From assembly GCA_963666485.2 (NCBI GenBank), contig CAXXUO010000006.1, positions 55,406 through 119,405 of the forward strand: a DNA stretch of 64,000 nucleotides. The letters are read 5' to 3'. The notes beneath the pieces were generated by a model. That model was not told where the DNA came from. It saw nothing but the letters and a program-made list of their open reading frames with translations, and did not search any database. The position numbers and the translations under genes are program-made. Source of the stretch: Syntrophorhabdaceae bacterium. Lineage in GTDB: Bacteria > Desulfobacterota > Syntrophorhabdia > Syntrophorhabdales > Syntrophorhabdaceae. Shown piece after piece: positions 1 through 64,000 of this stretch; the stretch's first letter is position 1; every line of letters starts with the position of its first letter.

Positions 1-196
1 CGTACGGCTGACGGCGTACGGCTAAAGGCTAAAGGCTAAAGGGGAAAGGCTAACGGCTAACGGCGTACGGCGAAAGGCTAAAGGCTAAAGGGGAAAGGCT
101 AACGGCTAACGGCGTACGGCGTACGGCGAAAGGCGAAAGGCGAAAGGCGAAAGGCTAAAGGGGAAAGGCTAACGGCTAACGGCGTACGGCTGACGG
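1..196. repeat. Heptamer tandem array (~27 units, A(A/C)GGC(T/G)(A/T)) with a higher-order block AAGGCTA-AAGGGGA-AAGGCTA-ACGGCTA-ACGGCGT
   Basis: Read directly; runs off the window start. Confidence 0.95.
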
Positions 197-264
197 TGAG
201 GGGGCCACGGGGAAGTAGCCGATTCAATCATCTCTGAATTACTCATCTTCGTCATCTCCTCCAA

Positions 265-393
265 CCCCGTCATCCCGGCCGTAAGAGCCGGGACCCAAGG
301 TTTTTCTTTTATATCCTTTTAGCAACGACCACATGAGAAAAGAATCATAAAAAACAAAACCTTGGGTCCCGGGTCAAGCCCGGGATGACGGGG
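265..393. repeat. CGTC-type REP dimer (REPIN-like)
   Basis: CGTCATCCCGGC..GCCGGGACCCAAGG, AT-rich spacer, then inverted CCTTGGGTCCCGGG..CCCGGGATGACG. Confidence 0.9.
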
Positions 394-559
394 AGCGAAA
401 TATTCCCGAGTATATAAACGTGACGGTCCAAACGATTGGTAGGGAATTGTGAGACAGTTTCTTGACCCGGGATTCAGGGTTTGCCCTCGGGTTTTTCCTG
501 TTGATTTGTCTGCCTGCTCATAATAATCTTGTTCTTACAGTACATGCTAAGGGGAGAAA

Positions 560-1333
560 ATGGAAGACCTGGTGAAACGTGTTGCGCGCATGATCGGCAA
601 GGCTGAAAAGATCGTCGTTTTCGTGGGAGCCGGCCTGAGCACGGAGTCGGGCATACCCGATTTTCGCAGCCCCGGCGGGGTGTGGGACAAATACGATCCG
701 GAGGATTTCTATTTTCAGAATTTTGTCTCGAATCGCGCGAAACGGGAAAAATACTGGGAAATGGCGACCGAGATGTACGAGGCGATGAAAGAGGCGAAAC
801 CCAATGCCGGCCATAGAGCGGTGGCAGAGCTTGAGAAGCTGGGGAAACTCGACTGCCTGATCACCCAGAACATTGACGGCCTTCATTTCAAGGCCGGCAA
901 TTCGGAGACGAAGGTATTCGAGCTGCACGGGACAGCAATGCACGTCGCATGCCTCGATTGCCACAGGCGATATGAAAGGGCCCTTATCCAGGAGCGCATC
1001 GCAGCCGGCGACAAGGCGCCTGAATGTGATGCGTGCGGCGGCCTTTTGAAACCTGCCACCATATCCTTCGGACAGGCCATGCCCGAACGGGAGACGGCGG
1101 AGGCGTTCCGCCGCAGTTCGGACTGCGATCTTTTTATCGTGATCGGGTCGTCGCTCGTTGTGTATCCCGCGGCGCAGATGCCCGTGGTCGCAAAACAGTC
1201 GGGTGCAAAGCTCGTTATCATAAACCGCGATGAAACCGCATGCGACAGGCGGGCCGACGTGATCATAAACGGCCAGGCGGGGACGATAATGGCGGCGATA
1301 CTGGAAGAAGTGAAAAGAAACCGTAAGGGGTAA
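560..1333 (+). CDS. cobB: NAD-dependent protein deacylase, Sir2 family
   Basis: GAGLSTESGIPDFR, TQNIDGLH, ELHG, two CxxC, GSSLVVYPAA. Confidence 0.93.
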   Translation: MEDLVKRVARMIGKAEKIVVFVGAGLSTESGIPDFRSPGGVWDKYDPEDFYFQNFVSNRAKREKYWEMATEMYEAMKEAKPNAGHRAVAELEKLGKLDCLITQNIDGLHFKAGNSETKVFELHGTAMHVACLDCHRRYERALIQERIAAGDKAPECDACGGLLKPATISFGQAMPERETAEAFRRSSDCDLFIVIGSSLVVYPAAQMPVVAKQSGAKLVIINRDETACDRRADVIINGQAGTIMAAILEEVKRNRKG

Positions 1334-1340
1334 AGAAAGG

Positions 1341-1406
1341 GGTTCAAGGTTCAAAGTTCAAGGTTCAAGGTGTTTAGGAGTAAAGAAAGAGGTTCAAGGT
1401 TCAAGG
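1341..1406. repeat. (GGTTCAA)n heptamer arrays, two blocks
   Basis: ggttcaaggttcaaagttcaaggttcaagg; each block preceded by taaagaaag. Confidence 0.9.
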
Positions 1407-1436
1407 CAGTGAGAATTGTGATCGAGGGTGGGGGGT

Positions 1437-1778
1437 ATGAATATACAAATTTTCGGGGTGAGCAAGTGCCAGGATACGAGGGCGGCGCAGCGTTTCTTTA
1501 AGGAACGCGGGATAAAGTTCCAGTACATTGACCTTGGCATGAAGGGATTGAGCAAGGGCGAGCTTAATAGCGTCAAGGCATCGGTCGGGCTTGAAAACCT
1601 GGTAGACACGGAAGGGAAGGAATACGCGAAACTGAATCTCAAGTACCTCACACACGATGTAGAAGAACAGCTTCTTGAGCATCCCCTTCTTTTTAAAACC
1701 CCCATCGTCCGCAACGGCGGAAGATCGACGATAGGTTTTCAGCCCGAGATTTGGAAGGAATGGATGAAGACGGGATAA
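1437..1778 (+). CDS. ArsC/Spx/YffB family protein
   Basis: IFGVSKCQDTRAAQRFFKERGI, HPLLFKTPIVR. Confidence 0.85.
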   Translation: MNIQIFGVSKCQDTRAAQRFFKERGIKFQYIDLGMKGLSKGELNSVKASVGLENLVDTEGKEYAKLNLKYLTHDVEEQLLEHPLLFKTPIVRNGGRSTIGFQPEIWKEWMKTG

Positions 1779-1919
1779 TCCGGCAAAGAGCATAAGATAT
1801 CATCTATCCGTATCGGTTTTATCTTGGACCTGAGGCCATGCCGCGGTCCCCATTCAGTTTCCCAATTTTATCAATTTCTGCATGTCGTCCTGCACTCCGG
1901 GCCGAGCCTGACAACCTGC

Positions 1920-2034
1920 CGTCACCCCGGCGAAGGCCGGGGTCCAGGTTTTTTGCTTTTTTGTCGTTACCCGATCTGAGATGTTTATGAAAGAATGAAA
2001 AAAGATCTGGATTCCGGCCTTCGCCGGAATGACG
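1920..2034. repeat. CGTC-type REP dimer between convergent genes
   Basis: CGTCACCCCGGCGAAGGCCGGGGTCCAG ... CTGGATTCCGGCCTTCGCCGGAATGACG. Confidence 0.9.
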
Positions 2035-2053
2035 ATCCCTGGGGATGTTGCGG

Positions 2054-3874
2054 TTATATTTTTTGCCCGGCTATCTTCGACCGTTTCCGTTCCAGCCCGT
2101 CGAGGATGGTCTTGCGCAGCCTGATCGATTTCGGGGTTATCTCAACCAACTCATCTTCGTTAATGTAGGATATGCAATCTTCAAGGCTCATGTACCGGGC
2201 AGGCGTGAGGATGACGGCGTCGTCGGACCCGGCGGCCCTCATGTTGGTGAGCTTTTTCCCTTTTGCGGGATTTATGACGAGGTCTATCTCACGGCTGTGT
2301 TCGCCGATGATCTGGCCTCCGTAGACCTTTTCTCCGGGTCCCAGGAAGAGTTCTCCACGGTCCTGGAGGTTGAACAGGGCATACGCTACCGTGGTACATT
2401 CCTCCATGACAACGAGAACGCCATTGTTGCGGTTTTTCATCTCACCGGCATACCGGTCATACCCGTCAAAGATGTAGTTCATCGTACCTGTTCCTTTTGT
2501 CTCGGTCAGGAACTGTGAACGAAAACCAATGAGCCCGCGCGTCGGTATGCGGTAGCTCAGCCTCACGATACCCTTGTTCTGGTCCATGTGGACCATCAGG
2601 CCTTTGCGTTTTCCGAGATTTTCTATGACGTTGCCGGCATACGCTTCATCGACGTCGATAGTGAGTTCTTCATATGGCTCGAGGACCCCGTCTTCGGTGT
2701 CGTGATAGATGACCTTTGGCCGGGTGACCTGAAATTCGTACCCTTCACGGCGCATCTTTTCGATGAGGATCGACAGGTGCAGTTCGCCGCGCCCCGAGAC
2801 CTTATACCCGATCGAATCATTGAGCTCCTCGACGACGAGCGCGACATCCGACAGCGTCTCCCGCATGAGCCTTTCCCTGATATGCCGTGACGTCAGAAAA
2901 CGTCCTTCCTTTCCGGCGAAAGGAGAATCGTTGGGAATGAAGTTCATGGATATCGTGGGCGGGTCGATATCGATGCCGGGCAGGGGGGCAGGATTTTCGG
3001 GATCGGTAAGTGTCTGGCCGATCGTGATCGACTCCATTCCGGCCACGGCTACTATTTCACCCGTTCCCGCAATTTGCGTCTCCTCCATAGAACTTCCCTT
3101 GAACCGGTAGACCTTTGTGATCCGGGCCGGGGAAGAGGGCACGCCTTCAGTCGCGACGATGACATCCTTGTTGAGGTTGAGCACACCGGATGTTATCTTG
3201 CCGATCGCGAGCCTGCCGAGGAAAGGGGAGTACGAAAGCGAGCTTACCAGCATCTGCAGCGGGGCCTCGGGATTGCCCATAGGAGGCGGGACCGCATCGA
3301 TGATCATATCGAACAGGGGAAGCATCGAAGAATTGGGAACTTCGTGATCGAGCGTCGCATACCCTGCCTTCGCCGACGTGTAAATGATCGGGAAATCAAG
3401 GATGTCGTCCGGCGCATCGAGCTTGACGAAGAGATCGAACACCTGGTCCACGACCCAGTCGCACCGGGCCGCCGGTTTGTCGATCTTGTTGACAACGACA
3501 ATGACCGGGAGCTTGAGGCCCAGGGCTTTTTTCAGGACGAACCGTGTCTGGGGCATCGGCCCTTCCGCGGCATCGACGAGCAGAAGCACGCCGTCCGCCA
3601 TCTTGAGCACTCTTTCGACCTGCCCGCCGAAATCGGCATGACCGGGTGTATCGATAATATTGATAAAATGGTCTTTATATACGAAAGATCCATTTTTTGA
3701 CGAGATCGTTATACCGCGCTCGCGTTCGAGGTCCATGGAGTCCATAAGGCGCTCTTCTACGTGCTCATTGTCGCGGAACATCCCGCTCTGCCTGAAGAAT
3801 TGGTCTACAAGCGTGGTCTTCCCATGATCGACGTGGGCGATGATCGCAATATTCCTGATCTTATTCTGTTCCAT
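2054..3874 (-). CDS. typA: Translational GTPase TypA/BipA
   Basis: RNIAIIAHVDHGKTTLVD, DTPGHADFGG, NKID, KKLTNMRAAG, ELVEITPKSIRLRK. Confidence 0.98.
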   Translation of the reverse strand: MEQNKIRNIAIIAHVDHGKTTLVDQFFRQSGMFRDNEHVEERLMDSMDLERERGITISSKNGSFVYKDHFINIIDTPGHADFGGQVERVLKMADGVLLLVDAAEGPMPQTRFVLKKALGLKLPVIVVVNKIDKPAARCDWVVDQVFDLFVKLDAPDDILDFPIIYTSAKAGYATLDHEVPNSSMLPLFDMIIDAVPPPMGNPEAPLQMLVSSLSYSPFLGRLAIGKITSGVLNLNKDVIVATEGVPSSPARITKVYRFKGSSMEETQIAGTGEIVAVAGMESITIGQTLTDPENPAPLPGIDIDPPTISMNFIPNDSPFAGKEGRFLTSRHIRERLMRETLSDVALVVEELNDSIGYKVSGRGELHLSILIEKMRREGYEFQVTRPKVIYHDTEDGVLEPYEELTIDVDEAYAGNVIENLGKRKGLMVHMDQNKGIVRLSYRIPTRGLIGFRSQFLTETKGTGTMNYIFDGYDRYAGEMKNRNNGVLVVMEECTTVAYALFNLQDRGELFLGPGEKVYGGQIIGEHSREIDLVINPAKGKKLTNMRAAGSDDAVILTPARYMSLEDCISYINEDELVEITPKSIRLRKTILDGLERKRSKIAGQKI

Positions 3875-3895
3875 AAGGGATAAGTTAGAAGGTTG

Positions 3896-3921
3896 TAAGG
3901 CCCGGGGTTAACCGGGCCTTA
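3896..3921. other. Stem-loop between csp and typA
   Basis: TAAGGCCCGG-N6-CCGGGCCTTA; no clear U-tract. Confidence 0.6.
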
Positions 3922-3933
3922 GGTTGGTCTGTT

Positions 3934-4134
3934 TTATGCCTTTGCTACGTTCGATGCTGCAGGGCCCTTCGGGCCGCTGACGACATCAAATGTCACTGAA
4001 TCGCCCTCGGACAGGGATTTGAAGCCGCTGCCCTGGATCGCTGAATAGTGGACGAACACGTCTGTGCCGTCATCACCTGTGATAAAACCAAAACCTTTTG
4101 ACTCGTTGAACCACTTCACAGTTCCTTTTGCCAT
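3934..4134 (-). CDS. Cold-shock protein, CspA family
   Basis: [24 protein letters not shown] (RNP1/RNP2). Confidence 0.97.
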
Positions 4135-4411
4135 GCTAATGAAACCTCCTGATAGAATGTGGAAGAAGAAGGAACTGTGCTACGGACAAACGACAAAAAT
4201 GTATATTCCTGCGGTATGTGACGAACAGCGTGTTCCCTTCCTTTGTTCCGAGGTCGATTATCGCATAAAAATCAGTCATGTGCAAGAAATAATTATCGAG
4301 GGCCGTCCGGAAACGAAGGAATACCGCTATTTTCGCTTGAAACGCTGCATGAATTTTTATTAATCTTTTACTTTGCAGCGAAAAACTGCGGCTTTCGAAG
4401 GAGAAAAAAGC

Positions 4412-5206
4412 ATGGCGGATTTTGACAGGGGACTTGAATTGTATGATAGGCCGGAGATCCTGTACCGGCTTTTTTTTCCGCGGCGGGAAGTGGCCCCGGA
4501 TTCGGACACAGCCAGGAACCATTACGTCGATGCCGCCCCCGGCATAGCGATCGGCTGCCGTTTCTTCACGGTCCGGAATGATGCGCCCAATCTTATCTAC
4601 TTCCATGGAAATGGTGAGATTGCCGCCGACTATGATTATGTTGCTCCTGTTTATGCACAGTACGGCCTCAACCTGTTTGTGGCCGATTACCGGGGGTACG
4701 GCGGAAGCGGCGGGACCCCGACATGCACCGCAATGATAAAGGATGCCCATCCGGTATTTCGGTATTTCGCGAACTATCTGAAGGAAACCGGGTATACGGG
4801 CCCCCTTTTTGCAATGGGCCGTTCCCTCGGAAGCGCTCCCGCGATAGAACTCGCCTTTCATTACGGGGACGCCCTGAAAGGCCTTATCATCGAAAGCGGG
4901 TTCGCGAGCGCGCACAATCAGATCGGCCGCCTGGGCGTCGAGTACCTTTTTGACGACGGGACTGAGCCGGTAGGGTTCGGAAACGACCTGAAGATAGGAG
5001 ATGTGAGGCTGCCCACCCTGATAATCCACGGTGAATGGGACGAAATAATTCCCGCATCGGAAGGACGGCACTTATTCGAGCTGTCCGGTGCCGCGGATAA
5101 AACATCTTTATTTATTCCCCATGCCGGTCACAACGATATTATGTATCACGGGCTGAAACAATACATGGAAGCCGTGCGCTCGTTTGTCGCAAGGTGCGGC
5201 GCGTAA
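4412..5206 (+). CDS. Alpha/beta hydrolase
   Basis: YFHGNGE, DYRGYG, GRSLGS nucleophile elbow, IIHGEWD, AGHND; GGAG SD before ATG 4412. Confidence 0.9.
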   Translation: MADFDRGLELYDRPEILYRLFFPRREVAPDSDTARNHYVDAAPGIAIGCRFFTVRNDAPNLIYFHGNGEIAADYDYVAPVYAQYGLNLFVADYRGYGGSGGTPTCTAMIKDAHPVFRYFANYLKETGYTGPLFAMGRSLGSAPAIELAFHYGDALKGLIIESGFASAHNQIGRLGVEYLFDDGTEPVGFGNDLKIGDVRLPTLIIHGEWDEIIPASEGRHLFELSGAADKTSLFIPHAGHNDIMYHGLKQYMEAVRSFVARCGA

Positions 5207-5282
5207 CATTTCATCCCCCTTCCTTGAAATCTGACGAAGGAATCTTACATTTCCTTTATAAGAAGGTCCAAGGGAGGGGCAT

Positions 5283-5735
5283 ATGAAACCACCACAAGCG
5301 ATCCTGGTACCGACCGATTTTTCAGACTTTTCCGATGACGCTCTGGAACTCGCTTATGACATTGCAAAACAGTACAACGCGAAGATCTGCCTTCTTCACG
5401 TCATCGAGATCATCCGGCAATGTACCGTGGACTATTGCCTCGACATCCAAACGGTAGAATCGCTCGAAACACAAACGTTAACGGCCTCGGAAGACCTCAT
5501 GAAAAAGCAGATCGAGCGGGTCATCAAAACGAAAGATGTCGAGATCACGACGGACATCAGGAAAGGGACACCGTACCGGGAGATCCTGAATGAACAGCAA
5601 TCAAAGAATATTGACCTGATCGTCATCGCGTCCCACGGCAGGACCGGCCTTTTAAGCCATCTCATCGGCAGCGTAGCGGAAAAGGTCACACACGGGGCCA
5701 AATGCCCGGTCGTTCTTGTCAGGCCAAAGCACTGA
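5283..5735 (+). CDS. Universal stress protein
   Basis: ILVPTDFS, DLIVIASHGRTG..IGSVAEKV..CPVVLV. Confidence 0.93.
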   Translation: MKPPQAILVPTDFSDFSDDALELAYDIAKQYNAKICLLHVIEIIRQCTVDYCLDIQTVESLETQTLTASEDLMKKQIERVIKTKDVEITTDIRKGTPYREILNEQQSKNIDLIVIASHGRTGLLSHLIGSVAEKVTHGAKCPVVLVRPKH

Positions 5736-5753
5736 TCGGAGGCAGGTTCTTAG

Positions 5754-5787
5754 AAAAAAAGAGCGCCGGCTTGAAACCGGCGCTCTT
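5754..5787 (-). terminator. Intrinsic terminator between convergent usp and MFS genes
   Basis: AAGAGCGCCGG-N7-CCGGCGCTCTT with A7 tract. Confidence 0.8.
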
Positions 5788-5812
5788 CTATTAAACGCGA
5801 GAAGTGATCCTC

Positions 5813-7057
5813 TTACCTTTTGTATTCGGAAACATGTTTCGGCCGTGTGAATGCGAGGGCGATGATAAAGCCGACGACCAACAGGCCCGCTGCGGTATAG
5901 AGCGACTGCTGTTTGTTGAATTCGGCGAACACAAAACCGCCGACAACGCCCGCCGCGCCCCATGCCGTGAGCAAGAAACCGTAGATCCTTCCAATATACG
6001 TCGGTCCGAACGAGTCGGCCGAGAAGGCAGGCATGACAGCAAAGCCGCCGCCCAGGCACGCAAGGAGATAGCAGGCGATGATCGTGAATACGAGCACACT
6101 GCTGATCTGGGGAAGGATGACATACAGGATTGCCTGCGTAATGAACATGACCATGTAGGTGCCCTTCCGGCCGATCTTATCGGAAACGGCAGCCCAGAAA
6201 AGACGTCCCAATCCGTTGAATATAGACGCCGTGGCCAGGACGCCGCCACCGAGCACTGCCAGTTTCGCCGGGTCATCGACGTTCTGGGCAACCTTGATGA
6301 CTTCCTGTGCCATGGGTGAAAGTTTCGACAGAAGCCCCATGCCTGCCGTGACGTTCAAAAAGAGCATGCCCCAGAGCATGTACCACTGGCGTGTCCGTTT
6401 TGCCTCTGTCCAACTGAAGGAATCGGCCGCGCTGACCGTTGTGGCAGCCGGTGTAAAGCCCTTGGGAAGCCAGCCCGCGGGGGGGTTTTTCAGGGTCGAG
6501 GAACAGATCAGGTTGAGCACCAGGTAGACCGCGCCGAGTATGAAAAAGGAGTTGGCCACACCGACATTAACGATAAGTTTGGGAATGATCATACCAATAA
6601 AGAATGCGCCAAAACCGAACCCCATGACAGCAAGGCCGGTTATCATACCGCGCTTATCCGGGAACCACCGGATCAAGGTAGCGATTGGCACGACATAGGC
6701 GAGACCATTTCCGATACCGGCGATGACCCCGTAGCCGATGAGCAGGAACCAGAAGCTGCCGGCCTTGAGCGCCACGCCGCCCAGGAGAACACCAACACCG
6801 TAAAAACAGGCGCCCAGTATTGCAACGAATTTCGGCCCTTTTTTATCAACGAGCATGCCGCCGAAAGCGGCGGAACAACCGATGACGCCGATGATCAGCA
6901 TGAACACGCGCGCTACCATCTTGGCTTCCCAACCCTGGGCGGCCACGATAGGTTTCACGAAAACCGACCATGCGTAAACGGTGCCCAGAATGAGCATGAT
7001 CACGACACCGGCGATTGCAAGAAACCAGCGCTTACTCTCCAAGTTTTGTTCACTCAT
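5813..7057 (-). CDS. MFS transporter, OFA/monocarboxylate family
   Basis: LGTVYAWSVF, RWFPDKRGMITGLAVMGFGFG, NGLGRLFWAAVSDKIGR; about 12 TM segments. Confidence 0.92.
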   Translation of the reverse strand: MSEQNLESKRWFLAIAGVVIMLILGTVYAWSVFVKPIVAAQGWEAKMVARVFMLIIGVIGCSAAFGGMLVDKKGPKFVAILGACFYGVGVLLGGVALKAGSFWFLLIGYGVIAGIGNGLAYVVPIATLIRWFPDKRGMITGLAVMGFGFGAFFIGMIIPKLIVNVGVANSFFILGAVYLVLNLICSSTLKNPPAGWLPKGFTPAATTVSAADSFSWTEAKRTRQWYMLWGMLFLNVTAGMGLLSKLSPMAQEVIKVAQNVDDPAKLAVLGGGVLATASIFNGLGRLFWAAVSDKIGRKGTYMVMFITQAILYVILPQISSVLVFTIIACYLLACLGGGFAVMPAFSADSFGPTYIGRIYGFLLTAWGAAGVVGGFVFAEFNKQQSLYTAAGLLVVGFIIALAFTRPKHVSEYKR

Positions 7058-7368
7058 GTAACAAACCTCCCCAGTTTAATTATTATTCAATGTACGGAAC
7101 AACGCCTCGCTGCTGTGTACCAGACTCCCCTTTTTATACCGGCGTGTCCTGTGGTTTTGTATGCATGCTTTTTACCACCTTTTTTTTGACGTAGTCAACC
7201 TTTTTTGTATCTTCATGAAATCCGCACACCTGTAATTTTCCGCGGGAAACCTGAAAAATAACCGAAAATATAATTAAAAAACCTATCACATATTTTATAA
7301 ACATTATTTTTCTTGAAGCCGGCGGAAAATAGCGCATGATGTGATATCATAAGCACTCCCGACATAAT

Positions 7369-7400
7369 GAAAACCCCGGGGTGGAAAACCCCGGGGTTTC
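7369..7400 (-). terminator. Hairpin downstream of the aminotransferase
   Basis: AAACCCCGGGG-N7-CCCCGGGGTTT. Confidence 0.7.
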
Positions 7401-7429
7401 CTGGTCCCGGATCATTATCGGTCCTTACG

Positions 7430-8686
7430 TCATTTACCGCACAGGCGCTCCTCTGCGGCTTCGAGCGTGGCCAGTTTCTTGGCGAAAGCGAAACGTACCA
7501 TTTTCTTGCCCATCCCTTTTGTTCCATAGAAGCACGATCCCGGAACGACCGCCACGCCGAGGTTGGAGGGCAGCCACCGCGCAAAGGAGTAATCGTCCCC
7601 GTCGAAATCCCAGTTGCTGAAATCGGCCATCACATAGTAGGAGCCCTGCGGGGCCGAGGCTGAGAAACCGGCCTTGTCGATAATCGACATCATTTTTGCG
7701 CGCCGCGCGGTGTAATCGGCCTGAAGCTGCGTGTAGTACGTGTCGGGAAGCTGAAGGACTGCCGCACACGCCGCCTGCAGCGGGGCAGGTGCGCATATCG
7801 TCATAAAGTCATGAACGGTCCTCAGGATCGTGCTCAAGGGGTTCATGGCGCACGCGTACCCGAGCCGCCACCCCGTCATCGCGAATGTCTTGCCGAGGCC
7901 GCTGATCGTCACAGTGCGTTCAGCCATGCCGGGTACCGACGCGAGCGGGACGTGCCTGAGCCCATCGTAGGTTATATGTTCGTAGATCTCGTCGGTTATA
8001 GCGACGACATTGAATTCCTGGCACAGCCCGGCGATGCCTTCCATTTCGTCCTGCGTGAAGACGTGTCCGGTCGGGTTGTGCGGGGTATTGACGATAATTG
8101 CCTTCGTCCTTTCGTTGAATGCGTCACGAAGCCAGTCGAGGTTCAGGGTATAATCAGGCGCTTCAAGGGGCACAAAGCGGGCCGTGCCGCCCGAGAAGAC
8201 CACGGCGGGGAGATATCCCTCATGGTACGGTTCGATAATGATGACCTCATCGCCCTTGTTGATGATCCCCATCAGTGTCGCAAGAATGGCCTCCGTGACC
8301 CCGCACGTGACCGTTACGTGTTCGTTGGGGTCGAATTTCAGGCCATACCATTTCTCCATCTTGGCCGTGATGGCCTCGCGCAGGGGAAGCGTCCCCCAGG
8401 TGATCGTGTACTGATTTCCGCCCGACTCCAGGGCCTTCTGGGCCGCCTCGATCGCTTCGCGCGGCGGATCGAAATCCGGGAACCCCTGCGACAGGTTGAT
8501 CGCGTTGTGCGTAATTGCCAGCCGCGTCATTTCCCTGATGAAAGATTCCCGGATCATGTGGAGGCGCTGAGCGCCGCCTCCCTGGACAGGGTCGAACCTC
8601 ATGCCGAAAGTCGACAGCTTTTCTCCCTCGAGAACGTTGAGGGCCCTCTGGCCCTGCCGTGCCTCCATTTCTTCCCGACGATTCAT
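7430..8686 (-). CDS. PLP-dependent aminotransferase, class I/II (YbdL-like; possibly aromatic amino acid)
   Basis: INLSQGFPDF, NTPHNPTG, DEIYEHI, SGLGKTFAMTGWRLGY; AGGAGG SD. Confidence 0.92.
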   Translation of the reverse strand: MNRREEMEARQGQRALNVLEGEKLSTFGMRFDPVQGGGAQRLHMIRESFIREMTRLAITHNAINLSQGFPDFDPPREAIEAAQKALESGGNQYTITWGTLPLREAITAKMEKWYGLKFDPNEHVTVTCGVTEAILATLMGIINKGDEVIIIEPYHEGYLPAVVFSGGTARFVPLEAPDYTLNLDWLRDAFNERTKAIIVNTPHNPTGHVFTQDEMEGIAGLCQEFNVVAITDEIYEHITYDGLRHVPLASVPGMAERTVTISGLGKTFAMTGWRLGYACAMNPLSTILRTVHDFMTICAPAPLQAACAAVLQLPDTYYTQLQADYTARRAKMMSIIDKAGFSASAPQGSYYVMADFSNWDFDGDDYSFARWLPSNLGVAVVPGSCFYGTKGMGKKMVRFAFAKKLATLEAAEERLCGK

Positions 8687-8724
8687 TTGTTTCCTCCTTT
8701 ATGGATTATTGAATTTTCATTCAT
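8683..8724 (-). CDS. Putative 13-aa uORF (MNENSIIHKGGNK) overlapping the aminotransferase start (ATGA)
   Basis: Own GGAGG SD; stop overlaps the downstream ATG. Confidence 0.4.
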   Translation of the reverse strand: MNENSIIHKGGNK

Positions 8725-8748
8725 CGTTTCCTCCAATTTTTGCCCAAT

Positions 8749-8820
8749 AAAAAAGGGCCATGGAGTTTTCCATAGCCCTAAAAAGCTTTAAGGGCCATGG
8801 GTTTAGCACCCATGGCCCCT
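8749..8820 (-). terminator. Attenuator: two related hairpins, the second followed by a U6 tract
   Basis: mRNA GGGCCATGGG-tgctaaa-CCCATGGCCC, then AGGGCTATGGA-aaac-TCCATGGCCC-TTTTTT. Confidence 0.85.
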
Positions 8821-8832
8821 TTCTTTACCCTG

Positions 8833-8919
8833 TCAGGAGAAAGATCGACACGAGTGCCCGGGAGAATAATAGTAGTAATAATAAGAGGTGAGCCGGATAG
8901 AGGTGTCGTTTCTCAACAT
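8833..8919 (-). CDS. Tyr-rich leader peptide MLRNDTSIRLTSYYYYYYSPGHSCRSFS
   Basis: Translated by hand: TAT TAT TAC TAC TAT TAT run; lies between a sigma70 promoter and the terminator. Confidence 0.8.
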   Translation of the reverse strand: MLRNDTSIRLTSYYYYYYSPGHSCRSFS

Positions 8920-8928
8920 GTTAGCGAA

Positions 8929-8957
8929 AGTCTAATGGAGCGGATAGGGGTTGTCAA
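8929..8957 (-). promoter_or_regulatory. Sigma70-type promoter of the leader peptide
   Basis: TTGACA-N17-TAGACT, 9 nt upstream of the ATG. Confidence 0.75.
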
Positions 8958-8974
8958 CAAAAATATTTCGCGTC

Positions 8975-9433
8975 TTATTTCAGGGGCATGAAAAGCACGG
9001 TCTGCAGATCCTCCGGCGATGTCGTACCGGGGTCGTTCAGATAGAACTCGTAACTTTCCCCTGTCGGTTCGTGTCCGTTCTCGCTTATCCACTCAGCGAG
9101 CGCCATGTATGCGGATTCGATCTCCTCGTACGGTCCCGTGTGCACCGTGGTGGCGGCATTGGCGAGGACTATTTCCCTGCAGTCGATCTCCCCGTGGCCT
9201 GAAACCATCTTTGTGATGGGAAGGCACATCTCGACGTCGGGTTCGTCGGACAGCATGTCGTGATAGATAGCAAACGGAGGCCCCGAAATGTCTTCGCCGA
9301 TCTCTTCGAGATACGCTATAAGGCGGGCGAACGATCCTTCGAATATCTCCGGAAGGTCTTCAGCTGTCGCTCGCGACCTGATCATGATCACCGGTTGCGG
9401 GTCTATACTGCTGAGCTCACAGGTGTATGGCAT
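8975..9433 (-). CDS. GyrI-like small-molecule-binding protein
   Basis: GPPFAIYH, HTGPYEEIESAYMALAEWI, YEFYLNDP. Confidence 0.9.
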   Translation of the reverse strand: MPYTCELSSIDPQPVIMIRSRATAEDLPEIFEGSFARLIAYLEEIGEDISGPPFAIYHDMLSDEPDVEMCLPITKMVSGHGEIDCREIVLANAATTVHTGPYEEIESAYMALAEWISENGHEPTGESYEFYLNDPGTTSPEDLQTVLFMPLK

Positions 9434-9564
9434 TATGTCGCCTCCGTCAGGAATGTATTTCCTCATCAATCTACATGATACGGACGGCAAAAAGCAATTT
9501 AAAATCTTTACAATTCGGGGGGGATACGGCTAGAGTTTGGTATTCTAAAACAGGGGAGGATAGT

Positions 9565-10392
9565 ATGGTCAAAACATACGTCACGGTCTTGGGGGCAGTG
9601 CTGGCGTTGCTCGTTATGCCCGGCATGGGACTGTGCCAGGGAGATGCTTCCCGCGATTATCCGTCGGTCCTCAAGAATGTTCACGAAGAGCTCCTACGAT
9701 CGTTCGCGCAACTCGACGGGGACCTGTCGAACGCTGCCGGCCGCATCGCAAAGTCGGGTCTCACAGGAAACGATGCCCGGGCCGCGCTCAGAGGTCTCTG
9801 TGCGGATAAGGTCTACGCGATCGATTGCGCCGCCGTCAATAGTGCCGGGGTTATGGTGACGATCGAGCCGCCGGCGTTCAGGAAATTTGAAGGCGTCAGC
9901 ATCAGCAAGCAGGACCAGGTGATCGCTTTGCAGAAAACAAAACAGGCGGTCCTGAGCCGTGTTTTCCGGTCGGAAGAGGGCATAGACGCGGTCGATATGG
10001 AGCACCCGGTATTTTCCGCGGACCAGGCATTCATGGGTTCGGTCAGCATTCTTTTCAAGCCCGAGGAATTCCTGTCGTTCGTGATCGGGCCGCTCGTCCG
10101 GGGGTTTTCCTCCGCCGAGATATGGGTTGTGCAGAAAGATGGAAGGATACTCTACGATATACACAGGAATGAGATCGGCCGGATGCTTTTTTCGGACCCT
10201 CTCTATAAGCCCTTCCCTGAGCTTATCAGGTTGGGAGAAAAAATAGTTCGACAGGCGGAAGGGCACGGTTTTTACGATTTCACAGATGCCAAAACAAAAT
10301 TGATCATACGGAAAGAAGCGTTCTGGACAACGGTGGGGATGCACGGCACCGAGTGGCGGATCGTCGCGTCCCGGCCCGTTGCCGGAAAGTAG
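9565..10392 (+). CDS. Stand-alone periplasmic Cache-domain protein
   Basis: Signal peptide; VLSRVFRSEEG, WVVQKDGRILYD, GTEWRIV. Confidence 0.7.
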   Translation: MVKTYVTVLGAVLALLVMPGMGLCQGDASRDYPSVLKNVHEELLRSFAQLDGDLSNAAGRIAKSGLTGNDARAALRGLCADKVYAIDCAAVNSAGVMVTIEPPAFRKFEGVSISKQDQVIALQKTKQAVLSRVFRSEEGIDAVDMEHPVFSADQAFMGSVSILFKPEEFLSFVIGPLVRGFSSAEIWVVQKDGRILYDIHRNEIGRMLFSDPLYKPFPELIRLGEKIVRQAEGHGFYDFTDAKTKLIIRKEAFWTTVGMHGTEWRIVASRPVAGK

Positions 10393-10400
10393 GTGTCTCC

Positions 10401-10817
10401 ATGGCAAACATCGCCACACCTCGTGAAATAAAGGCAGTTATCAAGAATTTTCTCGCTCGCCTCGATGCAGATATCGGTGCGGTAGAGGAATTTCTCTCTC
10501 CCGATTGCAGCGCACATCTCCCGGGGCAGAACGTTCCGCTCGACAGGAACGGCTTTAAAGGTTTTGCAGGGATGCTGTATGCTGCTTTCCCTGATCTTCA
10601 CCATGAGGTCACGTTCCAGATCGCGGAAGGCGACGAGGTGGCGAGCCTCGTTGCCGTGCGGGGCACGCATAAAGGCAATTTTCAGGATATTCCGCCGACC
10701 CAAAAACAGGTAGAATTTACGGATATTATCCTGGCCCGTGTGCACAACGGGAAGATCACCGTCCTCTGGGCGCAGTTCGACGCACTCGGATTATTTAGGC
10801 AGCTCGGCATGCCGTAA
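10401..10817 (+). CDS. SnoaL-like ester cyclase family protein
   Basis: AAFPDLH, IAEGDEV, RGTHKGNFQDIPPTQKQV, DALGLFRQLG. Confidence 0.88.
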   Translation: MANIATPREIKAVIKNFLARLDADIGAVEEFLSPDCSAHLPGQNVPLDRNGFKGFAGMLYAAFPDLHHEVTFQIAEGDEVASLVAVRGTHKGNFQDIPPTQKQVEFTDIILARVHNGKITVLWAQFDALGLFRQLGMP

Positions 10818-10827
10818 AGGCCGCCGT

Positions 10828-11268
10828 TTATTTGTTCTGCTGGATCTCCCGGAGTCTTTCCGTGAAAATATCGGGCAGGCGGCCTATCCTGTGTTGCGAG
10901 TAGTTGAATACCACGATCCCCGTTTCAGCGAGGGCGATCACCGTATTATTCCGGACGATGCGCTGAAATATCCTGAAATTACCCGCCGCCAGTTCGCCGA
11001 TATGGGAGTCGATGCGTATCTCGTCGAAGACGAACCCTTCAGACTTGTAATTCACGGCCAGGTCCGACATGATCGTCCCATTCTCCCCGTCGCCGAGGTC
11101 CCCTTCACTGAACCCCATCGCATGGTACATACTGGCCCGTGCATTTCCGAAGAGCGTGACAATTGAATCGTTTCCCAGGTGTCCGCCGTAGTTGATGTCA
11201 CGGGGCATAAGGGTGGTATGGTAGGAAAATTCGTAGGTGGGTTGTTCTATGAGTTTTATTCGAGGCAT
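10828..11268 (-). CDS. Hotdog-fold acyl-CoA thioesterase
   Basis: DINYGGHLGNDS, DLAVNYKSEGF, AETGIVVFNY. Confidence 0.85.
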   Translation of the reverse strand: MPRIKLIEQPTYEFSYHTTLMPRDINYGGHLGNDSIVTLFGNARASMYHAMGFSEGDLGDGENGTIMSDLAVNYKSEGFVFDEIRIDSHIGELAAGNFRIFQRIVRNNTVIALAETGIVVFNYSQHRIGRLPDIFTERLREIQQNK

Positions 11269-11284
11269 GATAAAAACCCGGCTT

Positions 11285-11382
11285 ACGGCGTACGGCATAC
11301 GGCGTACGGTTAAAGGCAAAGGCAAAAAAAACAGAAGATACAGGTTTTGCCGTCAGCCGTACGCCGTCAGCCGTACGCCGTT
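11285..11382. repeat. Inverted pair of ACGGCGT-type heptamer arrays
   Basis: acggcgtacggcatacggcgtacgg..ggcaaaa / ttttgccgtcagccgtacgccgtcagccgtacgccgt. Confidence 0.9.
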
Positions 11383-12253
11383 ATTTTAACTTATTCTTCT
11401 TCGCCCACTTCGCAACGTCGATGGGGCTGTCGAGAACGGCGACCCCGGCGTTCTTCAGGGCCTCATGCTTGCCGGAGACGGTGCCGGTGCTTCCGCGTAC
11501 GATCGCTCCTGCATGGCCCATTTTCTTGCCCTGAGGCGAGTAGCGCCCTGCTATGTAGGCGGCGACGGGTTTCGTCATCTTCCGTGAGATGAAGCCTGCC
11601 GCTTTCTCTTCCTGCTCACCGCCGACCTCTCCGACGATTATTACTGCATCGGTGTCCTTGTCATTTTCAAACAATTCGAGAATGTCGGCGAGGTTCCTGA
11701 GTACCACGGGGTCGGCGCCCATGCCGACGACCGTGCTCTGCCCGACCTTGCTCTCGGACAGGATGCCGGCAAATTCATAGGAAAGCGTTCCGCTGCGGGA
11801 AATGATGCCAACCCGGCCCGGCTGAAACAGCGATGCGGGCATGATGCCCATTTTTCCCATCCCGGGCACGAGGATACCGGGTGTTGTCGGACCGAGCGCG
11901 AAGACGCCTTTTTCGAGGGCGTAGCTGCGCATTCTCAGGACGTCCTTGACCGGGATATGCTCGGGGACTATGACGATCAGCTTTATACCGGCGTCGATTG
12001 TCTCGAGAAACGCATCGAGCACCCCGGCAGCTGGTACAAAGAATACAGACGCATTTGCCCCTGTCTCTTTGACTGCTTCGAGAACGCCGTTGAAGACCGG
12101 GACGCCCTCGACGTTCATGCCGCCTTTCCCCGGGGTGACGCCGCCAACGACCCGCGTGCCGTACTCAAGCATCCAGTGTGTCTGGGCGCTTCCGATCCGG
12201 CCGGTGATGCCTTGCACGATGACTCGTGTGGACTCATTCATCAATATGCTCAT
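11381..12253 (-). CDS. ADP-forming acyl-CoA ligase alpha subunit (SucD-like)
   Basis: VIVQGITG, GGVTPGKGG, ISRSGTLSYE, MGHAGA phospho-His. Confidence 0.9.
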   Translation of the reverse strand: MSILMNESTRVIVQGITGRIGSAQTHWMLEYGTRVVGGVTPGKGGMNVEGVPVFNGVLEAVKETGANASVFFVPAAGVLDAFLETIDAGIKLIVIVPEHIPVKDVLRMRSYALEKGVFALGPTTPGILVPGMGKMGIMPASLFQPGRVGIISRSGTLSYEFAGILSESKVGQSTVVGMGADPVVLRNLADILELFENDKDTDAVIIVGEVGGEQEEKAAGFISRKMTKPVAAYIAGRYSPQGKKMGHAGAIVRGSTGTVSGKHEALKNAGVAVLDSPIDVAKWAKKNKLK

Positions 12254-12313
12254 AGGGAAACCTCATTCATTTCAGTTATCACTTCTCCAGGGAGGGATAT
12301 TCCCTCCATGGCC

Positions 12314-13486
12314 TTATTTTTTCTTCGGTTTGGCTGCAGGGCCTTTTTCGTCCGGCCCGACAAGCTTGTACAGGACGTCGACCGCCTTTTCCGTGGCCGC
12401 TTCCGTCACCACGTGGACGCCGCCTGATTTGAAAATTTCCCACGTCTCTTCCTGGCGGTTGCCGAGTGCCTTTGCCACGACGGGCAGCTTCACGTTGTGT
12501 TCCTGCATATACCGGATAACACCCTTGGCGCCCTCGTGAATGGGGTTGATCCCGCCGTACACGTTGATGAAGATACCCCGTAAGCCGGGCTTCATCATGA
12601 TGAGCTCCATGCAGCGGTAGAGCAGGTCGGCGGTGATGCCTCCCCCCGTTTCGAGGAAGTTCGCAGGCCGCATCTTCTGCCCTATGATGTCCATGGACGC
12701 CATCCCGAGCCCGGCGCCCGAGGAGATAAGCCCGATGTCGCCGTCAAGGTCGACGTAGGTGACGCCGATCTCCCTGCCGCGCCTTTCGAGAGGGTTCTCG
12801 ATGCGGTCAACCCGGTCGGGAAGAGGAAATCTTATACGGGAAAGTGCCGAGTCATCGACCTCGAGCACGGCATCGACCGCCATAAGCCCGCCGTTCGCAA
12901 GGACGACGAGCGGGTTGATCTCCGCAATGAGGGCTTCATACCGGGTCGCTATGTGATAAAGCTGGCCTATTATATCGCTCCAGGCGGTGATCATCTTCTG
13001 CTCGATCCCGAGCATGCGCAAAAGACCCCGTGCCTGGTACGGGTAATATCCGAAAGAAGGTTCGATGTGTATCGCAGCGATCTTTTCCGGGGATGTCTTG
13101 GCGGTCTCCTCGATGAGTACACCGCCCTCGGTACTTGCAACGATGACCGGTTTACCGGAATAGCCGTCGATGGTCATGCCGAGGTACAGTTCCCGTGTGA
13201 TATCAACCTTCTCGCACACGAGGACCTTGCGGACAGGCATGCCCTTCACCTCGCACATGAAAAGATGGTCCGCCGCTTCTTTGAGCTGGTCGGGGTTCTC
13301 CGCCACCTTGATGCCGCCCGCGAGTCCGCGCCCGCCGACGAGGACCTGCGCCTTGAGAATGACGGGATACCCTATCTCGCCCGCGACGTGCAGGGCCTCG
13401 TGCATATCGCTGACGAGCGCGCGCCGGGGAACAGGGATCCGGTTCTGTTCAAAAATGTCCAGTGCTTCGTATTCGTGAAGTCTCAT
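12314..13486 (-). CDS. ADP-forming acyl-CoA ligase beta subunit (SucC-like)
   Basis: MRLHEYEA, KAQVLVGGRGLAGG, EINPL, GAGLGMASMD, PANFLETGGG. Confidence 0.9.
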   Translation of the reverse strand: MRLHEYEALDIFEQNRIPVPRRALVSDMHEALHVAGEIGYPVILKAQVLVGGRGLAGGIKVAENPDQLKEAADHLFMCEVKGMPVRKVLVCEKVDITRELYLGMTIDGYSGKPVIVASTEGGVLIEETAKTSPEKIAAIHIEPSFGYYPYQARGLLRMLGIEQKMITAWSDIIGQLYHIATRYEALIAEINPLVVLANGGLMAVDAVLEVDDSALSRIRFPLPDRVDRIENPLERRGREIGVTYVDLDGDIGLISSGAGLGMASMDIIGQKMRPANFLETGGGITADLLYRCMELIMMKPGLRGIFINVYGGINPIHEGAKGVIRYMQEHNVKLPVVAKALGNRQEETWEIFKSGGVHVVTEAATEKAVDVLYKLVGPDEKGPAAKPKKK

Positions 13487-13610
13487 ACAGTTACGTCCCT
13501 TGTGGTGTTGATTTGACTCCCAGTGCACCGCGGGAAGACCGCAGCCGCAACAGGCAAGTATAAATTGTAATCGCGTTTAAAGTCAATGTAATTGATTAAT
13601 AATGAAATTG

Positions 13611-13980
13611 AAAAGAGGTAATGGGTAATAAGCAGAAAAGCAGGCGAGGGGCAAGGGGCGAGGGGCAATAGGCGATGGGACCTTCCCCCCGCGTCATCCC
13701 GGCGAAGGCCGGGATCCGGGGTCTTTCGTCGACGCGATATAAAGAGGCAAAACCCTGGATCCCGGTGTCAAGCACCGGGATGACGGCGGTGGCAGATAAC
13801 GTCCGTCGCCCTTCCCCCCTCCCTTCCTACCCTTACCTATCACTCATTACCGCTATTACCTTGTGATGCAGAGACGCTGGATTCCTGCTTTCGCGGGAAT
13901 GACGGATGAAAAGTATCCCATCGCCTATTGCCCCTCGCCCCTCGCCTGCTTTTCTGCTTGTTACCCATTACCTATTTTTT
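13611..13980. repeat. Nested palindromic unit: ~70-bp heptamer-derived inverted repeats around a REP dimer (13692-13785) and a single REP (13877-13904)
   Basis: aggtaatgggtaataagcagaaaagcaggcgaggggc..aataggcgatggga is inverted at 13916-13980. Confidence 0.9.
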
Positions 13981-13983
13981 TAA

Positions 13984-14012
13984 TTGCATTTTTAATCACA
14001 TTTGTGTAAGTT
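13984..14012 (+). promoter_or_regulatory. Putative promoter for a leaderless gntR transcript
   Basis: TTGCAT-N17-TAAGTT, 7 nt before ATG 14020; no SD. Confidence 0.45.
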
Positions 14013-14019
14013 GTTGCCC

Positions 14020-14712
14020 ATGGCACAGATAAAGAAAAAATCAACCAAACAGTCAGAGGACAGCAGTCAGGTAGCGTATCAGGGTATCCGGCGCATGATC
14101 TATGCGAAGGAACTGGTACCGGGACAGAAGATAGCCTACAGGGACCTGGCAGAGAAACTCGACTTAAGCCCGACGCCGATCATCCAGGCATTAAGGAGAC
14201 TTGAGCTTCTCGGTTTCGTCAACCATGAGCCCAACAGGGGTTTCTTCATGTCGCCGTTCAGCGTGAGAGAGATCGAACAGATCTACGAGATGCGCGAACT
14301 CATCGAGCCGTCTCTCGTGGCCTCGACGGTCCAGAACATCGACAAGAAAGGGCTCGCCGATCTAAAAAGCGCCCTGGAAGCGCACCTGTCTGCCGAACGG
14401 GATTTTTACCTGAAAGAAAGGCTTTTCAAGAACAGGGAATTTCACCTGACCCTTGCGGGGCTTTCGAAAAAAGAGACACAGATACGAATCCTCCGGAATT
14501 TGTTCGACATCCTGTTTCTCAAGTACAGCGACCTGCCGCGGTCATCGCTCGTTGCAACGGACCAGGAACACCAGGAGATCTATGACGCCGTTTCGCTTAG
14601 GAGCATGGACCGTGCACAGACCATTCTCAAGAACCATGTGACCAATGTCAAGGTCCAGGTCTTAACGAGCGTCCGCAAGATGCTTGAAGAACAGGAACGC
14701 TCTGAATTCTAG
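14020..14712 (+). CDS. GntR family regulator (FCD domain)
   Basis: LVPGQKI..LAEKLDLSPTPIIQALRRLE, NREFHLTL, EHQEIYDA. Confidence 0.92.
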   Translation: MAQIKKKSTKQSEDSSQVAYQGIRRMIYAKELVPGQKIAYRDLAEKLDLSPTPIIQALRRLELLGFVNHEPNRGFFMSPFSVREIEQIYEMRELIEPSLVASTVQNIDKKGLADLKSALEAHLSAERDFYLKERLFKNREFHLTLAGLSKKETQIRILRNLFDILFLKYSDLPRSSLVATDQEHQEIYDAVSLRSMDRAQTILKNHVTNVKVQVLTSVRKMLEEQERSEF

Positions 14713-14754
14713 GAAAGACGTCCTGACCGATCACACGCCATAAGGAGGCAAAAT

Positions 14755-16185
14755 ATGGGTATCAAGACAAAAGACGAATATATTGAATCATTGCGCTCCC
14801 TCAACCCGGTGGCCTACATGTTTGGAGAAAGGCTCACCAATATCGTTGACAATCCGCGCCTCCGTGCAGGTATGGAAGCGACAGGCGCCACCTATGAGAT
14901 GGCCCAGCTCGACCCCGGCCTGGTCATTACGCAGAGCCCGCTGATCAACGAGCCTGTCAGCCGTTTCACGCTTCCCCCGGCGAGCGTCGAAGACCTCGTG
15001 GCGCGGGTCAAGTTGAACCGGAAGGTCGCCAACTATGTCGGTACATGCCACCAGAGGTGTACGGGCCTTGACTGCCTTTCGACTCTTGCCATCGTCACCT
15101 ATGACATCGACCAGAAATACAAGACCGAGTATTACCCGAGGTTCCAGGAATTCCTGAAATTCATGCAGAAAAACGACCTGACAGGCAACGCGGGCGTGAC
15201 GGACGTGAAAGGCGACAGGTCGCTCGCCCCGCACGAACAGGTTGACAAAGATATGTTCCTCCGTATCGTAGAGAAGAAAGCCGACGGTATTGTTGTCCGC
15301 GGCGCCAAGGCCCACCAGACCGGGTCGCTTTCAGCGCACCAGATCATCGTCCTGCCGACGCGCGCAATGGGGAAAGATGACAAGGACTACGCGGTTGCTT
15401 TTGCGATTCCTGCCGACACGAAGGGCCTGATCCATGTTGTGGGCCGGTCGACGCTCGATATGCGCGAGCTTGACGGTTGCGACATAGGCAACGCGTATTA
15501 CTCCAAATATTGCCCGACCCTCATCTTTGACGACGTGTTCGTCCCGTGGGACAGGGTTTTCTTATGTGGTGAGACGGAATTTGCTCAGGAGATGGTCATC
15601 AAGTTCTCCTCTTTCCATCGCCAGAGCCACGGCGGCTGCAAGTCAGGCAAGATCGACTGCATGATAGGCTGCGCGCTCACAATGATGGACTACAACGGCA
15701 CCGCCAAGGTCGGCCACCTGAAAGAAAAAGTAACCGACATGATCCACAGGGCCGAGACATTGTACGGATGCTGTCTTGCGTCATCCTACGAAGGCCAGAA
15801 GCAGCCGTCCGGCGCATACTTCATCGACACGGTCCTCGCCAACGCATCCAAGATCCACGAAGGCAAGGAAATGGCCGAGGCGACGAGGATGATGATCGAT
15901 GCGTGCGGCGGTTTTGTCGCCGACATGCCATCCGACAGGGATTTCTCGAACCCGGAGATCGGCGGCCTGCTTAAGAAATACCTGAAAGGCGTCGACAGCG
16001 TGCCCGTCGAGAACCGCATAAGAATGTACCGGCTTGCAGAAAAGCTGGCCCTTGAAAGCGCCGACACGATATCCGACATCCACGGCGGCGGCTCACCGGC
16101 AGCCCACAGGGTTACCATTTTGAGGGAAACCGATACGGCCCAGAAGAAAAAGGCAGCCAAGAGGCTCGCAGGTATAAAAGAGTAA
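14755..16185 (+). CDS. 4-hydroxybutyryl-CoA dehydratase-like Fe-S/FAD enzyme (AbfD/HpaB family)
   Basis: CHQRC and HRQSHGGCK Fe-S ligand motifs, TDVKGDRS, RGAKAHQTG, HGGGSPAA. Confidence 0.88.
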   Translation: MGIKTKDEYIESLRSLNPVAYMFGERLTNIVDNPRLRAGMEATGATYEMAQLDPGLVITQSPLINEPVSRFTLPPASVEDLVARVKLNRKVANYVGTCHQRCTGLDCLSTLAIVTYDIDQKYKTEYYPRFQEFLKFMQKNDLTGNAGVTDVKGDRSLAPHEQVDKDMFLRIVEKKADGIVVRGAKAHQTGSLSAHQIIVLPTRAMGKDDKDYAVAFAIPADTKGLIHVVGRSTLDMRELDGCDIGNAYYSKYCPTLIFDDVFVPWDRVFLCGETEFAQEMVIKFSSFHRQSHGGCKSGKIDCMIGCALTMMDYNGTAKVGHLKEKVTDMIHRAETLYGCCLASSYEGQKQPSGAYFIDTVLANASKIHEGKEMAEATRMMIDACGGFVADMPSDRDFSNPEIGGLLKKYLKGVDSVPVENRIRMYRLAEKLALESADTISDIHGGGSPAAHRVTILRETDTAQKKKAAKRLAGIKE

Positions 16186-16211
16186 TATACCCCCCTTAGT
16201 TTCATAGATGG

Positions 16212-16249
16212 AAGGCCGGTGGTGCGACCCACCGGCCTTTAGTTTTTTT
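16212..16249 (+). terminator. Intrinsic terminator
   Basis: AAGGCCGGTGG-N6-CCACCGGCCTT followed by a T-tract. Confidence 0.8.
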
Positions 16250-17555
16250 AATTTACGAGATTGGACAGGACAAGGACCGTCCAGTACGGGGAGAACATAA
16301 GAAGGATGATAGAGACGATGTATGCGGGGACGTAATAGAACGAGCCTCTGAACACCGTCCCGAGAGGGATATCCTTGGCCATGCCGGCCACGACGTAACA
16401 GCATATTCCAATGGGCGGCATGATCGAACCCATTGTCGTGACGATGCATATGACCTGGCCGAACCATATCGGGTCGTAACCGAGCTGGGTGACAAGCGGG
16501 TAAAAGATCGGCAGCGACACGAGGAGAAATGCAAGGGCATCCATGACGCACCCGCCGATTATGTAGCAAAAAATAATGAGCCACAGGAGGACCCAGTTCG
16601 GCAAGGCAAGGCCGCTGATCCACCCCGCAATTTCAAAGGGAAGCCGGGTTACGGTGATAAACCGGCCGAATATGACGGCCCCGGCTACGATCATGAAAAC
16701 GAGGCAGGATATCCGGAGCGTGTCGACGACCGATTTCATGAAGCCGTCCCACGAGAGCTTCCTGCGTACGAGGCATATGATGAGTGCGAGGGTGCAGCTC
16801 GCCGCGGCCGCTTCCGTGGCTGTCACGACGCCCGTGAAGAGGGCGTACATGATGATCGCGAAGAGGATCAGGATATCAATGATGTCCGGCAGTGCCCGGA
16901 AACGTTCGCGCCACGTGCTCTTTTCCGCCTTGGGCCCCCAGTCGGGATGGCGCCAGCAGATGAACCCGACGGTCGCCGCGATGGCGGCGGTGAGGATAGC
17001 ACTCGGGATAACGTTCCCGAAGAAGAGTTTCCCGATCGATTGCCCCGTATAGAGGCCGTAGACGACAAGGACGATGCTGGGAGGTATAAGGACACCCAGC
17101 GTGGCCCCTGCGGCGACGGACCCGGCATTGAGCATGGGATGGTAGTTATACTTCTTCATCTCGGGGATCGCGACGGAGCTCATTGTCGCGGCAGTCGCCG
17201 TATTGCTCCCCGATATCGCGGAGAAGGCCGCGCATGCCATGATCGTCGTTATCGCGAGTCCGCCCTTGTAGTGCCCGAACCACTTATGCGTCGCGTTGTA
17301 GAGGCCGTTATTGTAGCCCGCATAGTGGACGAACTCCCCGACGAGGATGAACATGGGTATGACGGTCAGCCCGTAGTTCGAGAATATGCCCCACATGTCC
17401 CCGCCGATCATCCCGAACGCGGCCTTGAAATTCGTCACGTACGCGACACCGAGGAACCCGATGATCGCCATCGTGAAACCCGCAGGTATCCGCAGGAAGA
17501 ACAGGGTGGCAAACATGATGATGATACCGAATACGCCAACGATTGGTCCTTCCAT
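16248..17555 (-). CDS. dctM: TRAP transporter large permease
   Basis: FSAISGSNTATA, LGVLIPPSIVLVVYG, GYDPIWFG, MPPIG. Confidence 0.95.
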   Translation of the reverse strand: MEGPIVGVFGIIIMFATLFFLRIPAGFTMAIIGFLGVAYVTNFKAAFGMIGGDMWGIFSNYGLTVIPMFILVGEFVHYAGYNNGLYNATHKWFGHYKGGLAITTIMACAAFSAISGSNTATAATMSSVAIPEMKKYNYHPMLNAGSVAAGATLGVLIPPSIVLVVYGLYTGQSIGKLFFGNVIPSAILTAAIAATVGFICWRHPDWGPKAEKSTWRERFRALPDIIDILILFAIIMYALFTGVVTATEAAAASCTLALIICLVRRKLSWDGFMKSVVDTLRISCLVFMIVAGAVIFGRFITVTRLPFEIAGWISGLALPNWVLLWLIIFCYIIGGCVMDALAFLLVSLPIFYPLVTQLGYDPIWFGQVICIVTTMGSIMPPIGICCYVVAGMAKDIPLGTVFRGSFYYVPAYIVSIILLMFSPYWTVLVLSNLVN

Positions 17556-17557
17556 CC

Positions 17558-18040
17558 CTAGTCCTCCTCGTGGAACAGGTTTTTGAGAAACTGGACGAAC
17601 GTGGTAAACGCGAGCAGAATGAAGCCCGCGGCTGTCATGAAAATGTAGGGATGGAATACGACCTTCAGGGTTTCGGAGACCTCGTCCCCCTCCATGATCT
17701 TCATTCCCCAGACGTAAAGCTGCCAGGCCACGATCCCGAAAAATATCGTCATGGCGATGGACGCCACTTTATCGATGGTCTGTTTTGCAATGTCAGGGAA
17801 CCTGTCCGTAAGGATATCGACGACGATGTGGTCCCTTCGCTTCTGCGTGTATCCGAGGGCAAAGGCGATAACGACCGCCCCGAGAAAAGAGACGATCTCG
17901 TATGTGCCCCTGAAAGGCATGTGAAAGATCCTCATGACAACATTGCCCGTGGCGAGCAGCATCAGGGCAAGAACGGCGATACCGGCCAGGAACATCAGGA
18001 TCTTGTTGAAGAAATTGTTGATCATGTCCAGGTACTTCAT
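17558..18040 (-). CDS. dctQ: TRAP transporter small permease
   Basis: 4 TM segments, NVVMR, HIVVDIL; lies between dctP and dctM. Confidence 0.92.
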   Translation of the reverse strand: MKYLDMINNFFNKILMFLAGIAVLALMLLATGNVVMRIFHMPFRGTYEIVSFLGAVVIAFALGYTQKRRDHIVVDILTDRFPDIAKQTIDKVASIAMTIFFGIVAWQLYVWGMKIMEGDEVSETLKVVFHPYIFMTAAGFILLAFTTFVQFLKNLFHEED

Positions 18041-18070
18041 GAACCCTCCCAGGATCTATCCGGATGTCAC

Positions 18071-18085
18071 GTATACTGTATACAA
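18071..18085. promoter_or_regulatory. Putative GntR/FadR operator GTATACTGTATACAA
   Basis: Identical to 19516-19530. Confidence 0.6.
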
Positions 18086-18104
18086 CACGTACAGGTCCGA
18101 ATAA

Positions 18105-18131
18105 ACCGGGGCCATGACGCACGGCCCCGGT
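18105..18131. other. Stem-loop after dctP
   Basis: ACCGGGGCC-N9-GGCCCCGGT. Confidence 0.6.
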
Positions 18132-18143
18132 CATCCTTAGACG

Positions 18144-19181
18144 TTATTTACCCTTGAACTGTTTTTCGTATTTGTCCCTCAGCATGTATGCGTCCTTGAT
18201 GATCTTGTCGCCGGCAAGGCCCTTGGCGCTGACGCGTTTGATATAGTCGTCGATCATCGGTTTTGTGAGCCTCGGGATCTCTGCCATCTCGGAAGCAGGA
18301 AGCTTTATGATCTCGAGTTTGTATTTGTCCTTGGACCATTTGATGGCTTCGTTAACATGGTCATCAACGTATTTCCCGGTCCATTCCATCTGCTCACGCC
18401 TTAAGTCATCCAGGACTTTCTTGACATCGGCCGGCAGCGCATTCCATTTTTCCTTGTTCATGACGACGGCGAATGTCACGACGAAGAGGTTCGTCTCGGT
18501 CGCATACGGTGTGTATGCGGCGAAATTGAAATCCTGGAGGATCTCCATCGACGATACGACGCCCTTCACGACGCCTTTCTGCAGGGCCTCGGGGGTGTCA
18601 GACTGCGGCATTGCGATCGGGATCGCGCCCAGTTTCTTGACCGCCTCGGCACCGGTACCGGAGACCCTCAGTTCCATACCCTTCAGGTCTTTCAGGGATT
18701 TTACAGGTTTCGTTGTCATGAAGTCGGCAGGCGGGCAGGTGAAGACGGTGAGGAGCTTTACCTTGTCGAATTCCTGGGGATATTTCTCGAGGAGGTCAAA
18801 AAGGGCCCGGCTCGCCGCCTTGGAGCTTGTGAAGCCGAGCGGCAGGTCGATCGCCTCGGATACCGGGAAACGGCCCGGCTGGTAGCTCATCGCAAAGTTA
18901 CCGATATCGGCGGTGCCGGCGATGACGCCGTCAAAGATATTCTTTGCGGGCAGCAGCGTGCCGCCCGGGAATGTCTGCACTTTTACCTTGCCGTTCGTCC
19001 TCTTCTCCACCTCCTTGGCCCAGCGTTCCATCTGGACGCACGGAAAGGTCTTTGCTGGCGGGAAATTCGCGTAGGTCAGCGTTATTTTGGTCTGACTCTG
19101 AAGATTGCCGCTGTAGATGACGAACGCCCCGAGTAACAAGACAGCTAAACCGAGAACAAACAGCGATCTTTTGCCCTTCAT
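18144..19181 (-). CDS. dctP: TRAP transporter substrate-binding protein
   Basis: Signal peptide; VEKRTNGKVKV, DLKGMELRV, EALQKGVV, VMNKEKWNALPAD. Confidence 0.95.
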   Translation of the reverse strand: MKGKRSLFVLGLAVLLLGAFVIYSGNLQSQTKITLTYANFPPAKTFPCVQMERWAKEVEKRTNGKVKVQTFPGGTLLPAKNIFDGVIAGTADIGNFAMSYQPGRFPVSEAIDLPLGFTSSKAASRALFDLLEKYPQEFDKVKLLTVFTCPPADFMTTKPVKSLKDLKGMELRVSGTGAEAVKKLGAIPIAMPQSDTPEALQKGVVKGVVSSMEILQDFNFAAYTPYATETNLFVVTFAVVMNKEKWNALPADVKKVLDDLRREQMEWTGKYVDDHVNEAIKWSKDKYKLEIIKLPASEMAEIPRLTKPMIDDYIKRVSAKGLAGDKIIKDAYMLRDKYEKQFKGK

Positions 19182-19424
19182 AACAACCCCCTTTGGTTTT
19201 GCGGCCCCGTGTGCGGGCCGGTGTTCCTATAATGTTTCTTGCGTGATGCAAAAGTTAGAATGTGCGTATGAACGGGAGATATGAAACCAGAAGTGCAACC
19301 CTTCCCCTGACACCCTATGGCCATTTCCATGAAAAAAACCGTGTTTTTTTAAAGCTTTTCCCGAATTGTTACCAACACATGCCGGTTACATCCTAAAAGA
19401 TCCCCTGAAAACTCTATCCTACTA

Positions 19425-19530
19425 TTGTATACAAAATCCCGTAAATGACAATCGAAAAAATATAAAAAATATCGCTTGACACTGATTTGTGCATCTACTA
19501 TCATTGACCATATAGGTATACTGTATACAA
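19425..19530 (+). promoter_or_regulatory. Sigma70 promoter of the catabolic operon flanked by TGTATACA operators
   Basis: TTGTATACAA 19425-19434; TTGACA(19476)-N17-TATCAT(19499); GTATACTGTATACAA 19516-19530. Confidence 0.7.
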
Positions 19531-19627
19531 AGCAGTATTTGTGTCAAGGAAAAAACGATCTGCATTTCATTAGCCGGCGGGAAAGATTTTCGATGCCGGC
19601 GTCAGCATACATTGAAGGAGGGTTTCG

Positions 19628-20815
19628 ATGGATGTTTTTAAAAAAATGACAATGCTGTCGTTGGAGCAGGCAACCGTACTTCCTTATCTCAGTTATCGCC
19701 TTGCAATGGACGGAATGAACATCATCAGGCTCGAACACCCGGTCTACGGGGACCCGAACCGGATGATCGGCGAGAACCGCCTGGGCGAGGAAAAGATGAA
19801 CACCTATTTCATGGCCATCAATTCCGGCAAGAAATGCGTGACCCTCGACCTCGGGTCGCCGGAAGGCAAGGAGATCTTAAAGGACCTGATCCTCAAGCTC
19901 AATGTCGATATCTTCGCCACAAACCAGCTGCCGAGGAACTATGAAAAGCTCGGCATCGATTATGCCACGCTAAAATCGATCAAACCCGACATTATATGGG
20001 TGGGGCTCACCGGTTTCGGGCCGGACAGCAACGAGGCAGCGTACGACCCGATCCTCCAGGCGCGCGGCGGCCTGATGGAGTTAACGGGAGAAGCAGGCAA
20101 AGACCCCCAGGTCGTCGGCATTCCGCTTCCCGACATGGGGACGAGCGAACACGCCTACGGCCTTGTCATGAAATCCCTCGCGAAACGGGCAATGACGGGT
20201 GAAGGCAGCCGGATCGACGTGTCGATGTTTATGTCCACGACATCCTGGCTCACGGTCCCCATCACGCTCACAAAATCATTCGGCAACAAGATCTCGCGCA
20301 GGGGCAATACGCACGAGTTTTTCGCACCTGTCTCCGTCTACGAGACGAAAGACGGCTACGTTTACATCGCCGTGGGGAACGACCGGCAGTTCCAGTCGAT
20401 GACCCAACTGCCCGGCTTCGAGAAGCTTGCCAAACCCGAGTATGAAAAGAACAAGGGCCGCATTGCGGACGTAAAGAACCTCAATGATATTATCAATGAA
20501 TGCACGCGGCAGAAGACGACCGCCGAAATGATCGAGATGTGCAACAAGGCAACCATCGCAATATCCAAGGTCAACACTGTCGAAGAGGTGATCGAGGACG
20601 TGTACGTCAAGAACGCGATGCTTTCCTCGACAGACCCGAAGACGGGCACGAAGATCTGGATGGCGCCCCCGCCGTTCATGACCGAGTTCCTCAAGGAATC
20701 GAACCGCGCAATGACGTTTCCCCCGAGATTTGGGGAGAACAACGCCGAGATATACGGAAAGATCGGATATTCAGCCGAGAAACAGGCCGGCTTCAAGGAA
20801 AAGGGAGTCATATAG
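19628..20815 (+). CDS. Family III CoA-transferase (CaiB/BaiF)
   Basis: NSGKKCVTLDL, LTGFGP, YDPILQARGGLM, catalytic Asp in PLPDMGT. Confidence 0.92.
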   Translation: MDVFKKMTMLSLEQATVLPYLSYRLAMDGMNIIRLEHPVYGDPNRMIGENRLGEEKMNTYFMAINSGKKCVTLDLGSPEGKEILKDLILKLNVDIFATNQLPRNYEKLGIDYATLKSIKPDIIWVGLTGFGPDSNEAAYDPILQARGGLMELTGEAGKDPQVVGIPLPDMGTSEHAYGLVMKSLAKRAMTGEGSRIDVSMFMSTTSWLTVPITLTKSFGNKISRRGNTHEFFAPVSVYETKDGYVYIAVGNDRQFQSMTQLPGFEKLAKPEYEKNKGRIADVKNLNDIINECTRQKTTAEMIEMCNKATIAISKVNTVEEVIEDVYVKNAMLSSTDPKTGTKIWMAPPPFMTEFLKESNRAMTFPPRFGENNAEIYGKIGYSAEKQAGFKEKGVI

Positions 20816-20839
20816 TCTCCACTTTTGTAAAGAGGATGC

Positions 20840-21799
20840 ATGAGCATCGTCGATGACATCCTGAGCGGTAACGAAAGAAGCGCGGCCCGGCTGATCACCA
20901 GCATAGAGAACGGGGATGCGAGCGCGTACCGGGATCTCGCGGTCCTCTTTTCCCGTGCGGGCAATGCGCATGTCATCGGTGTGACGGGCCCGGCAGGCGC
21001 GGGCAAGAGCACGCTCGTGGGGCGCCTTGCCGTGGAGATGGCCGGGCGCGGCAGGCATGTCGGGATCATCGCTACGGACCCTTCGAGCGTGAGCGGAAAG
21101 GGCGCATTCCTCGGGGACCGGGTGCGCATGAAAGGGGCCGAGGACCGGGACATATTCATCCGTTCGATGGCCCACCGGTCGTATCCCGGAGGGGTCGCGA
21201 AGGCATCGGCGGCCGCGGCCTACGTCATGGAGGGACTCGGCAAGGACTGCATCATCATGGAGAGCATAGGGGCCGGACAGTCGGACAAAGACCTCTTTTT
21301 CCTGTGTGATACAGTGATCACGCTCTTTACCCCGGAATACGGTGACGATATACAGCTTTTCAAGGCCGGGCTCATGGAGATCGGGGACATCATCGTTGTC
21401 AATAAATCGGACAAGCCCGGCGCGGACGATGCCGTGCGCGAAATTAGCATCGCGGTTGACCGGAGTGCCAGGTCGAATGGATGGCATGTCCCGGTGCTTG
21501 CCTCGCAGGCCGTAAGCGGTACGGGGGTCGGCAACCTCGCGGATGCCGTGGAGGCGCACCGTCTTGCCGTGAAGGGGCATGATAAACTCTCCGAGAGAAA
21601 GGCCGGGCATCTCGAGGCATTCCTGACCGCACTTCTCAAGGAAGAATTGTGGCAAAGGATATCCGACAGGATAACAGGGCACGATGTGTTCAGGGAATTC
21701 TCGAACGAGGTCCTGTCCGGAAAGATGGACCCGTACAGCGCCGTGCATATCATACTTGAAAAATTGGAACGGGAATTAGTAATAGGTAATGGATACTAG
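20840..21799 (+). CDS. meaB: B12-mutase-associated GTPase
   Basis: GVTGPAGAGKST, DPSS..GAFLGDRVRM, ESIGAGQSD, KAGLMEIGD, VNKSD. Confidence 0.93.
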   Translation: MSIVDDILSGNERSAARLITSIENGDASAYRDLAVLFSRAGNAHVIGVTGPAGAGKSTLVGRLAVEMAGRGRHVGIIATDPSSVSGKGAFLGDRVRMKGAEDRDIFIRSMAHRSYPGGVAKASAAAAYVMEGLGKDCIIMESIGAGQSDKDLFFLCDTVITLFTPEYGDDIQLFKAGLMEIGDIIVVNKSDKPGADDAVREISIAVDRSARSNGWHVPVLASQAVSGTGVGNLADAVEAHRLAVKGHDKLSERKAGHLEAFLTALLKEELWQRISDRITGHDVFREFSNEVLSGKMDPYSAVHIILEKLERELVIGNGY

Positions 21800-21850
21800 G
21801 AAAAGGCGATAGGCTATAGGCAATTGGCGGTAGGAAAATACGCGAAAGGC
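21779..21850. repeat. Degenerate heptamer array (NATAGGN-like) overlapping the meaB 3' end
   Basis: aataggt aatggat actagga aaaggcg ataggct ataggca attggcg gtagga. Confidence 0.55.
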
Positions 21851-21859
21851 TGGCGCTAA

Positions 21860-23020
21860 ATGGACTTCTCGTTGACCACGGAACAAAAATTCTTCAAGGG
21901 GCAGGTGTCACGCGCTCTCGAGCGTATTGTCGCGCCGTTCGCGGATTCCATCGACAGGACCGATGTGTTCCCCGGGGAGCTTTTCCGGGAACTCGGCGCA
22001 CTCGGGTATTACGGGATACGCTATCCGTTGGATATAGGGGGGATGGGCGCCGACTGTATATCTTTCACCATACTGGCCGAAGAACTTGCACGGGCCTCGA
22101 TCGGGTTTGCGGCGATCGTGACGATGCAATGCCTCATGGGAACAGACTTCATATACCGGTTCGGGAATGCTGAACAGAAGAAGAACTACCTCATCCCGGC
22201 GATCAAGGGCGAAAAGATCGGCACGATCGCGTTCACCGAGCCGGATTGCGGCTCCGACCTCGGCGGGATCAAGACGCGGGCGGTGAGGACCGACAGGGGA
22301 TATGTACTGAACGGCCGCAAGCTCTGGATCACGGACGGCGACGTCGCCGATTTCGTGACCGTTGCCGCGACTACCGACCCGTCAAAACGGCTCAGCGGGA
22401 TCGGCTTCTTCCTGGTCCCGAAAGGCACGCCCGGATTTACGACAGGCCAGAAGATCGAAAAAATGTCGGCCCGGGGGGCGGCGACGATGGAGCTCATATT
22501 CGACGAGTGCCAGGTGCCCGCGGACAGCCTCATGGGAGAAGAAGGGAAGGGCGCAAAATACCTAAATGACATATTGAGCGAGATCAGGATCATGATCGCG
22601 GGTTTAGGGCTTGGCCTTGCAAAAAGCGCTTTCGTGGCGGGCCTCAAGTATGCCCGTGAGCGCGAGGCGTTCGGCAGGCCGATCGGTAAATTCCAGCTCA
22701 TCGAGGAGAAACTGGCCGAGATGGAGGTAAGGATAAAGTCCGCGGAACTTTTGACCTATCACGCGGCATGGCTCAAGGATACAGGGCACTTAACGGGCAA
22801 AGAGGCCGCCATGGCGAAATTCTATTCGACGGAAACCGCGTGCTATGTCGTCGACGAGGTATCGCGGATCCATGGCGCGTACGGGCTCGCCCAGGAATAC
22901 CCGGCACAGAGGTATTTCCGGGACGGCCGGTTCCTGCTCTTCGGCGGCGGGACGTCCGAGATATTAAAATCGATCATTGCAAAAGATATAATGAAAAGAT
23001 CCGATTTCGAGATCAACTGA
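21860..23020 (+). CDS. Acyl-CoA dehydrogenase 1
   Basis: AFTEPDCGSD, LNGRKLWIT, REAFGRPIGKFQ, GGGTSEI. Confidence 0.95.
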   Translation: MDFSLTTEQKFFKGQVSRALERIVAPFADSIDRTDVFPGELFRELGALGYYGIRYPLDIGGMGADCISFTILAEELARASIGFAAIVTMQCLMGTDFIYRFGNAEQKKNYLIPAIKGEKIGTIAFTEPDCGSDLGGIKTRAVRTDRGYVLNGRKLWITDGDVADFVTVAATTDPSKRLSGIGFFLVPKGTPGFTTGQKIEKMSARGAATMELIFDECQVPADSLMGEEGKGAKYLNDILSEIRIMIAGLGLGLAKSAFVAGLKYAREREAFGRPIGKFQLIEEKLAEMEVRIKSAELLTYHAAWLKDTGHLTGKEAAMAKFYSTETACYVVDEVSRIHGAYGLAQEYPAQRYFRDGRFLLFGGGTSEILKSIIAKDIMKRSDFEIN

Positions 23021-23031
23021 AGGAGGGGTGT

Positions 23032-24180
23032 ATGAATTTTGCTTTTACGGAGGAACAGGAATTCTTCAAAAAGATCGTAACGGACACGGTCGACAAGATG
23101 GTCGTGCCCAAGGCGCGCGAGATTGATGAGAAGGATGAGTTCCCCTGGGAATTGTGGAAGGATTTTACGAAGCTCGGGTATCTCGGTCTGCGTTATCCCG
23201 AGGAGATAGGGGGCATGAATGCCGACCCCGTAACGGCGATGATCTTCTATGAGCAGATCGCGCGCGGCTCAGTCGGTTTTGCACAGAGCGTTATCATGAA
23301 TATCCTCATGGGGACGTATTTCATCTACCGTTTCGGGTCACAGGCGATCAAGGAGCGCTGCCTCTATCCGGCCATGCGGGGCGAAAAGATATCGACGATG
23401 TGCTTCACGGAGGACCAGTCGGGTTCCGACCTCTCCGCGACACGCACCACCGCCGTGAAGGACGGTAACGAGTGGATCATAAATGGCACGAAGATGTGGA
23501 TAACGAACGGCCCCGTGGCCGATTTCGTGACCGTCCTCGCAACGACGGATTTATCCCTCGGTGCGAAAGGCCTTAACTTCTTCCTGGTAGAAAAAGGGAC
23601 CCCCGGATTTTCCCCGGGCCAGGTCCTCGACAAACTGGGATGCCGCGGCACCGTGACGGGCGAACTGGTCTTTGACAACGTCAGGATACCGGAAGAGAAC
23701 CTCCTTGGTGCCGAGATCAATAAAGGCATCGAGTACCTCGGGGAGATCCTCGACGAGGTGCGCGTCATGACCGGCGCGATGGCGATGGGGATAGCCCAGG
23801 CCGCCTACGACGAGGGGCTCGAGTATGCCCGCAAGAGGATAGCGTTCGGCAAGCCGATTGGCAGCTATCAGCTTATCAGAGCCAAATTCGCGGACATGGC
23901 AACGGAGATGGAGGCCTCACGGCTCCTCATCTATTCCGCGGCGTGGAAGATGAAGGAAAAGCTGCCGAGCCGCATCGAGGCCGCGATGGCAAAAATGTTC
24001 GCGACGGAGACATGCTGCAGGGTCGTGGACGAGGTGACGAGGATCTGGGGGGCGAACGCGTTCGCCAATGAATACAACCCGGCGCGTCATTTCAGGGATG
24101 CGCGCTTCCTCCTGTATGGCGGCGGCACGCACGAGATACTGAAAGATTTCATGGGGCGGCTCCTTATAGGCAAGGCATGA
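23032..24180 (+). CDS. Acyl-CoA dehydrogenase 2
   Basis: CFTEDQSGSD, INGTKMWITNG, RIAFGKPIGSYQ, GGGTHEI; AGGAGG SD. Confidence 0.95.
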   Translation: MNFAFTEEQEFFKKIVTDTVDKMVVPKAREIDEKDEFPWELWKDFTKLGYLGLRYPEEIGGMNADPVTAMIFYEQIARGSVGFAQSVIMNILMGTYFIYRFGSQAIKERCLYPAMRGEKISTMCFTEDQSGSDLSATRTTAVKDGNEWIINGTKMWITNGPVADFVTVLATTDLSLGAKGLNFFLVEKGTPGFSPGQVLDKLGCRGTVTGELVFDNVRIPEENLLGAEINKGIEYLGEILDEVRVMTGAMAMGIAQAAYDEGLEYARKRIAFGKPIGSYQLIRAKFADMATEMEASRLLIYSAAWKMKEKLPSRIEAAMAKMFATETCCRVVDEVTRIWGANAFANEYNPARHFRDARFLLYGGGTHEILKDFMGRLLIGKA

Positions 24181-24223
24181 GCATGAGCTGTCCGCACTTA
24201 AGCGGTGAGCGAGGTGTAGGCAT

Positions 24224-24994
24224 ATGAACATCATAGTCCTGGTAAAACAGGTCCCCGACCCGGAAGCGCTCGTGGAGATTGCCGCGAGCGGAAAAGACCT
24301 TAATATCGAGCCCAAGTTCGCAATAAACCTCTTCGACGAATTCGCACTGGAAGAAGCCCTGCGGCTCAAAGAGAAGCACGGCGGCTCTGTGAAGGCCATC
24401 TGCCTCGGCGGCCCGAAGGCGATAGAGGCCCTGCGTACCGCCGTTGCAATGGGGGTGGATGAAGCGGCACTCATAGAGGACGAGTCATTCACCGGCCGTG
24501 ACGGGTACGACACAGCGCTCGTCTTGAGTCGGGCGCTCAAGAACGAGACGTACGATATCATCCTGTGCGGGCGGCAGGCCATAGACAGGGACAGGGCCGA
24601 GGTGCCGCAGATGGTGGCCCAGTTCCTCGGCATTCCCCATGTCGGCGTTATTGTAAAGCTCGACATTGCTGACGGTAAGGCGACCGCGGAATCCGCCCTC
24701 GAGGGTGTGGCCGAGGTTGTGGAAGTGGGGCTTCCCGCTATTTTTACAGCCCAGAAAGGGCTGAACGAGCCGCGGGTCCCTTCCATTGTCGGCGTCATGA
24801 AGGCCATGAAAGTCCAGATACCGAAGATCACGGTGGACAGCCTCGGCGTATCGCCGGATGCCGGGCAGAAGACATCCGTAGAGCGATACCTGCCGCCGAA
24901 GAAGCGGCCGGCCGTGCAGATCATCGAGGGAGAGCCCGCGCAGGCGGCGGCGGAGATCGTACGGATCCTCGTCGATGTCGAACGGGCCATATAG
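24224..24994 (+). CDS. fixA: Electron transfer flavoprotein beta subunit
   Basis: IVLVKQVPD, DEFALEEALRLKE, GRQAID, LNEPR. Confidence 0.93.
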   Translation: MNIIVLVKQVPDPEALVEIAASGKDLNIEPKFAINLFDEFALEEALRLKEKHGGSVKAICLGGPKAIEALRTAVAMGVDEAALIEDESFTGRDGYDTALVLSRALKNETYDIILCGRQAIDRDRAEVPQMVAQFLGIPHVGVIVKLDIADGKATAESALEGVAEVVEVGLPAIFTAQKGLNEPRVPSIVGVMKAMKVQIPKITVDSLGVSPDAGQKTSVERYLPPKKRPAVQIIEGEPAQAAAEIVRILVDVERAI

Positions 24995-25002
24995 GGGGCG
25001 CT

Positions 25003-25980
25003 ATGGACACGATCATTATATTCGTCGAAACGAAAGGTGATGAGATCAGGAAAGCCTCCATGGAGCTTCTGTGCGAAGGTGCGCGGGTCGCTGCCGGGGG
25101 AAAATTTACCGTCGAAGCCGTGTGCGTGGGAACCCTCTCGGAGGGTGTAAAGGCGAGACTCCTCACTATGGCGCCGAAGCTGATTCATCTTACCGACGCT
25201 TCTCTGGCCGCTTACAGCCCCGAAGGCTATGCATATGCGGTTGCGGGTTATGCCAAAGAATCCGGGGCGAAGATCATCATGGCAGGGGCGACCGGCATCG
25301 GGAGGGATTTCCTTCCCCGTGTTGCCGTCATGCTCGAAGCCGGGATGATATCGGACGCCACCGTGGCAAACTGGGACAGCGACCCGATGACGTTCATCCG
25401 GCCGCAGTTCGGCGGAAAGGTCTTCGCCGAGGTCTCTTTCCGGACCCCCGTTGTCGTCACGATACGGCCGAACAGCTTTGGCCTCGAAATGCCCGGCGCC
25501 ATCGAGGGGCACTATGTCGAAAAACCGGCAGGCATACCGGAGGGAACGGTCCGGACAAAGATCGTACGGCGCGCTGAGCCGCGGGAAGGGACAGTCGACC
25601 TTACGGAAGCCGATCTCATCGTAGCCGGCGGACGCGGCCTCAAGGCTGCGGAGAACTTCAAGCTCATCGAGGACCTGGCAGGCGTTATTGGTGCGACCGT
25701 GGGGGCGACCCGTTCGGTTGTCGACGCAAAATGGCGCGACCAAACGGACCAGATCGGCAAGAGCGGGAAGACCGTGTCGCCGAAGCTGTACATCGGTGCC
25801 GGCATATCGGGGGCGATCCACCATATCATGGGGATGGACACGTCCAAGGTCGTGGTGGCCATCAACCGTGATCCGAACGCGATCATCTTCAATTATGCCA
25901 ATTACGGTATTGTCGGTGACCTCTTCGATGTGCTCCCGGCAATGACGGAAGAGATAAGGAAACGCAAGGAAAAGGAATAA
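25003..25980 (+). CDS. fixB: Electron transfer flavoprotein alpha subunit
   Basis: IVAGGRG, QIGKSGKTVSPKLYIGAGISGAIHH, AINRDPNA. Confidence 0.93.
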   Translation: MDTIIIFVETKGDEIRKASMELLCEGARVAAGGKFTVEAVCVGTLSEGVKARLLTMAPKLIHLTDASLAAYSPEGYAYAVAGYAKESGAKIIMAGATGIGRDFLPRVAVMLEAGMISDATVANWDSDPMTFIRPQFGGKVFAEVSFRTPVVVTIRPNSFGLEMPGAIEGHYVEKPAGIPEGTVRTKIVRRAEPREGTVDLTEADLIVAGGRGLKAAENFKLIEDLAGVIGATVGATRSVVDAKWRDQTDQIGKSGKTVSPKLYIGAGISGAIHHIMGMDTSKVVVAINRDPNAIIFNYANYGIVGDLFDVLPAMTEEIRKRKEKE

Positions 25981-27269
25981 TGGAAAAGATAGATGCCATC
26001 GTGATCGGAGGCGGCCTCGCAGGCCTTTCCGCGGCGTATAAGCTGGCAGAGGCGGGAAAACAGGTCATCCTCCTCGAACGCGGCGATGCACCGGGAAGCA
26101 AGAACGTAACGGGCGGGCGGCTTTACGTCGACCCTATACGGAAATACCTGCCCGGCATTATTGACACCGCCCCGTTCGAACGTCACGTCGTGAAGGAGAT
26201 GATCACCGTCCTCGACGACACGAGCGCGGCCTCATTCGAATACACGAACGCGAGATGGCGGCAGGAACCCTACATGAGCTACACGGTGCTCAGGGCGAGG
26301 TTCGACAGCTGGTTTGCCGATCAGGCTGCCGCAAAGGGCGCGTTCATCATCCCCAAAAAGAAGGTGGAAAGCCTCATCTGGGAGGATGGCAAGGTTGCGG
26401 GTATTAAGTCAGGTGCCGAAGAGATAGGCGCTCATGTGACGATCGCAGCGGACGGCGCCCTGTCCTTCATGGCGCAGCAGGCAGAAATGCGCGCACCGCA
26501 CAAGCCGGAGAACCTGGCTGTTGCCGTCAAGGAGATATACCAGCTCGACCGGAAGGTGATCGAGGACCGCTTTGGACTGAAAGACGACGAAGGCGCTGCC
26601 GGGCTTTACATGGGCTCCCTCACGCAGGGCATGTTTGGCGGCGGGTTCCTCTATACGAACCAGGATACGCTGTCGCTCGGCCTCGTGCTTGGCATACACC
26701 AGCTTGCGCATAACAACCTCGGCCTTGACGCGCCGTCGCTCATGGAATCTTTTACGGCACGGCCCGAGGTCGAACGGTATATCAGGGGCGCGGAACTCAA
26801 GGAGTATTCGGCCCACATGATATCCGAAGCGGGGATCGGCACCATGCCGAAACTTGTCAGGGACGGCATGCTCGTTGCCGGCGACGCGGCGGGTTTTGCC
26901 CTGAACCTTGGACTGACGGTACGGGGCATGGAATTCGCGATCGCATCGGGCGTTATGGCCGCCGAGACGGCCATCGAGGCGCTGGACAAGAACGACACGT
27001 CGGCCGCTGTACTTTCGGGATATGAAAAAAGGTTGCGCGAAAGCTTTGTCCTGCCCGACATGGAAACGTTCAGGAATGCCCGCGAAGTCCTCGACAATAA
27101 GCGCCTCTTTACCGTATACCCGCGGTTTATCTGTGAAATGTTCGATGAGCTGTTCACGATAGGCGACGGGCCGAAACAGGGCCTTTATACAACGGCAAAA
27201 CGTGTCGCAAAGAAATATGTCCTCACCATGGACACCTTAAAAGATTTTCTTGCCGCGAGGAAACTATGA
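25980..27269 (+). CDS. fixC: ETF-quinone oxidoreductase FixC-like
   Basis: GGGLAG, ERGDAPGSKNVTGG, GGGFLYTN, VAGDAAG, RGMEFAIASG. Confidence 0.92.
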   Translation: MEKIDAIVIGGGLAGLSAAYKLAEAGKQVILLERGDAPGSKNVTGGRLYVDPIRKYLPGIIDTAPFERHVVKEMITVLDDTSAASFEYTNARWRQEPYMSYTVLRARFDSWFADQAAAKGAFIIPKKKVESLIWEDGKVAGIKSGAEEIGAHVTIAADGALSFMAQQAEMRAPHKPENLAVAVKEIYQLDRKVIEDRFGLKDDEGAAGLYMGSLTQGMFGGGFLYTNQDTLSLGLVLGIHQLAHNNLGLDAPSLMESFTARPEVERYIRGAELKEYSAHMISEAGIGTMPKLVRDGMLVAGDAAGFALNLGLTVRGMEFAIASGVMAAETAIEALDKNDTSAAVLSGYEKRLRESFVLPDMETFRNAREVLDNKRLFTVYPRFICEMFDELFTIGDGPKQGLYTTAKRVAKKYVLTMDTLKDFLAARKL

Positions 27270-27547
27270 CGAAAAAGGTTGAGGAAAAGATCGCCCTCAA
27301 TGCGATGAAGAACGATGTGAAGAGCCATATCCTGCTCAACCAGGCGATATGCGCGAACTGCAAAGAGCGCATGTGCATCAAGGTGTGCCCGGCGCACCTG
27401 TATTCGAAGAACGAGGAAACCGGCGAAATGGTGGTCGAATATGCCGGCTGCCTCGAATGCGGGACATGCCTTGTCGCCTGCACCTATGGCTCGATCGTGT
27501 GGGACTACCCTTCAGGGGAATACGGGGTTCAATACAGATATGGATAA
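27266..27547 (+). CDS. fixX: Ferredoxin FixX
   Basis: CIKVCPAHLY, GCLECGTCLVAC, YPSGEYGVQYRYG. Confidence 0.92.
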   Translation: MTKKVEEKIALNAMKNDVKSHILLNQAICANCKERMCIKVCPAHLYSKNEETGEMVVEYAGCLECGTCLVACTYGSIVWDYPSGEYGVQYRYG

Positions 27548-27563
27548 TACCGGGGACCACGGG

Positions 27564-28283
27564 ATGGAAGGTTCGAAAAAGGCGCCGCCGAAGGCCGGGG
27601 CGCTAAAAGGCATCCGGGCCCTCGGCAAACCGCGTTCAATGGGGGACATTGCGTACGATTACCTGAAGCAGGCAATCGTAAAAGGGGATATCCCTCCCGG
27701 ACAGAGGCTTATCGAGAACCAGCTCTCCGCATTGATGGAGGTAAGCAGGGTACCCGTTCGCGAGGCGGTCAAGAAATTGGAACAGGAAGGCCTCGTCGAG
27801 CGCTCCGGTGTACGGGGATTCGTCGTCAAGGGCCTGAACCGCAAGGAGATAGAAGAGACCCTCGGGATAAGGGCCCTGCTCGAAAGCTATGCGGCATACC
27901 TGGCAACGGAGCACATCGATGACGAGATCCTGAAAAAGCTGGAGGACAGCATCCGGGCGTACAGGGCGGCCCTTGAAAAGAAGGGGAGCAATACAGATAA
28001 ACTGATGCAACTCAACTCCCAGTTCCATGAGATCATCTACAAAGCAGCGGGAAGCGCGAAGCTCTACACCCTTATCAACACCTTCCGGGACGCGATACAC
28101 CGCTATCGTCGGCCCCTTCTCGCATCCGAGCATTTTGCGCAGGTGTCCCTCCATGACCATGAAGACATGGTGCGGGCGATGCGCCTCAAAGACAAGAAGA
28201 AGGTCGAACAGCTGGTACGAAAACACATTCTTCGGGGAATGGACATAATCATCCAGGAAATGGATGCGGGGAAAACGGTATAA
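27564..28283 (+). CDS. GntR family regulator (FadR/FCD); start uncertain
   Basis: PPGQRLIENQL..VSRVPVREA, NSQFHEII, DHEDMVRA. Confidence 0.9.
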   Translation: MEGSKKAPPKAGALKGIRALGKPRSMGDIAYDYLKQAIVKGDIPPGQRLIENQLSALMEVSRVPVREAVKKLEQEGLVERSGVRGFVVKGLNRKEIEETLGIRALLESYAAYLATEHIDDEILKKLEDSIRAYRAALEKKGSNTDKLMQLNSQFHEIIYKAAGSAKLYTLINTFRDAIHRYRRPLLASEHFAQVSLHDHEDMVRAMRLKDKKKVEQLVRKHILRGMDIIIQEMDAGKTV

Positions 28284-28321
28284 AAGCAGGGGAACAAGAG
28301 ATATTTGAGAAGGAGGCATCT

Positions 28322-28723
28322 TTGAATACGAGGCCCATTAAGATCTTAGTAGCCAAGCCGGGTTTGGACGGACATGACCGCGGGGCGAAGGTTGTCGCCC
28401 ATGCATTGAAGGAAGCGGGCATGGAGGTGATCTACACCGGGCTCCACAAGACGGTCGATCAGATCATACGGATAGCGGTCCAGGAGGACGTCGATGTGAT
28501 CGGCCTGTCCATCATGAGCGGCGCGCATATCCCTATCACGGAGAAACTCGTGAAAAGAGCGAGGGAGGAAGGCATCGGCGACAAGATGGTCGTTGTCGGC
28601 GGAGTCATACCGAACCGGGACATTCCGAAACTCAAAGAGCTTGGCGCAAAGGGGGTATTCCCCGGCGGTACGCCGTTCTCCGAGATCACCAGTTTTATTA
28701 AAGAAAACGTGAAGCATTCCTGA
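28322..28723 (+). CDS. Cobalamin-binding small subunit of an acyl-CoA mutase (TTG start)
   Basis: GLDGHDRG (DxHxxG), GLSIMSGAH, VVGGVIP. Confidence 0.95.
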   Translation: MNTRPIKILVAKPGLDGHDRGAKVVAHALKEAGMEVIYTGLHKTVDQIIRIAVQEDVDVIGLSIMSGAHIPITEKLVKRAREEGIGDKMVVVGGVIPNRDIPKLKELGAKGVFPGGTPFSEITSFIKENVKHS

Positions 28724-28733
28724 GGAGGCATCG

Positions 28734-30362
28734 ATGGGTGTAGCAAAATATACAAAGGACGAAAAAGATCGGATCACCGATGTTGAACTGCAGTCCGGGA
28801 TACACGTCAAGGCGTGTTACGGCCCTGAAGATCTCGAGCGCGTCGGTTTTACGTACGAGAAAGACCTCGCCCCGCCGGGCGAATACCCGTTCACACGTGG
28901 CATACACGCGGAAGGATTCCGCTCGAGGGCGTGGACAACCCGACAGTACACCGGTTTCGGGACCCCCGAGGAATCGAACGAGCGTTTCAAGCTCATGATA
29001 TCACACGGTCAGACAGGTCTTAACGTGGCCTTCGACCTGCCGACGCAGATGGGATATGACTCCGACGATCCCATGGCCGAAGGAGAGGTTGGCAGGGTCG
29101 GCATGGCGATCGATTCGCTGCGGGATTTCGAGATCGCATTCAAGGGCATCAACCTTGAAAAGATCGGGTCGGGGCTTACGATAAACGCCGTTGCTTCCAT
29201 CATGCTTGCCATGTACCAGGCGGTTGCTGAAAAATACGGGTTCGACCCGAAAAGGATATCGGCAACGCCCCAGAACGATATCCTGAAGGAAATGATCGGA
29301 AGGGGATCGTGGATCTTCCCCGTCGAGCCGGCCGTGAACCTCATCGGGGACACGATAGAATACTCGATGACGACCCTGCCGAGGACGAACCCGGTCAGCA
29401 TCTGCGGGTACCACATCCGCGAGTCGGGCGCGACGCCCGCGCAGGAGATCGGCTATGCGATACTCATCGCCAACGCGTATATCGATAACGTTCTCAAGCG
29501 CGGTTACGACGTCGATGATTTCGTCGGCAGGTTCTCGTTCAACCTCAACGTCTTCGGCAATATCTGGGAACAGGTCGCTAAGTTCCGTGCGGCCCGCAAG
29601 CTCTGGGCGCGCAACCTCAAAGAGAAATACGGCGTCAAGAAGGACTCGAACATGTATCTGAGAGGTCTCTTTGGGGGCGGGGGATACGGCCTTACCAAGG
29701 CGCAGCCCGAGAACAACATCATGCGCGGCGCATATTACGCCCTGTCCGCAGCGCTCGCCGGGGCCCAGACGATCGCCCTGTGCAGCTACGACGAGGCATA
29801 CACCATACCGACGCCGCACTCTGCGGTCCTTTCTTTGCGCACCCTGCAGCTGCTCATGGACGAGATAGGCCTCCGCGACACGGTCGATCCGCTTGCAGGA
29901 AGCTACTTCATCGAGACCATAACGAAGGAGATGGAGACCAAGATCGAAGAGGAGATGGCGAAGATCGAAAAGATCGGCGGAATTACGGCGGCTGTGTCGA
30001 GCGGCTATGTCCAGCGCCTCGTCTCGCAGCAGGCGTACGAATATGAAAAGGGGCTCCAGTCCGGCGAATTGAAAAAAGTCGGCCTCAATATCTACACGGA
30101 AGGCGAGCCGATGGACGTCGAGCTCCACGAGTATACGGGGGAATCGGCCGAGAAACAGATCGCGGCGCTGAAGGAGCTCCGCCGGGAAAGAAGCGACGCC
30201 GATGTGAAGCGCACGCTTAAGGAACTGGAAGCAGGGACGCGGGCCGGGAAAAACGTCATGCCGTACCTCGTCGAATGCTGCAAGGCCTACGCAACGGTGG
30301 GAGAAATGGCGCGGGTCTTCCGGGATGTTTTCGGCGAGTTCCAGGAACCGGGGCTGTTTTAA
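28734..30362 (+). CDS. B12-dependent acyl-CoA mutase large subunit (methylmalonyl-CoA mutase family)
   Basis: PGEYPFTRG, RQYTGFG, AFDLPTQMGYDSD, QNDILKE, GYHIRESGA, DPLAGSY. Confidence 0.95.
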   Translation: MGVAKYTKDEKDRITDVELQSGIHVKACYGPEDLERVGFTYEKDLAPPGEYPFTRGIHAEGFRSRAWTTRQYTGFGTPEESNERFKLMISHGQTGLNVAFDLPTQMGYDSDDPMAEGEVGRVGMAIDSLRDFEIAFKGINLEKIGSGLTINAVASIMLAMYQAVAEKYGFDPKRISATPQNDILKEMIGRGSWIFPVEPAVNLIGDTIEYSMTTLPRTNPVSICGYHIRESGATPAQEIGYAILIANAYIDNVLKRGYDVDDFVGRFSFNLNVFGNIWEQVAKFRAARKLWARNLKEKYGVKKDSNMYLRGLFGGGGYGLTKAQPENNIMRGAYYALSAALAGAQTIALCSYDEAYTIPTPHSAVLSLRTLQLLMDEIGLRDTVDPLAGSYFIETITKEMETKIEEEMAKIEKIGGITAAVSSGYVQRLVSQQAYEYEKGLQSGELKKVGLNIYTEGEPMDVELHEYTGESAEKQIAALKELRRERSDADVKRTLKELEAGTRAGKNVMPYLVECCKAYATVGEMARVFRDVFGEFQEPGLF

Positions 30363-30467
30363 CAAAGATTTCAACGGGCGATGTGTCGCCGAAATACACG
30401 GCATGGGTCTGGTCGGTCACCGGATTCCAAACACACCCCGCAAGTAAGACGCCGGGACTCAAAAGCA

Positions 30468-30831
30468 CCGTCTCCCGGCAAAAGCCGGGATCCAGAACAA
30501 GCACCGTCATCCCGGCGAAAGCCGGGATCCAGTGTCTTTAGAATGAAAGCAAGGTTGCAGGATGGAATACAAAGAACAATGCAAAATGAATCACCGGGCA
30601 CTAAACTTCGTCGTCATTCCCGCGAAAGCGGGAATCCAGTGTCTTTGTTTTTAGCGGCATAGGGTTACAAAATGAAATATATAAAGACTGAACGTCAAAG
30701 ACTAAAACCTTGGGTCCCGGTGTCAAGCACTGGGATGACGAGGTGGTATGCTGGCATCCTCGTGTCAAGCACCGGGATGGCAGGTGGATGAAGCGTAAAG
30801 CTCCTGGATTCCGGCCTTCGCCGGAATGACG
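30468..30831. repeat. Three forward and three reverse CGTC-type REPs (nested cluster)
   Basis: Forward copies near 30468, 30505, 30612; reverse copies ending near 30740, 30781, 30831. Confidence 0.9.
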
Positions 30832-30868
30832 ACCAGGGGTTGGAGAGGTTCTAAAAAGGGGGCAGCTC

Positions 30869-32965
30869 ATGGATGAGAGGTTTTACCGTCTCGGGTGTGA
30901 TATCGGCGGGACATTCACGGATTTCGTTTTGCTCAACGACCAGACAGGGGAGATCATGACCGGCAAATGCCTGACGACGCCGCGCGACCCGTCGGACGCG
31001 GTCGAGGAGGGCATACGTGCGCTCGAACAGGTGACGCCGGACTTTGTCGGAAAGCTGGATGAGATCATCCACGGGACGACGCTTGTCATAAACTCCATCA
31101 TCGAAAGAAAAGGCGCCAGGACCGGTCTTATCACGACGAAGGGTTTCCGTGACGTGCTCGAGATCGGACGGGAGATCCGGTATGCGCCATACGATATTTT
31201 CGCCGAATTCCCGGAACCCCTCATCCCGAGAAAATACCGTCTCGAGGTCGATGAGCGCATACGCAGCGACGGCACAGTCTTAAAGCCCCTCGACCCGGAG
31301 GATGCGCGCTCGGTTGTCAGGAAGCTTCTCGACATGGGCGTCGAGTCCATCGCCGTGTGCCTGCTCAACTCATTTGAGAACTCTGCCCACGAGCGCATGA
31401 TCGAGGAATTGATCGCAAAGGAGGCGCCGGGCATCTCCACGTCGATCTCGTATCACGTGCTCCCGCAGATCAAGGAATATGAAAGGACGAGCACGACCGT
31501 CACCAACGCGTACGTCAAGCCGCTGACGGGCCGCTACCTGTCGAAACTGTCGGGGCGCCTGAACTCGATCGGCTTTTCCGGCAAACTGTTTATCATGCTT
31601 TCATCGGGCGGCGTCACGTCGGTCGACACGGCCGCGCAGTTCCCCGTCAGGATCATCGAATCGGGGCCGACGGCGGCCGTTATCGCCGGCCAGTATTACG
31701 GGAAACACTTCAATATCCCGGAAATGTTCTGCTTTGACATGGGCGGGACCACGGCGAAATCCTGCCTCATCCAGAAGGGCGTCGCGGGCGTTGTGCCGAC
31801 CTTCGAAGTGGGCCGTGTTCAGCGGTTCATGAAGGGAAGCGGGCTCACCATTCAGGTCCCGGTTGTCGACCTCATGGAGATCGGGGCGGGAGGAGGCTCG
31901 ATAGCGAAGATAAGCAAGCTCGGTACGCTCCAGGTAGGCCCCGAGAGCTCCGGCGCTGACCCCGGGCCGATCTGCTACGGCAGGGGCGGGACGGAACCAT
32001 GCGTCACGGACGCCGATCTCCTCCTCGGCTACCTCGATGAAAATTACTTTCTCGGCGGTACTATGAAGCTCGACAAGGAAGCGGCGCGCCGCGGCGTCGA
32101 GGAGAAGATAGCGAAGCCCCTCGGTGTTTCCTTCATCCAGGCCGTCTGGGGGATCCATGACCTGATAAACGAAACAATGGCCGCCGCGGCAAAGACGCAC
32201 ATCGCCGAAAAGGGCGGCAACCCGAAGATCGTCACCATAGCGGCGTTCGGGGGCGCGGGCCCTGTTCATGCCTACGGGCTTGCCACGAAGCTGGGTTCCC
32301 CGCGGATGCTGATCCCGCCCAACGCGGGCGTTGGCTCGGCGATGGGTTTCTTCACCGCGCCGCGCGCATTCGACCTTTTGCGAAGCCACAAGGTATCGCT
32401 CGGCGATGCGAAGTTCGGCGAGATAGAGGACATCTTCCGGAAGCTCGAGGCGGACGCGGGGGCGATCCTGAAGAAAGAGGCGAGCGGGGATGTCATCCGG
32501 TTCGAAAGAACGGTCGATATGCGTTTCGTCGGCCAGGGCTCCGAGATGAATATCGGGGTGCCCGACGGCGATTTCACGAAGATAGAAAAAAGCGCGGTCA
32601 GGCGCTATTTTGACGATGCCTACGAGAAGCTGTACGGCCGGACATACCCCGACTCGGAAGTGGAATTCATCAATTTCAAGGTACGGGCAAGCCTGCCGGA
32701 AAAACTGCTGCAGCTCCCGAAAATGGACGGGGCAGGAAGGACGCTCGACCGTGCGGTAAAGGGCGAACGCCTTGCCTATTCACCGATATCGAAGGACTTC
32801 ATCCCTTTTACGATCTACGACCGCTACAATCTCTATCCATCGGCCCGGTTCCCCGGACCTGCAATAATCGAAGAGAAGGAATCGACACTCATCGTCGGGG
32901 AGGGATCCCATGTTTCCGTGGATGATTACGGGTTCCTCTGGGTGGATATGAAGGAGGTGATCTGA
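30869..32965 (+). CDS. Hydantoinase A/oxoprolinase subunit (ATP-dependent lactamase)
   Basis: DIGGTFTD, HGTTLVINS, EYERTSTT, ESGPTAA, DMGGTTAK, GAGGGSIA. Confidence 0.95.
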   Translation: MDERFYRLGCDIGGTFTDFVLLNDQTGEIMTGKCLTTPRDPSDAVEEGIRALEQVTPDFVGKLDEIIHGTTLVINSIIERKGARTGLITTKGFRDVLEIGREIRYAPYDIFAEFPEPLIPRKYRLEVDERIRSDGTVLKPLDPEDARSVVRKLLDMGVESIAVCLLNSFENSAHERMIEELIAKEAPGISTSISYHVLPQIKEYERTSTTVTNAYVKPLTGRYLSKLSGRLNSIGFSGKLFIMLSSGGVTSVDTAAQFPVRIIESGPTAAVIAGQYYGKHFNIPEMFCFDMGGTTAKSCLIQKGVAGVVPTFEVGRVQRFMKGSGLTIQVPVVDLMEIGAGGGSIAKISKLGTLQVGPESSGADPGPICYGRGGTEPCVTDADLLLGYLDENYFLGGTMKLDKEAARRGVEEKIAKPLGVSFIQAVWGIHDLINETMAAAAKTHIAEKGGNPKIVTIAAFGGAGPVHAYGLATKLGSPRMLIPPNAGVGSAMGFFTAPRAFDLLRSHKVSLGDAKFGEIEDIFRKLEADAGAILKKEASGDVIRFERTVDMRFVGQGSEMNIGVPDGDFTKIEKSAVRRYFDDAYEKLYGRTYPDSEVEFINFKVRASLPEKLLQLPKMDGAGRTLDRAVKGERLAYSPISKDFIPFTIYDRYNLYPSARFPGPAIIEEKESTLIVGEGSHVSVDDYGFLWVDMKEVI

Positions 32966-34674
32966 TGGCACGCACATTCGATCCCATCACACTCGAAATA
33001 TTATGGCGGCGTCTCATATCGATCGTTGACGAAGCGGACGGCTCCGTTGCGCGGACGGCGTTTTCGAGCCTGCTGCGCGATGCCCATGACTACACCTGCA
33101 TGTTCACCGACCGGTTCGGACGCGAGTTGGCGCAGGGCAGTTTTGCTACTCCGGGACAGTCCGGTGCCATGGCACTCGGGATCAAGAACCTCGTCAATAA
33201 ATTCCCCGTCGAATACTACAATGCGGGTGACGCGTTCATCACGAACGACCCGTGGGCCCTTGCCGGGCATCTCAACGATGTCTGCGTCATGAGCCCGATC
33301 TTTTACAAGGACAAACTGGTTGCCTTCACCGCCTGCGTCTTTCACCATTCCGACATCGGCGGGCGTGTGGCGTCGGACAACCATGACGTGTTTGAAGAAG
33401 GCATCTTCATACCGCTCGTCAAGCTCTACGATAAAGGTGTCTTAAATGAGTCCGTGCTCGATCTCATACGGTGGAATGTCAGGACGCCCGATGAGGTTAT
33501 CGGCGACATCCGCTCGCAGATCGCGGCGAACCACGTATGCGGCGAAAAGATATGCCAGATGCTCAAGGAAAGCGGCCTGGAGAACTTAGATGACCTGGCG
33601 GACCAGATCATCGGGCTCACCGAAAAGAGCATGCGGGAAGAGATCGAAAAGATCCCGGACGGCATCTACCGTACGCGCGGCGTCATCGAGCAGATGAAGG
33701 GGTTGAGCGACATCATCATCAATGCAAAGGTCGAGATCAAGGGAAGTGACATCCTCGTCGATCTCGACGGGTCGTCCGGCCAGGTCAACTGGGGCGGGAA
33801 CGTCGTCTACAACTTCACCTTTGCGTATGTCTTCATGGCGATCAAGAGCATGTTCGCCCCCGACATCCCGAACAACGAAGGCTGTGCACGCCCCATCGCG
33901 CTGACGGCGCCCGAGGGAACGGTCATCAACTGCAAGTTCCCTGCGGCGGTTGCCGCACGAATGGGCGTCGGCCATTTCCTCACCGAGGTCATCTACCGGG
34001 CCCTCTCCGACGTCCTTCCGGAAAAGGTGATCGCGGCATCGGGCGGCACCCCGGCGGCAATGAACGTCTTTTACGGCAAGAGAAAAGATGCAAAGCCGTG
34101 GCACAGCGTTATCATACGGGGCGGCGGCATGGGTGCGGGTGCACGCAATGACGGCAATTACGTCTACATCTTTCCCGCCAACGGCGCGAACACCCCGGTC
34201 GAGATATTCGAGAGCGACACCCCGCTCATTGTCGAGAAACGAGAGATATTGACAGATTCAGGGGGCATTGGGAGAATGAAGGGTGGGCTCGGCAAACGGG
34301 AGATATTCAAGGTCCCTGATGACGAGTATTCTCCGATGCCGCCTGTCAACCTTGGCATACAGGCCGGCCGGTACATCTACCCGGCGGAGGGGCTCTTTGG
34401 CGGGAAACCCGGTGCACGGGCACAGTTCCTCGTCAACGGTGAACCGGGGAACTCGTACGGGTTGACGCAGCTCAAGCCCGGCGATGTCGTGACGATCGAC
34501 GCCCCGGGCGGCGGCGGGTACGGCAATCCCGTGGAGCGCGACCCGGCGTTTGTCCTCAACGATGTCATGCAGGGCTACGTCAGCATCGACGCCGCCCGCC
34601 TGGAATACAAGGTCGATATTAACCCGGCGACCCTTGAGATCAACGAGGAGGAGACGCGAAAATTAAGGCAGTGA
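32965..34674 (+). CDS. Hydantoinase B/oxoprolinase subunit
   Basis: RTAFSS, TNDPW..GHLNDV, HHSDIGG, NTPVEIFE, PGGGGYGNP. Confidence 0.95.
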   Translation: MARTFDPITLEILWRRLISIVDEADGSVARTAFSSLLRDAHDYTCMFTDRFGRELAQGSFATPGQSGAMALGIKNLVNKFPVEYYNAGDAFITNDPWALAGHLNDVCVMSPIFYKDKLVAFTACVFHHSDIGGRVASDNHDVFEEGIFIPLVKLYDKGVLNESVLDLIRWNVRTPDEVIGDIRSQIAANHVCGEKICQMLKESGLENLDDLADQIIGLTEKSMREEIEKIPDGIYRTRGVIEQMKGLSDIIINAKVEIKGSDILVDLDGSSGQVNWGGNVVYNFTFAYVFMAIKSMFAPDIPNNEGCARPIALTAPEGTVINCKFPAAVAARMGVGHFLTEVIYRALSDVLPEKVIAASGGTPAAMNVFYGKRKDAKPWHSVIIRGGGMGAGARNDGNYVYIFPANGANTPVEIFESDTPLIVEKREILTDSGGIGRMKGGLGKREIFKVPDDEYSPMPPVNLGIQAGRYIYPAEGLFGGKPGARAQFLVNGEPGNSYGLTQLKPGDVVTIDAPGGGGYGNPVERDPAFVLNDVMQGYVSIDAARLEYKVDINPATLEINEEETRKLRQ

Positions 34675-34707
34675 CAGAACATATTGCCATAACAGGAGGG
34701 AATCACC

Positions 34708-36015
34708 ATGGAACGGCCATTCGACAGTAAAGTGAAATCCGACAAGGAACTGAAGGTACTCCAGCTCAAAGGGCTTAAATGGACGGTCGAACACGCCTAT
34801 AAGGGTTCCGCACATTATCGCAGAAAGCTTGACGAGGCGGGAATAACCCCGGACAAGATCAAGTCGCTCGCCGACATTCACAAGCTTCCTTTCACGACGA
34901 GCAAGGACCTCCAGGAGGGGTATCCATTTCCCTTGAGGAGCGTTCCCTTTGAGAAGGTCGTCCGTATCCACGCATCGAGCGGGACGACCGGCAAGCGCAA
35001 GGTCCTGTGCTACACCGCCAATGATATCGAAGACTGGGCGAACATGTTCGCCCGCTGTTATGCATATGCGGATTGCACGCCCGAAGACAGGATACAGATC
35101 GCGGTCGGGTACGGTGTCTGGACGGCCGGCTGGGGCTTCCAGAACGGCTGCGAGCGCTTTGGAGCGATGTCCATCCCGATCGGTCCCGGCAATACGGACA
35201 TGCAGTGCCAGTTCCTCGAAGACTTCGGTACGACCGTCATGACATGCACCGCGTCGATGGGGCTTCTCATGGCAGAGCTTATCGAAGAAAGGGGCCTGCG
35301 CGGGAAGATCCCCCTCAACAAAATGATCTTCGGTTCTGAGAGGGCGAGCGATGCGATGCGACAGAGGATATCGGAACTGTCCGGCGTGGCTTTTGATCAG
35401 CTCTACGATATCCCGGGCATGACGGAGCTTTACGGGCCGGGAACGGGGCTCGACTGCCGGTACCACACCGGGATTCACTACTGGGCGGATTACTACATCC
35501 TCGAGATCCTCGACCCGGAAACGCTTCAGCCCGTTCCGGAGGGAGAGGTCGGTGAGATGGTGGTAACGACCCTGCGCAAGGAAGGGGCCCCGCTTATCCG
35601 GTATCGCACGAGGGACCTCACGCGGATCATGACCGATAAATGTCCCTGCGGGAGCCTCATGCCGCGTCACGACAGGATACTTGGCCGCAGCGACGACATG
35701 TTCATCTTCCGTGCGGTCAACATCTACCCGAGCCACATCGACCAGATCCTGTCGCACATGAAGGATGTCGGGAGCGAATACCAGATACGCCTCTACAGAA
35801 AGGACAAGGGCGGAAAGGACCACATGATCGTCAAGGTGGAGCGTGCGCAGGGTGTCAAGAAGGACCACGACAGGGACAAGCACATCCGCAAGGCCATTGA
35901 AAAAGAGATAAAGAGGCAGGTCCTCGTGAGCTGCGACGTGGAAGTCGAGGATTACGGCTCACTCCCGCGGTCCGAGCGCAAGACGAAGCGCGTCTTCGAT
36001 GAAAGAGATGCATAA
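34708..36015 (+). CDS. Phenylacetate-CoA ligase family (PaaK-like)
   Basis: LPFTT, IHASSGTTGK, DIPGMTELYGPG, PLIRYRTRD, GRSDDM. Confidence 0.92.
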   Translation: MERPFDSKVKSDKELKVLQLKGLKWTVEHAYKGSAHYRRKLDEAGITPDKIKSLADIHKLPFTTSKDLQEGYPFPLRSVPFEKVVRIHASSGTTGKRKVLCYTANDIEDWANMFARCYAYADCTPEDRIQIAVGYGVWTAGWGFQNGCERFGAMSIPIGPGNTDMQCQFLEDFGTTVMTCTASMGLLMAELIEERGLRGKIPLNKMIFGSERASDAMRQRISELSGVAFDQLYDIPGMTELYGPGTGLDCRYHTGIHYWADYYILEILDPETLQPVPEGEVGEMVVTTLRKEGAPLIRYRTRDLTRIMTDKCPCGSLMPRHDRILGRSDDMFIFRAVNIYPSHIDQILSHMKDVGSEYQIRLYRKDKGGKDHMIVKVERAQGVKKDHDRDKHIRKAIEKEIKRQVLVSCDVEVEDYGSLPRSERKTKRVFDERDA

Positions 36016-36054
36016 GGGTATTTATCCTTAAAAAGGATCACAATAGGAGGGTTT

Positions 36055-37032
36055 ATGGGGAGCTTTGAATATTACAGGCCCGCAAGCATCGCCGAGGCCA
36101 TTGCCCTGATGGAAGGTTCGGGCGGGAAGGGTGTCTATATTGCCGGCGGAACGGATGTCATGGTCCTTATCCGGCAGAAGAAATTATCGCCCGGATGTCT
36201 TATTTCGCTGCGCAATATCGGTGATATTACCTATCTCGACACGGCCTCCGGCCTTGCGATCGGAAGCGGGGTCACACACAACGCCATAGCGAAGAATGAT
36301 TACATCCAGAAAAAGTACACCGCGCTCACTGACGCGACAAACAGGGTCGGGTCCCTGCAGATCCGCAATGTCGCGACGATGGGCGGAAATATCTGCAATG
36401 CCGCCCCGTCCGCGGATACGGCATGCCCGCTTCTCGTTCTCGATGCGAACGTCGTCATCGCGGGAAAATCGGGCGAACGCATGGTACCGATCGACGACTT
36501 CTTCCTCGGGCCCAACAAGGTCGCACTCGAGGCCGGAGAGATCGTAAAAGGATTCGCAATGCCAGCCTTTAACGACAAGACAGGGTCCGCGTACATCAAG
36601 CACACGCGGCGCCAGGCAATGGACCTGCCGATGCTCGGCGTTGCGGCACGCATAACGATCAGGATCGACGGCAATGAGGTTGGCTGCAGGGATGCGCTCT
36701 GCACGACCGACAGCATCTCCAATGTCCTCAAAAGATTCGAAGATGAAAAGCTTATCTGCGAAGACGTCCGGATCGCCATGGGCGTCGTCGCCCCGCGTCC
36801 CATGCGGGCGAAGAAGGCGGAAGCCGCGCTCAAGGGCAAGGTCATTTCGGAGGCACTCTTCGCGGAGATCGGCGAGATCGCCGCGTCCGAATCCCAGCCG
36901 CGCGACAGCATACGCGGCGAGGCATGGTACCGGCGCGACATGGTCAAAGTACTGACGAAGCGCGCAATATTGAGAGCTGTCGATCGAATTATCAGGCCCG
37001 ATGACACGATTTGGCCCGAAAGACTCTGGTAA
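36055..37032 (+). CDS. Xanthine dehydrogenase family FAD subunit
   Basis: IAGGTDV, GSLQIRNVATMGGNICNAAPSAD. Confidence 0.93.
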   Translation: MGSFEYYRPASIAEAIALMEGSGGKGVYIAGGTDVMVLIRQKKLSPGCLISLRNIGDITYLDTASGLAIGSGVTHNAIAKNDYIQKKYTALTDATNRVGSLQIRNVATMGGNICNAAPSADTACPLLVLDANVVIAGKSGERMVPIDDFFLGPNKVALEAGEIVKGFAMPAFNDKTGSAYIKHTRRQAMDLPMLGVAARITIRIDGNEVGCRDALCTTDSISNVLKRFEDEKLICEDVRIAMGVVAPRPMRAKKAEAALKGKVISEALFAEIGEIAASESQPRDSIRGEAWYRRDMVKVLTKRAILRAVDRIIRPDDTIWPERLW

Positions 37033-37042
37033 GGAGGGGAAA

Positions 37043-37510
37043 ATGAAAAAAGAGATCACCTTCACTTTAAATAATGAAAAGACAACCGTGGAAGCCGATC
37101 CCAAATGGACCCTTCTTTATCTCCTGAGGGAAGTCCTCGAAATGACCGGCACCAAGGAAGGCTGCGGCTACGGCGAATGCGGTGCGTGCACGGTCATCAT
37201 CGACGGCCAGTCGGTCAATTCGTGCCTGTACCCGGTCATGGAAGCGGAAGGGAAAAATATAGTCACTATCGAAGGCCTCATGACGAAGACCGGGCAACTC
37301 GACCCCATTCAGAAGGCATTCGTGGATGAAGGAGCGGTGCAGTGCGGATTCTGTATCCCCGGCATGATCATGTCGGCGAAGGCCCTTCTCGATGCCAAGC
37401 CGAAACCCACGGAAGATGAGATCAAGGAGAGCATCGAGGGCAACCTTTGCAGGTGCACCGGCTACGTCAAGATAACCGATGCCATAAAATCCGTTGCCGG
37501 GGGGAGGTAA
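37043..37510 (+). CDS. Xanthine dehydrogenase family 2x[2Fe-2S] subunit
   Basis: GCGYGECGACT, QCGFCIPG, GNLCRCTGY. Confidence 0.95.
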   Translation: MKKEITFTLNNEKTTVEADPKWTLLYLLREVLEMTGTKEGCGYGECGACTVIIDGQSVNSCLYPVMEAEGKNIVTIEGLMTKTGQLDPIQKAFVDEGAVQCGFCIPGMIMSAKALLDAKPKPTEDEIKESIEGNLCRCTGYVKITDAIKSVAGGR

Positions 37511-37512
37511 TT

Positions 37513-39798
37513 ATGGACGGGCTGAAATTCGTTGGAAAAAGGATACCCAAGAAGGACGCGCCGCTCAAGGCGACAGGCGAAGCGATCTATATCCAGGACC
37601 TGAAAGTCCCCGGTATGCTGTATGCCAAGATCCTCTACAGCAAATACCCGCATGCGAAGATCGTGAAGCTCGATACCTCGAAAGCGGCTGCCCTGCCGGG
37701 TGTGAAGGCGGTACTCACCGGCGCGGACATCCCGAACAATTTCAAGTTCGGTTTCCTGAAAGACAATCCTCCCCTGAAGTCCGGCAAGGTGCTGTCCACC
37801 CGTGATGAAATAGCGGCCGTGGCGGCGATAAGCCCCGAGATCGCCGAAGAGGCGATCGACCTGATAGAAGTTGAATACGAGGAATTGCCGGGCATCTTCG
37901 ACCCCATCGAGGCGATGAAGGAAGGTGCCGCGCTGCTCCATGAAGAAAACAAATCAAACGTCCTCAAGCTCCCCTGGAAGTTCGTCCACGGGGATGTCGA
38001 AGCGGCGAAGGCGGAATCGGCTTTCGTTGCAGAGGACTCATTTTCGACGCAGTGGGTCACCCACTGCTGCCTCGGCACGAGCGGATGCGTCGCGTCGTTC
38101 GACGTCGGGAACAATCTGACGATGTACAGCAACACGCAGATCCCGTCGCTTGCCCAGAATGATTTCCTCGAGGCCTTGAAGGCGCTCGGGCTCAAGAATA
38201 AAAGGGTGCGGATCATCCAGACCGTCATCGGCGGGGGTTTCGGAAGCAAGCTCGATACCTATGCGTACGAGTACATTGCGATCTTTCTTGCATTCAAGAC
38301 GAGAAAGCCCGTTAAGCTGGTCTTTTCGCGGGAAGAGGAGTTTCTCGCAACGTCACCGCGGCAGCCCACGATAACGAAGATATCGCAGGGGTGCGACAAG
38401 GACGGAAAGCTCACGTTCCGCGAAATGACAATGGTCCTTGACAACGGCGCGTACACATCGTGGGGCGCAACGACGCCGTCCGTCATGATGGTGCCGATAT
38501 CGTCCCTCTACAAGGTGCCGAACATCAAGTACACGGCAAAGTGCGTCTATACGAACAACACATACAGCCAGGCGTTCAGGGGATACGGGAACCCGCAGGC
38601 GACATTCGCGATCGAGTCATGTCTCGACCAGCTCGCGGAAAAGGCCGGGATCGACCCGCTGGAAATCCGGCGGATCAACGCGAACGAACCCGGTGAGGTG
38701 ACCCCGCAGAACTTCCGCATCACCTCGTGCGGGATGAAAGACTGCATAGAAGAGGTGAACAAACGGCTTGACTGGAAGGGTAAGCACGGCAAGGGAGACG
38801 GAAGAGGCGTCGGGATGGCGTCCCTCATACACGTCGGCGGTGCGGCACGTGTGTACAAATCCGATGGCTGCGGGACGATCATCAAGGTCGATGACAACGG
38901 CAAGGTCGATGTTATTACCGGGTCATCCGAGATAGGGCAGGGATCGGACACGATCATCGCCCAGATTGTCGCGGAGGTGCTCGGCATCCCTATGGACGAT
39001 ATCAACGTCATCAATAACGATACAGACGTCTGTCCCTGGGATGTCGGCGTTCACGCCAGCAGGACGACGTTCGTTGCAGGCAATTCCGCGCTCGGTGCGG
39101 CGCAGAAGATAAAGGCGCAGATCATGGAGATCGCCGCGAAGAGCCTCGGCGAGGCGGCTGATGCGGTCGATATGAAAGACGGCATCATTTTCTCCAAAAA
39201 TGACAAGGAGAAGAACATCCCGCTGAGCAAGGTCCTGCGCAAGGCGCATTACACCCTGGGCGGCAGGATGCTCGTGGCGGAGCATTTCTATGACCCGCCG
39301 AACGAGAATTTCGACCAGACGTTCCGGGGCAACCTGTCCGTCGCGTATGCGTACGGCGCACACGGCGTCGAGGTCGAGGTCGACAGGGAGACGGGACAGG
39401 TAAAGATACTGAACTATATAGCAGCCCACGATGTCGGCAAGGCGATCAACCCCATGCTCCTCGAAGGCCAGATTTATGGCGGCGGCCTGCAGGGCGTCGG
39501 CTATGCCCTCGGTGAGCGGATGATCTGGGACAAGGGCGTTCTGAAAAACGGCAATTTCCTTGATTACAAGATGCCGACAGTCAAAGACGTCCCGCCCGTA
39601 CAGGCAGTTATCGTCGAATCAGACGAGCAGGCGGGCCCCTTCGGGGCAAAAGGCATCGGGGAGCCGGGCCTCGTTCCCACGGCACCTGCACTTGCGAATG
39701 CCATCTATGACGCCGTCGGCGTGCGGATCAAAGACCTGCCCATCACGCCGGAAAAGGTCCTGAGGGCCCTCAAGGAGAAAGAGGGGCAGAAGGCTTAA
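37513..39798 (+). CDS. Xanthine dehydrogenase family Mo subunit (hydroxylase type)
   Basis: SNTQ, IGGGFGSK, AFRGYGNPQ, EIGQG, ASRTT, GAKGIGEP. Confidence 0.95.
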   Translation: MDGLKFVGKRIPKKDAPLKATGEAIYIQDLKVPGMLYAKILYSKYPHAKIVKLDTSKAAALPGVKAVLTGADIPNNFKFGFLKDNPPLKSGKVLSTRDEIAAVAAISPEIAEEAIDLIEVEYEELPGIFDPIEAMKEGAALLHEENKSNVLKLPWKFVHGDVEAAKAESAFVAEDSFSTQWVTHCCLGTSGCVASFDVGNNLTMYSNTQIPSLAQNDFLEALKALGLKNKRVRIIQTVIGGGFGSKLDTYAYEYIAIFLAFKTRKPVKLVFSREEEFLATSPRQPTITKISQGCDKDGKLTFREMTMVLDNGAYTSWGATTPSVMMVPISSLYKVPNIKYTAKCVYTNNTYSQAFRGYGNPQATFAIESCLDQLAEKAGIDPLEIRRINANEPGEVTPQNFRITSCGMKDCIEEVNKRLDWKGKHGKGDGRGVGMASLIHVGGAARVYKSDGCGTIIKVDDNGKVDVITGSSEIGQGSDTIIAQIVAEVLGIPMDDINVINNDTDVCPWDVGVHASRTTFVAGNSALGAAQKIKAQIMEIAAKSLGEAADAVDMKDGIIFSKNDKEKNIPLSKVLRKAHYTLGGRMLVAEHFYDPPNENFDQTFRGNLSVAYAYGAHGVEVEVDRETGQVKILNYIAAHDVGKAINPMLLEGQIYGGGLQGVGYALGERMIWDKGVLKNGNFLDYKMPTVKDVPPVQAVIVESDEQAGPFGAKGIGEPGLVPTAPALANAIYDAVGVRIKDLPITPEKVLRALKEKEGQKA

Positions 39799-39811
39799 AA
39801 AAGGGGGGAAT

Positions 39812-40231
39812 ATGAAGATCGAAAGGATCGATCACATATGCTTTGCGGTCAGTGACCTCGAGGAGACGAAGCGCGTGTACCGTGAGGATTTCGGTCTCGT
39901 TCCTGCGTGTGAATATACCGCCGAGTCGGAGATGATAAAGGTGTCGCGCTATTACATAGGCGAGGTTGCGGTGGAGTTCATGGAATCGACCTCCCCCGAT
40001 GGAGAGGTTGCCAAGTTTATTGAAAAACGCGGTGAAGGTGTTTTCCTCATTTCGTACAAGGTCGACGACCTGCCGAAGGCGATGAGGGAGCTTGAAGAAA
40101 AGAATGTTGAACTCATCGATAAGAAGCCGCGGGAACTGTTCGGGACGCGGTATGCATTCGTGCATCATCCCAACAAGCTTCATGGGGTGTTGACGGAATT
40201 GCTGGATGGGGAGTTTGACATCAATAAATAG
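39812..40231 (+). CDS. VOC-family methylmalonyl-CoA epimerase-like protein
   Basis: IDHICFAVSDL, VAKFIEKRGEG, FVHHP..HGVLTEL. Confidence 0.85.
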   Translation: MKIERIDHICFAVSDLEETKRVYREDFGLVPACEYTAESEMIKVSRYYIGEVAVEFMESTSPDGEVAKFIEKRGEGVFLISYKVDDLPKAMRELEEKNVELIDKKPRELFGTRYAFVHHPNKLHGVLTELLDGEFDINK

Positions 40232-40526
40232 GAGCCAATAAAAGACGTGAATGAACTACCACGTCATTAGGAGTCAATAAGACGGGAATGAACTACCACG
40301 TCATTCCGGCGAAGGCCGGAATCCAGGTTTTTGCTTTTGTTGGAGATGATCAGGACAATGTATAATGTAAGAAAAGTCTATTGTATGTTAGTAATATTAA
40401 TAAACAAAGGCAACGACAAAGACGCTGGATCCCGGCCTTCGCCGGGATGACGGATGGTGGTGGATCTCGGCTCGGTGGCCGGGACGAGGGATTGTGGTAG
40501 GTCCCGGGTCAAGGCCGGGATGACGG
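40229..40526. repeat. ~38-bp imperfect tandem duplication, REP dimer (40299-40452) and two further reverse REP halves
   Basis: taggag(c/t)caataa..gaatgaactaccacgtcatt x2; CGTCATTCCGGCGAAGGCCGGAATCCAG..CTGGATCCCGGCCTTCGCCGGGATGACG. Confidence 0.85.
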
Positions 40527-40610
40527 ATAGAGGTAAAGTGGTGTTTGGTAGTGATGTATTCTCAAGATCGTGAAGTTAATAGCTGTAATCACGCTATTTA
40601 AGGAGGACGA

Positions 40611-41753
40611 ATGAAGGTATTAGTTGTGGGCGGTACGGGCGGAATGGGGCAGGGGGTTGCACGTGACCTCATCAAACAGGAAAGGATCGAGACGGTAACT
40701 CTCGGCGATATCAATATTGATCCGGAAAGGGTCCAGGAGAAGCTGAAGGCGAGCCCGAAGGTGTCGCTTATCAAGATAGATGTCAATGATCATGCCGGAA
40801 TGGTCGCGGCGATCAAGGCGGCGGATGTTGTTGTCAACTGCGCGGGGCCTTTCTATAAGACGGCTGTCGCGGTCGCGCGGGCCGCTGTCGAGGCGAAGGT
40901 CAACTATATCGATATCTGCGACGATTACGAGGCCGCCCAGATCCTGTTCGCATCCGATATCGGCGACGCGGCAAAGGCGGCCGGGATAACGGTCCTGACC
41001 GGAATGGGCTCGGACCCCGGGACGAACAATGTCCTCGTCAAGTGGTACGCGGACAGGCTCGACAGGGTCGACGAGATCTACCTCTACTGGGTCGTCTCGA
41101 TCGCGGAGCTTGCCGGGGCGGCGTGGGACCACAGCCTCCACATGGTGCTCGGCAGGATACCGCAGTATATCGACGGTGAGCTCGTTCAGGTGGACGGCGG
41201 CGGCGGCGAGGAGATAGAGCATTTTCTCGAACCGCTCGGCGAATGTCTCATCAGCTACGTCGGGCATCCCCAGCCGATAACAATACCGAAATACATACAG
41301 GGCGTAAAGACCGTCGTTATAAAAGGTGCACTCATTCCCCTGTGGGTAGATAAGCTTATTAAAGAGCAGAAGGAAATGGGCCTTCTGAATAACCAGCTTG
41401 TCGACGTCAGGGGCAACAAGATCGTACCCTACGACCTTGCCCTGAAGCTCTGGGATACGATCCCTGAAAACAGGGACAACGGCCCCCAGGCGTCCGGCCT
41501 CAAGGTCATCGTCAAAGGCGAACGGCAGGGAAAACAGGTGACGTACACAGCGGACATCGTGGGCAGGATGGCCCCGGGGACGGGACTGCCGGCCTCGATA
41601 GCGGCGCTCATGATGGATGCGGGCGAAGTGACCGTGAAAGGTGTTGTCGCACCGGAAGGCTGTATTGATCCCGACAAGTTCCTGGCAGAATTGCTCAAGC
41701 GCGGCGCGAGGATACACCAGACCGAGTCGATAAAGTCGATGTTCAGTTTGTAA
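40611..41753 (+). CDS. Saccharopine dehydrogenase/lysine 6-dehydrogenase-like NAD(P) oxidoreductase
   Basis: VVGGTGGMG, VVNCAGPFY, YIDICDD, GMGSDPG, GVVAPEG. Confidence 0.85.
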   Translation: MKVLVVGGTGGMGQGVARDLIKQERIETVTLGDINIDPERVQEKLKASPKVSLIKIDVNDHAGMVAAIKAADVVVNCAGPFYKTAVAVARAAVEAKVNYIDICDDYEAAQILFASDIGDAAKAAGITVLTGMGSDPGTNNVLVKWYADRLDRVDEIYLYWVVSIAELAGAAWDHSLHMVLGRIPQYIDGELVQVDGGGGEEIEHFLEPLGECLISYVGHPQPITIPKYIQGVKTVVIKGALIPLWVDKLIKEQKEMGLLNNQLVDVRGNKIVPYDLALKLWDTIPENRDNGPQASGLKVIVKGERQGKQVTYTADIVGRMAPGTGLPASIAALMMDAGEVTVKGVVAPEGCIDPDKFLAELLKRGARIHQTESIKSMFSL

Positions 41754-41781
41754 TGAAAGGTTTTCCTTGAAGGAGGGCGAT

Positions 41782-43041
41782 ATGAAAGAGGTCCCGAAAC
41801 TTAACATCACAAAGAGCCTTGCGCTTTTTGAAGAGGCGCTGACACTGGTCCCCGGCGGCGTCCTCGGGGCGCGCAAGCCCGGAGATTTCATCATGGGGGA
41901 ATACCCGATCTTCCTCGAATACGGCAAAGGGGCCCATCTCATCGACGTGGACGGGAACGAGTTCATCGATTACCTGTGCGGCTACGGGCCCGTCATCCTC
42001 GGGTACAGGGAGGACGAGGTCGACGACGCCGTCTTCCGGCAGATAAAGGACAAAGGGTTTTGTTTCACGCTGACCCAGCCGTACCAGAACGACCTGGCGA
42101 AAAAGATCCACGAGCTCATACCCTCAGGCGAGCTCAGCATCTTCCTCAAGACGGGCTCGGATGCGACGACCGCGGCGGTCCGCATCGCCCGTGCATACAC
42201 CGGCAGGACCAAGGTCATGCGCAGCGGGTACCACGGCTGGCACGACTGGTGCATTGAGATGAAAGGCGGCATCCCCGAAAAACTTTATGAGGATGTCTTC
42301 GAATTTCATTACAACGATCTCGATATGCTCGAAGACCTGATGAAGAAGCACGGCGACGAGACTGCGGCGATCATCATGACGCCTTTCGGCCATCCGCTCC
42401 ACCAGAAGATGCAGGAACCAAAGCCCGGTTTCCTCGAAGGCGTGCGGAAATTGGCCGACAAATATGGTTCGGTCCTGATCTTTGACGAGGTCCGCACCTG
42501 TTTCCGCCTGAGGATGGGCGGCGCCCAGGAATTATACGGGGTCAACCCCGACCTGACTGTCATTGGAAAGGGCATGGCCAACGGCTGGGCGATCAGCGTC
42601 GTGACCGGCAAGGCTGATGTCATGATGGCGGCATCATCGAAAATCTTCATATCGTCGACGTTCTTTCCCAACAGCGAAGGGTACATCGCGGCATTGAAAA
42701 CGATCGAGGTCATGGAGCGCGAGAAGGTGATCGATAATATCTGGGATAAGGGCAACCGGCTCATGGCGAAGATCCAGGGCATTATCGACAAATATCCTGA
42801 CACCGGCGCGGAACTGAGCGGTGTTGCGCCGATGTTCATGATAACATTTACCAAGGCCGACCCGAAAAAGATACGCGACCTCAGGACCGAATTTTACACC
42901 CAGCTGATACGCAGGGGATTTTTCTTTACGCCCCATCATCATGCATATATCTGCTTCAGGCACACGGAAGAGGACCTTAACCTGACGGCGGCGGCGATCG
43001 ACGAATCGATGGCCTACATCAGCGAGAAATTCAAGGGGTAG
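41782..43041 (+). CDS. Class III PLP aminotransferase (GSA-aminomutase-like subfamily)
   Basis: DVDGNEFIDY, KTGSDAT, GYHGWHD, IFDEVRT, GKGMANG. Confidence 0.9.
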   Translation: MKEVPKLNITKSLALFEEALTLVPGGVLGARKPGDFIMGEYPIFLEYGKGAHLIDVDGNEFIDYLCGYGPVILGYREDEVDDAVFRQIKDKGFCFTLTQPYQNDLAKKIHELIPSGELSIFLKTGSDATTAAVRIARAYTGRTKVMRSGYHGWHDWCIEMKGGIPEKLYEDVFEFHYNDLDMLEDLMKKHGDETAAIIMTPFGHPLHQKMQEPKPGFLEGVRKLADKYGSVLIFDEVRTCFRLRMGGAQELYGVNPDLTVIGKGMANGWAISVVTGKADVMMAASSKIFISSTFFPNSEGYIAALKTIEVMEREKVIDNIWDKGNRLMAKIQGIIDKYPDTGAELSGVAPMFMITFTKADPKKIRDLRTEFYTQLIRRGFFFTPHHHAYICFRHTEEDLNLTAAAIDESMAYISEKFKG

Positions 43042-43049
43042 GGGGTATT

Positions 43050-45326
43050 ATGAAGAATGAATTTAACATAGTAGGACAGAGGGCGGTGCGCAGCGATTCC
43101 CTCGCCAAGGTCACCGGGGAGGCGCGCTACACCGCGGACCTCAAGTTCCCGAACATGCTTGTGGCCAAGGTTTTGAGGAGCCCGCACCCGCATGCACAGA
43201 TCTTGAAGATCGATTATTCGAAGGCCCTCAAGGTTCCCGGTGTGAAGGCCGCGGTGAGCGGTTTCGATTCGTACGGGATAAAATGGGGAGTCTTCCGCTA
43301 CACGCAGGACCATGCGATGCTCCACACGGACAAGGTCCGCTACATTGGGGAGGATGTCGCCGCCGTTGCGGCGGTTGACGAAGAGACGGCGCTTGAGGCC
43401 CTGTCCCTTATCAAGGTGGACTACAAGCCCCTGCCGGCCGTGTACGATCCCTTCGAGTCAATGCAGGAGGGTGCCCCGCAGATCCATAACGAATACAAGA
43501 ACAACATCAACATCCATATCCATATCGATGTCGGTGAGGTGGACAAGGCCATGGAAAAGGCTTTCCTCGTTCGCGAGGACACCTTCAAGGCGGCAGGCGA
43601 GGCGTACGCGATGATGGAACCGTACGCGGTCGTCGCTATCTTCAAGAACGGCTTCCTCGACCTGTACATGCCGAACGCGGGACCCCACGTCAGGGCAAAG
43701 GCCCTATCGAACATGCTCAAACTCCCGCTCAACAGGGTCCGCATCCGCCACATCAATTCGGGCGGCGCCTTCGGCGGGCGCTCCGAGGTTGCACCGGGTG
43801 ACCTTGTCGCATCACTTCTTGCGATCAAGTCTGGACAGCCGGTGAAGCTTGTCCTGTCCCGTGAAGAGAACGCGACCGCGTCCCGGCAGGTGCACGACAT
43901 AATCGCCACGATCAAGACCGGCATGAAGAAAGACGGCACGATCGTCGCGAAGGATTACAAGGTCGTCTACGACGGCGGGGCATACAGCTCAACCGGACCG
44001 ATCGCGACATCGATCCCGTTTTACGTCTACGAAGAATGTTACCGTTTCCCGAACGTCCGTTATAACGGGTACAGGGTGTTTACGAACAAGGGTATCCGTG
44101 GGATGTACGGGTGTCACGGGCGAGCCTTCCTCGCGGGAAATGAGTCGCAGATGGACGTCATGGCCAAAGAGTTGGGGCTCGATCCTGTTGATGTCAGGCT
44201 GAAGAATGGCTTGAAACCCGGCGAGGTGACTGCGACAAAATCGAAGATAACAAGCTGCGGCCTGAAAGAAACGATCCTCGAGGCGTCCGAAAAAACCAAT
44301 TTCAAGAAGAGATGGGCGAAGCCTCCGAAACGCAAGGGCATCGGCATGGGGTGCGTGGCGATCATGTGCGGGTTCCCGATGGGTTTCCGCTCTGGGTCTT
44401 CGGCCTATGTCAAGATAAACGACGACGGGCAGGTGACCCTCGTGACCGGTCTCGTGGACAACGGTCAGGGCAATGAATCGATGGTCATCCAGGTCGCAGC
44501 CGAGGTCCTCGGCGTGCCGATGGAGGACATAAACCTTGTTTGCGCGGACACGGAGGTCACGAACCTCGATCCCGGCGCGTATTCGCAGGCAGCTGCCTTT
44601 GTCGGCGCGAACGCGGTGCGGGTCGCATGCGAAAATGCCCGCAAGAGGATCGTCGCGATTGCTGCGGAGAAGCTTGGAATAAAGGAAAACGACGTCGGCC
44701 TCAAAGACCGTGCGGCGTATTCGATCAAGCATCCCGACAAGAAGATGCCGATATCGTGGGTGGTACGCGAGGCGTTTTTCCGGGGTGAGCCGATCGTGGC
44801 GACAGGGTCGTTCTTCCCGAACATCGACTTTGAGAGGGAGTGGGTCACGCGGCCGTGGGGCCAGATGGCCGGCACGTTCTCGTTCGGAACGTCGGTCGCC
44901 GAGATCGAGATTGACCAGGAGACCGGAAAGATCACCATGCCGAAGTTCACGTCAGCCCATGACTGCGGGCGCGCTATCAACCCGATGGCGGTCGAGGGCC
45001 AGATGGAAGGTTCGATTCAGCAGGCGGGTGTAGCGGCGCTTATCGAGGGGAACCTCTGGGACAAGGGGCACCTGCTCAACCCCAACCTCCTCGAATACAA
45101 GGTGCCGCTGGCATGCGACATGCCGGAGATGGACACGATCATCGTCAGTTCGCTTGACCCTGCCGGGCCGTTCGGGGCAAAAGAGGGCGGCCTCACGGTC
45201 CGCATGAACGCATACAGTGCGGTTGCCTGCGCATTGACCAACGCCACGGGTGAGTTGTTCAGCGAACTGCCGCTTACCCCGGATAAAGTATTGACCATCC
45301 TGGAACGCAAGAAGGGGGTGAAATAA
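43050..45326 (+). CDS. Xanthine dehydrogenase family Mo subunit, atypical (HcrA-like context)
   Basis: KVTGEARY, RSPHPHA, GGAFGGR, DNGQG, AHDCGRAINP..EGQMEG; catalytic motifs divergent. Confidence 0.88.
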   Translation: MKNEFNIVGQRAVRSDSLAKVTGEARYTADLKFPNMLVAKVLRSPHPHAQILKIDYSKALKVPGVKAAVSGFDSYGIKWGVFRYTQDHAMLHTDKVRYIGEDVAAVAAVDEETALEALSLIKVDYKPLPAVYDPFESMQEGAPQIHNEYKNNINIHIHIDVGEVDKAMEKAFLVREDTFKAAGEAYAMMEPYAVVAIFKNGFLDLYMPNAGPHVRAKALSNMLKLPLNRVRIRHINSGGAFGGRSEVAPGDLVASLLAIKSGQPVKLVLSREENATASRQVHDIIATIKTGMKKDGTIVAKDYKVVYDGGAYSSTGPIATSIPFYVYEECYRFPNVRYNGYRVFTNKGIRGMYGCHGRAFLAGNESQMDVMAKELGLDPVDVRLKNGLKPGEVTATKSKITSCGLKETILEASEKTNFKKRWAKPPKRKGIGMGCVAIMCGFPMGFRSGSSAYVKINDDGQVTLVTGLVDNGQGNESMVIQVAAEVLGVPMEDINLVCADTEVTNLDPGAYSQAAAFVGANAVRVACENARKRIVAIAAEKLGIKENDVGLKDRAAYSIKHPDKKMPISWVVREAFFRGEPIVATGSFFPNIDFEREWVTRPWGQMAGTFSFGTSVAEIEIDQETGKITMPKFTSAHDCGRAINPMAVEGQMEGSIQQAGVAALIEGNLWDKGHLLNPNLLEYKVPLACDMPEMDTIIVSSLDPAGPFGAKEGGLTVRMNAYSAVACALTNATGELFSELPLTPDKVLTILERKKGVK

Positions 45327-46270
45327 TGGTCCTGTCCCAGTTCGAGTACAAAAAAGCGAAGAACGTTGCCGATGCGATAGCCCTTTATACGGCACAGAAA
45401 GGCAAGGCGGTATACCTCGCGGGCGGCACCGACCTTGTACCCCTCATGAAGCAGAAATTATCAAAACCGAAAGCGGTCATCGACCTGAAAGGTATCGGGG
45501 AATTGAGAAAGGTCGCGAGCAAGGGCGGATGGGTCGAGATCGGCGCAAATGTCACGCTGTTCGAGCTCAAGAGCAACCCTGTCATTCAGGACAATTTCCC
45601 GGCACTGTACGAGTCCCTCGAAGCGACGGCCTGCGAGACCCTGCAGATGCGCGGGACGATAGGCGGCAATATCCTGCAGGACACCCGCTGCCTCGAGCAC
45701 AACCAGTCGCTCGAATGGAGGACGGCGCGGGGTTTTTGCCTGCGGTCGGGCGGGAAGGCATGCAACGTCGTCAAAGGATCAAAAATATGCTTTGCCAACT
45801 ATTGCAGCGATAATGCGCCGGCCCTTGTGACGCTCGATGCCGAGGTTAAGCTCTCGGGCCCCGAGGGGCAGCGGGCGCTAAAGCTCGCCACCCTTTTCAC
45901 CGGGGATGCCTTCAAGCCCTTCGCGATCAAGGCGGGCGAGATATTGACGCATGTGCGCATCCCCCTGAAAAAGACAAAGGGGGTATACGAGAAACTGCGG
46001 GTGCGGGAGTCCATGGATTACCCGCTCGTCGGCGTCGCGGCATCCGCTGCCGGCCAGGGAGCGAAGGTCTGTGTCACCGGCGTTGGGCTGAAACCCCTCA
46101 TGTATGAAATAAAGAATACGACCGATGCCGGGATCAAGGAGGTCGCCGACAAGGCCGCGGCCGATGCAAAGCCGGTCGCAAACGCGGTCGTTTCGCCGCT
46201 ATACAGGAAAAAGATGGTCGGTGTCCTCATTAAAAGGGCTGTCAAGAGGGCCATCGGGGAGGGGAAATAA
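45326..46270 (+). CDS. FAD subunit with 4-Cys [4Fe-4S] insertion (HcrB-like)
   Basis: LAGGTDL, GTIGGNILQDTRC..NQS..WR..FC..CNVV..C..SD. Confidence 0.88.
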   Translation: MVLSQFEYKKAKNVADAIALYTAQKGKAVYLAGGTDLVPLMKQKLSKPKAVIDLKGIGELRKVASKGGWVEIGANVTLFELKSNPVIQDNFPALYESLEATACETLQMRGTIGGNILQDTRCLEHNQSLEWRTARGFCLRSGGKACNVVKGSKICFANYCSDNAPALVTLDAEVKLSGPEGQRALKLATLFTGDAFKPFAIKAGEILTHVRIPLKKTKGVYEKLRVRESMDYPLVGVAASAAGQGAKVCVTGVGLKPLMYEIKNTTDAGIKEVADKAAADAKPVANAVVSPLYRKKMVGVLIKRAVKRAIGEGK

Positions 46271-46743
46271 TGAAGACGACACGGGTTAATTTCGAGATAA
46301 ACAACGAAAAGGTGAGCCTTGACGTCCGTCCCTATGAAACCCTCCTGGAAACCCTCCGGGAGCGCCTTGTTCTGACCGGCGCCAAAGAGGCCTGCGGAAT
46401 GGGTTCCTGCGGCGCATGCACGGTCATCATGAACGGGATACCGGTAAGGTCATGCCTCGTCCTCGCCCCCGAGGCGGACGGTGCGGTGATAACGACCGTG
46501 GAAGGCCTGCGGCAAAACGGCAAACTGCACCCCCTGCAGCAGGCGTTCATGGAAAAGGGCGCCGTGCAGTGCGGTTTCTGTACCTCCGGCATGATCATGA
46601 CCGCAAAAGCACTTCTCGACCGCAACAAGAAGCCGACGAAAAAGGAGATAATAAAAACAATATCCTCGAATATCTGCCGTTGCACGGGATATAAGAAGAT
46701 GATAGAGGCGATAGAGGACGCAGCGAAGAAAACGAACGGCTAA
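46270..46743 (+). CDS. 2x[2Fe-2S] subunit (HcrC-like)
   Basis: ACGMGSCGACT, QCGFCTSG, NICRCTGY. Confidence 0.93.
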   Translation: MKTTRVNFEINNEKVSLDVRPYETLLETLRERLVLTGAKEACGMGSCGACTVIMNGIPVRSCLVLAPEADGAVITTVEGLRQNGKLHPLQQAFMEKGAVQCGFCTSGMIMTAKALLDRNKKPTKKEIIKTISSNICRCTGYKKMIEAIEDAAKKTNG

Positions 46744-46951
46744 CGGCGTACGGCTAACGGCTAACGGCCGTAAGGCGTAAGGCTCCTCCTCCTTGCCGTC
46801 ATTCCGGCGAAAGCCGGAATCCAGTGTCTTTTTAATTTTTAAAAAAACAAAGACGCTGGATTCCGCCGCAAAAGCCGGCGGAACGACGGTTGGTGAGCAT
46901 TTTAGCCGCTTGGCTCCGTCCGTCATTCCCGCGAAGCGGGAACCCAGTGTC
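46736..46951. repeat. ACGGCTA-type heptamer array, REP dimer (46797-46888) and single REP (46921-46951)
   Basis: acggctaacggcgtacggctaacggctaacgg; CGTCATTCCGGCGAAAGCCGGAATCCAG; CGTCATTCCCGCGAAGCGGGAACCCAG. Confidence 0.88.
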
Positions 46952-47082
46952 TTTATTCTTTCGCTTCTTGCGGTTGTTCGTTTTGCGTTTTACGTCAATT
47001 AAATCGGCAGGTTAAAATCTCTTCCCATTTCCTGTAAATGTGTTATAATTACGATGATGTTGCAGTTCTGGAGGTGCCGGAG

Positions 47083-47376
47083 ATGAAGATAAAGGTCAAG
47101 GTCGATTCAAACCTCAGGATCAAAAATGTTTTCGAGCCCCCGCTTGAGGTCGAGCTAGGGGACGACGAGAACACTTTGAAGGATGTCCTGGGAAAACTGG
47201 CGGAGAAATACCCCTACCTGCGATTCATCGAGAAGGGTGAAATGGGGGACGACCTGCACCACCTCTACCTCAACGACAAGAATCATTTCTCTTTTACCGA
47301 AGGTTTGAAGCGGAAGGTCTGCGAAGGCGACACCGTTCGCGTCGAGGCCTACATGGACCCGCTGGCAGGCGGATAG
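47083..47376 (+). CDS. MoaD/ThiS-family sulfur carrier
   Basis: Beta-grasp size; C-terminal PLAGG; GGAGG SD. Confidence 0.8.
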   Translation: MKIKVKVDSNLRIKNVFEPPLEVELGDDENTLKDVLGKLAEKYPYLRFIEKGEMGDDLHHLYLNDKNHFSFTEGLKRKVCEGDTVRVEAYMDPLAGG

Positions 47377-47385
47377 GGGAAAAAC

Positions 47386-47547
47386 GGTTCAAGGTTCAAG
47401 GTTCAAAGTTCAAGGCTAAAAACAGTACCTTACGAAATAAGCCTCCACTTAATATTCAGGAACCCTTTCATTTTACGTCATATTTTTACGGCACGCATTA
47501 GCTGTTAACCTTGAACCTTGAACTTTGAACCTTGAACCTTAAACTTG
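47386..47547. repeat. Inverted pair of (GGTTCAA)n/(TTGAACC)n arrays around an AT-rich spacer
   Basis: Read directly; between convergent genes. Confidence 0.9.
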
Positions 47548-47559
47548 GATCAAACCCCA

Positions 47560-48372
47560 TCATTTTCCGGGAACTGTTACCCCCAACCACTTCTTTACTG
47601 TTCGGTCGACTGTCCCATCCTTTTTCATTTCAGTCAGCACTTTGTTGAAAGCATCGCGCAGGGAAACGTCGGTTTTACGAAAGCCGACGCCGTAGGACTC
47701 CTTACCGAAACTGTCGGAGAGGATTGTGAACGCATCCGGCTTTTTTGTCAGCGTGTATCGGGCGAAGACCTCATCCATCACGACCGCGTCAACGAGGCCG
47801 GTCTCGAGGTCGTTGAGGGCAAGCTGGTTTGTCCTGTACGCGGATACGCTTCTCAGGGAATTGACGACCGCGGGATCGGAAGTGATCCATTTTTCACTCG
47901 AGGCGCCGCGCTGAAAGCCGACCACCTTTTCTTTAAGGTCGGCCTTGCGGGCGATGCCCGAACCTTTTTTTACAACGATGACCTGCCTGCTTTCGAGATA
48001 GGGCTGCGAGAAAAGCATCTGGTGCTCCCTTTCGGGCAGGATTGACAGGCCGCTCCAGACTATATCGACATCGCCCGTATTCAAGCGGGGGATTATCTTG
48101 TCCCAGGTTACAGGCCTGAACTCGGCCTTGAGACCGAGAAGTTCAGCCGCCCTCCGGGCGAGATCGACATCGAGACCGATGATCTCTTTCGTCGTGCTGT
48201 CCCTGAATGCCAGGGGTGCGAACGTATCATCGATACCGACCACGATCACTCCGCGCGCCTTGATATCATCAAGCGACCTGTCGGCCCTGGGACCGGCTTT
48301 ATCCTGTCCTGATGCGGTGCTGCAGAGAATGAGGGTCAACAACAGCACAACTGTAACACTGATCTTTCTCAT
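47560..48372 (-). CDS. Amino acid ABC transporter substrate-binding protein (orphan)
   Basis: Signal peptide; VGIDDTFAPL, GLDVDLA, DAVVMDE, YGVGFRK. Confidence 0.92.
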   Translation of the reverse strand: MRKISVTVVLLLTLILCSTASGQDKAGPRADRSLDDIKARGVIVVGIDDTFAPLAFRDSTTKEIIGLDVDLARRAAELLGLKAEFRPVTWDKIIPRLNTGDVDIVWSGLSILPEREHQMLFSQPYLESRQVIVVKKGSGIARKADLKEKVVGFQRGASSEKWITSDPAVVNSLRSVSAYRTNQLALNDLETGLVDAVVMDEVFARYTLTKKPDAFTILSDSFGKESYGVGFRKTDVSLRDAFNKVLTEMKKDGTVDRTVKKWLGVTVPGK

Positions 48373-48414
48373 TGTCAGTCCCCTTTTCGATCGGTATGGT
48401 GTGGTGATGTGTCC

Positions 48415-48443
48415 ATTATATCCGACAGGAAAATCTCTTGCAA
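48415..48443 (-). promoter_or_regulatory. Sigma70-type promoter
   Basis: TTGCAA-N17-TATAAT. Confidence 0.6.
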
Positions 48444-48464
48444 TCCAGCAGAGAGAGAAAAATA

Positions 48465-48760
48465 GGTTCAAAGTTCAAAGTTCAAGGTTAGAAACCAATA
48501 CATTCCCGTTATCCCGGCGCTTGACACCGAAAAATGTGAGGGACGTCCTTAAGAAAGTAAGTAACTCCTCAAACAACTAAAAGGATCGCCCTGTCGTTAT
48601 TATCCCTGGACCGGGTGATCTTGAGTTACTTACTTTCTTAAGGACGTCCCCTTTGTCTTTACTTATCCCGGCGCTTGACGCCCGGGTCCAAGGTTCTTTT
48701 ATTTTCCACCATCCAGAGGTGCTGGTCCGGGTTGCATTTTTTTCCTTTGAACCTTGAACC
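48465..48760. repeat. Inverted GTTCAAR heptamer arrays enclosing degenerate REPs and a MITE-like insert
   Basis: ggttcaaagttcaaagttcaagg ... tttgaaccttgaacc; ttatcccggcgcttgac twice. Confidence 0.8.
48540..48650. mobile_element. MITE-like element with perfect 28-bp terminal inverted repeats
   Basis: GGGACGTCCTTAAGAAAGTAAGTAACTC / GAGTTACTTACTTTCTTAAGGACGTCCC. Confidence 0.6.
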
Positions 48761-48786
48761 ATCTTTTATTTTTTGCGTCTTGCGTT

Positions 48787-49479
48787 TTACGCTTTACTTG
48801 AGAGCCAGCTCGCCGATTCCCCAACGATCTCGCTATAAATTTCTTCTTCGGTTTTACGCAGCGATTTCGGGACGTGGAAGGAGTGATCGCCTCCCTCGAT
48901 CGTGTGTAAAGTGTGGGGTGCTTTTATCCGCTCGAGCACGCCCAGGAGCATCGGCATGCTGCAAAGCGGGTCTCTCGTCCCGGCGAAAAAGAGCATGGGG
49001 ACCTTTATTTTATAGAGATGTTCATCCCTTAAACTTTCAACATTATTCGCGGGGTGAAGCGGATAGCCCAGGAAAATGAGACGTTGGACAGGCAACGACG
49101 CGTCTGCGGCCATTTGCGATGCGATCCTGCCGCCCATCGACTTGCCCGCGGCGACCAACGAATCCACCGCAATATCGAGGCCCGACCGGGCAAATTCATA
49201 TACGGCGGCCCATGTCTTTACAAGGACGCCCTGGCTGTCGGGAGACTTCCTTCCCTGATCCGCGTAGAGAAAATTAAAACGCATCGACGGATATCCTGCC
49301 CCGGCCATGCCACGCGAAAACGCCTCTATGAGAGGAGCCCTCATATCATTCCCCGCACCGTGCGCAACGATGATCCCCATTTTCTTATGTGTGCCGCGCG
49401 GTTTCGCGAAGACACCGGACGTCGTGCGCCCATCGCCGACGGGGATTGTTACAGAAGTCTCAGAATAAGCTTTATCCAC
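48787..49479 (-). CDS. Alpha/beta hydrolase (GTG start)
   Basis: AHGAG, RFNF, GKSMGGR, LGYPLHP, GTRDPL, GGDHSF. Confidence 0.88.
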   Translation of the reverse strand: MDKAYSETSVTIPVGDGRTTSGVFAKPRGTHKKMGIIVAHGAGNDMRAPLIEAFSRGMAGAGYPSMRFNFLYADQGRKSPDSQGVLVKTWAAVYEFARSGLDIAVDSLVAAGKSMGGRIASQMAADASLPVQRLIFLGYPLHPANNVESLRDEHLYKIKVPMLFFAGTRDPLCSMPMLLGVLERIKAPHTLHTIEGGDHSFHVPKSLRKTEEEIYSEIVGESASWLSSKA

Positions 49480-49512
49480 GGCGTTCTCCTTGAGAAATGA
49501 TAGCACAAAGAC

Positions 49513-49738
49513 GGTTCCACGTTCCACGCTTCCACGTTCCACGAAAAAGACAGGCGCGTAATAAAGGCGATAAAGAGGAAAAACTGAATTCCGGTGTCAA
49601 GCACCGGGATGACGACCTTCTAGAATTGCGACACACTCTCTTCGCGTGAATGACGAGGTGCGTGCCGGGATCATGTTAGGGTCTTTGTCTTTAGCGTGGA
49701 ACCTGGAACGTGGAACCTGGAACGTGGAACCTGGAACC
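49513..49738. repeat. Inverted (GTTCCAC)n/(STGGAAC)n heptamer arrays enclosing a REP half
   Basis: ggttccacgttccacgcttccacgttccacg ... cgtggaacctggaacgtggaacctggaac; ccggtgtcaagcaccgggatgacg. Confidence 0.88.
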
Positions 49739-49756
49739 GCCTTTTCTTTTTCGCGG

Positions 49757-50200
49757 TTACTTCTCATCCTGGACCAGCGTACCGTAGATGGTCGATTCGT
49801 ATGCGATCTTGCCTTTCTGGTTCTGGATCGCTATCTCGAACTTGGCGATCATGCTTCTTTCCTGCCATTTCTTGATGAGTGCGTTGATCGTGTCGCCGGG
49901 ATAGAGGCGTCCCCGGAACTTCGTACGTTCGATCATGCCGACCGGGATTCCCTTGAGATCGGGGTAGAGTATGGCGATCATGAGCCGTATCCCCTGGTTT
50001 ATTAGTTTATAGACGGCATAATCCGGGTATATGGGATGGTCGGGTATGTGGCTCGCGAAATCCGGATCCTTCTCGTCCAGTTTTTTCGTGAGCTTGATCT
50101 CATCGGAGAAGGCCGGGTCAAAATAGGCTTCATCGATAATAATATGCTGTTCCGGCAACCCGAGGTATTGACCTATCTCTTTCCGGGAAATTTTGTTCAT
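49757..50200 (-). CDS. FabZ-like hotdog-fold protein
   Basis: FASHIPDHPIYP, KFRGRLYPGD; ATGA overlap with the upstream gene. Confidence 0.65.
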   Translation of the reverse strand: MNKISRKEIGQYLGLPEQHIIIDEAYFDPAFSDEIKLTKKLDEKDPDFASHIPDHPIYPDYAVYKLINQGIRLMIAILYPDLKGIPVGMIERTKFRGRLYPGDTINALIKKWQERSMIAKFEIAIQNQKGKIAYESTIYGTLVQDEK

Positions 50201-50805
50201 GCGCCCCCCTTTCTCACAATTATCCACAATCCGCCTTCCGTTGTCACGGTGGAACTCTCTGCCAGACCGTCTTTGTTGATCTCGCGTGCGATCATGTCTG
50301 TCGTTACTTCCTTTTTGCCGAGGAGGAGGTTGAGCTCCCGTGATCGGTCGGCAATGGGTGAGATCACATCGGCGGGCGTGTGTTTGCCGAAGCCTCCGCC
50401 GACGAACGCACACCCTCCGGGTTTAAGCACCCTCTCGATCGCGCGGTAGCCGACGGTAAAGAGGGAAGGGAAGAACAAAGCCCCCCTGAAGACAAGAAGG
50501 TCAATGCTTTTGTCATCGACGCGGTTAAGCAGGGAGTCCGTATCGACGATCGCAACGCGGCCGGATTGGCCGCGGGCTTCAATCTCCCCGGCATAATGTG
50601 CCGTCATCTGTTCCGGGAACGAGGCGATGAAAAAGGAATCGCCGATGCCCTGCCGGGCGAGCTCATATATCACTCCACAGAACGGGCCTATCTCTGCAAC
50701 TGTACCGTCACGCCTGCCGTAGACCTCGGCAATGTGGCGTGCAAGGTAAGGGTAGACATCCTTCCACAGGGAATTTATATCCCGGATCAATGAAGATAAG
50801 CTCAT
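50197..50805 (-). CDS. Class I SAM-dependent methyltransferase-like protein (start 50805 or 50820)
   Basis: VYPYLA, AEIGP, DLLVFRGALFF, RVLKPGG..FVGGGFG. Confidence 0.75.
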   Translation of the reverse strand: MSLSSLIRDINSLWKDVYPYLARHIAEVYGRRDGTVAEIGPFCGVIYELARQGIGDSFFIASFPEQMTAHYAGEIEARGQSGRVAIVDTDSLLNRVDDKSIDLLVFRGALFFPSLFTVGYRAIERVLKPGGCAFVGGGFGKHTPADVISPIADRSRELNLLLGKKEVTTDMIAREINKDGLAESSTVTTEGGLWIIVRKGGA

Positions 50806-50809
50806 GCTT

Positions 50810-52754
50810 TCAGCGTGCATTGCCGATCCTTTCGGTGATCTCCTTGAGAGCTTTCAGGTCCTGAGGCCTGAACGGCCGGTCGGTATAATAGATAGTTTCA
50901 AAGCGGCGCACGAATTCCAGCGAGATGGCCCGGATATTCTCATCGGGAATCCGGGACGCGTATTCCTCGAGCCCCTCGAATTCCCCCTTGGGGTAACCCA
51001 GGGCCTTGAGCTTCTTCAGGAAACGCTTGAGGACGGCGATCTCCCTGGAATTCGCGGACCTGGCAAAAGCGATGAGGGCCATTATCAGTACAATGACAAT
51101 AAGGGCGATCCCGACATACCGGATGGCCCCCGACCTCAAGAAGGCAAAAGAAAGGGACGGCTTTCTTATTTCCGAGATTATCGACCGGGTCATCGATAAT
51201 TGCCTTTCGAGATTATAGGTCAGGATTATGCCGTACCAGTAGTAGTTTATCGTGTCGAAGAGAAGCTGGGCCCTCAGGAAGATCCCCTGCCGGTAGATGG
51301 GCGTGAATGCTTCGGCTGACGCGGGTGTCGGATCGTAGCGGACCCACCCCTTGCCGTCAATGAACGTTTCCACCCACACATGCGCGTACTTTTGCGGGAC
51401 AAGATAGTAATTGCCCATCTCGTTGTAATATCCCCCCCCGGTACCCTCCGACGATGCGTGACGGGATGTTGTTCACACGCAGGAGGACGGCCATGGCCGA
51501 TGCGAAATATTCGCAGTTGCCGGCCGGCGAATCGAAGAGAAAGCTTTCGAGCGGGTTCTTCGTGATGGGAAGGTCCTTGAGGGTATATTTATACCTGTCC
51601 GACCTGAAATGGTCGGCAATCTTCTTGATCGTTGCCTCCGTGTCGTTCTTCACGGCCAGACTTTTTCCGAGAGAGACGACGAGGGACGACAGTCGCCGGG
51701 GCAACTGGAGGTACTTTTCCCGGTCGATGGCAGTCTCGGGAATGGTATCGGACACGATGGAAAAAACGGTGTACCGCACCCGCTTTTCTATGTAGGACGG
51801 AACTGCGAACGTGTGATCGTCATATTTCCGTACGGCCCTCAGGTCCATGTGTATCGGCTTGTCGAGGCCGAAGAGCGACGAGTTCTCGTACGGCTCGAGA
51901 TATATCGTCTGGTTTATCCGTTTTCCCGCAGGGCTTGCGCCCCGGGCCATTGAATAGTAGCCCTTCCTTGTCGCCCTCCAGGATATCCCGTCAAAATGGT
52001 CAAGAGTGATCCCCCTCCAGTAGAGGAGCGATTCGTCGACCCGGTCCATCGTCACCCTGAAGATTATGCTTTCATCTTCCTGTATGTCCGATACATGGCC
52101 AAGCCGTACGTTGTCCGTAAAACCTGACCGGGCCTTCTCCGGCCTGTTGAGAAAGGTGAGCAGCGGGTAGCTCGTGCGCGGTAATATAATGAACATGAGG
52201 CCGGATAAAGGAATTGCGAGGACCGGTATCCAGAGGCTCTTCGTGATCACTATCCGGATCGTCTGATTGGTGAGCTCGAGTTCCGGGTCCTGGGAGTAGA
52301 ACGTGAGGAAAATGAGCGACAGGCACAGGAGGATGAAAAAAACGAGCAGGTACGCCACGAACCCCATTCCGAAGGTCATGAGGCCGAGCCCGGCAAGAAC
52401 GAACAGCGCCAGGGCATATATCTGCATATAGTCCCGGAATTGCTTGTGCTCGAGGTATTTTATCCCCATCAGGGCGAAGAGGATCTCCATGATGTGCCCG
52501 ATAAGGTCCTGCATGTCGAACTGGAGGAAAAAATAGAGCAGAACGGCAACGGAGAGAGAGGCGAGTATCCAGCGCGGGATTATGATCTTTTTCAGGTCGA
52601 GCCAGACCGACAGTGCCATCGCCCCGAGGAGGATCACCGGGTAAATGGACGGGATATGCCCGGATAATGCCAGGATGCACAGGATCCCTGCAGCGTAGGT
52701 GAAAATGTTTACGACGGTCCGGACCTTGAGCTGGGTAAAACTGAGTGTCATCAT
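50810..52754 (-). pseudogene. TgpA-like membrane transglutaminase (DUF3488), frameshifted at C8 run 51432-51439
   Basis: GNCEYFASAMAVLLR..GGYRGG in one frame, YYNEMGNYYLV..AHVWVE..DPTP in the next; removing one base restores it; likely sequencing error. Confidence 0.8.
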
Positions 52755-52782
52755 TGCCGTGTTCCTGCCATCGGTCTCATTC

Positions 52783-53682
52783 CTAAGCGGTCATAACGGA
52801 TGCGGGGACATCCTCCCTTTCGTACATGGCAAGCTCCCTGAGCATGTTCAGTTTATGCACGCTCGTGGTGTCAGGGGGATACAACCTGCCGTTTATCTTG
52901 AGGCCGACCGGGACATTGTTCTTGAGAAGCTGCACGATCGTGTAAGCAATACAGGATATCCTCTCTTCAATGTCACGTATCATGACATCTTCGAATTCTA
53001 TGACAACCGGCTGGTACGAGAGAGATGACAGTTCTTTCGTCTTGAGCTTTCCCGTCTTTGCCGTTGCCTTCCAGTGAATGTACTTGATCGGGTCGCCGCG
53101 GACATATTCGCGGATCGACACGACGTCGGCGTCATAGCCGATCGAATCGGATATCTTTTCCCCGCGGGACCTGCGTTCCCTGCGGTACAGGTTGGCAAGG
53201 TCGCATGCCTTGAGCCGCGGCAGTACGATGACCGTGTACGTCTTGTCGAGCGTTCTGAATCGGGTGAAAAAATTGAACGGGAAGACCGAGGAGACGAGCG
53301 GGTTTTCTATCGTGTGGAGGCCGCGTTCACGAAACGTAATGTTCGCAAAGGTGGACGATGCGCTTTTCCCGGGTGTGAAAGGCATCAGGACCGAAATGCG
53401 GTCCGCCGTGAGCCTGATGAGGAATGCCGGGAAATGCCGCCGATGGTTTTCCATGGTTATCTTGACGGGGACCTGGCTGCCCGCGTACACCTCCTGCGGG
53501 ACATCTATCCCGAGCTCGAGCTTCGAGAGATTGGCCTTCCCGAAGAAGCCGGAAATGCCCATGAAGCTCAAAAGGCCCGACACGATGAGGAAGACCAGGT
53601 TGTTGTTGGTATTGGCGGCGGCGATACCCATGAAGATCGTGATCGCTATGTAAAGGAACCCGGCTTTCGATATCTTGATCAC
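52783..53682 (-). CDS. DUF58 domain protein
   Basis: AAANTNNNL, FPFNFF, IREYVRGDPIKYIHWKATAK. Confidence 0.9.
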   Translation of the reverse strand: MIKISKAGFLYIAITIFMGIAAANTNNNLVFLIVSGLLSFMGISGFFGKANLSKLELGIDVPQEVYAGSQVPVKITMENHRRHFPAFLIRLTADRISVLMPFTPGKSASSTFANITFRERGLHTIENPLVSSVFPFNFFTRFRTLDKTYTVIVLPRLKACDLANLYRRERRSRGEKISDSIGYDADVVSIREYVRGDPIKYIHWKATAKTGKLKTKELSSLSYQPVVIEFEDVMIRDIEERISCIAYTIVQLLKNNVPVGLKINGRLYPPDTTSVHKLNMLRELAMYEREDVPASVMTA

Positions 53683-54632
53683 AGGGGCGCTGAAACGGTG
53701 TCGACGATCGATCGCACAATCTCCCTTTTGTTGAGGTTCTCATACTCTTCCTTGAAAATGACGCGGTGAGGGATCGTATATTCGACAAGGTCCCTGATGT
53801 CTTCGGGAATGACGAAATTCCTGTCATGGAAATAGGCATGTGCCTTCGCCGTGTTGATGATCGTCAGCGCGCCCCGCGTCGATAGGCCGGCGGAAAGGTA
53901 TTCGCTTGTCCGCGTCGCCTGGATTATGGACAGGGTATACTCGAGGATCCTGTCGGAAACATGCACGCCGTGGGAGATCTCGTCCTGCAGGTGCGACACC
54001 TCGTCATGATCGACAACGGGTTCGATGAGATAGATGTCCTCGCGCTTGCTCCCTATCTTCAGGATCTCTTTCTCCGCCTGCCGCGACGGGTAGCCTATGC
54101 TGATCTTCATCATGAACCTGTCGAGCTGGGATTCCGGAAGGGGAAATGTCCCGAACTGCTCCGCGGGGTTTTGGGTCGCGATGACGCAGAAGATGCGGGG
54201 AAGCTTGTATGTCTTCCCTTCGATCGTCACCTGCTTCTCTTCCATCGCTTCGAGAAGGGCGCTCTGCGTCTTCGGCGTTGCACGGTTTATCTCGTCGCAC
54301 AGGACGATGTTGTTGAAGATGGGGCCGGGATGGAAATCGAACTCGCCCGAGGTCTTGTTGTAAATGGACAGGCCCGTTATATCAGTGGGAAGAAGGTCGC
54401 TCGTGCACTGGATCCTCCCGAATGTGAGGCCAAGAGATTTTGCAATGCCGATAGCGAGCGTCGTCTTGCCGAGTCCGGGCAGGTCCTCGATGAGAAGGTG
54501 CCCTCTCGAGAAGAACGAGATCAGGGAAAGGCCGAGCGGCTTTTCTTTGCCTTGCAGATAGGACGACAGGGATTCGGTTATTGTGTGGATCTTACTGATT
54601 TTCATCCCTAATGCCAGGTCTTTGCCGTCCAT
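53679..54632 (-). CDS. moxR: MoxR family AAA+ ATPase (start 54632 or 54605)
   Basis: HLLIEDLPGLGKT, RIQCTSDLLP, DEINRATPKTQSALLE, PLPESQLDRF. Confidence 0.93.
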   Translation of the reverse strand: MDGKDLALGMKISKIHTITESLSSYLQGKEKPLGLSLISFFSRGHLLIEDLPGLGKTTLAIGIAKSLGLTFGRIQCTSDLLPTDITGLSIYNKTSGEFDFHPGPIFNNIVLCDEINRATPKTQSALLEAMEEKQVTIEGKTYKLPRIFCVIATQNPAEQFGTFPLPESQLDRFMMKISIGYPSRQAEKEILKIGSKREDIYLIEPVVDHDEVSHLQDEISHGVHVSDRILEYTLSIIQATRTSEYLSAGLSTRGALTIINTAKAHAYFHDRNFVIPEDIRDLVEYTIPHRVIFKEEYENLNKREIVRSIVDTVSAPL

Positions 54633-54732
54633 CGGAGCAATTGTATCATAAAAGCATGGACCAAGGAAATGGGCAAGCCGTATCGCGCGGCACCTCCTTG
54701 ACAAAACGCCTTATTTCGGCTTGAATAGAACA

Positions 54733-55648
54733 ATGGGCGTACTTCCGCTATTTCCTGATTTCAAGCCGATAGAGATAGATGACCGGCAAAATATAGCGGG
54801 TATTCTCAGGGTGGATAGCCCCGGGACATCCGAGCTCACGTTCACCAATCTCTTTATCTGGAGAAAACATTACGGGTTCCGCTGGTGCCTTTACAAGGAT
54901 TGCCTGTGCATCATCGGCAAGGAAAATTCGGGGCCGGACTTTGCCATGGCCCCTGTCGGGCCGCAAGGACGGGTCGAAACGGGCCTTGCCGTTCTCGAAT
55001 GGCTGAAAGAAACGAAGGGCATCTCTTCGCCGTCCATCGAGCGCACAGATGAAGGCTTCGCCGCCGAAGCGTCCCGGTCTTCCCGGCTTAAGGCCGAGGA
55101 AAAACGGGAACACTTCGATTACGTCTACCTTACCCGGGACCTCATCGACCTGCCGGGCAACAGGAACAGGAACAAGCGCAACCATATCAACCAGTTCCTG
55201 AGGACCTACGGATCATATACATATGAGGAATTGAACGAAGGCCACATCGAGGCGGCGCTTGATCTCCAGGAAAAATGGTGCCTCATGAAAAGGTGCGAAG
55301 AGGACCTCAACCTGCTCGGCGAATGGGACGCCATACGGGAGATACTGAGTTATTACAGGGAGCTCGACGTGGCCGGAGCGGTCATCATCGTCGACTCGCA
55401 GGTGAAGGCGTTCACGCTCGGCGAACCCCTTGCGGATGACATGGCGCTTATTCACATCGAGAAAGCGGACCCGTCCCTGCCGGGACTGTATCAGCTCATC
55501 AATCAGCAATTCTGCGCCCGAAGGTGGAACGGGATGAAATATATCAACCGTGAGCAGGACCTGGGATTACCCGGGGTTGCGCGAGGCGAAGCTCTCCTAT
55601 AATCCCGACCACTTTATCAAGAAATACTCCGTCTCCCTGAAAGGATGA
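54733..55648 (+). pseudogene. DUF2156 domain protein, frameshifted at GGGG 55573-55576
   Basis: DYVY, HIEKAD, YINREQDLGLPG; the next frame continues LREAKLSYNPDHFIKKY; likely sequencing error. Confidence 0.8.
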
Positions 55649-56430
55649 CCATGACGCCAGGCAAGAAAAACGAAAAGACCGGTATATTTACACCCGAGGA
55701 GCTTGAGCGCTATTCCCGCCAGATAATGGTCCCCGGAATGGGTGTCGGCAAGCAGGAATACCTTCGCAAGGCCCGGGTATGCATTGCGGGAACAGGCGGG
55801 CTTGGCTCGGTATCCGCTTATTACCTTGCAGCCGCCGGTATCGGGAGATTGAGGATCATAGACCATGACAGGGTGGAGACATCGAACCTCAACAGGCAGA
55901 TACTTCACTTCACGCCGGATATCGGGCAGCTGAAGGTCCTCTCCGCGCTCGACAAGCTCGAGAACTTGAACCCGTATTGCCGCGTGGAGGCCGTGCAGGC
56001 AGATATAAACGAAGACAACGTGTTCGAGCTCATAGACAATTCCGACGTCATCATCGACGCCCTCGATAATATCGGCACCCGCAGGATCCTCAACTTCGCC
56101 GCGATCCACAGCCGGATACCGCTCATTTACGGCGGGGTCGAAGGCTTTTCCGGAATGGCATCGACCTTCGTCCCCTACCAGACCCCCTGTTTTGAATGCA
56201 TCTTCTCGCACATCGCCGACAACGAGGAGAGAAAAGGCGTCCTCGGGATGCTGCCCGCCATCATCGGCGCCATACAATCTCTTGAGGCGTTGCGCCTGAT
56301 CATGCGCGAGCCGCCGGCGCTGGCCGGGACGCTCCTTTATTTCTCCGGCACCAACATGACCTTTCAGCACATATCCGTCGACCGGAATCCGAACTGCAGT
56401 GTATGCGGGGTGGCGCCGGGAATGACGTAA
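55645..56430 (+). CDS. ThiF/MoeB/HesA adenylyltransferase
   Basis: ERYSRQI, GTGGLGS, SNLNRQILH, PCFEC, NCSVCG. Confidence 0.92.
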   Translation: MTMTPGKKNEKTGIFTPEELERYSRQIMVPGMGVGKQEYLRKARVCIAGTGGLGSVSAYYLAAAGIGRLRIIDHDRVETSNLNRQILHFTPDIGQLKVLSALDKLENLNPYCRVEAVQADINEDNVFELIDNSDVIIDALDNIGTRRILNFAAIHSRIPLIYGGVEGFSGMASTFVPYQTPCFECIFSHIADNEERKGVLGMLPAIIGAIQSLEALRLIMREPPALAGTLLYFSGTNMTFQHISVDRNPNCSVCGVAPGMT

Positions 56431-56435
56431 AAGAT

Positions 56436-56909
56436 CGTTCAAGGTTCAAGGTTCAAGGTTCAACGCAAAAGATAAAAACAAAAAAAGTCGTTCGTTCCAC
56501 GTTCAAAATTCAACGCAAAGGATACCCCTCATCCCGCCTCCGAGCCAACTCGCCCTCGCCGTCATCCCTTCGCCCTCGCCGTCATCCCTTCGCCCTCGCC
56601 GTCATCCCTTCGCCCTCGCCGTCATCCCGGGCTTGACCCGGGACCCAAGGTTTTGGTTTTTACTTTTTTGATTATGCAACTGATTAATGGATACGAGATC
56701 CAGCCAATGAGGGATTCACTCATGAATGTTTCCGAAAAATGAAAGATAATTTGGTGCAATTTCCAAGGAAACCTTGGGTCCCGGCTCGGGGGCCGGGAAG
56801 ACGGTGAGAGATAGCGGATGACGGAAATATTTAACGTAAATCTTTTAAGTGCAAAACGTCGAACTGGTCAAGTTTCGGGTTTTCATGCTCCAACCTTGAA
56901 CCTTGAACC
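56436..56909. repeat. Nested unit: GTTCAAG arrays, 4x20-bp tandem (56550-56628), REP dimer (56620-56804), inverted CTTGAAC array
   Basis: (TCGCCCTCGCCGTCATCCCT)x4; CGTCATCCCGGGCTTGACCCGGGACCCAAGG..CCTTGGGTCCCGG. Confidence 0.88.
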
Positions 56910-56915
56910 ATTTTT

Positions 56916-58505
56916 TTATCCCCAGGGCGGTTTGAGCGACGTATCTTTGTATTCGACGAGAAACGGTTCATCCCACGTAACAAGGTCTTTGAATAAAGCC
57001 TTAAGCCCGTCAAGACTGTCCGTCGCTACACCGCGTATACCGTAGGACGTGGCGAGCGCCACGAAGTCCGGGTTCTCGAGCTGCATCGAGCCGTCTATTC
57101 CGTAGCGGCTGTGAATGGCGTCTTCCAGTACGCCGTATCCCATGTTGTTATGCACGAAGATCACGACGGGTATCCTGTACTTGACGATCGTGGCGAGTTC
57201 GGCTGTCTGGGGGAGGATGCCGCCGTCGCCGCACAATGCGAGACACGGCAGGACAGGGCGGGCCAACTTTGCCCCGATCGCGGCGGAGAGGGAATAGAAG
57301 ATTGGCGATACGCCGCGCGGCATGAGGAAACTGCGCGGGAAATAGACGGGCAAATAACGCTCGGCCCAGTATGACGGGATGTTAAGGTCGCACACGATCA
57401 CGGTGTCATCGGGAACGGCATCGCGAATAAGCGAGACGAGGGTGTGGCCGGGCGCGCTCCGGAGGGATTCCTTCTCCGCCCGCCTCTTTTCCTTCAAGGC
57501 GGCGAGGTCCCACGCGAAGGTCCTGGCCCGGATGATGTCGGAAAGACCTTTGAGGGCCGCCTCAACATCGCCTGCAAAAGAAAGAACAGCGGGGTAATTC
57601 CTGTTCATCCACCTGTCGTCGACGTCGATATGTATGAGGTTGTGTATCCTGACTCCCTGCCTTTTCGAATCTGCATTCCTCAGACGGGTGCCGGCCGCAA
57701 TGACAATGTCCGCGGAATCGAGGATCTCACGAGAAACCCCGCCGGCCGTCACAGTGCCGAACGCGAAGGGCGACCGGTCGCTTACCATGCCTTTTCCGCC
57801 GGTGGATGTCAGGAACGGCACCCCTCGTGCAAGGATCTCCTCTACGACGGGTCCGGCACCGGAATGCATGAGCGCTCCTCCGCCGATGAGGACCGGTTTC
57901 GTCCTGTGACTCAGAATATCGTCGCATCCCCTGAGAAAATGGTTGAGGGGCACCTCCGGCCCGGGGACAGGGGAAAAAGGCTCGCTGTGCTGCCCCGGGG
58001 GCACCTCTTTTTCAAGGAGTGAGAAGGGGACTGAGACAAGGACCGGGCCCGTGCGGGGTTCGGTGCATCTTCTCAGCGCCGTATCGAGGAAATGACGGAG
58101 GTTGGCCGCCCCCGTGACCCTGAAGGTCCCCTTTGTAAAATACCGGAAGATATTCTCGGGTTTCTCGATCTCATGCAGGATACCTTTCCCGGCATCCTTG
58201 CGGTCCGTATCCACGTGCAGGATAAAAAGCGGGACATCATCCGAATATGCCTCCATGCACCCGGCTACGATATTGCCGAGCCCGGGGCCCGGGGTGACGA
58301 TGAGAACGGCCGGTTTACCCGAGGCCCGGGCGTAACCGTCCGCCATGAAAGCGCAATTTGCCTCATGGCGCGTCGTTATGGATTTGACGTTTTCCGCCCG
58401 GAAAAGTTCCGCAGTGAGGCTAAGCGTATGCAAACCGGGTAATTGGAAGATGCAGGATATATCATTTTCCAGAAAAAACTCTCTAATTACTTGTTTTCCT
58501 TGCAT
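56916..58505 (-). CDS. Thiamine diphosphate-binding enzyme (ALS-like; possibly a 2-oxoacid decarboxylase)
   Basis: RHEANCAFMADGYARASG, TPGPG, CGDGG..HNNMGYG. Confidence 0.88.
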   Translation of the reverse strand: MQGKQVIREFFLENDISCIFQLPGLHTLSLTAELFRAENVKSITTRHEANCAFMADGYARASGKPAVLIVTPGPGLGNIVAGCMEAYSDDVPLFILHVDTDRKDAGKGILHEIEKPENIFRYFTKGTFRVTGAANLRHFLDTALRRCTEPRTGPVLVSVPFSLLEKEVPPGQHSEPFSPVPGPEVPLNHFLRGCDDILSHRTKPVLIGGGALMHSGAGPVVEEILARGVPFLTSTGGKGMVSDRSPFAFGTVTAGGVSREILDSADIVIAAGTRLRNADSKRQGVRIHNLIHIDVDDRWMNRNYPAVLSFAGDVEAALKGLSDIIRARTFAWDLAALKEKRRAEKESLRSAPGHTLVSLIRDAVPDDTVIVCDLNIPSYWAERYLPVYFPRSFLMPRGVSPIFYSLSAAIGAKLARPVLPCLALCGDGGILPQTAELATIVKYRIPVVIFVHNNMGYGVLEDAIHSRYGIDGSMQLENPDFVALATSYGIRGVATDSLDGLKALFKDLVTWDEPFLVEYKDTSLKPPWG

Positions 58506-58524
58506 AAAATGCCTCAACGCATAA

Positions 58525-58602
58525 GTTTAGCATAGTAAACTTTAAAGTTAAATAAAAATATACTTGACAAAAAAATTCATTATTTTGTTTAATACTGTAA
58601 AC
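58525..58602. promoter_or_regulatory. Two palindromic operators GTTTA-N6-TAAAC in a divergent promoter region
   Basis: 58525-58540 and 58587-58602; TTGACA at 58564. Confidence 0.65.
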
Positions 58603-58623
58603 TTTTGGTAAGCGTATACTGTT

Positions 58624-59178
58624 ATGACAAAATCGGGCGAATTAAGCATAGGGGAGAAGATAAAGGTGCTTCGGCAGGCCAAGAACCTGACCCAGGAAGA
58701 ATTGGGCACACGGGCGGGTTTGACGAAGGGTTTTATATCGCAGGTGGAGCGGAACCTGACGTCGCTCTCTGTCGAAAGCCTGATCGGCATACTCGACGCG
58801 CTCGATGAGAAACCGTCGAATTTTTTCAGCGGTTCCCTGGATGAAAAGATCGTGTTCACGCTGGAAGACAGGGTCGATCTCGAGATAGACGGGGTGAAGG
58901 CCTTCCAGATACTTGTCCCGGCAGCGCAGAACAGGCTCCTCGACCCGGCACTCGTGGAACTTGCCCCCGGTGAGCGTACCCCCGAGGAAGAGCCGCATGA
59001 GGGTGAGGAGTTTGGCCTTGTTGTCGCCGGAAGCGTCGAGCTTGTGCTCGGCGGAAAACCTCAGAAGATTAAGAAAGGCGAATGTTTTTACTATAGAGCG
59101 ACGCGGAAGCATTACATCGTAAATAAGAAGAAGGGGCTGGCAGTATTGCTCTGGGTGTCATCACCCCCGAATTTCTAG
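58624..59178 (+). CDS. XRE-cupin regulator (PuuR-like)
   Basis: IGEKIKVLR..LTQEEL..LTKGFISQVERNLTS; HEGEEFG cupin. Confidence 0.9.
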   Translation: MTKSGELSIGEKIKVLRQAKNLTQEELGTRAGLTKGFISQVERNLTSLSVESLIGILDALDEKPSNFFSGSLDEKIVFTLEDRVDLEIDGVKAFQILVPAAQNRLLDPALVELAPGERTPEEEPHEGEEFGLVVAGSVELVLGGKPQKIKKGECFYYRATRKHYIVNKKKGLAVLLWVSSPPNF

Positions 59179-59339
59179 ACAGTCCGGGGTGCGTGATGAC
59201 AGGCATGATCATGAATAGGAAAGGGCTGCGGTATCGTATGCCCGTTACGTATAGGATGACGTCGATTGTGCGCGGCTTTCAAGGCCGCACCCGTGGATTT
59301 TGAGCTGCCCGGCTTTAAGAAAATTTGGGAGGTGCTGCC

Positions 59340-59813
59340 TTGATCATCAAAACACCCACAAAATTTTTTCTCGTCAGTGGTTCATCCGACGGTTTTTCGC
59401 TGCTCAACGCGTTTGACGGCGCACTGCTCGCTTCCGGGGTCGGTGACACGAATCTCGTAAGAATGAGCAGCATCCTCCCGCCCGGCTGTACGGAGATCAA
59501 GCCCCGGCCAAAGGCACTTCCCCAGGGCGCCCTCGTTCCCGTCGCGTATGCCGCGATAACGAGCGATGTCCCGGGTGAGACCATATCTGCCGCTGTCGCT
59601 ATAGGCATTCCCGAAGATGCAAGCCTCGCAGGCCTCATCATGGAATATTCTGCAAGGGCCGACGAGACAACCGTCCGCAGCCAGGTGATAAGAATGGTCG
59701 AGGCGGGGATGGAAACGCGCAAAAGGCCGATCAAAGAGGTCATGTCGATATCCTCTACGTTCACGGTCGGCAAGATGGGCGCAGCGTTCGCGGGCGTCGT
59801 TCTATGGGATTGA
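59340..59813 (+). CDS. pdaD: Pyruvoyl-dependent arginine decarboxylase (TTG start)
   Basis: LNAFDGALL..G..NLVRMSSILP self-cleavage motif; GGAGG SD. Confidence 0.88.
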   Translation: MIIKTPTKFFLVSGSSDGFSLLNAFDGALLASGVGDTNLVRMSSILPPGCTEIKPRPKALPQGALVPVAYAAITSDVPGETISAAVAIGIPEDASLAGLIMEYSARADETTVRSQVIRMVEAGMETRKRPIKEVMSISSTFTVGKMGAAFAGVVLWD

Positions 59814-59816
59814 TCC

Positions 59817-59935
59817 TCAGCTCCATATTAAAGCGCTGCCTTCGTTGTCTTCCTCGTCGCGCTCCTCGACGTACAGGAGTACGCCTGCGTCGGCTCCTCG
59901 TCGACGCCTCGGCATCATCTTTAATCTGGAGCTGA
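59817..59935. mobile_element. 119-bp MITE-like palindromic element
   Basis: 16/17-bp TIR TCAGCTCCATATTAAAG / CTTTAATCTGGAGCTGA; core CGACGTAC-N4-GTACGCCT. Confidence 0.6.
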
Positions 59936-59983
59936 AATAGAATTAGATTGCTTAAGATGTCTAGATTTTCGAGAGGTTGATGT

Positions 59984-60817
59984 ATGCATGGGGTTTTTCA
60001 TAATCAATTCATAGGGGCGAGGGAAGGGTCGTCATCGAATATTGTCCTGCTCGGGTGTCCGCTCGATATCACGTCCTCGTTCCGTAACGGGTCCAAATTC
60101 GGCCCGGAGAGCCTGCGCAAGGCATCATGGACATTGGAGACATACAGTCCTTACCTGGACATGGATCTCGAAGATATAGATTTTGTGGATACAGGCGACC
60201 TCGAACTTCCCCCGGGCAATCTCCTGAGATCCCTGGATATGATCGAAGAGGTCGCAGGCAACATCGCGGCAGATGGTTTAAGGCCGCTCTTCTTCGGGGG
60301 CGAACACCTCGTGACGTACCCGATAATGAAGGGGATAAGGAAGGTGTTCCCGGCATTGCAGGTGGTCCATTTTGATGCCCACTGTGATCTCAGGGACGAT
60401 TACGAGGGGCAGAAGCTGTCGCATGCCACGGCAATGAAACGCGTGGTTGAGCTCGGGGGCATCACCCTGCACCAGGTCGGGATACGTTCGGGGACACGGC
60501 AGGAATTCAGGGAACTGAACCCGGTTGCGTCGCCCGCCGAACTTAAAAAGTGCCTTCAATCGGAAATACCGCTCTACATAAGCTTTGATATCGACGTCTT
60601 CGACCCGTCGCTCGTCCCGGGCGTCACGACACCCGAGCCGGGAGGCCTTATGTTCAAAGAGGTCGTGGAATACCTGAAGGCATTGAAAGGCATGAAGATC
60701 ATAGGGGCCGACCTCGTCGAACTGGCGCCCGACTATGACAGCACGTTCGTCTCGTCCGTGTGTGCCGCAAAGGTTTCGCGTGAGATCATTATGCTCATCC
60801 ATTCGGGAGCTGTTTAA
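59984..60817 (+). CDS. speB: Agmatinase
   Basis: GGEHL, DAHCD, SFDIDVFDP..PGVTTPEPGG, DLVELAP. Confidence 0.9.
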   Translation: MHGVFHNQFIGAREGSSSNIVLLGCPLDITSSFRNGSKFGPESLRKASWTLETYSPYLDMDLEDIDFVDTGDLELPPGNLLRSLDMIEEVAGNIAADGLRPLFFGGEHLVTYPIMKGIRKVFPALQVVHFDAHCDLRDDYEGQKLSHATAMKRVVELGGITLHQVGIRSGTRQEFRELNPVASPAELKKCLQSEIPLYISFDIDVFDPSLVPGVTTPEPGGLMFKEVVEYLKALKGMKIIGADLVELAPDYDSTFVSSVCAAKVSREIIMLIHSGAV

Positions 60818-60847
60818 TACAGGAAATCACTCTGGCAGAGGTATGTT

Positions 60848-62086
60848 ATGAAAAGACCAAAAAGCGGAAAGATCATGATTATAGGGGGGCGGGCGGCGTC
60901 GCGACGGTTGCAGCGCACAAATGTGCCCAGGTGCCCGAGGTCTTCAAGGAGATCATGGTGGCGAGCAGGACGGAATCGAAATGCAAGGCGATCGCCGCCG
61001 ATCTCAAGAACCGTTACAATAAAGATATTCAGACAGCGGGCGTCGATGCGGACAATGTCCCCGAGCTTGCCGGGCTTATCGGATCGTTCAAACCCGATGT
61101 CGTCCTGAACCTTGCTCTTCCCTACCAGGACCTGCACATAATGGACGCATGCCTTCTCACGGGCGTCGATTACATCGACACGGCGAATTACGAGCCTCTC
61201 GATGAGGCACATTTTGAATACAGCTGGCAATGGGCGTACCAGGACCTTTTTAAGGGACAAAGGTATCATGGCCCTTCTCGGTTCGGGTTTCGACCCCGGC
61301 GTAACGAACATGTTCGCCGCATATGCCCAGAAGCATTTTTTTGACGAGATACAGTACCTCGACATCCTCGACTGCAACGCCGGCACGCACGGCCACGTGT
61401 TCGCGACGAATTTCAACCCCGAGATCAATATCCGGGAAGTGACCCAGGTGGTGCGCCACTGGGAGGAAGGGAAATGGATCGAGACCCCCGCGATCATCGA
61501 AGAGGGAAGCGTCCATTTCGGTTTTGACTACCCGGTGGCAGGTGTCAAAGACAGTTATCTCCTGTACCATGAAGAGCTTGAGTCGCTCGTCAGAAACCTG
61601 AAGGGGATCAAAAGGGCGCGGTTCTGGATGACCTTTTCGGAGAATTACCTGACGCATCTTAAGGTCCTCAAGAATGTCGGCATGACGAGGATAGACGAGA
61701 TCGAGTACGAGGGATGTAAAATAGTCCCGATACAGTTCCTGAAGGCCCTCCTGCCCGAACCGGCGTCGCTCGGCACGAAGTATACCGGCAAGACCGTCAT
61801 CGGCAACATCATGACCGGTACGAAGGACGGCAAGCCGCTCAGCCGGTATATCTACAACGTGTGCGACCACGAGGACGCCTTCAACGAAACGGGCACCCAG
61901 GCGATCGCCTATACGACCGGCGTCCCTGCCATGATCGGCGCAATGATGGTCATGACCGGCACCTGGCAGGGGGATGGCGTCTTCAACATGGAAGAGTTCG
62001 ACCCAGATCCCTTCATGGACAAGCTGAACCGGTACGGGCTTCCCTGGCAGGTCGTCGAGCACGCACCCCTTCCCGAAAAGGTCTAG
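60848..62086 (+). pseudogene. Carboxy(nor)spermidine dehydrogenase, with two G-run frameshifts (60884-60889; 61254-61256)
   Basis: IIG/AGGVATVAAHKCAQ, NLALPYQDL, DTANYEP, GSGFDPG, FATNFNPEINIRE spread over three frames; likely sequencing errors. Confidence 0.85.
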
Positions 62087-62094
62087 CACATCGC

Positions 62095-63429
62095 ATGCGC
62101 ACCGCCCGGCAAACCATAGACGCCATTCGCGCGGGCGACGTCGCGGGTGCCGCTTCCTATCACGAGCTCACAACGCGCGGGCGGCAGACGGTACTCCGGT
62201 CACTCGATGACGCGGGCCTTGCAGTATTGACACGCCTTATCAAGGATTCACGCCGAACTATTTTCCAGAAGGGTGAAGAGCAGTCCCGAGCTTTCGCAAA
62301 AAGCGGCATCAGGCGAACGCCCGTCTATCTCATTGGCGAAGACCTGATCGAAGAGAACATGCGGGTGCTGCGGTACGTGAAGGACCGTACAGGATGCCGG
62401 ATACTTCACGCGCTCAAGGCGTATGCCTCGTTTTCCACCTTTCCGGTCATGACGCCGTACCTTGACGGGGTGTGCGCGAGCGGCGCCTACGAAGCGCGCC
62501 TCGGGCGCGAGGAGTTCGGCAAAGAGGTCCACACCTTCGGCGCAGCCTACAAGAAGAGTGAAATACGGAATGTCCTGAAATATTCCGATGTCGTTATCTT
62601 CAATTCATTCCCTCAGCTTGACGTATACGGGGACATGGCCCGGAAGCAAAGACGGGCCGTCGGGCTCCGGGTAAACCCGGGTCATTCCGAGATAGAGACC
62701 CCGATGTATGACCCGTGCGCCCCCTGTTCGCGGCTCGGGATAGTTCACGAAGAATTCACGAGATCTTTCCCGTCCCGGTCTCATCGCGTCGACGGCCTGC
62801 ATTTCCACGCCATGTGCGAGCAGAACGCGGACGTTCTCGAAAGGGTCCTGTGGTCGTTCGAAGAATTATACGGGCACTGTATAAAAGGCCTCTCGTGGGT
62901 CAATTTCGGCGGTGGGCATCACGTCACCCGGGACGATTATGATATAGAGCTGCTCGTCAGGCTCATAAATGATTTCAAAGGAAAGTACGGCGTCGAAGTC
63001 TATCTCGAGCCGGGCGAGGCGTCAGTGTACCATGCGGGGTTCCTCGTATCGTCAGTCGTCGATATTGTGAGGAATGAAATGGATATCGCCATCATGGACA
63101 CCTCCGCAGAAGCGCACATGCCTGACGTGCTCCTTATGCCCTACCGTCCGCATATACTCGATTCTGCCGAACCCGGCGTCAAGGCCCACACATACCGCCT
63201 TGCCGGCCCCTCGTGCCTCGCCGGCGACACCATCGGGGACTACTCTTTTGACGCCCCCCTCGAACGGGGCGATAAGCTCATCTTCACAGATATGGCACTG
63301 TACAGCATCGTCAAAAACACCACATTCAACGGCATCCCCCTGCCAGATATCGCGGTCGTCAGAAAAGACGGTACCGTCGATACGGTCAGGCGGTTCGGGT
63401 ACAGAGATTATCGTAATAGACAGTCGTAA
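62095..63429 (+). CDS. nspC: Carboxy(nor)spermidine decarboxylase
   Basis: HALKAY, YDPCAPCSRLG, GLHFHAMCEQ, NFGGGHH, EPGEA, CLAGD, VKNTTFNG; start uncertain. Confidence 0.92.
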   Translation: MRTARQTIDAIRAGDVAGAASYHELTTRGRQTVLRSLDDAGLAVLTRLIKDSRRTIFQKGEEQSRAFAKSGIRRTPVYLIGEDLIEENMRVLRYVKDRTGCRILHALKAYASFSTFPVMTPYLDGVCASGAYEARLGREEFGKEVHTFGAAYKKSEIRNVLKYSDVVIFNSFPQLDVYGDMARKQRRAVGLRVNPGHSEIETPMYDPCAPCSRLGIVHEEFTRSFPSRSHRVDGLHFHAMCEQNADVLERVLWSFEELYGHCIKGLSWVNFGGGHHVTRDDYDIELLVRLINDFKGKYGVEVYLEPGEASVYHAGFLVSSVVDIVRNEMDIAIMDTSAEAHMPDVLLMPYRPHILDSAEPGVKAHTYRLAGPSCLAGDTIGDYSFDAPLERGDKLIFTDMALYSIVKNTTFNGIPLPDIAVVRKDGTVDTVRRFGYRDYRNRQS

Positions 63430-63435
63430 AAAAAA

Positions 63436-63788
63436 CCGTTCAACCGTTCAACCGTTCAACGCGAAAAACCAAACATTACACCGTTCAACCGTTCAACGCG
63501 AAAGACATCTGTCTTAATCGTCATTCCGTCGGCTTTTGCGGCGGAATCCAGTGTCTTTGTCTTTTCTAGAAATTGACTTTTACCTGAGAGTCGAAACTTA
63601 AAACCATATTTTTAAAGGCGCTGGATTCCGGCAAGCCGGAATGACGAAGCCTTTACACGTCAGAAGTATCCCGCGATTTTGCTTTGTCCGTCATCCCGGT
63701 GCTTGACACCGGGATCCAAGGTTTGCTTTTTTCGTTGAACTGTTGAACTGTTGAACTGTTGAACTGTTGAACTGTTGAACTGTTGAAC
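63436..63788. repeat. Inverted octamer arrays (CCGTTCAA)n/(TGTTGAAC)n enclosing a REP dimer (63519-63646) and a single REP (63689-63721)
   Basis: Read directly. Confidence 0.9.
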
Positions 63789-63890
63789 ATCTTTATTATT
63801 GAACACTTGCATTCCATTCCGTTTGATTCTTTTCACCCGGTACTTATGTTCCCTTATACACCCGGTATTACGGGTTAGGGGGAGGATCGT

Positions 63891-64000
63891 ATGAAACTAC
63901 CTGTTCCGCTCAAAGCGTTGCTTGTGACGTTCATCCTGCTGCTGCCTCTCGCTGCCGGTGCTCAGCAGTATGTTTACACGCAGCAACAGCTCGACGATCT
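63891..64000 (+). CDS. Partial secreted protein, probably DUF3300
   Basis: GGAGG SD; signal peptide followed by YTQQQLDDL; truncated by the window end. Confidence 0.55.
   Translation, partial: MKLPVPLKALLVTFILLLPLAAGAQQYVYTQQQLDD

Follow-up and report, generated by a model that had tools for sequence, protein, structure and literature searches.

The region upstream of a class I aminotransferase gene in the window (i.e., the whole 64,000-nt stretch of Syntrophorhabdaceae DNA that was analyzed; genome G000) probably encodes a ribosome-mediated transcription attenuator of the his type, which, judging from sequence comparison and folding models, would turn the aminotransferase on when charged tRNA-Tyr is scarce. 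The observed element was confirmed at sequence level to be real and conserved. It comprises the following features:

8929..8957, minus strand: predicted sigma-70-type promoter (-35 TTGACA at 8957-8952, 17 nt, -10 TAGACT at 8934-8929)
8833..8919, minus strand: leader ORF of 28 codons (ATG at 8919, TGA at 8835-8833), predicted to be leaderless or nearly so
8903..8917, minus strand: segment 1, formed by the N-terminal codons; predicted partner of segment 2 as long as the leader goes untranslated
8866..8883, minus strand: Tyr6 run, i.e., six consecutive Tyr codons in the leader ORF, the predicted sensor
8837..8857, minus strand: segment 2 (codons 21-28), predicted to pair through its first 9 nt with arm A and loop (2:3) and through its 3' part with segment 1
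8806..8820, minus strand: segment 3 (arm A and conserved loop bases; arm A itself at 8818-8809)
8790..8802, minus strand: segment 4 (arm B; arm at 8801-8792), partner of segment 3, or of segment 5 as predicted antiterminator
8769..8779, minus strand: segment 5 (arm C), 5' arm of the terminator
8749..8764, minus strand: segment 6 (arm D, at 8764-8755) with U6; 5:6 is the predicted intrinsic terminator
7430..8686, minus strand: class I PLP aminotransferase of 418 aa, the predicted regulated gene (SD GGAGG at 8697-8693)

All parts named in a first-pass annotation of this DNA (the promoter, an ATG 9 nt past the -10 box, the Tyr6 ORF, and arms A to D with U6) were recovered at their places on the minus strand. 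The promoter showed 10 of 12 consensus matches and was the top of 11 promoter-like sites in 6500-10500, and no SD was present ahead of the ATG. The distance of 12 nt given between the leader stop and arm A holds when counted to the start of the first stem (8820); to the arm as first written it is 14 nt. By itself, the Tyr run is weak evidence, barely above chance: only one run of at least five TAY codons was present in G000, and a control search with the pattern reversed gave one match in G000 and many in relatives, about as frequent as the Tyr pattern. The leader ORF ranked first of 84 promoter-adjacent short ORFs by single-residue density, and the Tyr leader stands beyond chance because of this context and its conservation at 23 of 23 orthologous loci. 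Positions 8600-9100 were matched without difference by one public-run contig, which possibly stems from the source sample and hence gives no independent support. A search of the same positions against Rfam returned ten weak matches, all below the gathering score and none to a T-box or leader family, and no RNA was found listed within 7400-9500.

Orthologous loci were defined by the aminotransferase gene at an E-value of at most 1e-140, which retrieved 23 of 96 genomes of the class, the close orthologues being labelled Syntrophorhabdus or Syntrophorhabdaceae. Upstream of the gene, a run of 5-9 Tyr codons was found at every one of these loci (105 TAT and 47 TAC codons), which bore out the conservation that the first-pass annotation had proposed to check. 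The exchange between TAT and TAC, proposed there as the discriminating feature, does occur, but it is synonymous in a TTA/CTA Leu frame as well and so leaves Tyr and Leu indistinguishable; the frame is argued from the start codon. An ATG opens the Tyr frame at 22 of 23 loci, with ATG-to-run spacings of 24, 30, 33, 36 or 39 nt. At the exception (L018), the spacing is 37 nt and the ATG opens the Leu frame; its aminotransferase is frameshifted too, and an assembly error is likely but unproven. A start codon in a non-Tyr frame was seen at two of the 23 loci only, and none of the rival frames that were to speak against Tyr (IITTII, LLLLL) had a conserved start. The -35 motif TTGAC[AT] precedes the ATG at 22 loci (a contig end truncates the remaining one), and at all 23 the ATG follows the -10 box by 6-9 nt, from which leaderless or near-leaderless initiation is predicted.

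Among 80 metagenome loci, ten aligned to the aminotransferase from residue 1 and all of these had the leader, some being duplicates of genomes already counted. Of the remaining 70, nine had no upstream DNA; the hairpin was found at none of the other 61, and a Tyr-rich leader at one (L157, 230-460). This leader is unrelated and leaderless, has a promoter and a terminator, precedes a homologue of 67% identity from another lineage, and is possibly of independent origin. A decayed leader (L187, G007:C88), with a weakened -35, an in-frame stop ahead of the Tyr run, and replaced arms, was detected in G007, where the aminotransferase gene was not found. No leader was present at a paralogue of 49% identity (L020), and beyond the class, two out of 300 further genomes from the phylum matched the run-plus-segment-2 pattern, both times outside a leader context.

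The four-arm switch originally proposed stood as to its arms and their mutually exclusive pairings but was incomplete, as segments 1 and 2, which lie in the leader ORF, had been missed. With six segments in all, the layout is predicted to be of the his-attenuator type, in which 1:2, 3:4, and 5:6 would terminate and 2:3 and 4:5 would read through. Pairing was counted on a 23-row alignment (L002 row as reference), whose rows are kin, so that the following pairing and covariation counts are not probabilities: the six-bp core of 1:2 was paired at 89.6%, with changes on both sides in four of six pairs; 2:3 was paired at 100%, 3:4 at 99.6%, 5:6 at 97.0%, and 4:5 at 97.5%, the latter with zero pairs changed on both sides. 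As support for the 1:2 pairing, own-versus-shuffled duplex energies of segments 1 and 2 were also compared. In 2:3, one pair was A-U in 18 rows, G-C in four, and G-U in one, a double change that concerns a single column and whose four G-C loci are related. Compensatory changes were found in 1:2, 2:3, 3:4, and 5:6, and the terminating set (1:2, 3:4, 5:6) held 22 double-change cells versus 5.8 in shuffles. The predicted 5:6 terminator has a folding energy of -18.5 kcal/mol. Segment 2 is conserved at the nucleotide level across the 23 loci and begins 8 nt after the Tyr run at 21 of them; the stop-to-arm distance varies from 14 to 30 nt. One orthologue (L028) has four segments only, i.e., 3:4 and then a U run.

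For folding with a ribosome, all RNA up to 12 nt past the start of the A-site was masked, and the transcript was cut just before segment 6. In the window, this check, which the first-pass annotation had suggested, gave a probability of the 4:5 pairing, P(4:5), of 0.00 untranslated, 0.85-0.88 with the ribosome at Tyr1 to Tyr3, and 0.00 with the ribosome at the stop. When the ribosome was moved codon by codon, P(4:5) in the window fell at codons 17-19, i.e., the end of the Tyr run, with three footprint sizes. With the ribosome at Tyr3, P(4:5) exceeded 0.5 in 16 of 22 six-segment loci (those without the flip were L003, L004, L007, L013, L015, and L025). Untranslated, it stayed at or below 0.10 in 21 of 22; with the ribosome at the stop, it did not exceed 0.01 in any of the 22, a result that is partly built in, segment 2 being masked. 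With the RNA cut before segment 4, the 2:3 helix formed at a probability of at least 0.87 in all 22 loci when the ribosome was at Tyr3; it formed untranslated in about half of the loci, which makes default termination less certain. With the nine bases of segment 2 shuffled, P(4:5) averaged 0.03, as against 0.88 for the native order, and two shuffles in 100 exceeded 0.5. In full-length RNA at equilibrium, the 5:6 terminator formed at every ribosome position whatever was masked, and the switch would therefore depend on co-transcriptional order. The four-arm model was rejected: in full-length folds the terminator persisted irrespective of the ribosome, and its loss came to depend on ribosome position only once segment 2 and truncated transcripts had been brought in. 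The polarity, which had been left open, is no longer fully so: in the folding model, B:C (4:5) is favored by a ribosome halted no farther along than the end of the Tyr run, and one at the stop has the same effect only with a footprint that reaches about 23 nt beyond the A-site start. In these models, starvation for Tyr is likely to be the condition that induces read-through.

Under the proposed mechanism, transcription would start 0-3 nt upstream of the AUG. With Tyr plentiful, the ribosome would reach the stop and cover segment 2, and 3:4 and then the 5:6 terminator would form. With Tyr scarce, it would stall on the Tyr run, covering segment 1 and leaving segment 2 free; 2:3 would then form, segment 5 would be captured by segment 4, and RNA polymerase would read through. 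Untranslated RNA would by default mostly adopt 1:2, 3:4, and 5:6, i.e., terminate.

The aminotransferase is of the YbdL/Rv0858c/kynurenine-aminotransferase-like type, its nearest solved relatives being Rv0858c, YbdL, and kynurenine aminotransferases. It fell below every NCBIfam cut-off shown, those of its closest models included (YbdL (PRK09082) 385.9 versus 420; PRK08912 408.6 versus 498; PRK07777 407.3 versus 553). An N-terminal extension of about 38 residues (8560-8686, minus strand) was seen only in the leader-bearing clade; in other lineages, the alignment of homologues begins near residue 39. Its subfamily presumably acts on aromatic keto acids, and the enzyme probably aminates 4-hydroxyphenylpyruvate to Tyr. 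In G000 (99% complete), no model match to chorismate synthase, chorismate mutase, prephenate dehydratase, prephenate dehydrogenase, or TrpA was obtained, and twelve aro/trp proteins of a same-genus operon found nothing above 29% identity in G000 while orthologues were found in control loci; the genome lacks the chorismate route. There is roughly an even chance that the keto acid in G000 comes from uptake, or from 4-hydroxyphenylacetate via a CoA ligase and indolepyruvate:ferredoxin oxidoreductase (IOR). G000 encodes an IOR alpha subunit above the cut-off, a second IOR-like cluster, and phenylacetate-CoA-ligase-like genes below the cut-off. Methanococcus maripaludis has a second route to the aromatic amino acids that is fed by aryl acids, as cited in a passage of PMC4162585. 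One phenylacetate-CoA-ligase-like gene of the window (34738-36006, plus strand; TIGR02155, 398 bits, below cut-off) is a candidate for the first step of aryl-acid salvage.

The gene for chorismate synthase, aroC, was present in 11 of the 23 genomes with the aminotransferase gene, and a tie of the aminotransferase to pathway loss was rejected on this count. The enzyme probably performs the last, shared step to Tyr, following salvage in G000 and de novo synthesis in the 11 aroC genomes. Across the class, chorismate synthase was detected in just 48 of 96 genomes (33 of the 68 of high quality), with a patchy distribution within genera, which suggests that the aro operon has been lost or gained repeatedly. 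Downstream of the aminotransferase, the window encodes an SfMCT-family monocarboxylate MFS transporter (5813-7057, minus strand; above cut-off). Its membership in the unit was rejected, as it follows the aminotransferase only in the window's own locus (N-terminal inspection); in most loci of the genus this position holds a convergent gene.

The hairpin pattern of arms A and B was matched in 90 of 96 class genomes, and the reversed control gave zero matches; at least seven matches lie in coding DNA. From 64 hand-chosen regions, mostly around other hairpin matches, 48 were assigned to a gene class by the next ORF, and 16 were left out (coding matches, truncated or leaderless matches, one Trp leader, and aro regions with no exact match). 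Codons were counted in the best ten-codon window of each leader. The 25 leaders before aro operons led by DAHP synthase contained 57 Phe, 76 Tyr, and 33 Trp codons (Trp in 23 of 25); the 22 before a PRK06836-type aminotransferase pair contained 89 Phe, 57 Tyr, and three Trp (Trp in 3 of 22); and the 23 aminotransferase leaders of the main locus contained nine Phe, 156 Tyr, and no Trp (0 of 23). A Tyr-rich leader of the same family (L033, G019:C39:1700-3850) precedes a pheA-tyrA pair apart from the aro operon. The leader codons thus follow the downstream pathway. Weak PDH_N matches in relatives lie in aro operons and have prephenate dehydrogenase-like scores.

Several sister leaders were recorded alongside. 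Upstream of aro operons led by DAHP synthase, leaders that mix Phe, Tyr, and Trp codons and share the hairpin (L031, L034, L040, L049, L053-L072, L080) are candidate three-amino-acid attenuators. In G000, a Phe-rich leader on a related scaffold with two successive terminator-like hairpins (L173, C1 at about 1177450-1177600, minus strand) precedes two PRK06836-type aminotransferases, the leaders of its relatives being mixed in Phe and Tyr. A leaderless Trp4 leader with two hairpins (L174, G000:C7:1710-1830, plus strand) lies before trpB2; an aminotransferase gene and IOR-like genes follow, and trpA is absent from the genome. A Trp3 leader with paired hairpins (L048, G088:C135) precedes an ABC transporter substrate-binding protein, and this transporter is a candidate Trp importer.

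A second, different scaffold was found before a 693-aa ADP-forming acyl-CoA ligase-like protein, which is encoded in 16 of 96 class genomes. The best ligase copies carry a Tyr-rich leader in 15 of 16 genomes, mostly two in tandem, and a Phe-rich one in the remaining genome; of five second copies, three have the same unit in Phe codons and two have no leader. Tandem poly-Tyr ligase leaders were collected as L176-L182, L184, L185, and L196-L216 (e.g., G023:C25:50200-52731). G000 has only distant paralogues of this ligase, and these are without such leaders. The 16 ligase genomes and the 23 aminotransferase genomes do not overlap, although the numbers are too small and the genomes too related for a test. 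These observations could reflect a leader-peptide regulon for aromatic amino acids across Syntrophorhabdia with codons that name the substrate, a reading to which we give slightly less than an even chance: poly-Tyr would mark a 4-hydroxyphenylpyruvate aminotransferase in some lineages, tandem poly-Tyr an ADP-forming 4-hydroxyphenylacetate-CoA ligase in others, and Phe its phenylacetate paralogue.

Four other explanations of the main locus were weighed. The usual ribosome footprint ends about 12-15 nt past the A-site start, and this bears on the opposite polarity, in which a ribosome that has finished the leader would cover arm A and free B:C, and an excess of Tyr would induce a catabolic aminotransferase. 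The 12-14 nt between stop and arm A in the window fit such an arrangement, as does the P(4:5) of at least 0.85 once at least 23 nt past the A-site start are masked; footprints of 9-19 nt, however, gave at most 0.01. The stop-to-arm distance is, moreover, the variable one (14-30 nt) as compared with the 8 nt from run to segment 2 at 21 of 23 loci, and the same scaffold heads biosynthetic aro operons. Induction by excess Tyr is thereby rendered very unlikely. We consider it only a little less so, and still decidedly improbable, that the Tyr run works as a slow-codon timer, or senses general translation speed or the modification of tRNA-Tyr (e.g., queuosine), and does not report Tyr supply. TAT accounts for 69% of the leader Tyr codons versus 43% in long ORFs of G000, and according to passages of PMC4046918, UCA-UAU/C in the Salmonella his leader stalls via codon context and not via shortage of Tyr-tRNA; a Ser codon often stands ahead of the Tyr run, and it was not UCA in the loci inspected. 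The aroR leader of C. glutamicum, which contains a Tyr codon, is also unresponsive to Tyr (PMC11802643, in part), but it has a single Tyr codon, unlike the 5-9 pure Tyr codons here, and paralogous scaffolds exchange Tyr for Phe or add Trp in keeping with the downstream pathway.

It is also highly improbable that Tyr is sensed while the enzyme acts on a different substrate (prephenate, kynurenine, methionine, or a DAP intermediate) or mainly recycles keto acids. The closest solved structures, named above, speak for this, as do the 17 class I/II aminotransferase matches in G000, 11 of them near full length and two behind a Phe-rich leader; against it stand the missing chorismate mutase match, which leaves no evident source of prephenate in G000, the unrelated Tyr-rich leader ahead of the homologue in another lineage (L157), and the presumed preference of the subfamily for aromatic keto acids. 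Finally, the ORF might be untranslated, or its Leu or Ile/Thr frame the relevant one, with the hairpins serving as a constitutive dampening terminator. The ATG without SD, the T/C exchange that is synonymous in the Leu frame, and the Leu frame opened at L018 are compatible with this, yet other frames have a start codon at only two of 23 loci, changes in leader length preserve the Tyr frame, and the covarying alternative helices would be purposeless, so that we regard this explanation as exceedingly remote. Attenuation relieved by scarcity of charged tRNA-Tyr is retained as the preferred reading.

If this reading is true, Tyr joins the amino acids for which nature has evolved leader-peptide attenuators, and the loci form a comparative series of unusual clarity, with one RNA scaffold, of either four or six segments, tuned to Tyr, to Phe and Tyr, or to all three aromatic amino acids. 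Codons of the leaders could serve as substrate labels for enzymes that are so far unassigned, i.e., the aminotransferase subfamily and the acyl-CoA ligase paralogues, and such labels would allow direct tests of aromatic amino-acid supply in chorismate-less syntrophs of methanogenic communities. If the regulon reading is true as well, there would be a natural family of Tyr-specific attenuators, and syntrophs that are scored as aromatic auxotrophs would regain Tyr and Phe through the reductive carboxylation of aryl acids.

In line with the first-pass annotation, no characterized Tyr-codon attenuator was found in the literature searched on such attenuators or in that on Syntrophorhabdus auxotrophy; an earlier prediction may exist in comparative attenuator surveys, reportedly carried out by Vitreschak and by Lopatovskaya. 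Passages of PMC3082878, PMC2965389, and PMC10766756 contained nothing further on the subject. A Tyr-tRNA attenuator of E. coli aroF-tyrA was hypothesized by Camakaris in 1980 (cited in PMC2659441 and PMC8632094). Attenuation by Tyr-tRNA is the idea shared with the present locus; it is termed "previously hypothesized" in the 2021 paper (PMC8632094), and the passages on it in both sources describe no poly-Tyr leader. Control by Tyr through T-boxes (PMC1262725) and tandem attenuators, in the case of mgtCBR (PMC3641672), are known according to parts of these sources.

The closest likeness is to Salmonella hisL, which, as described in passages of PMC4046918, shares with the locus a run of cognate codons in a short leader and six segments; there, A:B and E:F form by default and B:C and D:E on stalling, as in the layout predicted here, and read-through needs translation and stalling, which is likewise predicted for the locus. 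The locus differs from it by Tyr instead of His codons, a predicted leaderless start, and a single aminotransferase as target, and its segment 1 lies ahead of the run, whereas in Salmonella his it overlaps the run (same passages). E. coli pheL and trpL (PMC3082878, PMC11802643, in part) resemble the locus in that leader codons sense aromatic amino acids ahead of an intrinsic terminator, and orthologue L028 is a four-segment version like theirs; in contrast to them, the locus is purely Tyr, its scaffold is reused with Phe, Tyr, or Phe/Tyr/Trp across the class, and its targets include aminotransferases. In C. glutamicum aroR-aroF, a leader with a Tyr codon controls aromatic biosynthesis, as the locus is predicted to do; unlike the locus, aroR has Phe-Tyr-Phe only and reportedly responds to Phe, not Tyr (as summarized in part of PMC11802643). 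The mycobacterial poly-Cys short ORFs (10.1101/834739, in part) are leaderless and use a homopolymer run as amino-acid sensor, as is predicted for the locus, but they act on translation initiation of the next gene, whereas the predicted output here is an intrinsic terminator. Assignment to the poly-Cys type was rejected, since sequestration of the SD was not found: the SD of the next gene (8697-8693) lies 52 nt beyond the U run and outside all six segments. What was found corresponds to the classical attenuators, i.e., a conserved in-frame codon run, a terminator between leader and gene (at sequence level), and a mutually exclusive antiterminator that overlaps the leader ORF. The surprise is limited because the attenuation mechanism itself is textbook; the predicted Tyr-sensing version is a new variant of this known mechanism.

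Follow-up and report, generated by a model that had tools for sequence, protein, structure and literature searches.

The gene cluster described here probably constitutes a GntR regulon for the anaerobic, syntrophic degradation of indole-3-acetate (IAA) via the benzoyl-CoA pathway, as judged from sequence comparisons. It lies in a 64-kb window (the whole stretch of DNA analysed, 64,000 nucleotides) from the 3.77-Mb genome of a Syntrophorhabdaceae bacterium (G000; other G numbers denote other genomes compared). The core of the cluster is a variant of the known iaa pathway, and the four-enzyme nitrogen module that accompanies it is new; this module would probably strip the nitrogen from anthraniloyl-CoA. 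Neither the module nor the occurrence of this cluster in Syntrophorhabdales was described in the literature that we searched, and subscription papers or supplements may already list the cluster.

Every gene that an earlier note had named in this stretch is present at its position (Table 1). A plus-strand run of 24 ORFs (19628-47376) extends from a family III CoA-transferase to a MoaD-like protein, and includes MeaB, two acyl-CoA dehydrogenases (ACADs), EtfB/EtfA/FixC/FixX, a GntR regulator, a split B12 mutase, hydantoinase A/B, a PaaK-like ligase, a first Mo enzyme (Mo1; M, S, L), a VOC protein, a saccharopine-dehydrogenase-like protein (SDH), a class III aminotransferase (AT3) and a second Mo enzyme (Mo2; L, M, S). 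Intergenic gaps are at most 60 bp in 20 of 23 cases; the three long gaps (506, 379 and 339 bp) contain palindromic repeats, and in congeners the first two shrink to as little as 40 and 31 bp. Scans of 28000-47600 for promoters and terminators gave counts near shuffle levels (11 vs 9.1 and 30 vs 20.2, respectively). As the earlier note observed, the TRAP genes diverge from the run, AbfD-like (14755-16185) and SucCD-like (11381-13486) genes adjoin, and the cluster contains neither a thiolase nor a 3-hydroxyacyl-CoA dehydrogenase. Its label of an island is not borne out, because composition is near that of the genome (GC 56.6% vs 54.5%), the window has no tRNA and relatives share the gene order; none of the usual marks of a genomic island was found, be it deviant composition, mobility or tRNA genes, or a patchy distribution. 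Together, the 24-gene run and the TRAP genes form a regulon conserved by vertical descent, whose core genes are kept across the order, even in genomes of 1.5-2 Mb.

Table 1. Features of the cluster and adjoining genes, with positions in the window
Feature	Position	Strand	Basis or remark
SucD/SucC-like ligase, second GntR, AbfD-like dehydratase	11381..16185	.	Adjoining, separate module
TRAP transporter dctP (18144-19181), dctQ, dctM	16248..19181	-	Pfam
Operator GTATACTGTATACA (predicted)	18071..18084	.	Between dctP and dctQ; one of three exact 14-mer copies genome-wide (3.77 Mb)
Operator GTATACTGTATACA (predicted)	19516..19529	.	5′ of main operon
Family III CoA-transferase, IaaL-like	19628..20815	+	37% identity to Aromatoleum IaaL
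MeaB, mutase chaperone GTPase	20840..21799	+	TIGR00750 above cut-off
Two IaaF-clade ACADs (21860-23020, 23032-24180)	21860..24180	+	46% and 42% to IaaF
EtfB, EtfA, FixC, FixX: dedicated electron acceptor chain	24224..27547	+	FixX 27266-27547, 93 aa
GntR/FCD regulator, IaaR-like	27564..28283	+	Pfam; 28-30% identity to Aromatoleum regulator
B12 mutase small and large subunits, IaaG/IaaH clade	28322..30362	+	51-53% and 56-57% identity
ATP-dependent hydantoinase/lactamase A and B	30869..34674	+	34-35% and 31% identity to Iaa counterparts
PaaK-type aryl-acetate CoA ligase, replaces IaaB	34708..36015	+	TIGR02155 398 bits (below cut-off); PDB 4R1L 363 bits
Mo hydroxylase 1 (Mo1; M, S, L), IaaIJK counterpart	36055..39798	+	Large subunit 47-51% identity
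VOC protein, methylmalonyl-CoA epimerase-like	39812..40231	+	TIGR03081 89 bits, cut-off 115
SDH, saccharopine/lysine 6-dehydrogenase-fold NAD(P) amine/imine oxidoreductase	40611..41753	+	Predicted model, pLDDT 97.6
AT3, Kat-like acyl-CoA beta-transaminase	41782..43041	+	56% over 410 aa to Cloacimonas-type Kat
Mo enzyme 2 (Mo2; L, M, S), Hcr-like	43050..46743	+	Best PDB match HcrA 1RM6, 416 bits
MoaD/ThiS-like sulfur carrier, Gly-Gly end	47083..47376	+	97 aa; sequence; no Pfam match

The core steps have been shown for Aromatoleum homologues and are assigned here through clade membership. IAA would be taken up by the TRAP transporter and converted to IAA-CoA by the PaaK-type ligase; alternatively, TrpB2, an aminotransferase and IOR (indolepyruvate oxidoreductase), encoded at G000:C7, may make IAA-CoA from indole or tryptophan. 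Mo1 would hydroxylate C2, the hydantoinase would open the lactam with ATP, the CoA-transferase would shift CoA and the B12 mutase would yield (2-aminobenzyl)malonyl-CoA. Decarboxylation by a GGG-type ACAD would then give 2-aminocinnamoyl-CoA, with electrons passing to EtfAB-FixCX. Beta-oxidation to anthraniloyl-CoA would be carried out by enzymes encoded elsewhere, and the co-regulated Mo2-SDH-AT3-VOC module would take off the ring nitrogen.

The iaa-type logic that the earlier note had proposed (activation, hydroxylation to a lactam, ATP-dependent opening, CoA shift, B12 rearrangement and oxidative decarboxylation) is upheld by membership in Iaa clades. The iaa enzymes were represented by loci L013-L015 (A. 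buckelii, A. anaerobium and a Rhodocyclales MAG), found with a published iaaF primer, in place of EbN1. The Mo1 large subunit is sister to IaaK (SH-aLRT 99 in a quick tree of 51 rows); its active-site loops are nearly identical to those of IaaK and it keeps the catalytic Glu. The mutase is sister to IaaH (support 100 in a tree with just three outgroup mutases) and retains the Tyr and Arg found in carboxylate-binding mutases; plasmids yielded no mutase of the IaaH clade, their best match being 45.6%. Both ACADs form one clade with IaaF (support 100) and have the motifs FGGG and YGGG, with GGG in place of YEG; GGG is the motif of decarboxylating benzylmalonyl-CoA dehydrogenase (PMC8360864). The CoA-transferase, which probably performs the intramolecular CoA shift, is a reciprocal best match of IaaL at 37%, but is the sole family member found in G000.

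The TRAP transporter probably takes up indole acids, to judge from its binding protein. DctP best matches PDB entries 4N6D (395 bits) and 4PGN/4NAP (332/329 bits), the next scoring 119, and is closest to Desal_3247 and Dde_0634, the latter being 4NAP; as a control, a paralogous DctP of G000 scores just 171 bits on 4PGN. We know of no ligand for Desal_3247, the best match, and this counts against the IAA reading. Dde_0634 binds indoleacetate (PMC9973260).

Hydantoinase orthologues are present in 37 of 41 Syntrophorhabdales genomes. A BamB-like gene for class II benzoyl-CoA reductase accompanies them in 52/53 carriers vs 3/9 non-carriers outside the order; within Syntrophorhabdales the gene is general (6/6 non-carriers) and kin are not independent, and the matches in G185 and G217 are just 52-54% identical. 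Oah occurs in 36 of the 40 genomes tested and was not found in G025, G027, G032 and G185. Mo2 is present in 47/53 carriers, 3/15 non-carriers and none of four proteobacterial iaa carriers, while six of the 53 carriers are without it; the figures for AT3 are 26/38 carriers and 3/23 others, with 12/38 carriers lacking it. Genes for TrpB2, an aminotransferase and IorA follow the module immediately in family f11; in G285 they lie close to the hydantoinase. TrpB2 is the sole TrpB-type gene found in G000 and may be biosynthetic.

A predicted operator, TGTATACAGTATAC, is common to the core and the nitrogen module, though the module often sits apart. Upstream of the main operon there is also a half-site, TTGTATACAA, at about 19425, and in 14 of 20 relatives a TGTATACA core is found close to the CoA-transferase start. 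With at most one mismatch, the operator stands 5′ of 11/29 SDH-containing operons vs 2/249 control ORFs; the other 18/29 have no close match, which counts against a shared regulon. The GntR/FCD protein is the probable binder.

The earlier note held that amine-handling genes had been added to the iaa set, and in this it was right: the module is undescribed in the literature searched and is co-regulated through the shared operator. AT3 is 56% identical to primer-anchored Cloacimonas-type Kat alleles, within the 55-65% range expected of Kat, vs 29% for the genome's next paralogue, and members of its sequence cluster carry the name 3-aminobutanoyl-CoA transaminase. The SDH model superimposes on 4INA (Z 37.8) and on lysine dehydrogenase 3ABI (Z 36.6, rmsd 2.5, 325 aligned); an ESM Atlas search with SDH returned only generic saccharopine dehydrogenase clusters. 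The VOC gene mostly accompanies SDH and AT3, and the MoaD-like gene follows Mo2 in several families. Mo2 forms its own clade (support 100, quick tree of 51 rows). A four-Cys [4Fe-4S] insert, as carried by HcrB, is present in the FAD subunit in all 20 Mo2M rows readable at the motif (2 rows were unread). Work on the xanthine oxidase family established the catalytic role of the Glu in KEASEG, which is replaced by Leu in the Mo2 of this cluster and by Leu or Met overall (KEGGLT, KEAGMS, KEAAMS). Mo2 as the Hcr of the phenol pathway was rejected, since the genome's best HcrA match (900 bits) is elsewhere, at G000:C1:869203.

Kat requires a beta-amino thioester (PMC3149608), and anthraniloyl-CoA is therefore the expected target of the module, since no other intermediate on the IAA route carries its nitrogen beta to a thioester. 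Tentatively, we prefer a mechanism of ring reduction followed by transamination. Mo2 would reduce the ring of anthraniloyl-CoA with low-potential electrons delivered via the extra [4Fe-4S] cluster, the amine being retained; SDH would reduce the cyclic enamine/imine to 2-aminocyclohexene-carbonyl-CoA; AT3 would convert this beta-amino thioester by transamination into the 2-oxo ester; and the VOC protein would shift the alpha proton before ring opening by Oah. A rather less likely scenario keeps the same IAA core and has Mo2 deaminate in the manner of Hcr, so that 2-aminobenzoyl- or 2-aminocinnamoyl-CoA would yield ammonia and benzoyl- or cinnamoyl-CoA; SDH and AT3 would then have a side or salvage role. 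HcrA is the best structural relative, the [4Fe-4S] insert is of the Hcr type, and Mo2 occurs without AT3 in G021, G030, G090, G217, G224 and G269; however, the Glu kept in HcrA is missing from Mo2, and the scenario provides no role for SDH and AT3, yet both adjoin Mo2 in most loci examined.

It is also conceivable, if improbable, that the module substitutes for IaaP/IaaA, with 2-aminocinnamoyl-CoA converted to a beta-amino-3-arylpropionyl-CoA and AT3 then forming a benzoylacetyl-type ester. A beta-phenylalanyl thioester is among the substrates of Kat (PMC3149608). Searches for IaaP gave no orthologue in G000 at 1e-60, nor in most carriers, and the best IaaA match in G000 is 28% and outside the cluster; the absence of IaaP counts against the IAA reading itself. 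IaaP (55% identical) adjoins the cluster in G049 and G285, both with the same hydantoinase type, and these two genomes, with full-length true IaaP, have neither Mo2 nor AT3. But this anticorrelation has n=2, G034 carries damaged copies of both, families f11 and f57 have the module plus a HAD-hydratase fusion (31-34% to IaaP), and no ammonia-lyase is present.

Other points against IAA as the substrate are a non-orthologous hydantoinase, a ligase of another family, a CoA-transferase of just 37% identity and a mutase pocket (RGLFGGGG) unlike that of IaaH (RMIAAGGGG). The outcome that the earlier note had named as refuting its reading, close orthology with the iaa set, is half borne out: three core enzymes fall in Iaa clades, but the hydantoinase and ligase are not orthologues of their Iaa counterparts. 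A single clade of hydantoinase A and IaaC is rejected (p-AU 3.8e-7), placing the enzyme in the same family but in another clade and against orthology with IaaC/E; the test kept 23 of 37 rows (two mis-trimmed plasmid rows and 12 others, mostly close duplicates, were out), and L171 was put into the tested group once the first tree had been seen. Plasmid hydantoinases at 46-47% lie in peptide-ABC contexts and give no clue to the substrate. IaaB and the PaaK-type ligase have no BLAST match at 1e-5. The differing hydantoinase, ligase and mutase pocket would be explained by another benzo-fused N-heterocycle, such as quinoline-4-carboxylate or a hydroxy-indoleacetate, converging on (2-aminophenyl)succinate or a substituted form; the two ACAD paralogues would also fit, and a ring hydroxyl could be removed by the Hcr-like enzyme. 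We consider this unlikely in view of the links to TrpB2, IOR and IaaP, the occurrence in G021 and G269 of this hydantoinase (82-83%) alongside a mutase whose pocket resembles that of IaaH, and the order-wide retention, which suggests an abundant natural substrate.

Very doubtful is the earlier note's own proposal, in which a pyridine, piperidine or pyrrole acid would be degraded to an aliphatic omega-amino dicarboxylate and AbfD and SucCD would form the lower pathway. In its favour, IaaF turns over butyl- and hexylmalonyl-CoA slowly (PMC8360864), the SDH fold is nearest lysine 6-dehydrogenase and the cluster lacks a thiolase; but the mutase, both ACADs and Mo1 share clades with IaaH, IaaF and IaaK, DctP resembles aromatic-acid binders, almost all carriers have BamB and Oah, IaaP occurs in two relatives, and AT3 is a beta-type, not omega-type, transaminase of the Kat-like family, which tells against omega-amine removal. 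The AbfD/SucCD genes occur in five genomes without the hydantoinase core and are absent from most carriers, and no operator lies near them; SucCD-GntR-AbfD is a separate module and no part of the pathway, so that its role as lower pathway is rejected and the argument drawn from it for another substrate lapses. Also rejected were conversion of thymine or uracil to methylmalonate (the mutase is IaaH-like and the ACADs GGG-type), imidazole-acetate (no mutase needed) and tryptamine entry via AT3 (Kat-type enzymes need a thioester).

Compared with the iaa cluster of Aromatoleum aromaticum EbN1 (PMC8360864), the IAA regulon proposed here shares the CoA-transferase III, B12 mutase pair, GGG-type ACAD, three-subunit Mo hydroxylase, hydantoinase pair and GntR; the mutase, ACAD and Mo large subunit also group in the same clades. 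It differs in its PaaK-type ligase, non-orthologous hydantoinase, TRAP transporter in place of the IaaM binding protein, two ACADs, MeaB, dedicated Etf-FixCX, lack of IaaP/IaaA and added Mo2-SDH-AT3-VOC, and its host has a class II benzoyl-CoA reductase. The predicted iaa operons of D. anilini, NaphS2, Desulfocarbo and Ferroglobus, strict anaerobes, are probably of the same cluster type, having, as described in PMC8360864, an iaaF orthologue and a dedicated ETF; the sections of that paper drawn on here mention neither Syntrophorhabdales nor a nitrogen module. HcrABC (PDB 1RM6), the best PDB match of Mo2L, shares with Mo2 the four-Cys FAD-subunit insert and the HG and KE motifs, whereas Mo2 lacks the KEASEG Glu, forms a separate clade and scores below the TIGR03194/03195 cut-offs (619 of 995; 235 of 405).

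Methanogenic consortia mineralize indole and tryptophan via anthranilate, and the account cited names only one strictly anaerobic isolate and, in the parts used here, no genes (PMC6221969); the cluster points to an entire order as candidate organisms for this process and supplies a set of genes that can be tested. Hcr-like proteins are induced on 4-aminobenzoate in Desulfatiglans anilini, and no enzyme for nitrogen removal from aminobenzoyl-CoA in strict anaerobes is identified in the literature examined (PMC7500099). The module offers four candidates, including a molybdoenzyme clade without the conserved glutamate of its family. We speculate, with considerable reserve, that Mo2-SDH-Kat-VOC could be a new dearomatization and deamination of anthraniloyl-CoA, in which a Glu-less Mo ring reductase bypasses the costly tungsten BamB and nitrogen is kept as glutamate, and that in methanogenic habitats the whole order Syntrophorhabdales could be degrading IAA, indole and tryptophan. 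Finally, Kat of Ca. Cloacamonas, a HemL-like class III 3-aminobutyryl-CoA aminotransferase with 55-63% identity to AT3 homologues, serves lysine fermentation, whereas AT3 belongs to an aromatic regulon; NaphS2 has a Kat homologue of 60% identity that the Kat study left unexplained (PMC3149608), and the module offers a role for such orphans.

Every gene named in the earlier note was found in the window, the main run consisting of 24 open reading frames with gaps of 60 bp or less in 20 of 23 cases. Database entries for nearly identical proteins bear the names Syntrophorhabdaceae or Syntrophorhabdus. The cluster is an inherited operon and not an island, as the region had first been described. Its GC content is 56.6%, compared with 54.5% for the genome. 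Among 41 genomes of the order Syntrophorhabdales, the window's own counted, 37 have a hydantoinase A orthologue (at least 75%); at 63% or above, hydantoinase A occurs in 38 of 301 genomes of a phylum sample. Synteny across relatives, a check that had been proposed, was likewise conserved: over the stretches available, the window's gene order is kept in 7/7 congeners retrieved, and CoA-transferase, hydantoinase, ligase and the first molybdenum enzyme (Mo1) stay together in 20/20 loci retrieved from the order, adjoined by the mutase in 17. Palindromic REP-like repeats occupy long gaps; their 13-base core has 213 copies in the genome.

On sequence grounds, the core is a variant of the known pathway of anaerobic indoleacetate (IAA) degradation, encoded by the iaa genes. 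IaaA, IaaC/E, IaaIJK and IaaP are labels given here on the basis of protein family and gene position. For IaaB, F, GH, L, M, Q and R the naming follows PMC8360864, which also supplied the published iaaF primer used to retrieve three reference loci (A. buckelii, A. anaerobium and a Rhodocyclales MAG). Identities to the iaa counterparts are 56-57% and 51-53% for the two mutase subunits, 47-51% for the Mo1 large subunit, 46% and 41-43% for the two acyl-CoA dehydrogenases (ACADs), 37% for the CoA-transferase, and 34-35% and 31% for the hydantoinase. The phylogenies that the earlier note called for agree with the iaa set in part. The window-type mutase clade is sister to IaaH (support 100, three outgroups), both ACADs form one clade with IaaF apart from non-GGG ACADs (FastTree, support 100), and the Mo1 large subunit is sister to IaaK (quick tree, support 99), whereas hydantoinase A lies outside the IaaC group (p-AU 3.8e-7; 23 of 37 rows in the test). 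Both ACADs carry the GGG motif, described as the mark of IaaF in PMC8360864. Simple orthology is argued against by the placement of hydantoinase A, the PaaK-type ligase, a mutase pocket unlike that of IaaH, and a search of the window's genome in which IaaP was not found. Because predicted iaa operons of strict anaerobes carry a dedicated ETF, according to the same paper (PMC8360864), this type of cluster was probably foreseen.

Variation is also seen among carriers, i.e., genomes with the window-type hydantoinase core. Two (G021:C80, G269:C110) have an IaaH-like mutase pocket (RMLAGGGG); both keep the second molybdenum enzyme (Mo2) and are without the class III aminotransferase (AT3). A divergent subclade of the Mo1 large subunit (53-58%), found at locus L019, also occurs in G015, G049 and G169. 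A cysteine desulfurase/selenocysteine lyase-like gene directly follows the divergent subunit in G003, G015 and G049, and follows the hydantoinase instead in G169.

Several links bear on the substrate. The closest solved relatives of the TRAP binding protein DctP are Desal_3247 (395 bits) and 4PGN/4NAP (332/329 bits), the next scoring 119; a DctP paralogue, taken as a control, reaches 171 bits on 4PGN. We take 4PGN and 4PGP to be the same protein as 4NAP, with indole ligands. The PDB title of 4NAP identifies it as Dde_0634, which is reported as an IAA binder in PMC9973260. The benzoyl-CoA reductase BamB (1115 bits against 4Z3W) is matched in 52 of 53 carriers versus 9 of 15 non-carriers (6/6 inside the order, 3/9 outside), and the ring-opening enzyme Oah in 36 of 40 genomes examined as well as the window's own, with kin among the counted genomes not being independent. 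In two genomes, G049 and G285, a window-type hydantoinase (70%, 78%), PaaK and Mo1 occur alongside an IaaP of 55% identity. Within family f11, the Mo2 module is followed by trpB2 and a class I aminotransferase in G123, G154, G272 and G323, and then by iorA in all of these but G323; in G040 an iorA-like gene lies directly behind hydantoinase B, and the window's own genome has the trio on contig C7. Such clusters could possibly serve to convert indole, by way of tryptophan, into indoleacetyl-CoA. Together, these links lead us to favour IAA as the substrate with an aromatic end product, and the aliphatic product envisaged in the earlier note is not borne out.

The added module comprises Mo2, which is Hcr-like, a saccharopine dehydrogenase-like enzyme (SDH), AT3 and a VOC protein; outside the genus it is usually a separate operon. 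Kat alleles retrieved with a published primer share 56% identity with AT3. Kat is active only on beta-amino thioesters, one of them aromatic, according to PMC3149608. SDH has the fold of lysine 6-dehydrogenase/carboxyspermidine dehydrogenase, enzymes of an NAD(P) C-N oxidoreductase family. Mo2 forms a clade of its own (20 rows, support 100), with a four-Cys insert in the FAD subunit in 20/20 readable rows. The best match to HcrA in the genome is at another locus. SDH is present in 34/41, AT3 in 26 of 38 carriers versus 3 of 23 others, and the Mo2 large subunit in 47 of 53 carriers versus 3 of 15 non-carriers and 0 of 4 proteobacterial iaa carriers. No published description of the module was found in the literature searched, key subscription papers lying beyond that search. 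An OYE/BaiCD-like flavoenzyme, which may be an alternative reductase, occurs at three loci, within the clusters of G049 and G285 (no Mo2, no AT3), and inside the G272 module.

Core and module share an operator and so most likely constitute one regulon. The window's 14-mer TGTATACAGTATAC has three copies in the genome, two of them in this cluster, and in 14 of 20 relatives its core is found close to where the CoA-transferase gene begins. A site with no more than one mismatch precedes 11 of 29 SDH-containing operons versus 2 of 249 control ORFs; in 16 of the 29 there are at least three mismatches. Of five genomes searched, four had been picked because the site was already known from them; in 4 of the five, the perfect 14-mer has a single copy in the whole genome, ahead of the module. 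The core's GntR is the predicted binder. The third copy lies 257 bp upstream of nuoE/F/G-like and gltD-like genes (named by eye), perhaps the regulon's electron outlet.

By homology, the steps from uptake through 2-aminocinnamoyl-CoA would be those of the Aromatoleum route, in which nitrogen is beta to the thioester only in anthraniloyl-CoA; this points AT3 at reduced anthraniloyl-CoA. Mo2 would reduce the ring, SDH the imine, AT3 would transaminate, the VOC protein would shift a proton and Oah would open the ring, a complete scheme that we offer tentatively. The BamB step requires very low-potential electrons, and a bypass would save energy. Direct deamination of the Hcr type seems rather unlikely, the Mo2 large subunit being without the Glu of the HcrA KEASEG motif. 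That the module stands in for the missing IaaP is more doubtful still. In D. anilini, Hcr-like proteins of putative role are induced on 4-aminobenzoate (PMC7500099).

The SucCD-GntR-AbfD genes, by their distribution, are a conserved unit of Syntrophorhabdales independent of the core, and their assignment to the pathway is not upheld. AbfD and SucCD each occur in 20 of 54 genomes, mostly adjoining (about 2 kb apart in 18), including five without the core (G026, G033, G036, G083, G181); most carriers outside the order have neither, they neighbour the core in this genus only, and a search near them found no operator. The cluster does have no thiolase, as had been noted, but this says little, since the genome has beta-oxidation genes on contig C4.

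Coordinates of features in the window, its genome (G000) and retrieved loci (L)
Feature	Location
SucD/SucC-like ligase, GntR, AbfD-like dehydratase	window 11381-16185
Main gene run, + strand	window 19628-47376
GntR of the core	window 27564-28283
REP-like repeats	window 13529-14001, 30363-30868, 40232-40610, 46744-47082
Third perfect operator	G000:C1:750063
trpB2, class I aminotransferase, iorA/iorB cluster	G000:C7:1827-8733; L142:11871-17554; L111:12946-16865
Divergent Mo1 large subunit	L019:9112-10401
OYE/BaiCD-like flavoenzyme	L090:5531-7528; L111:8022-10112; L166:10814-12805
TgpA/transglutaminase-like gene, split across two overlapping ORFs	window 50810-52754
Arginase/agmatinase, saccharopine-DH C-terminal-only ORF, PLP decarboxylase (probable carboxynorspermidine operon, possibly frameshifted)	window 59984-63429
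Near-identical acyl-CoA dehydrogenase pair on separate contigs	G000:C2:344726-345880; C3:310262-311416
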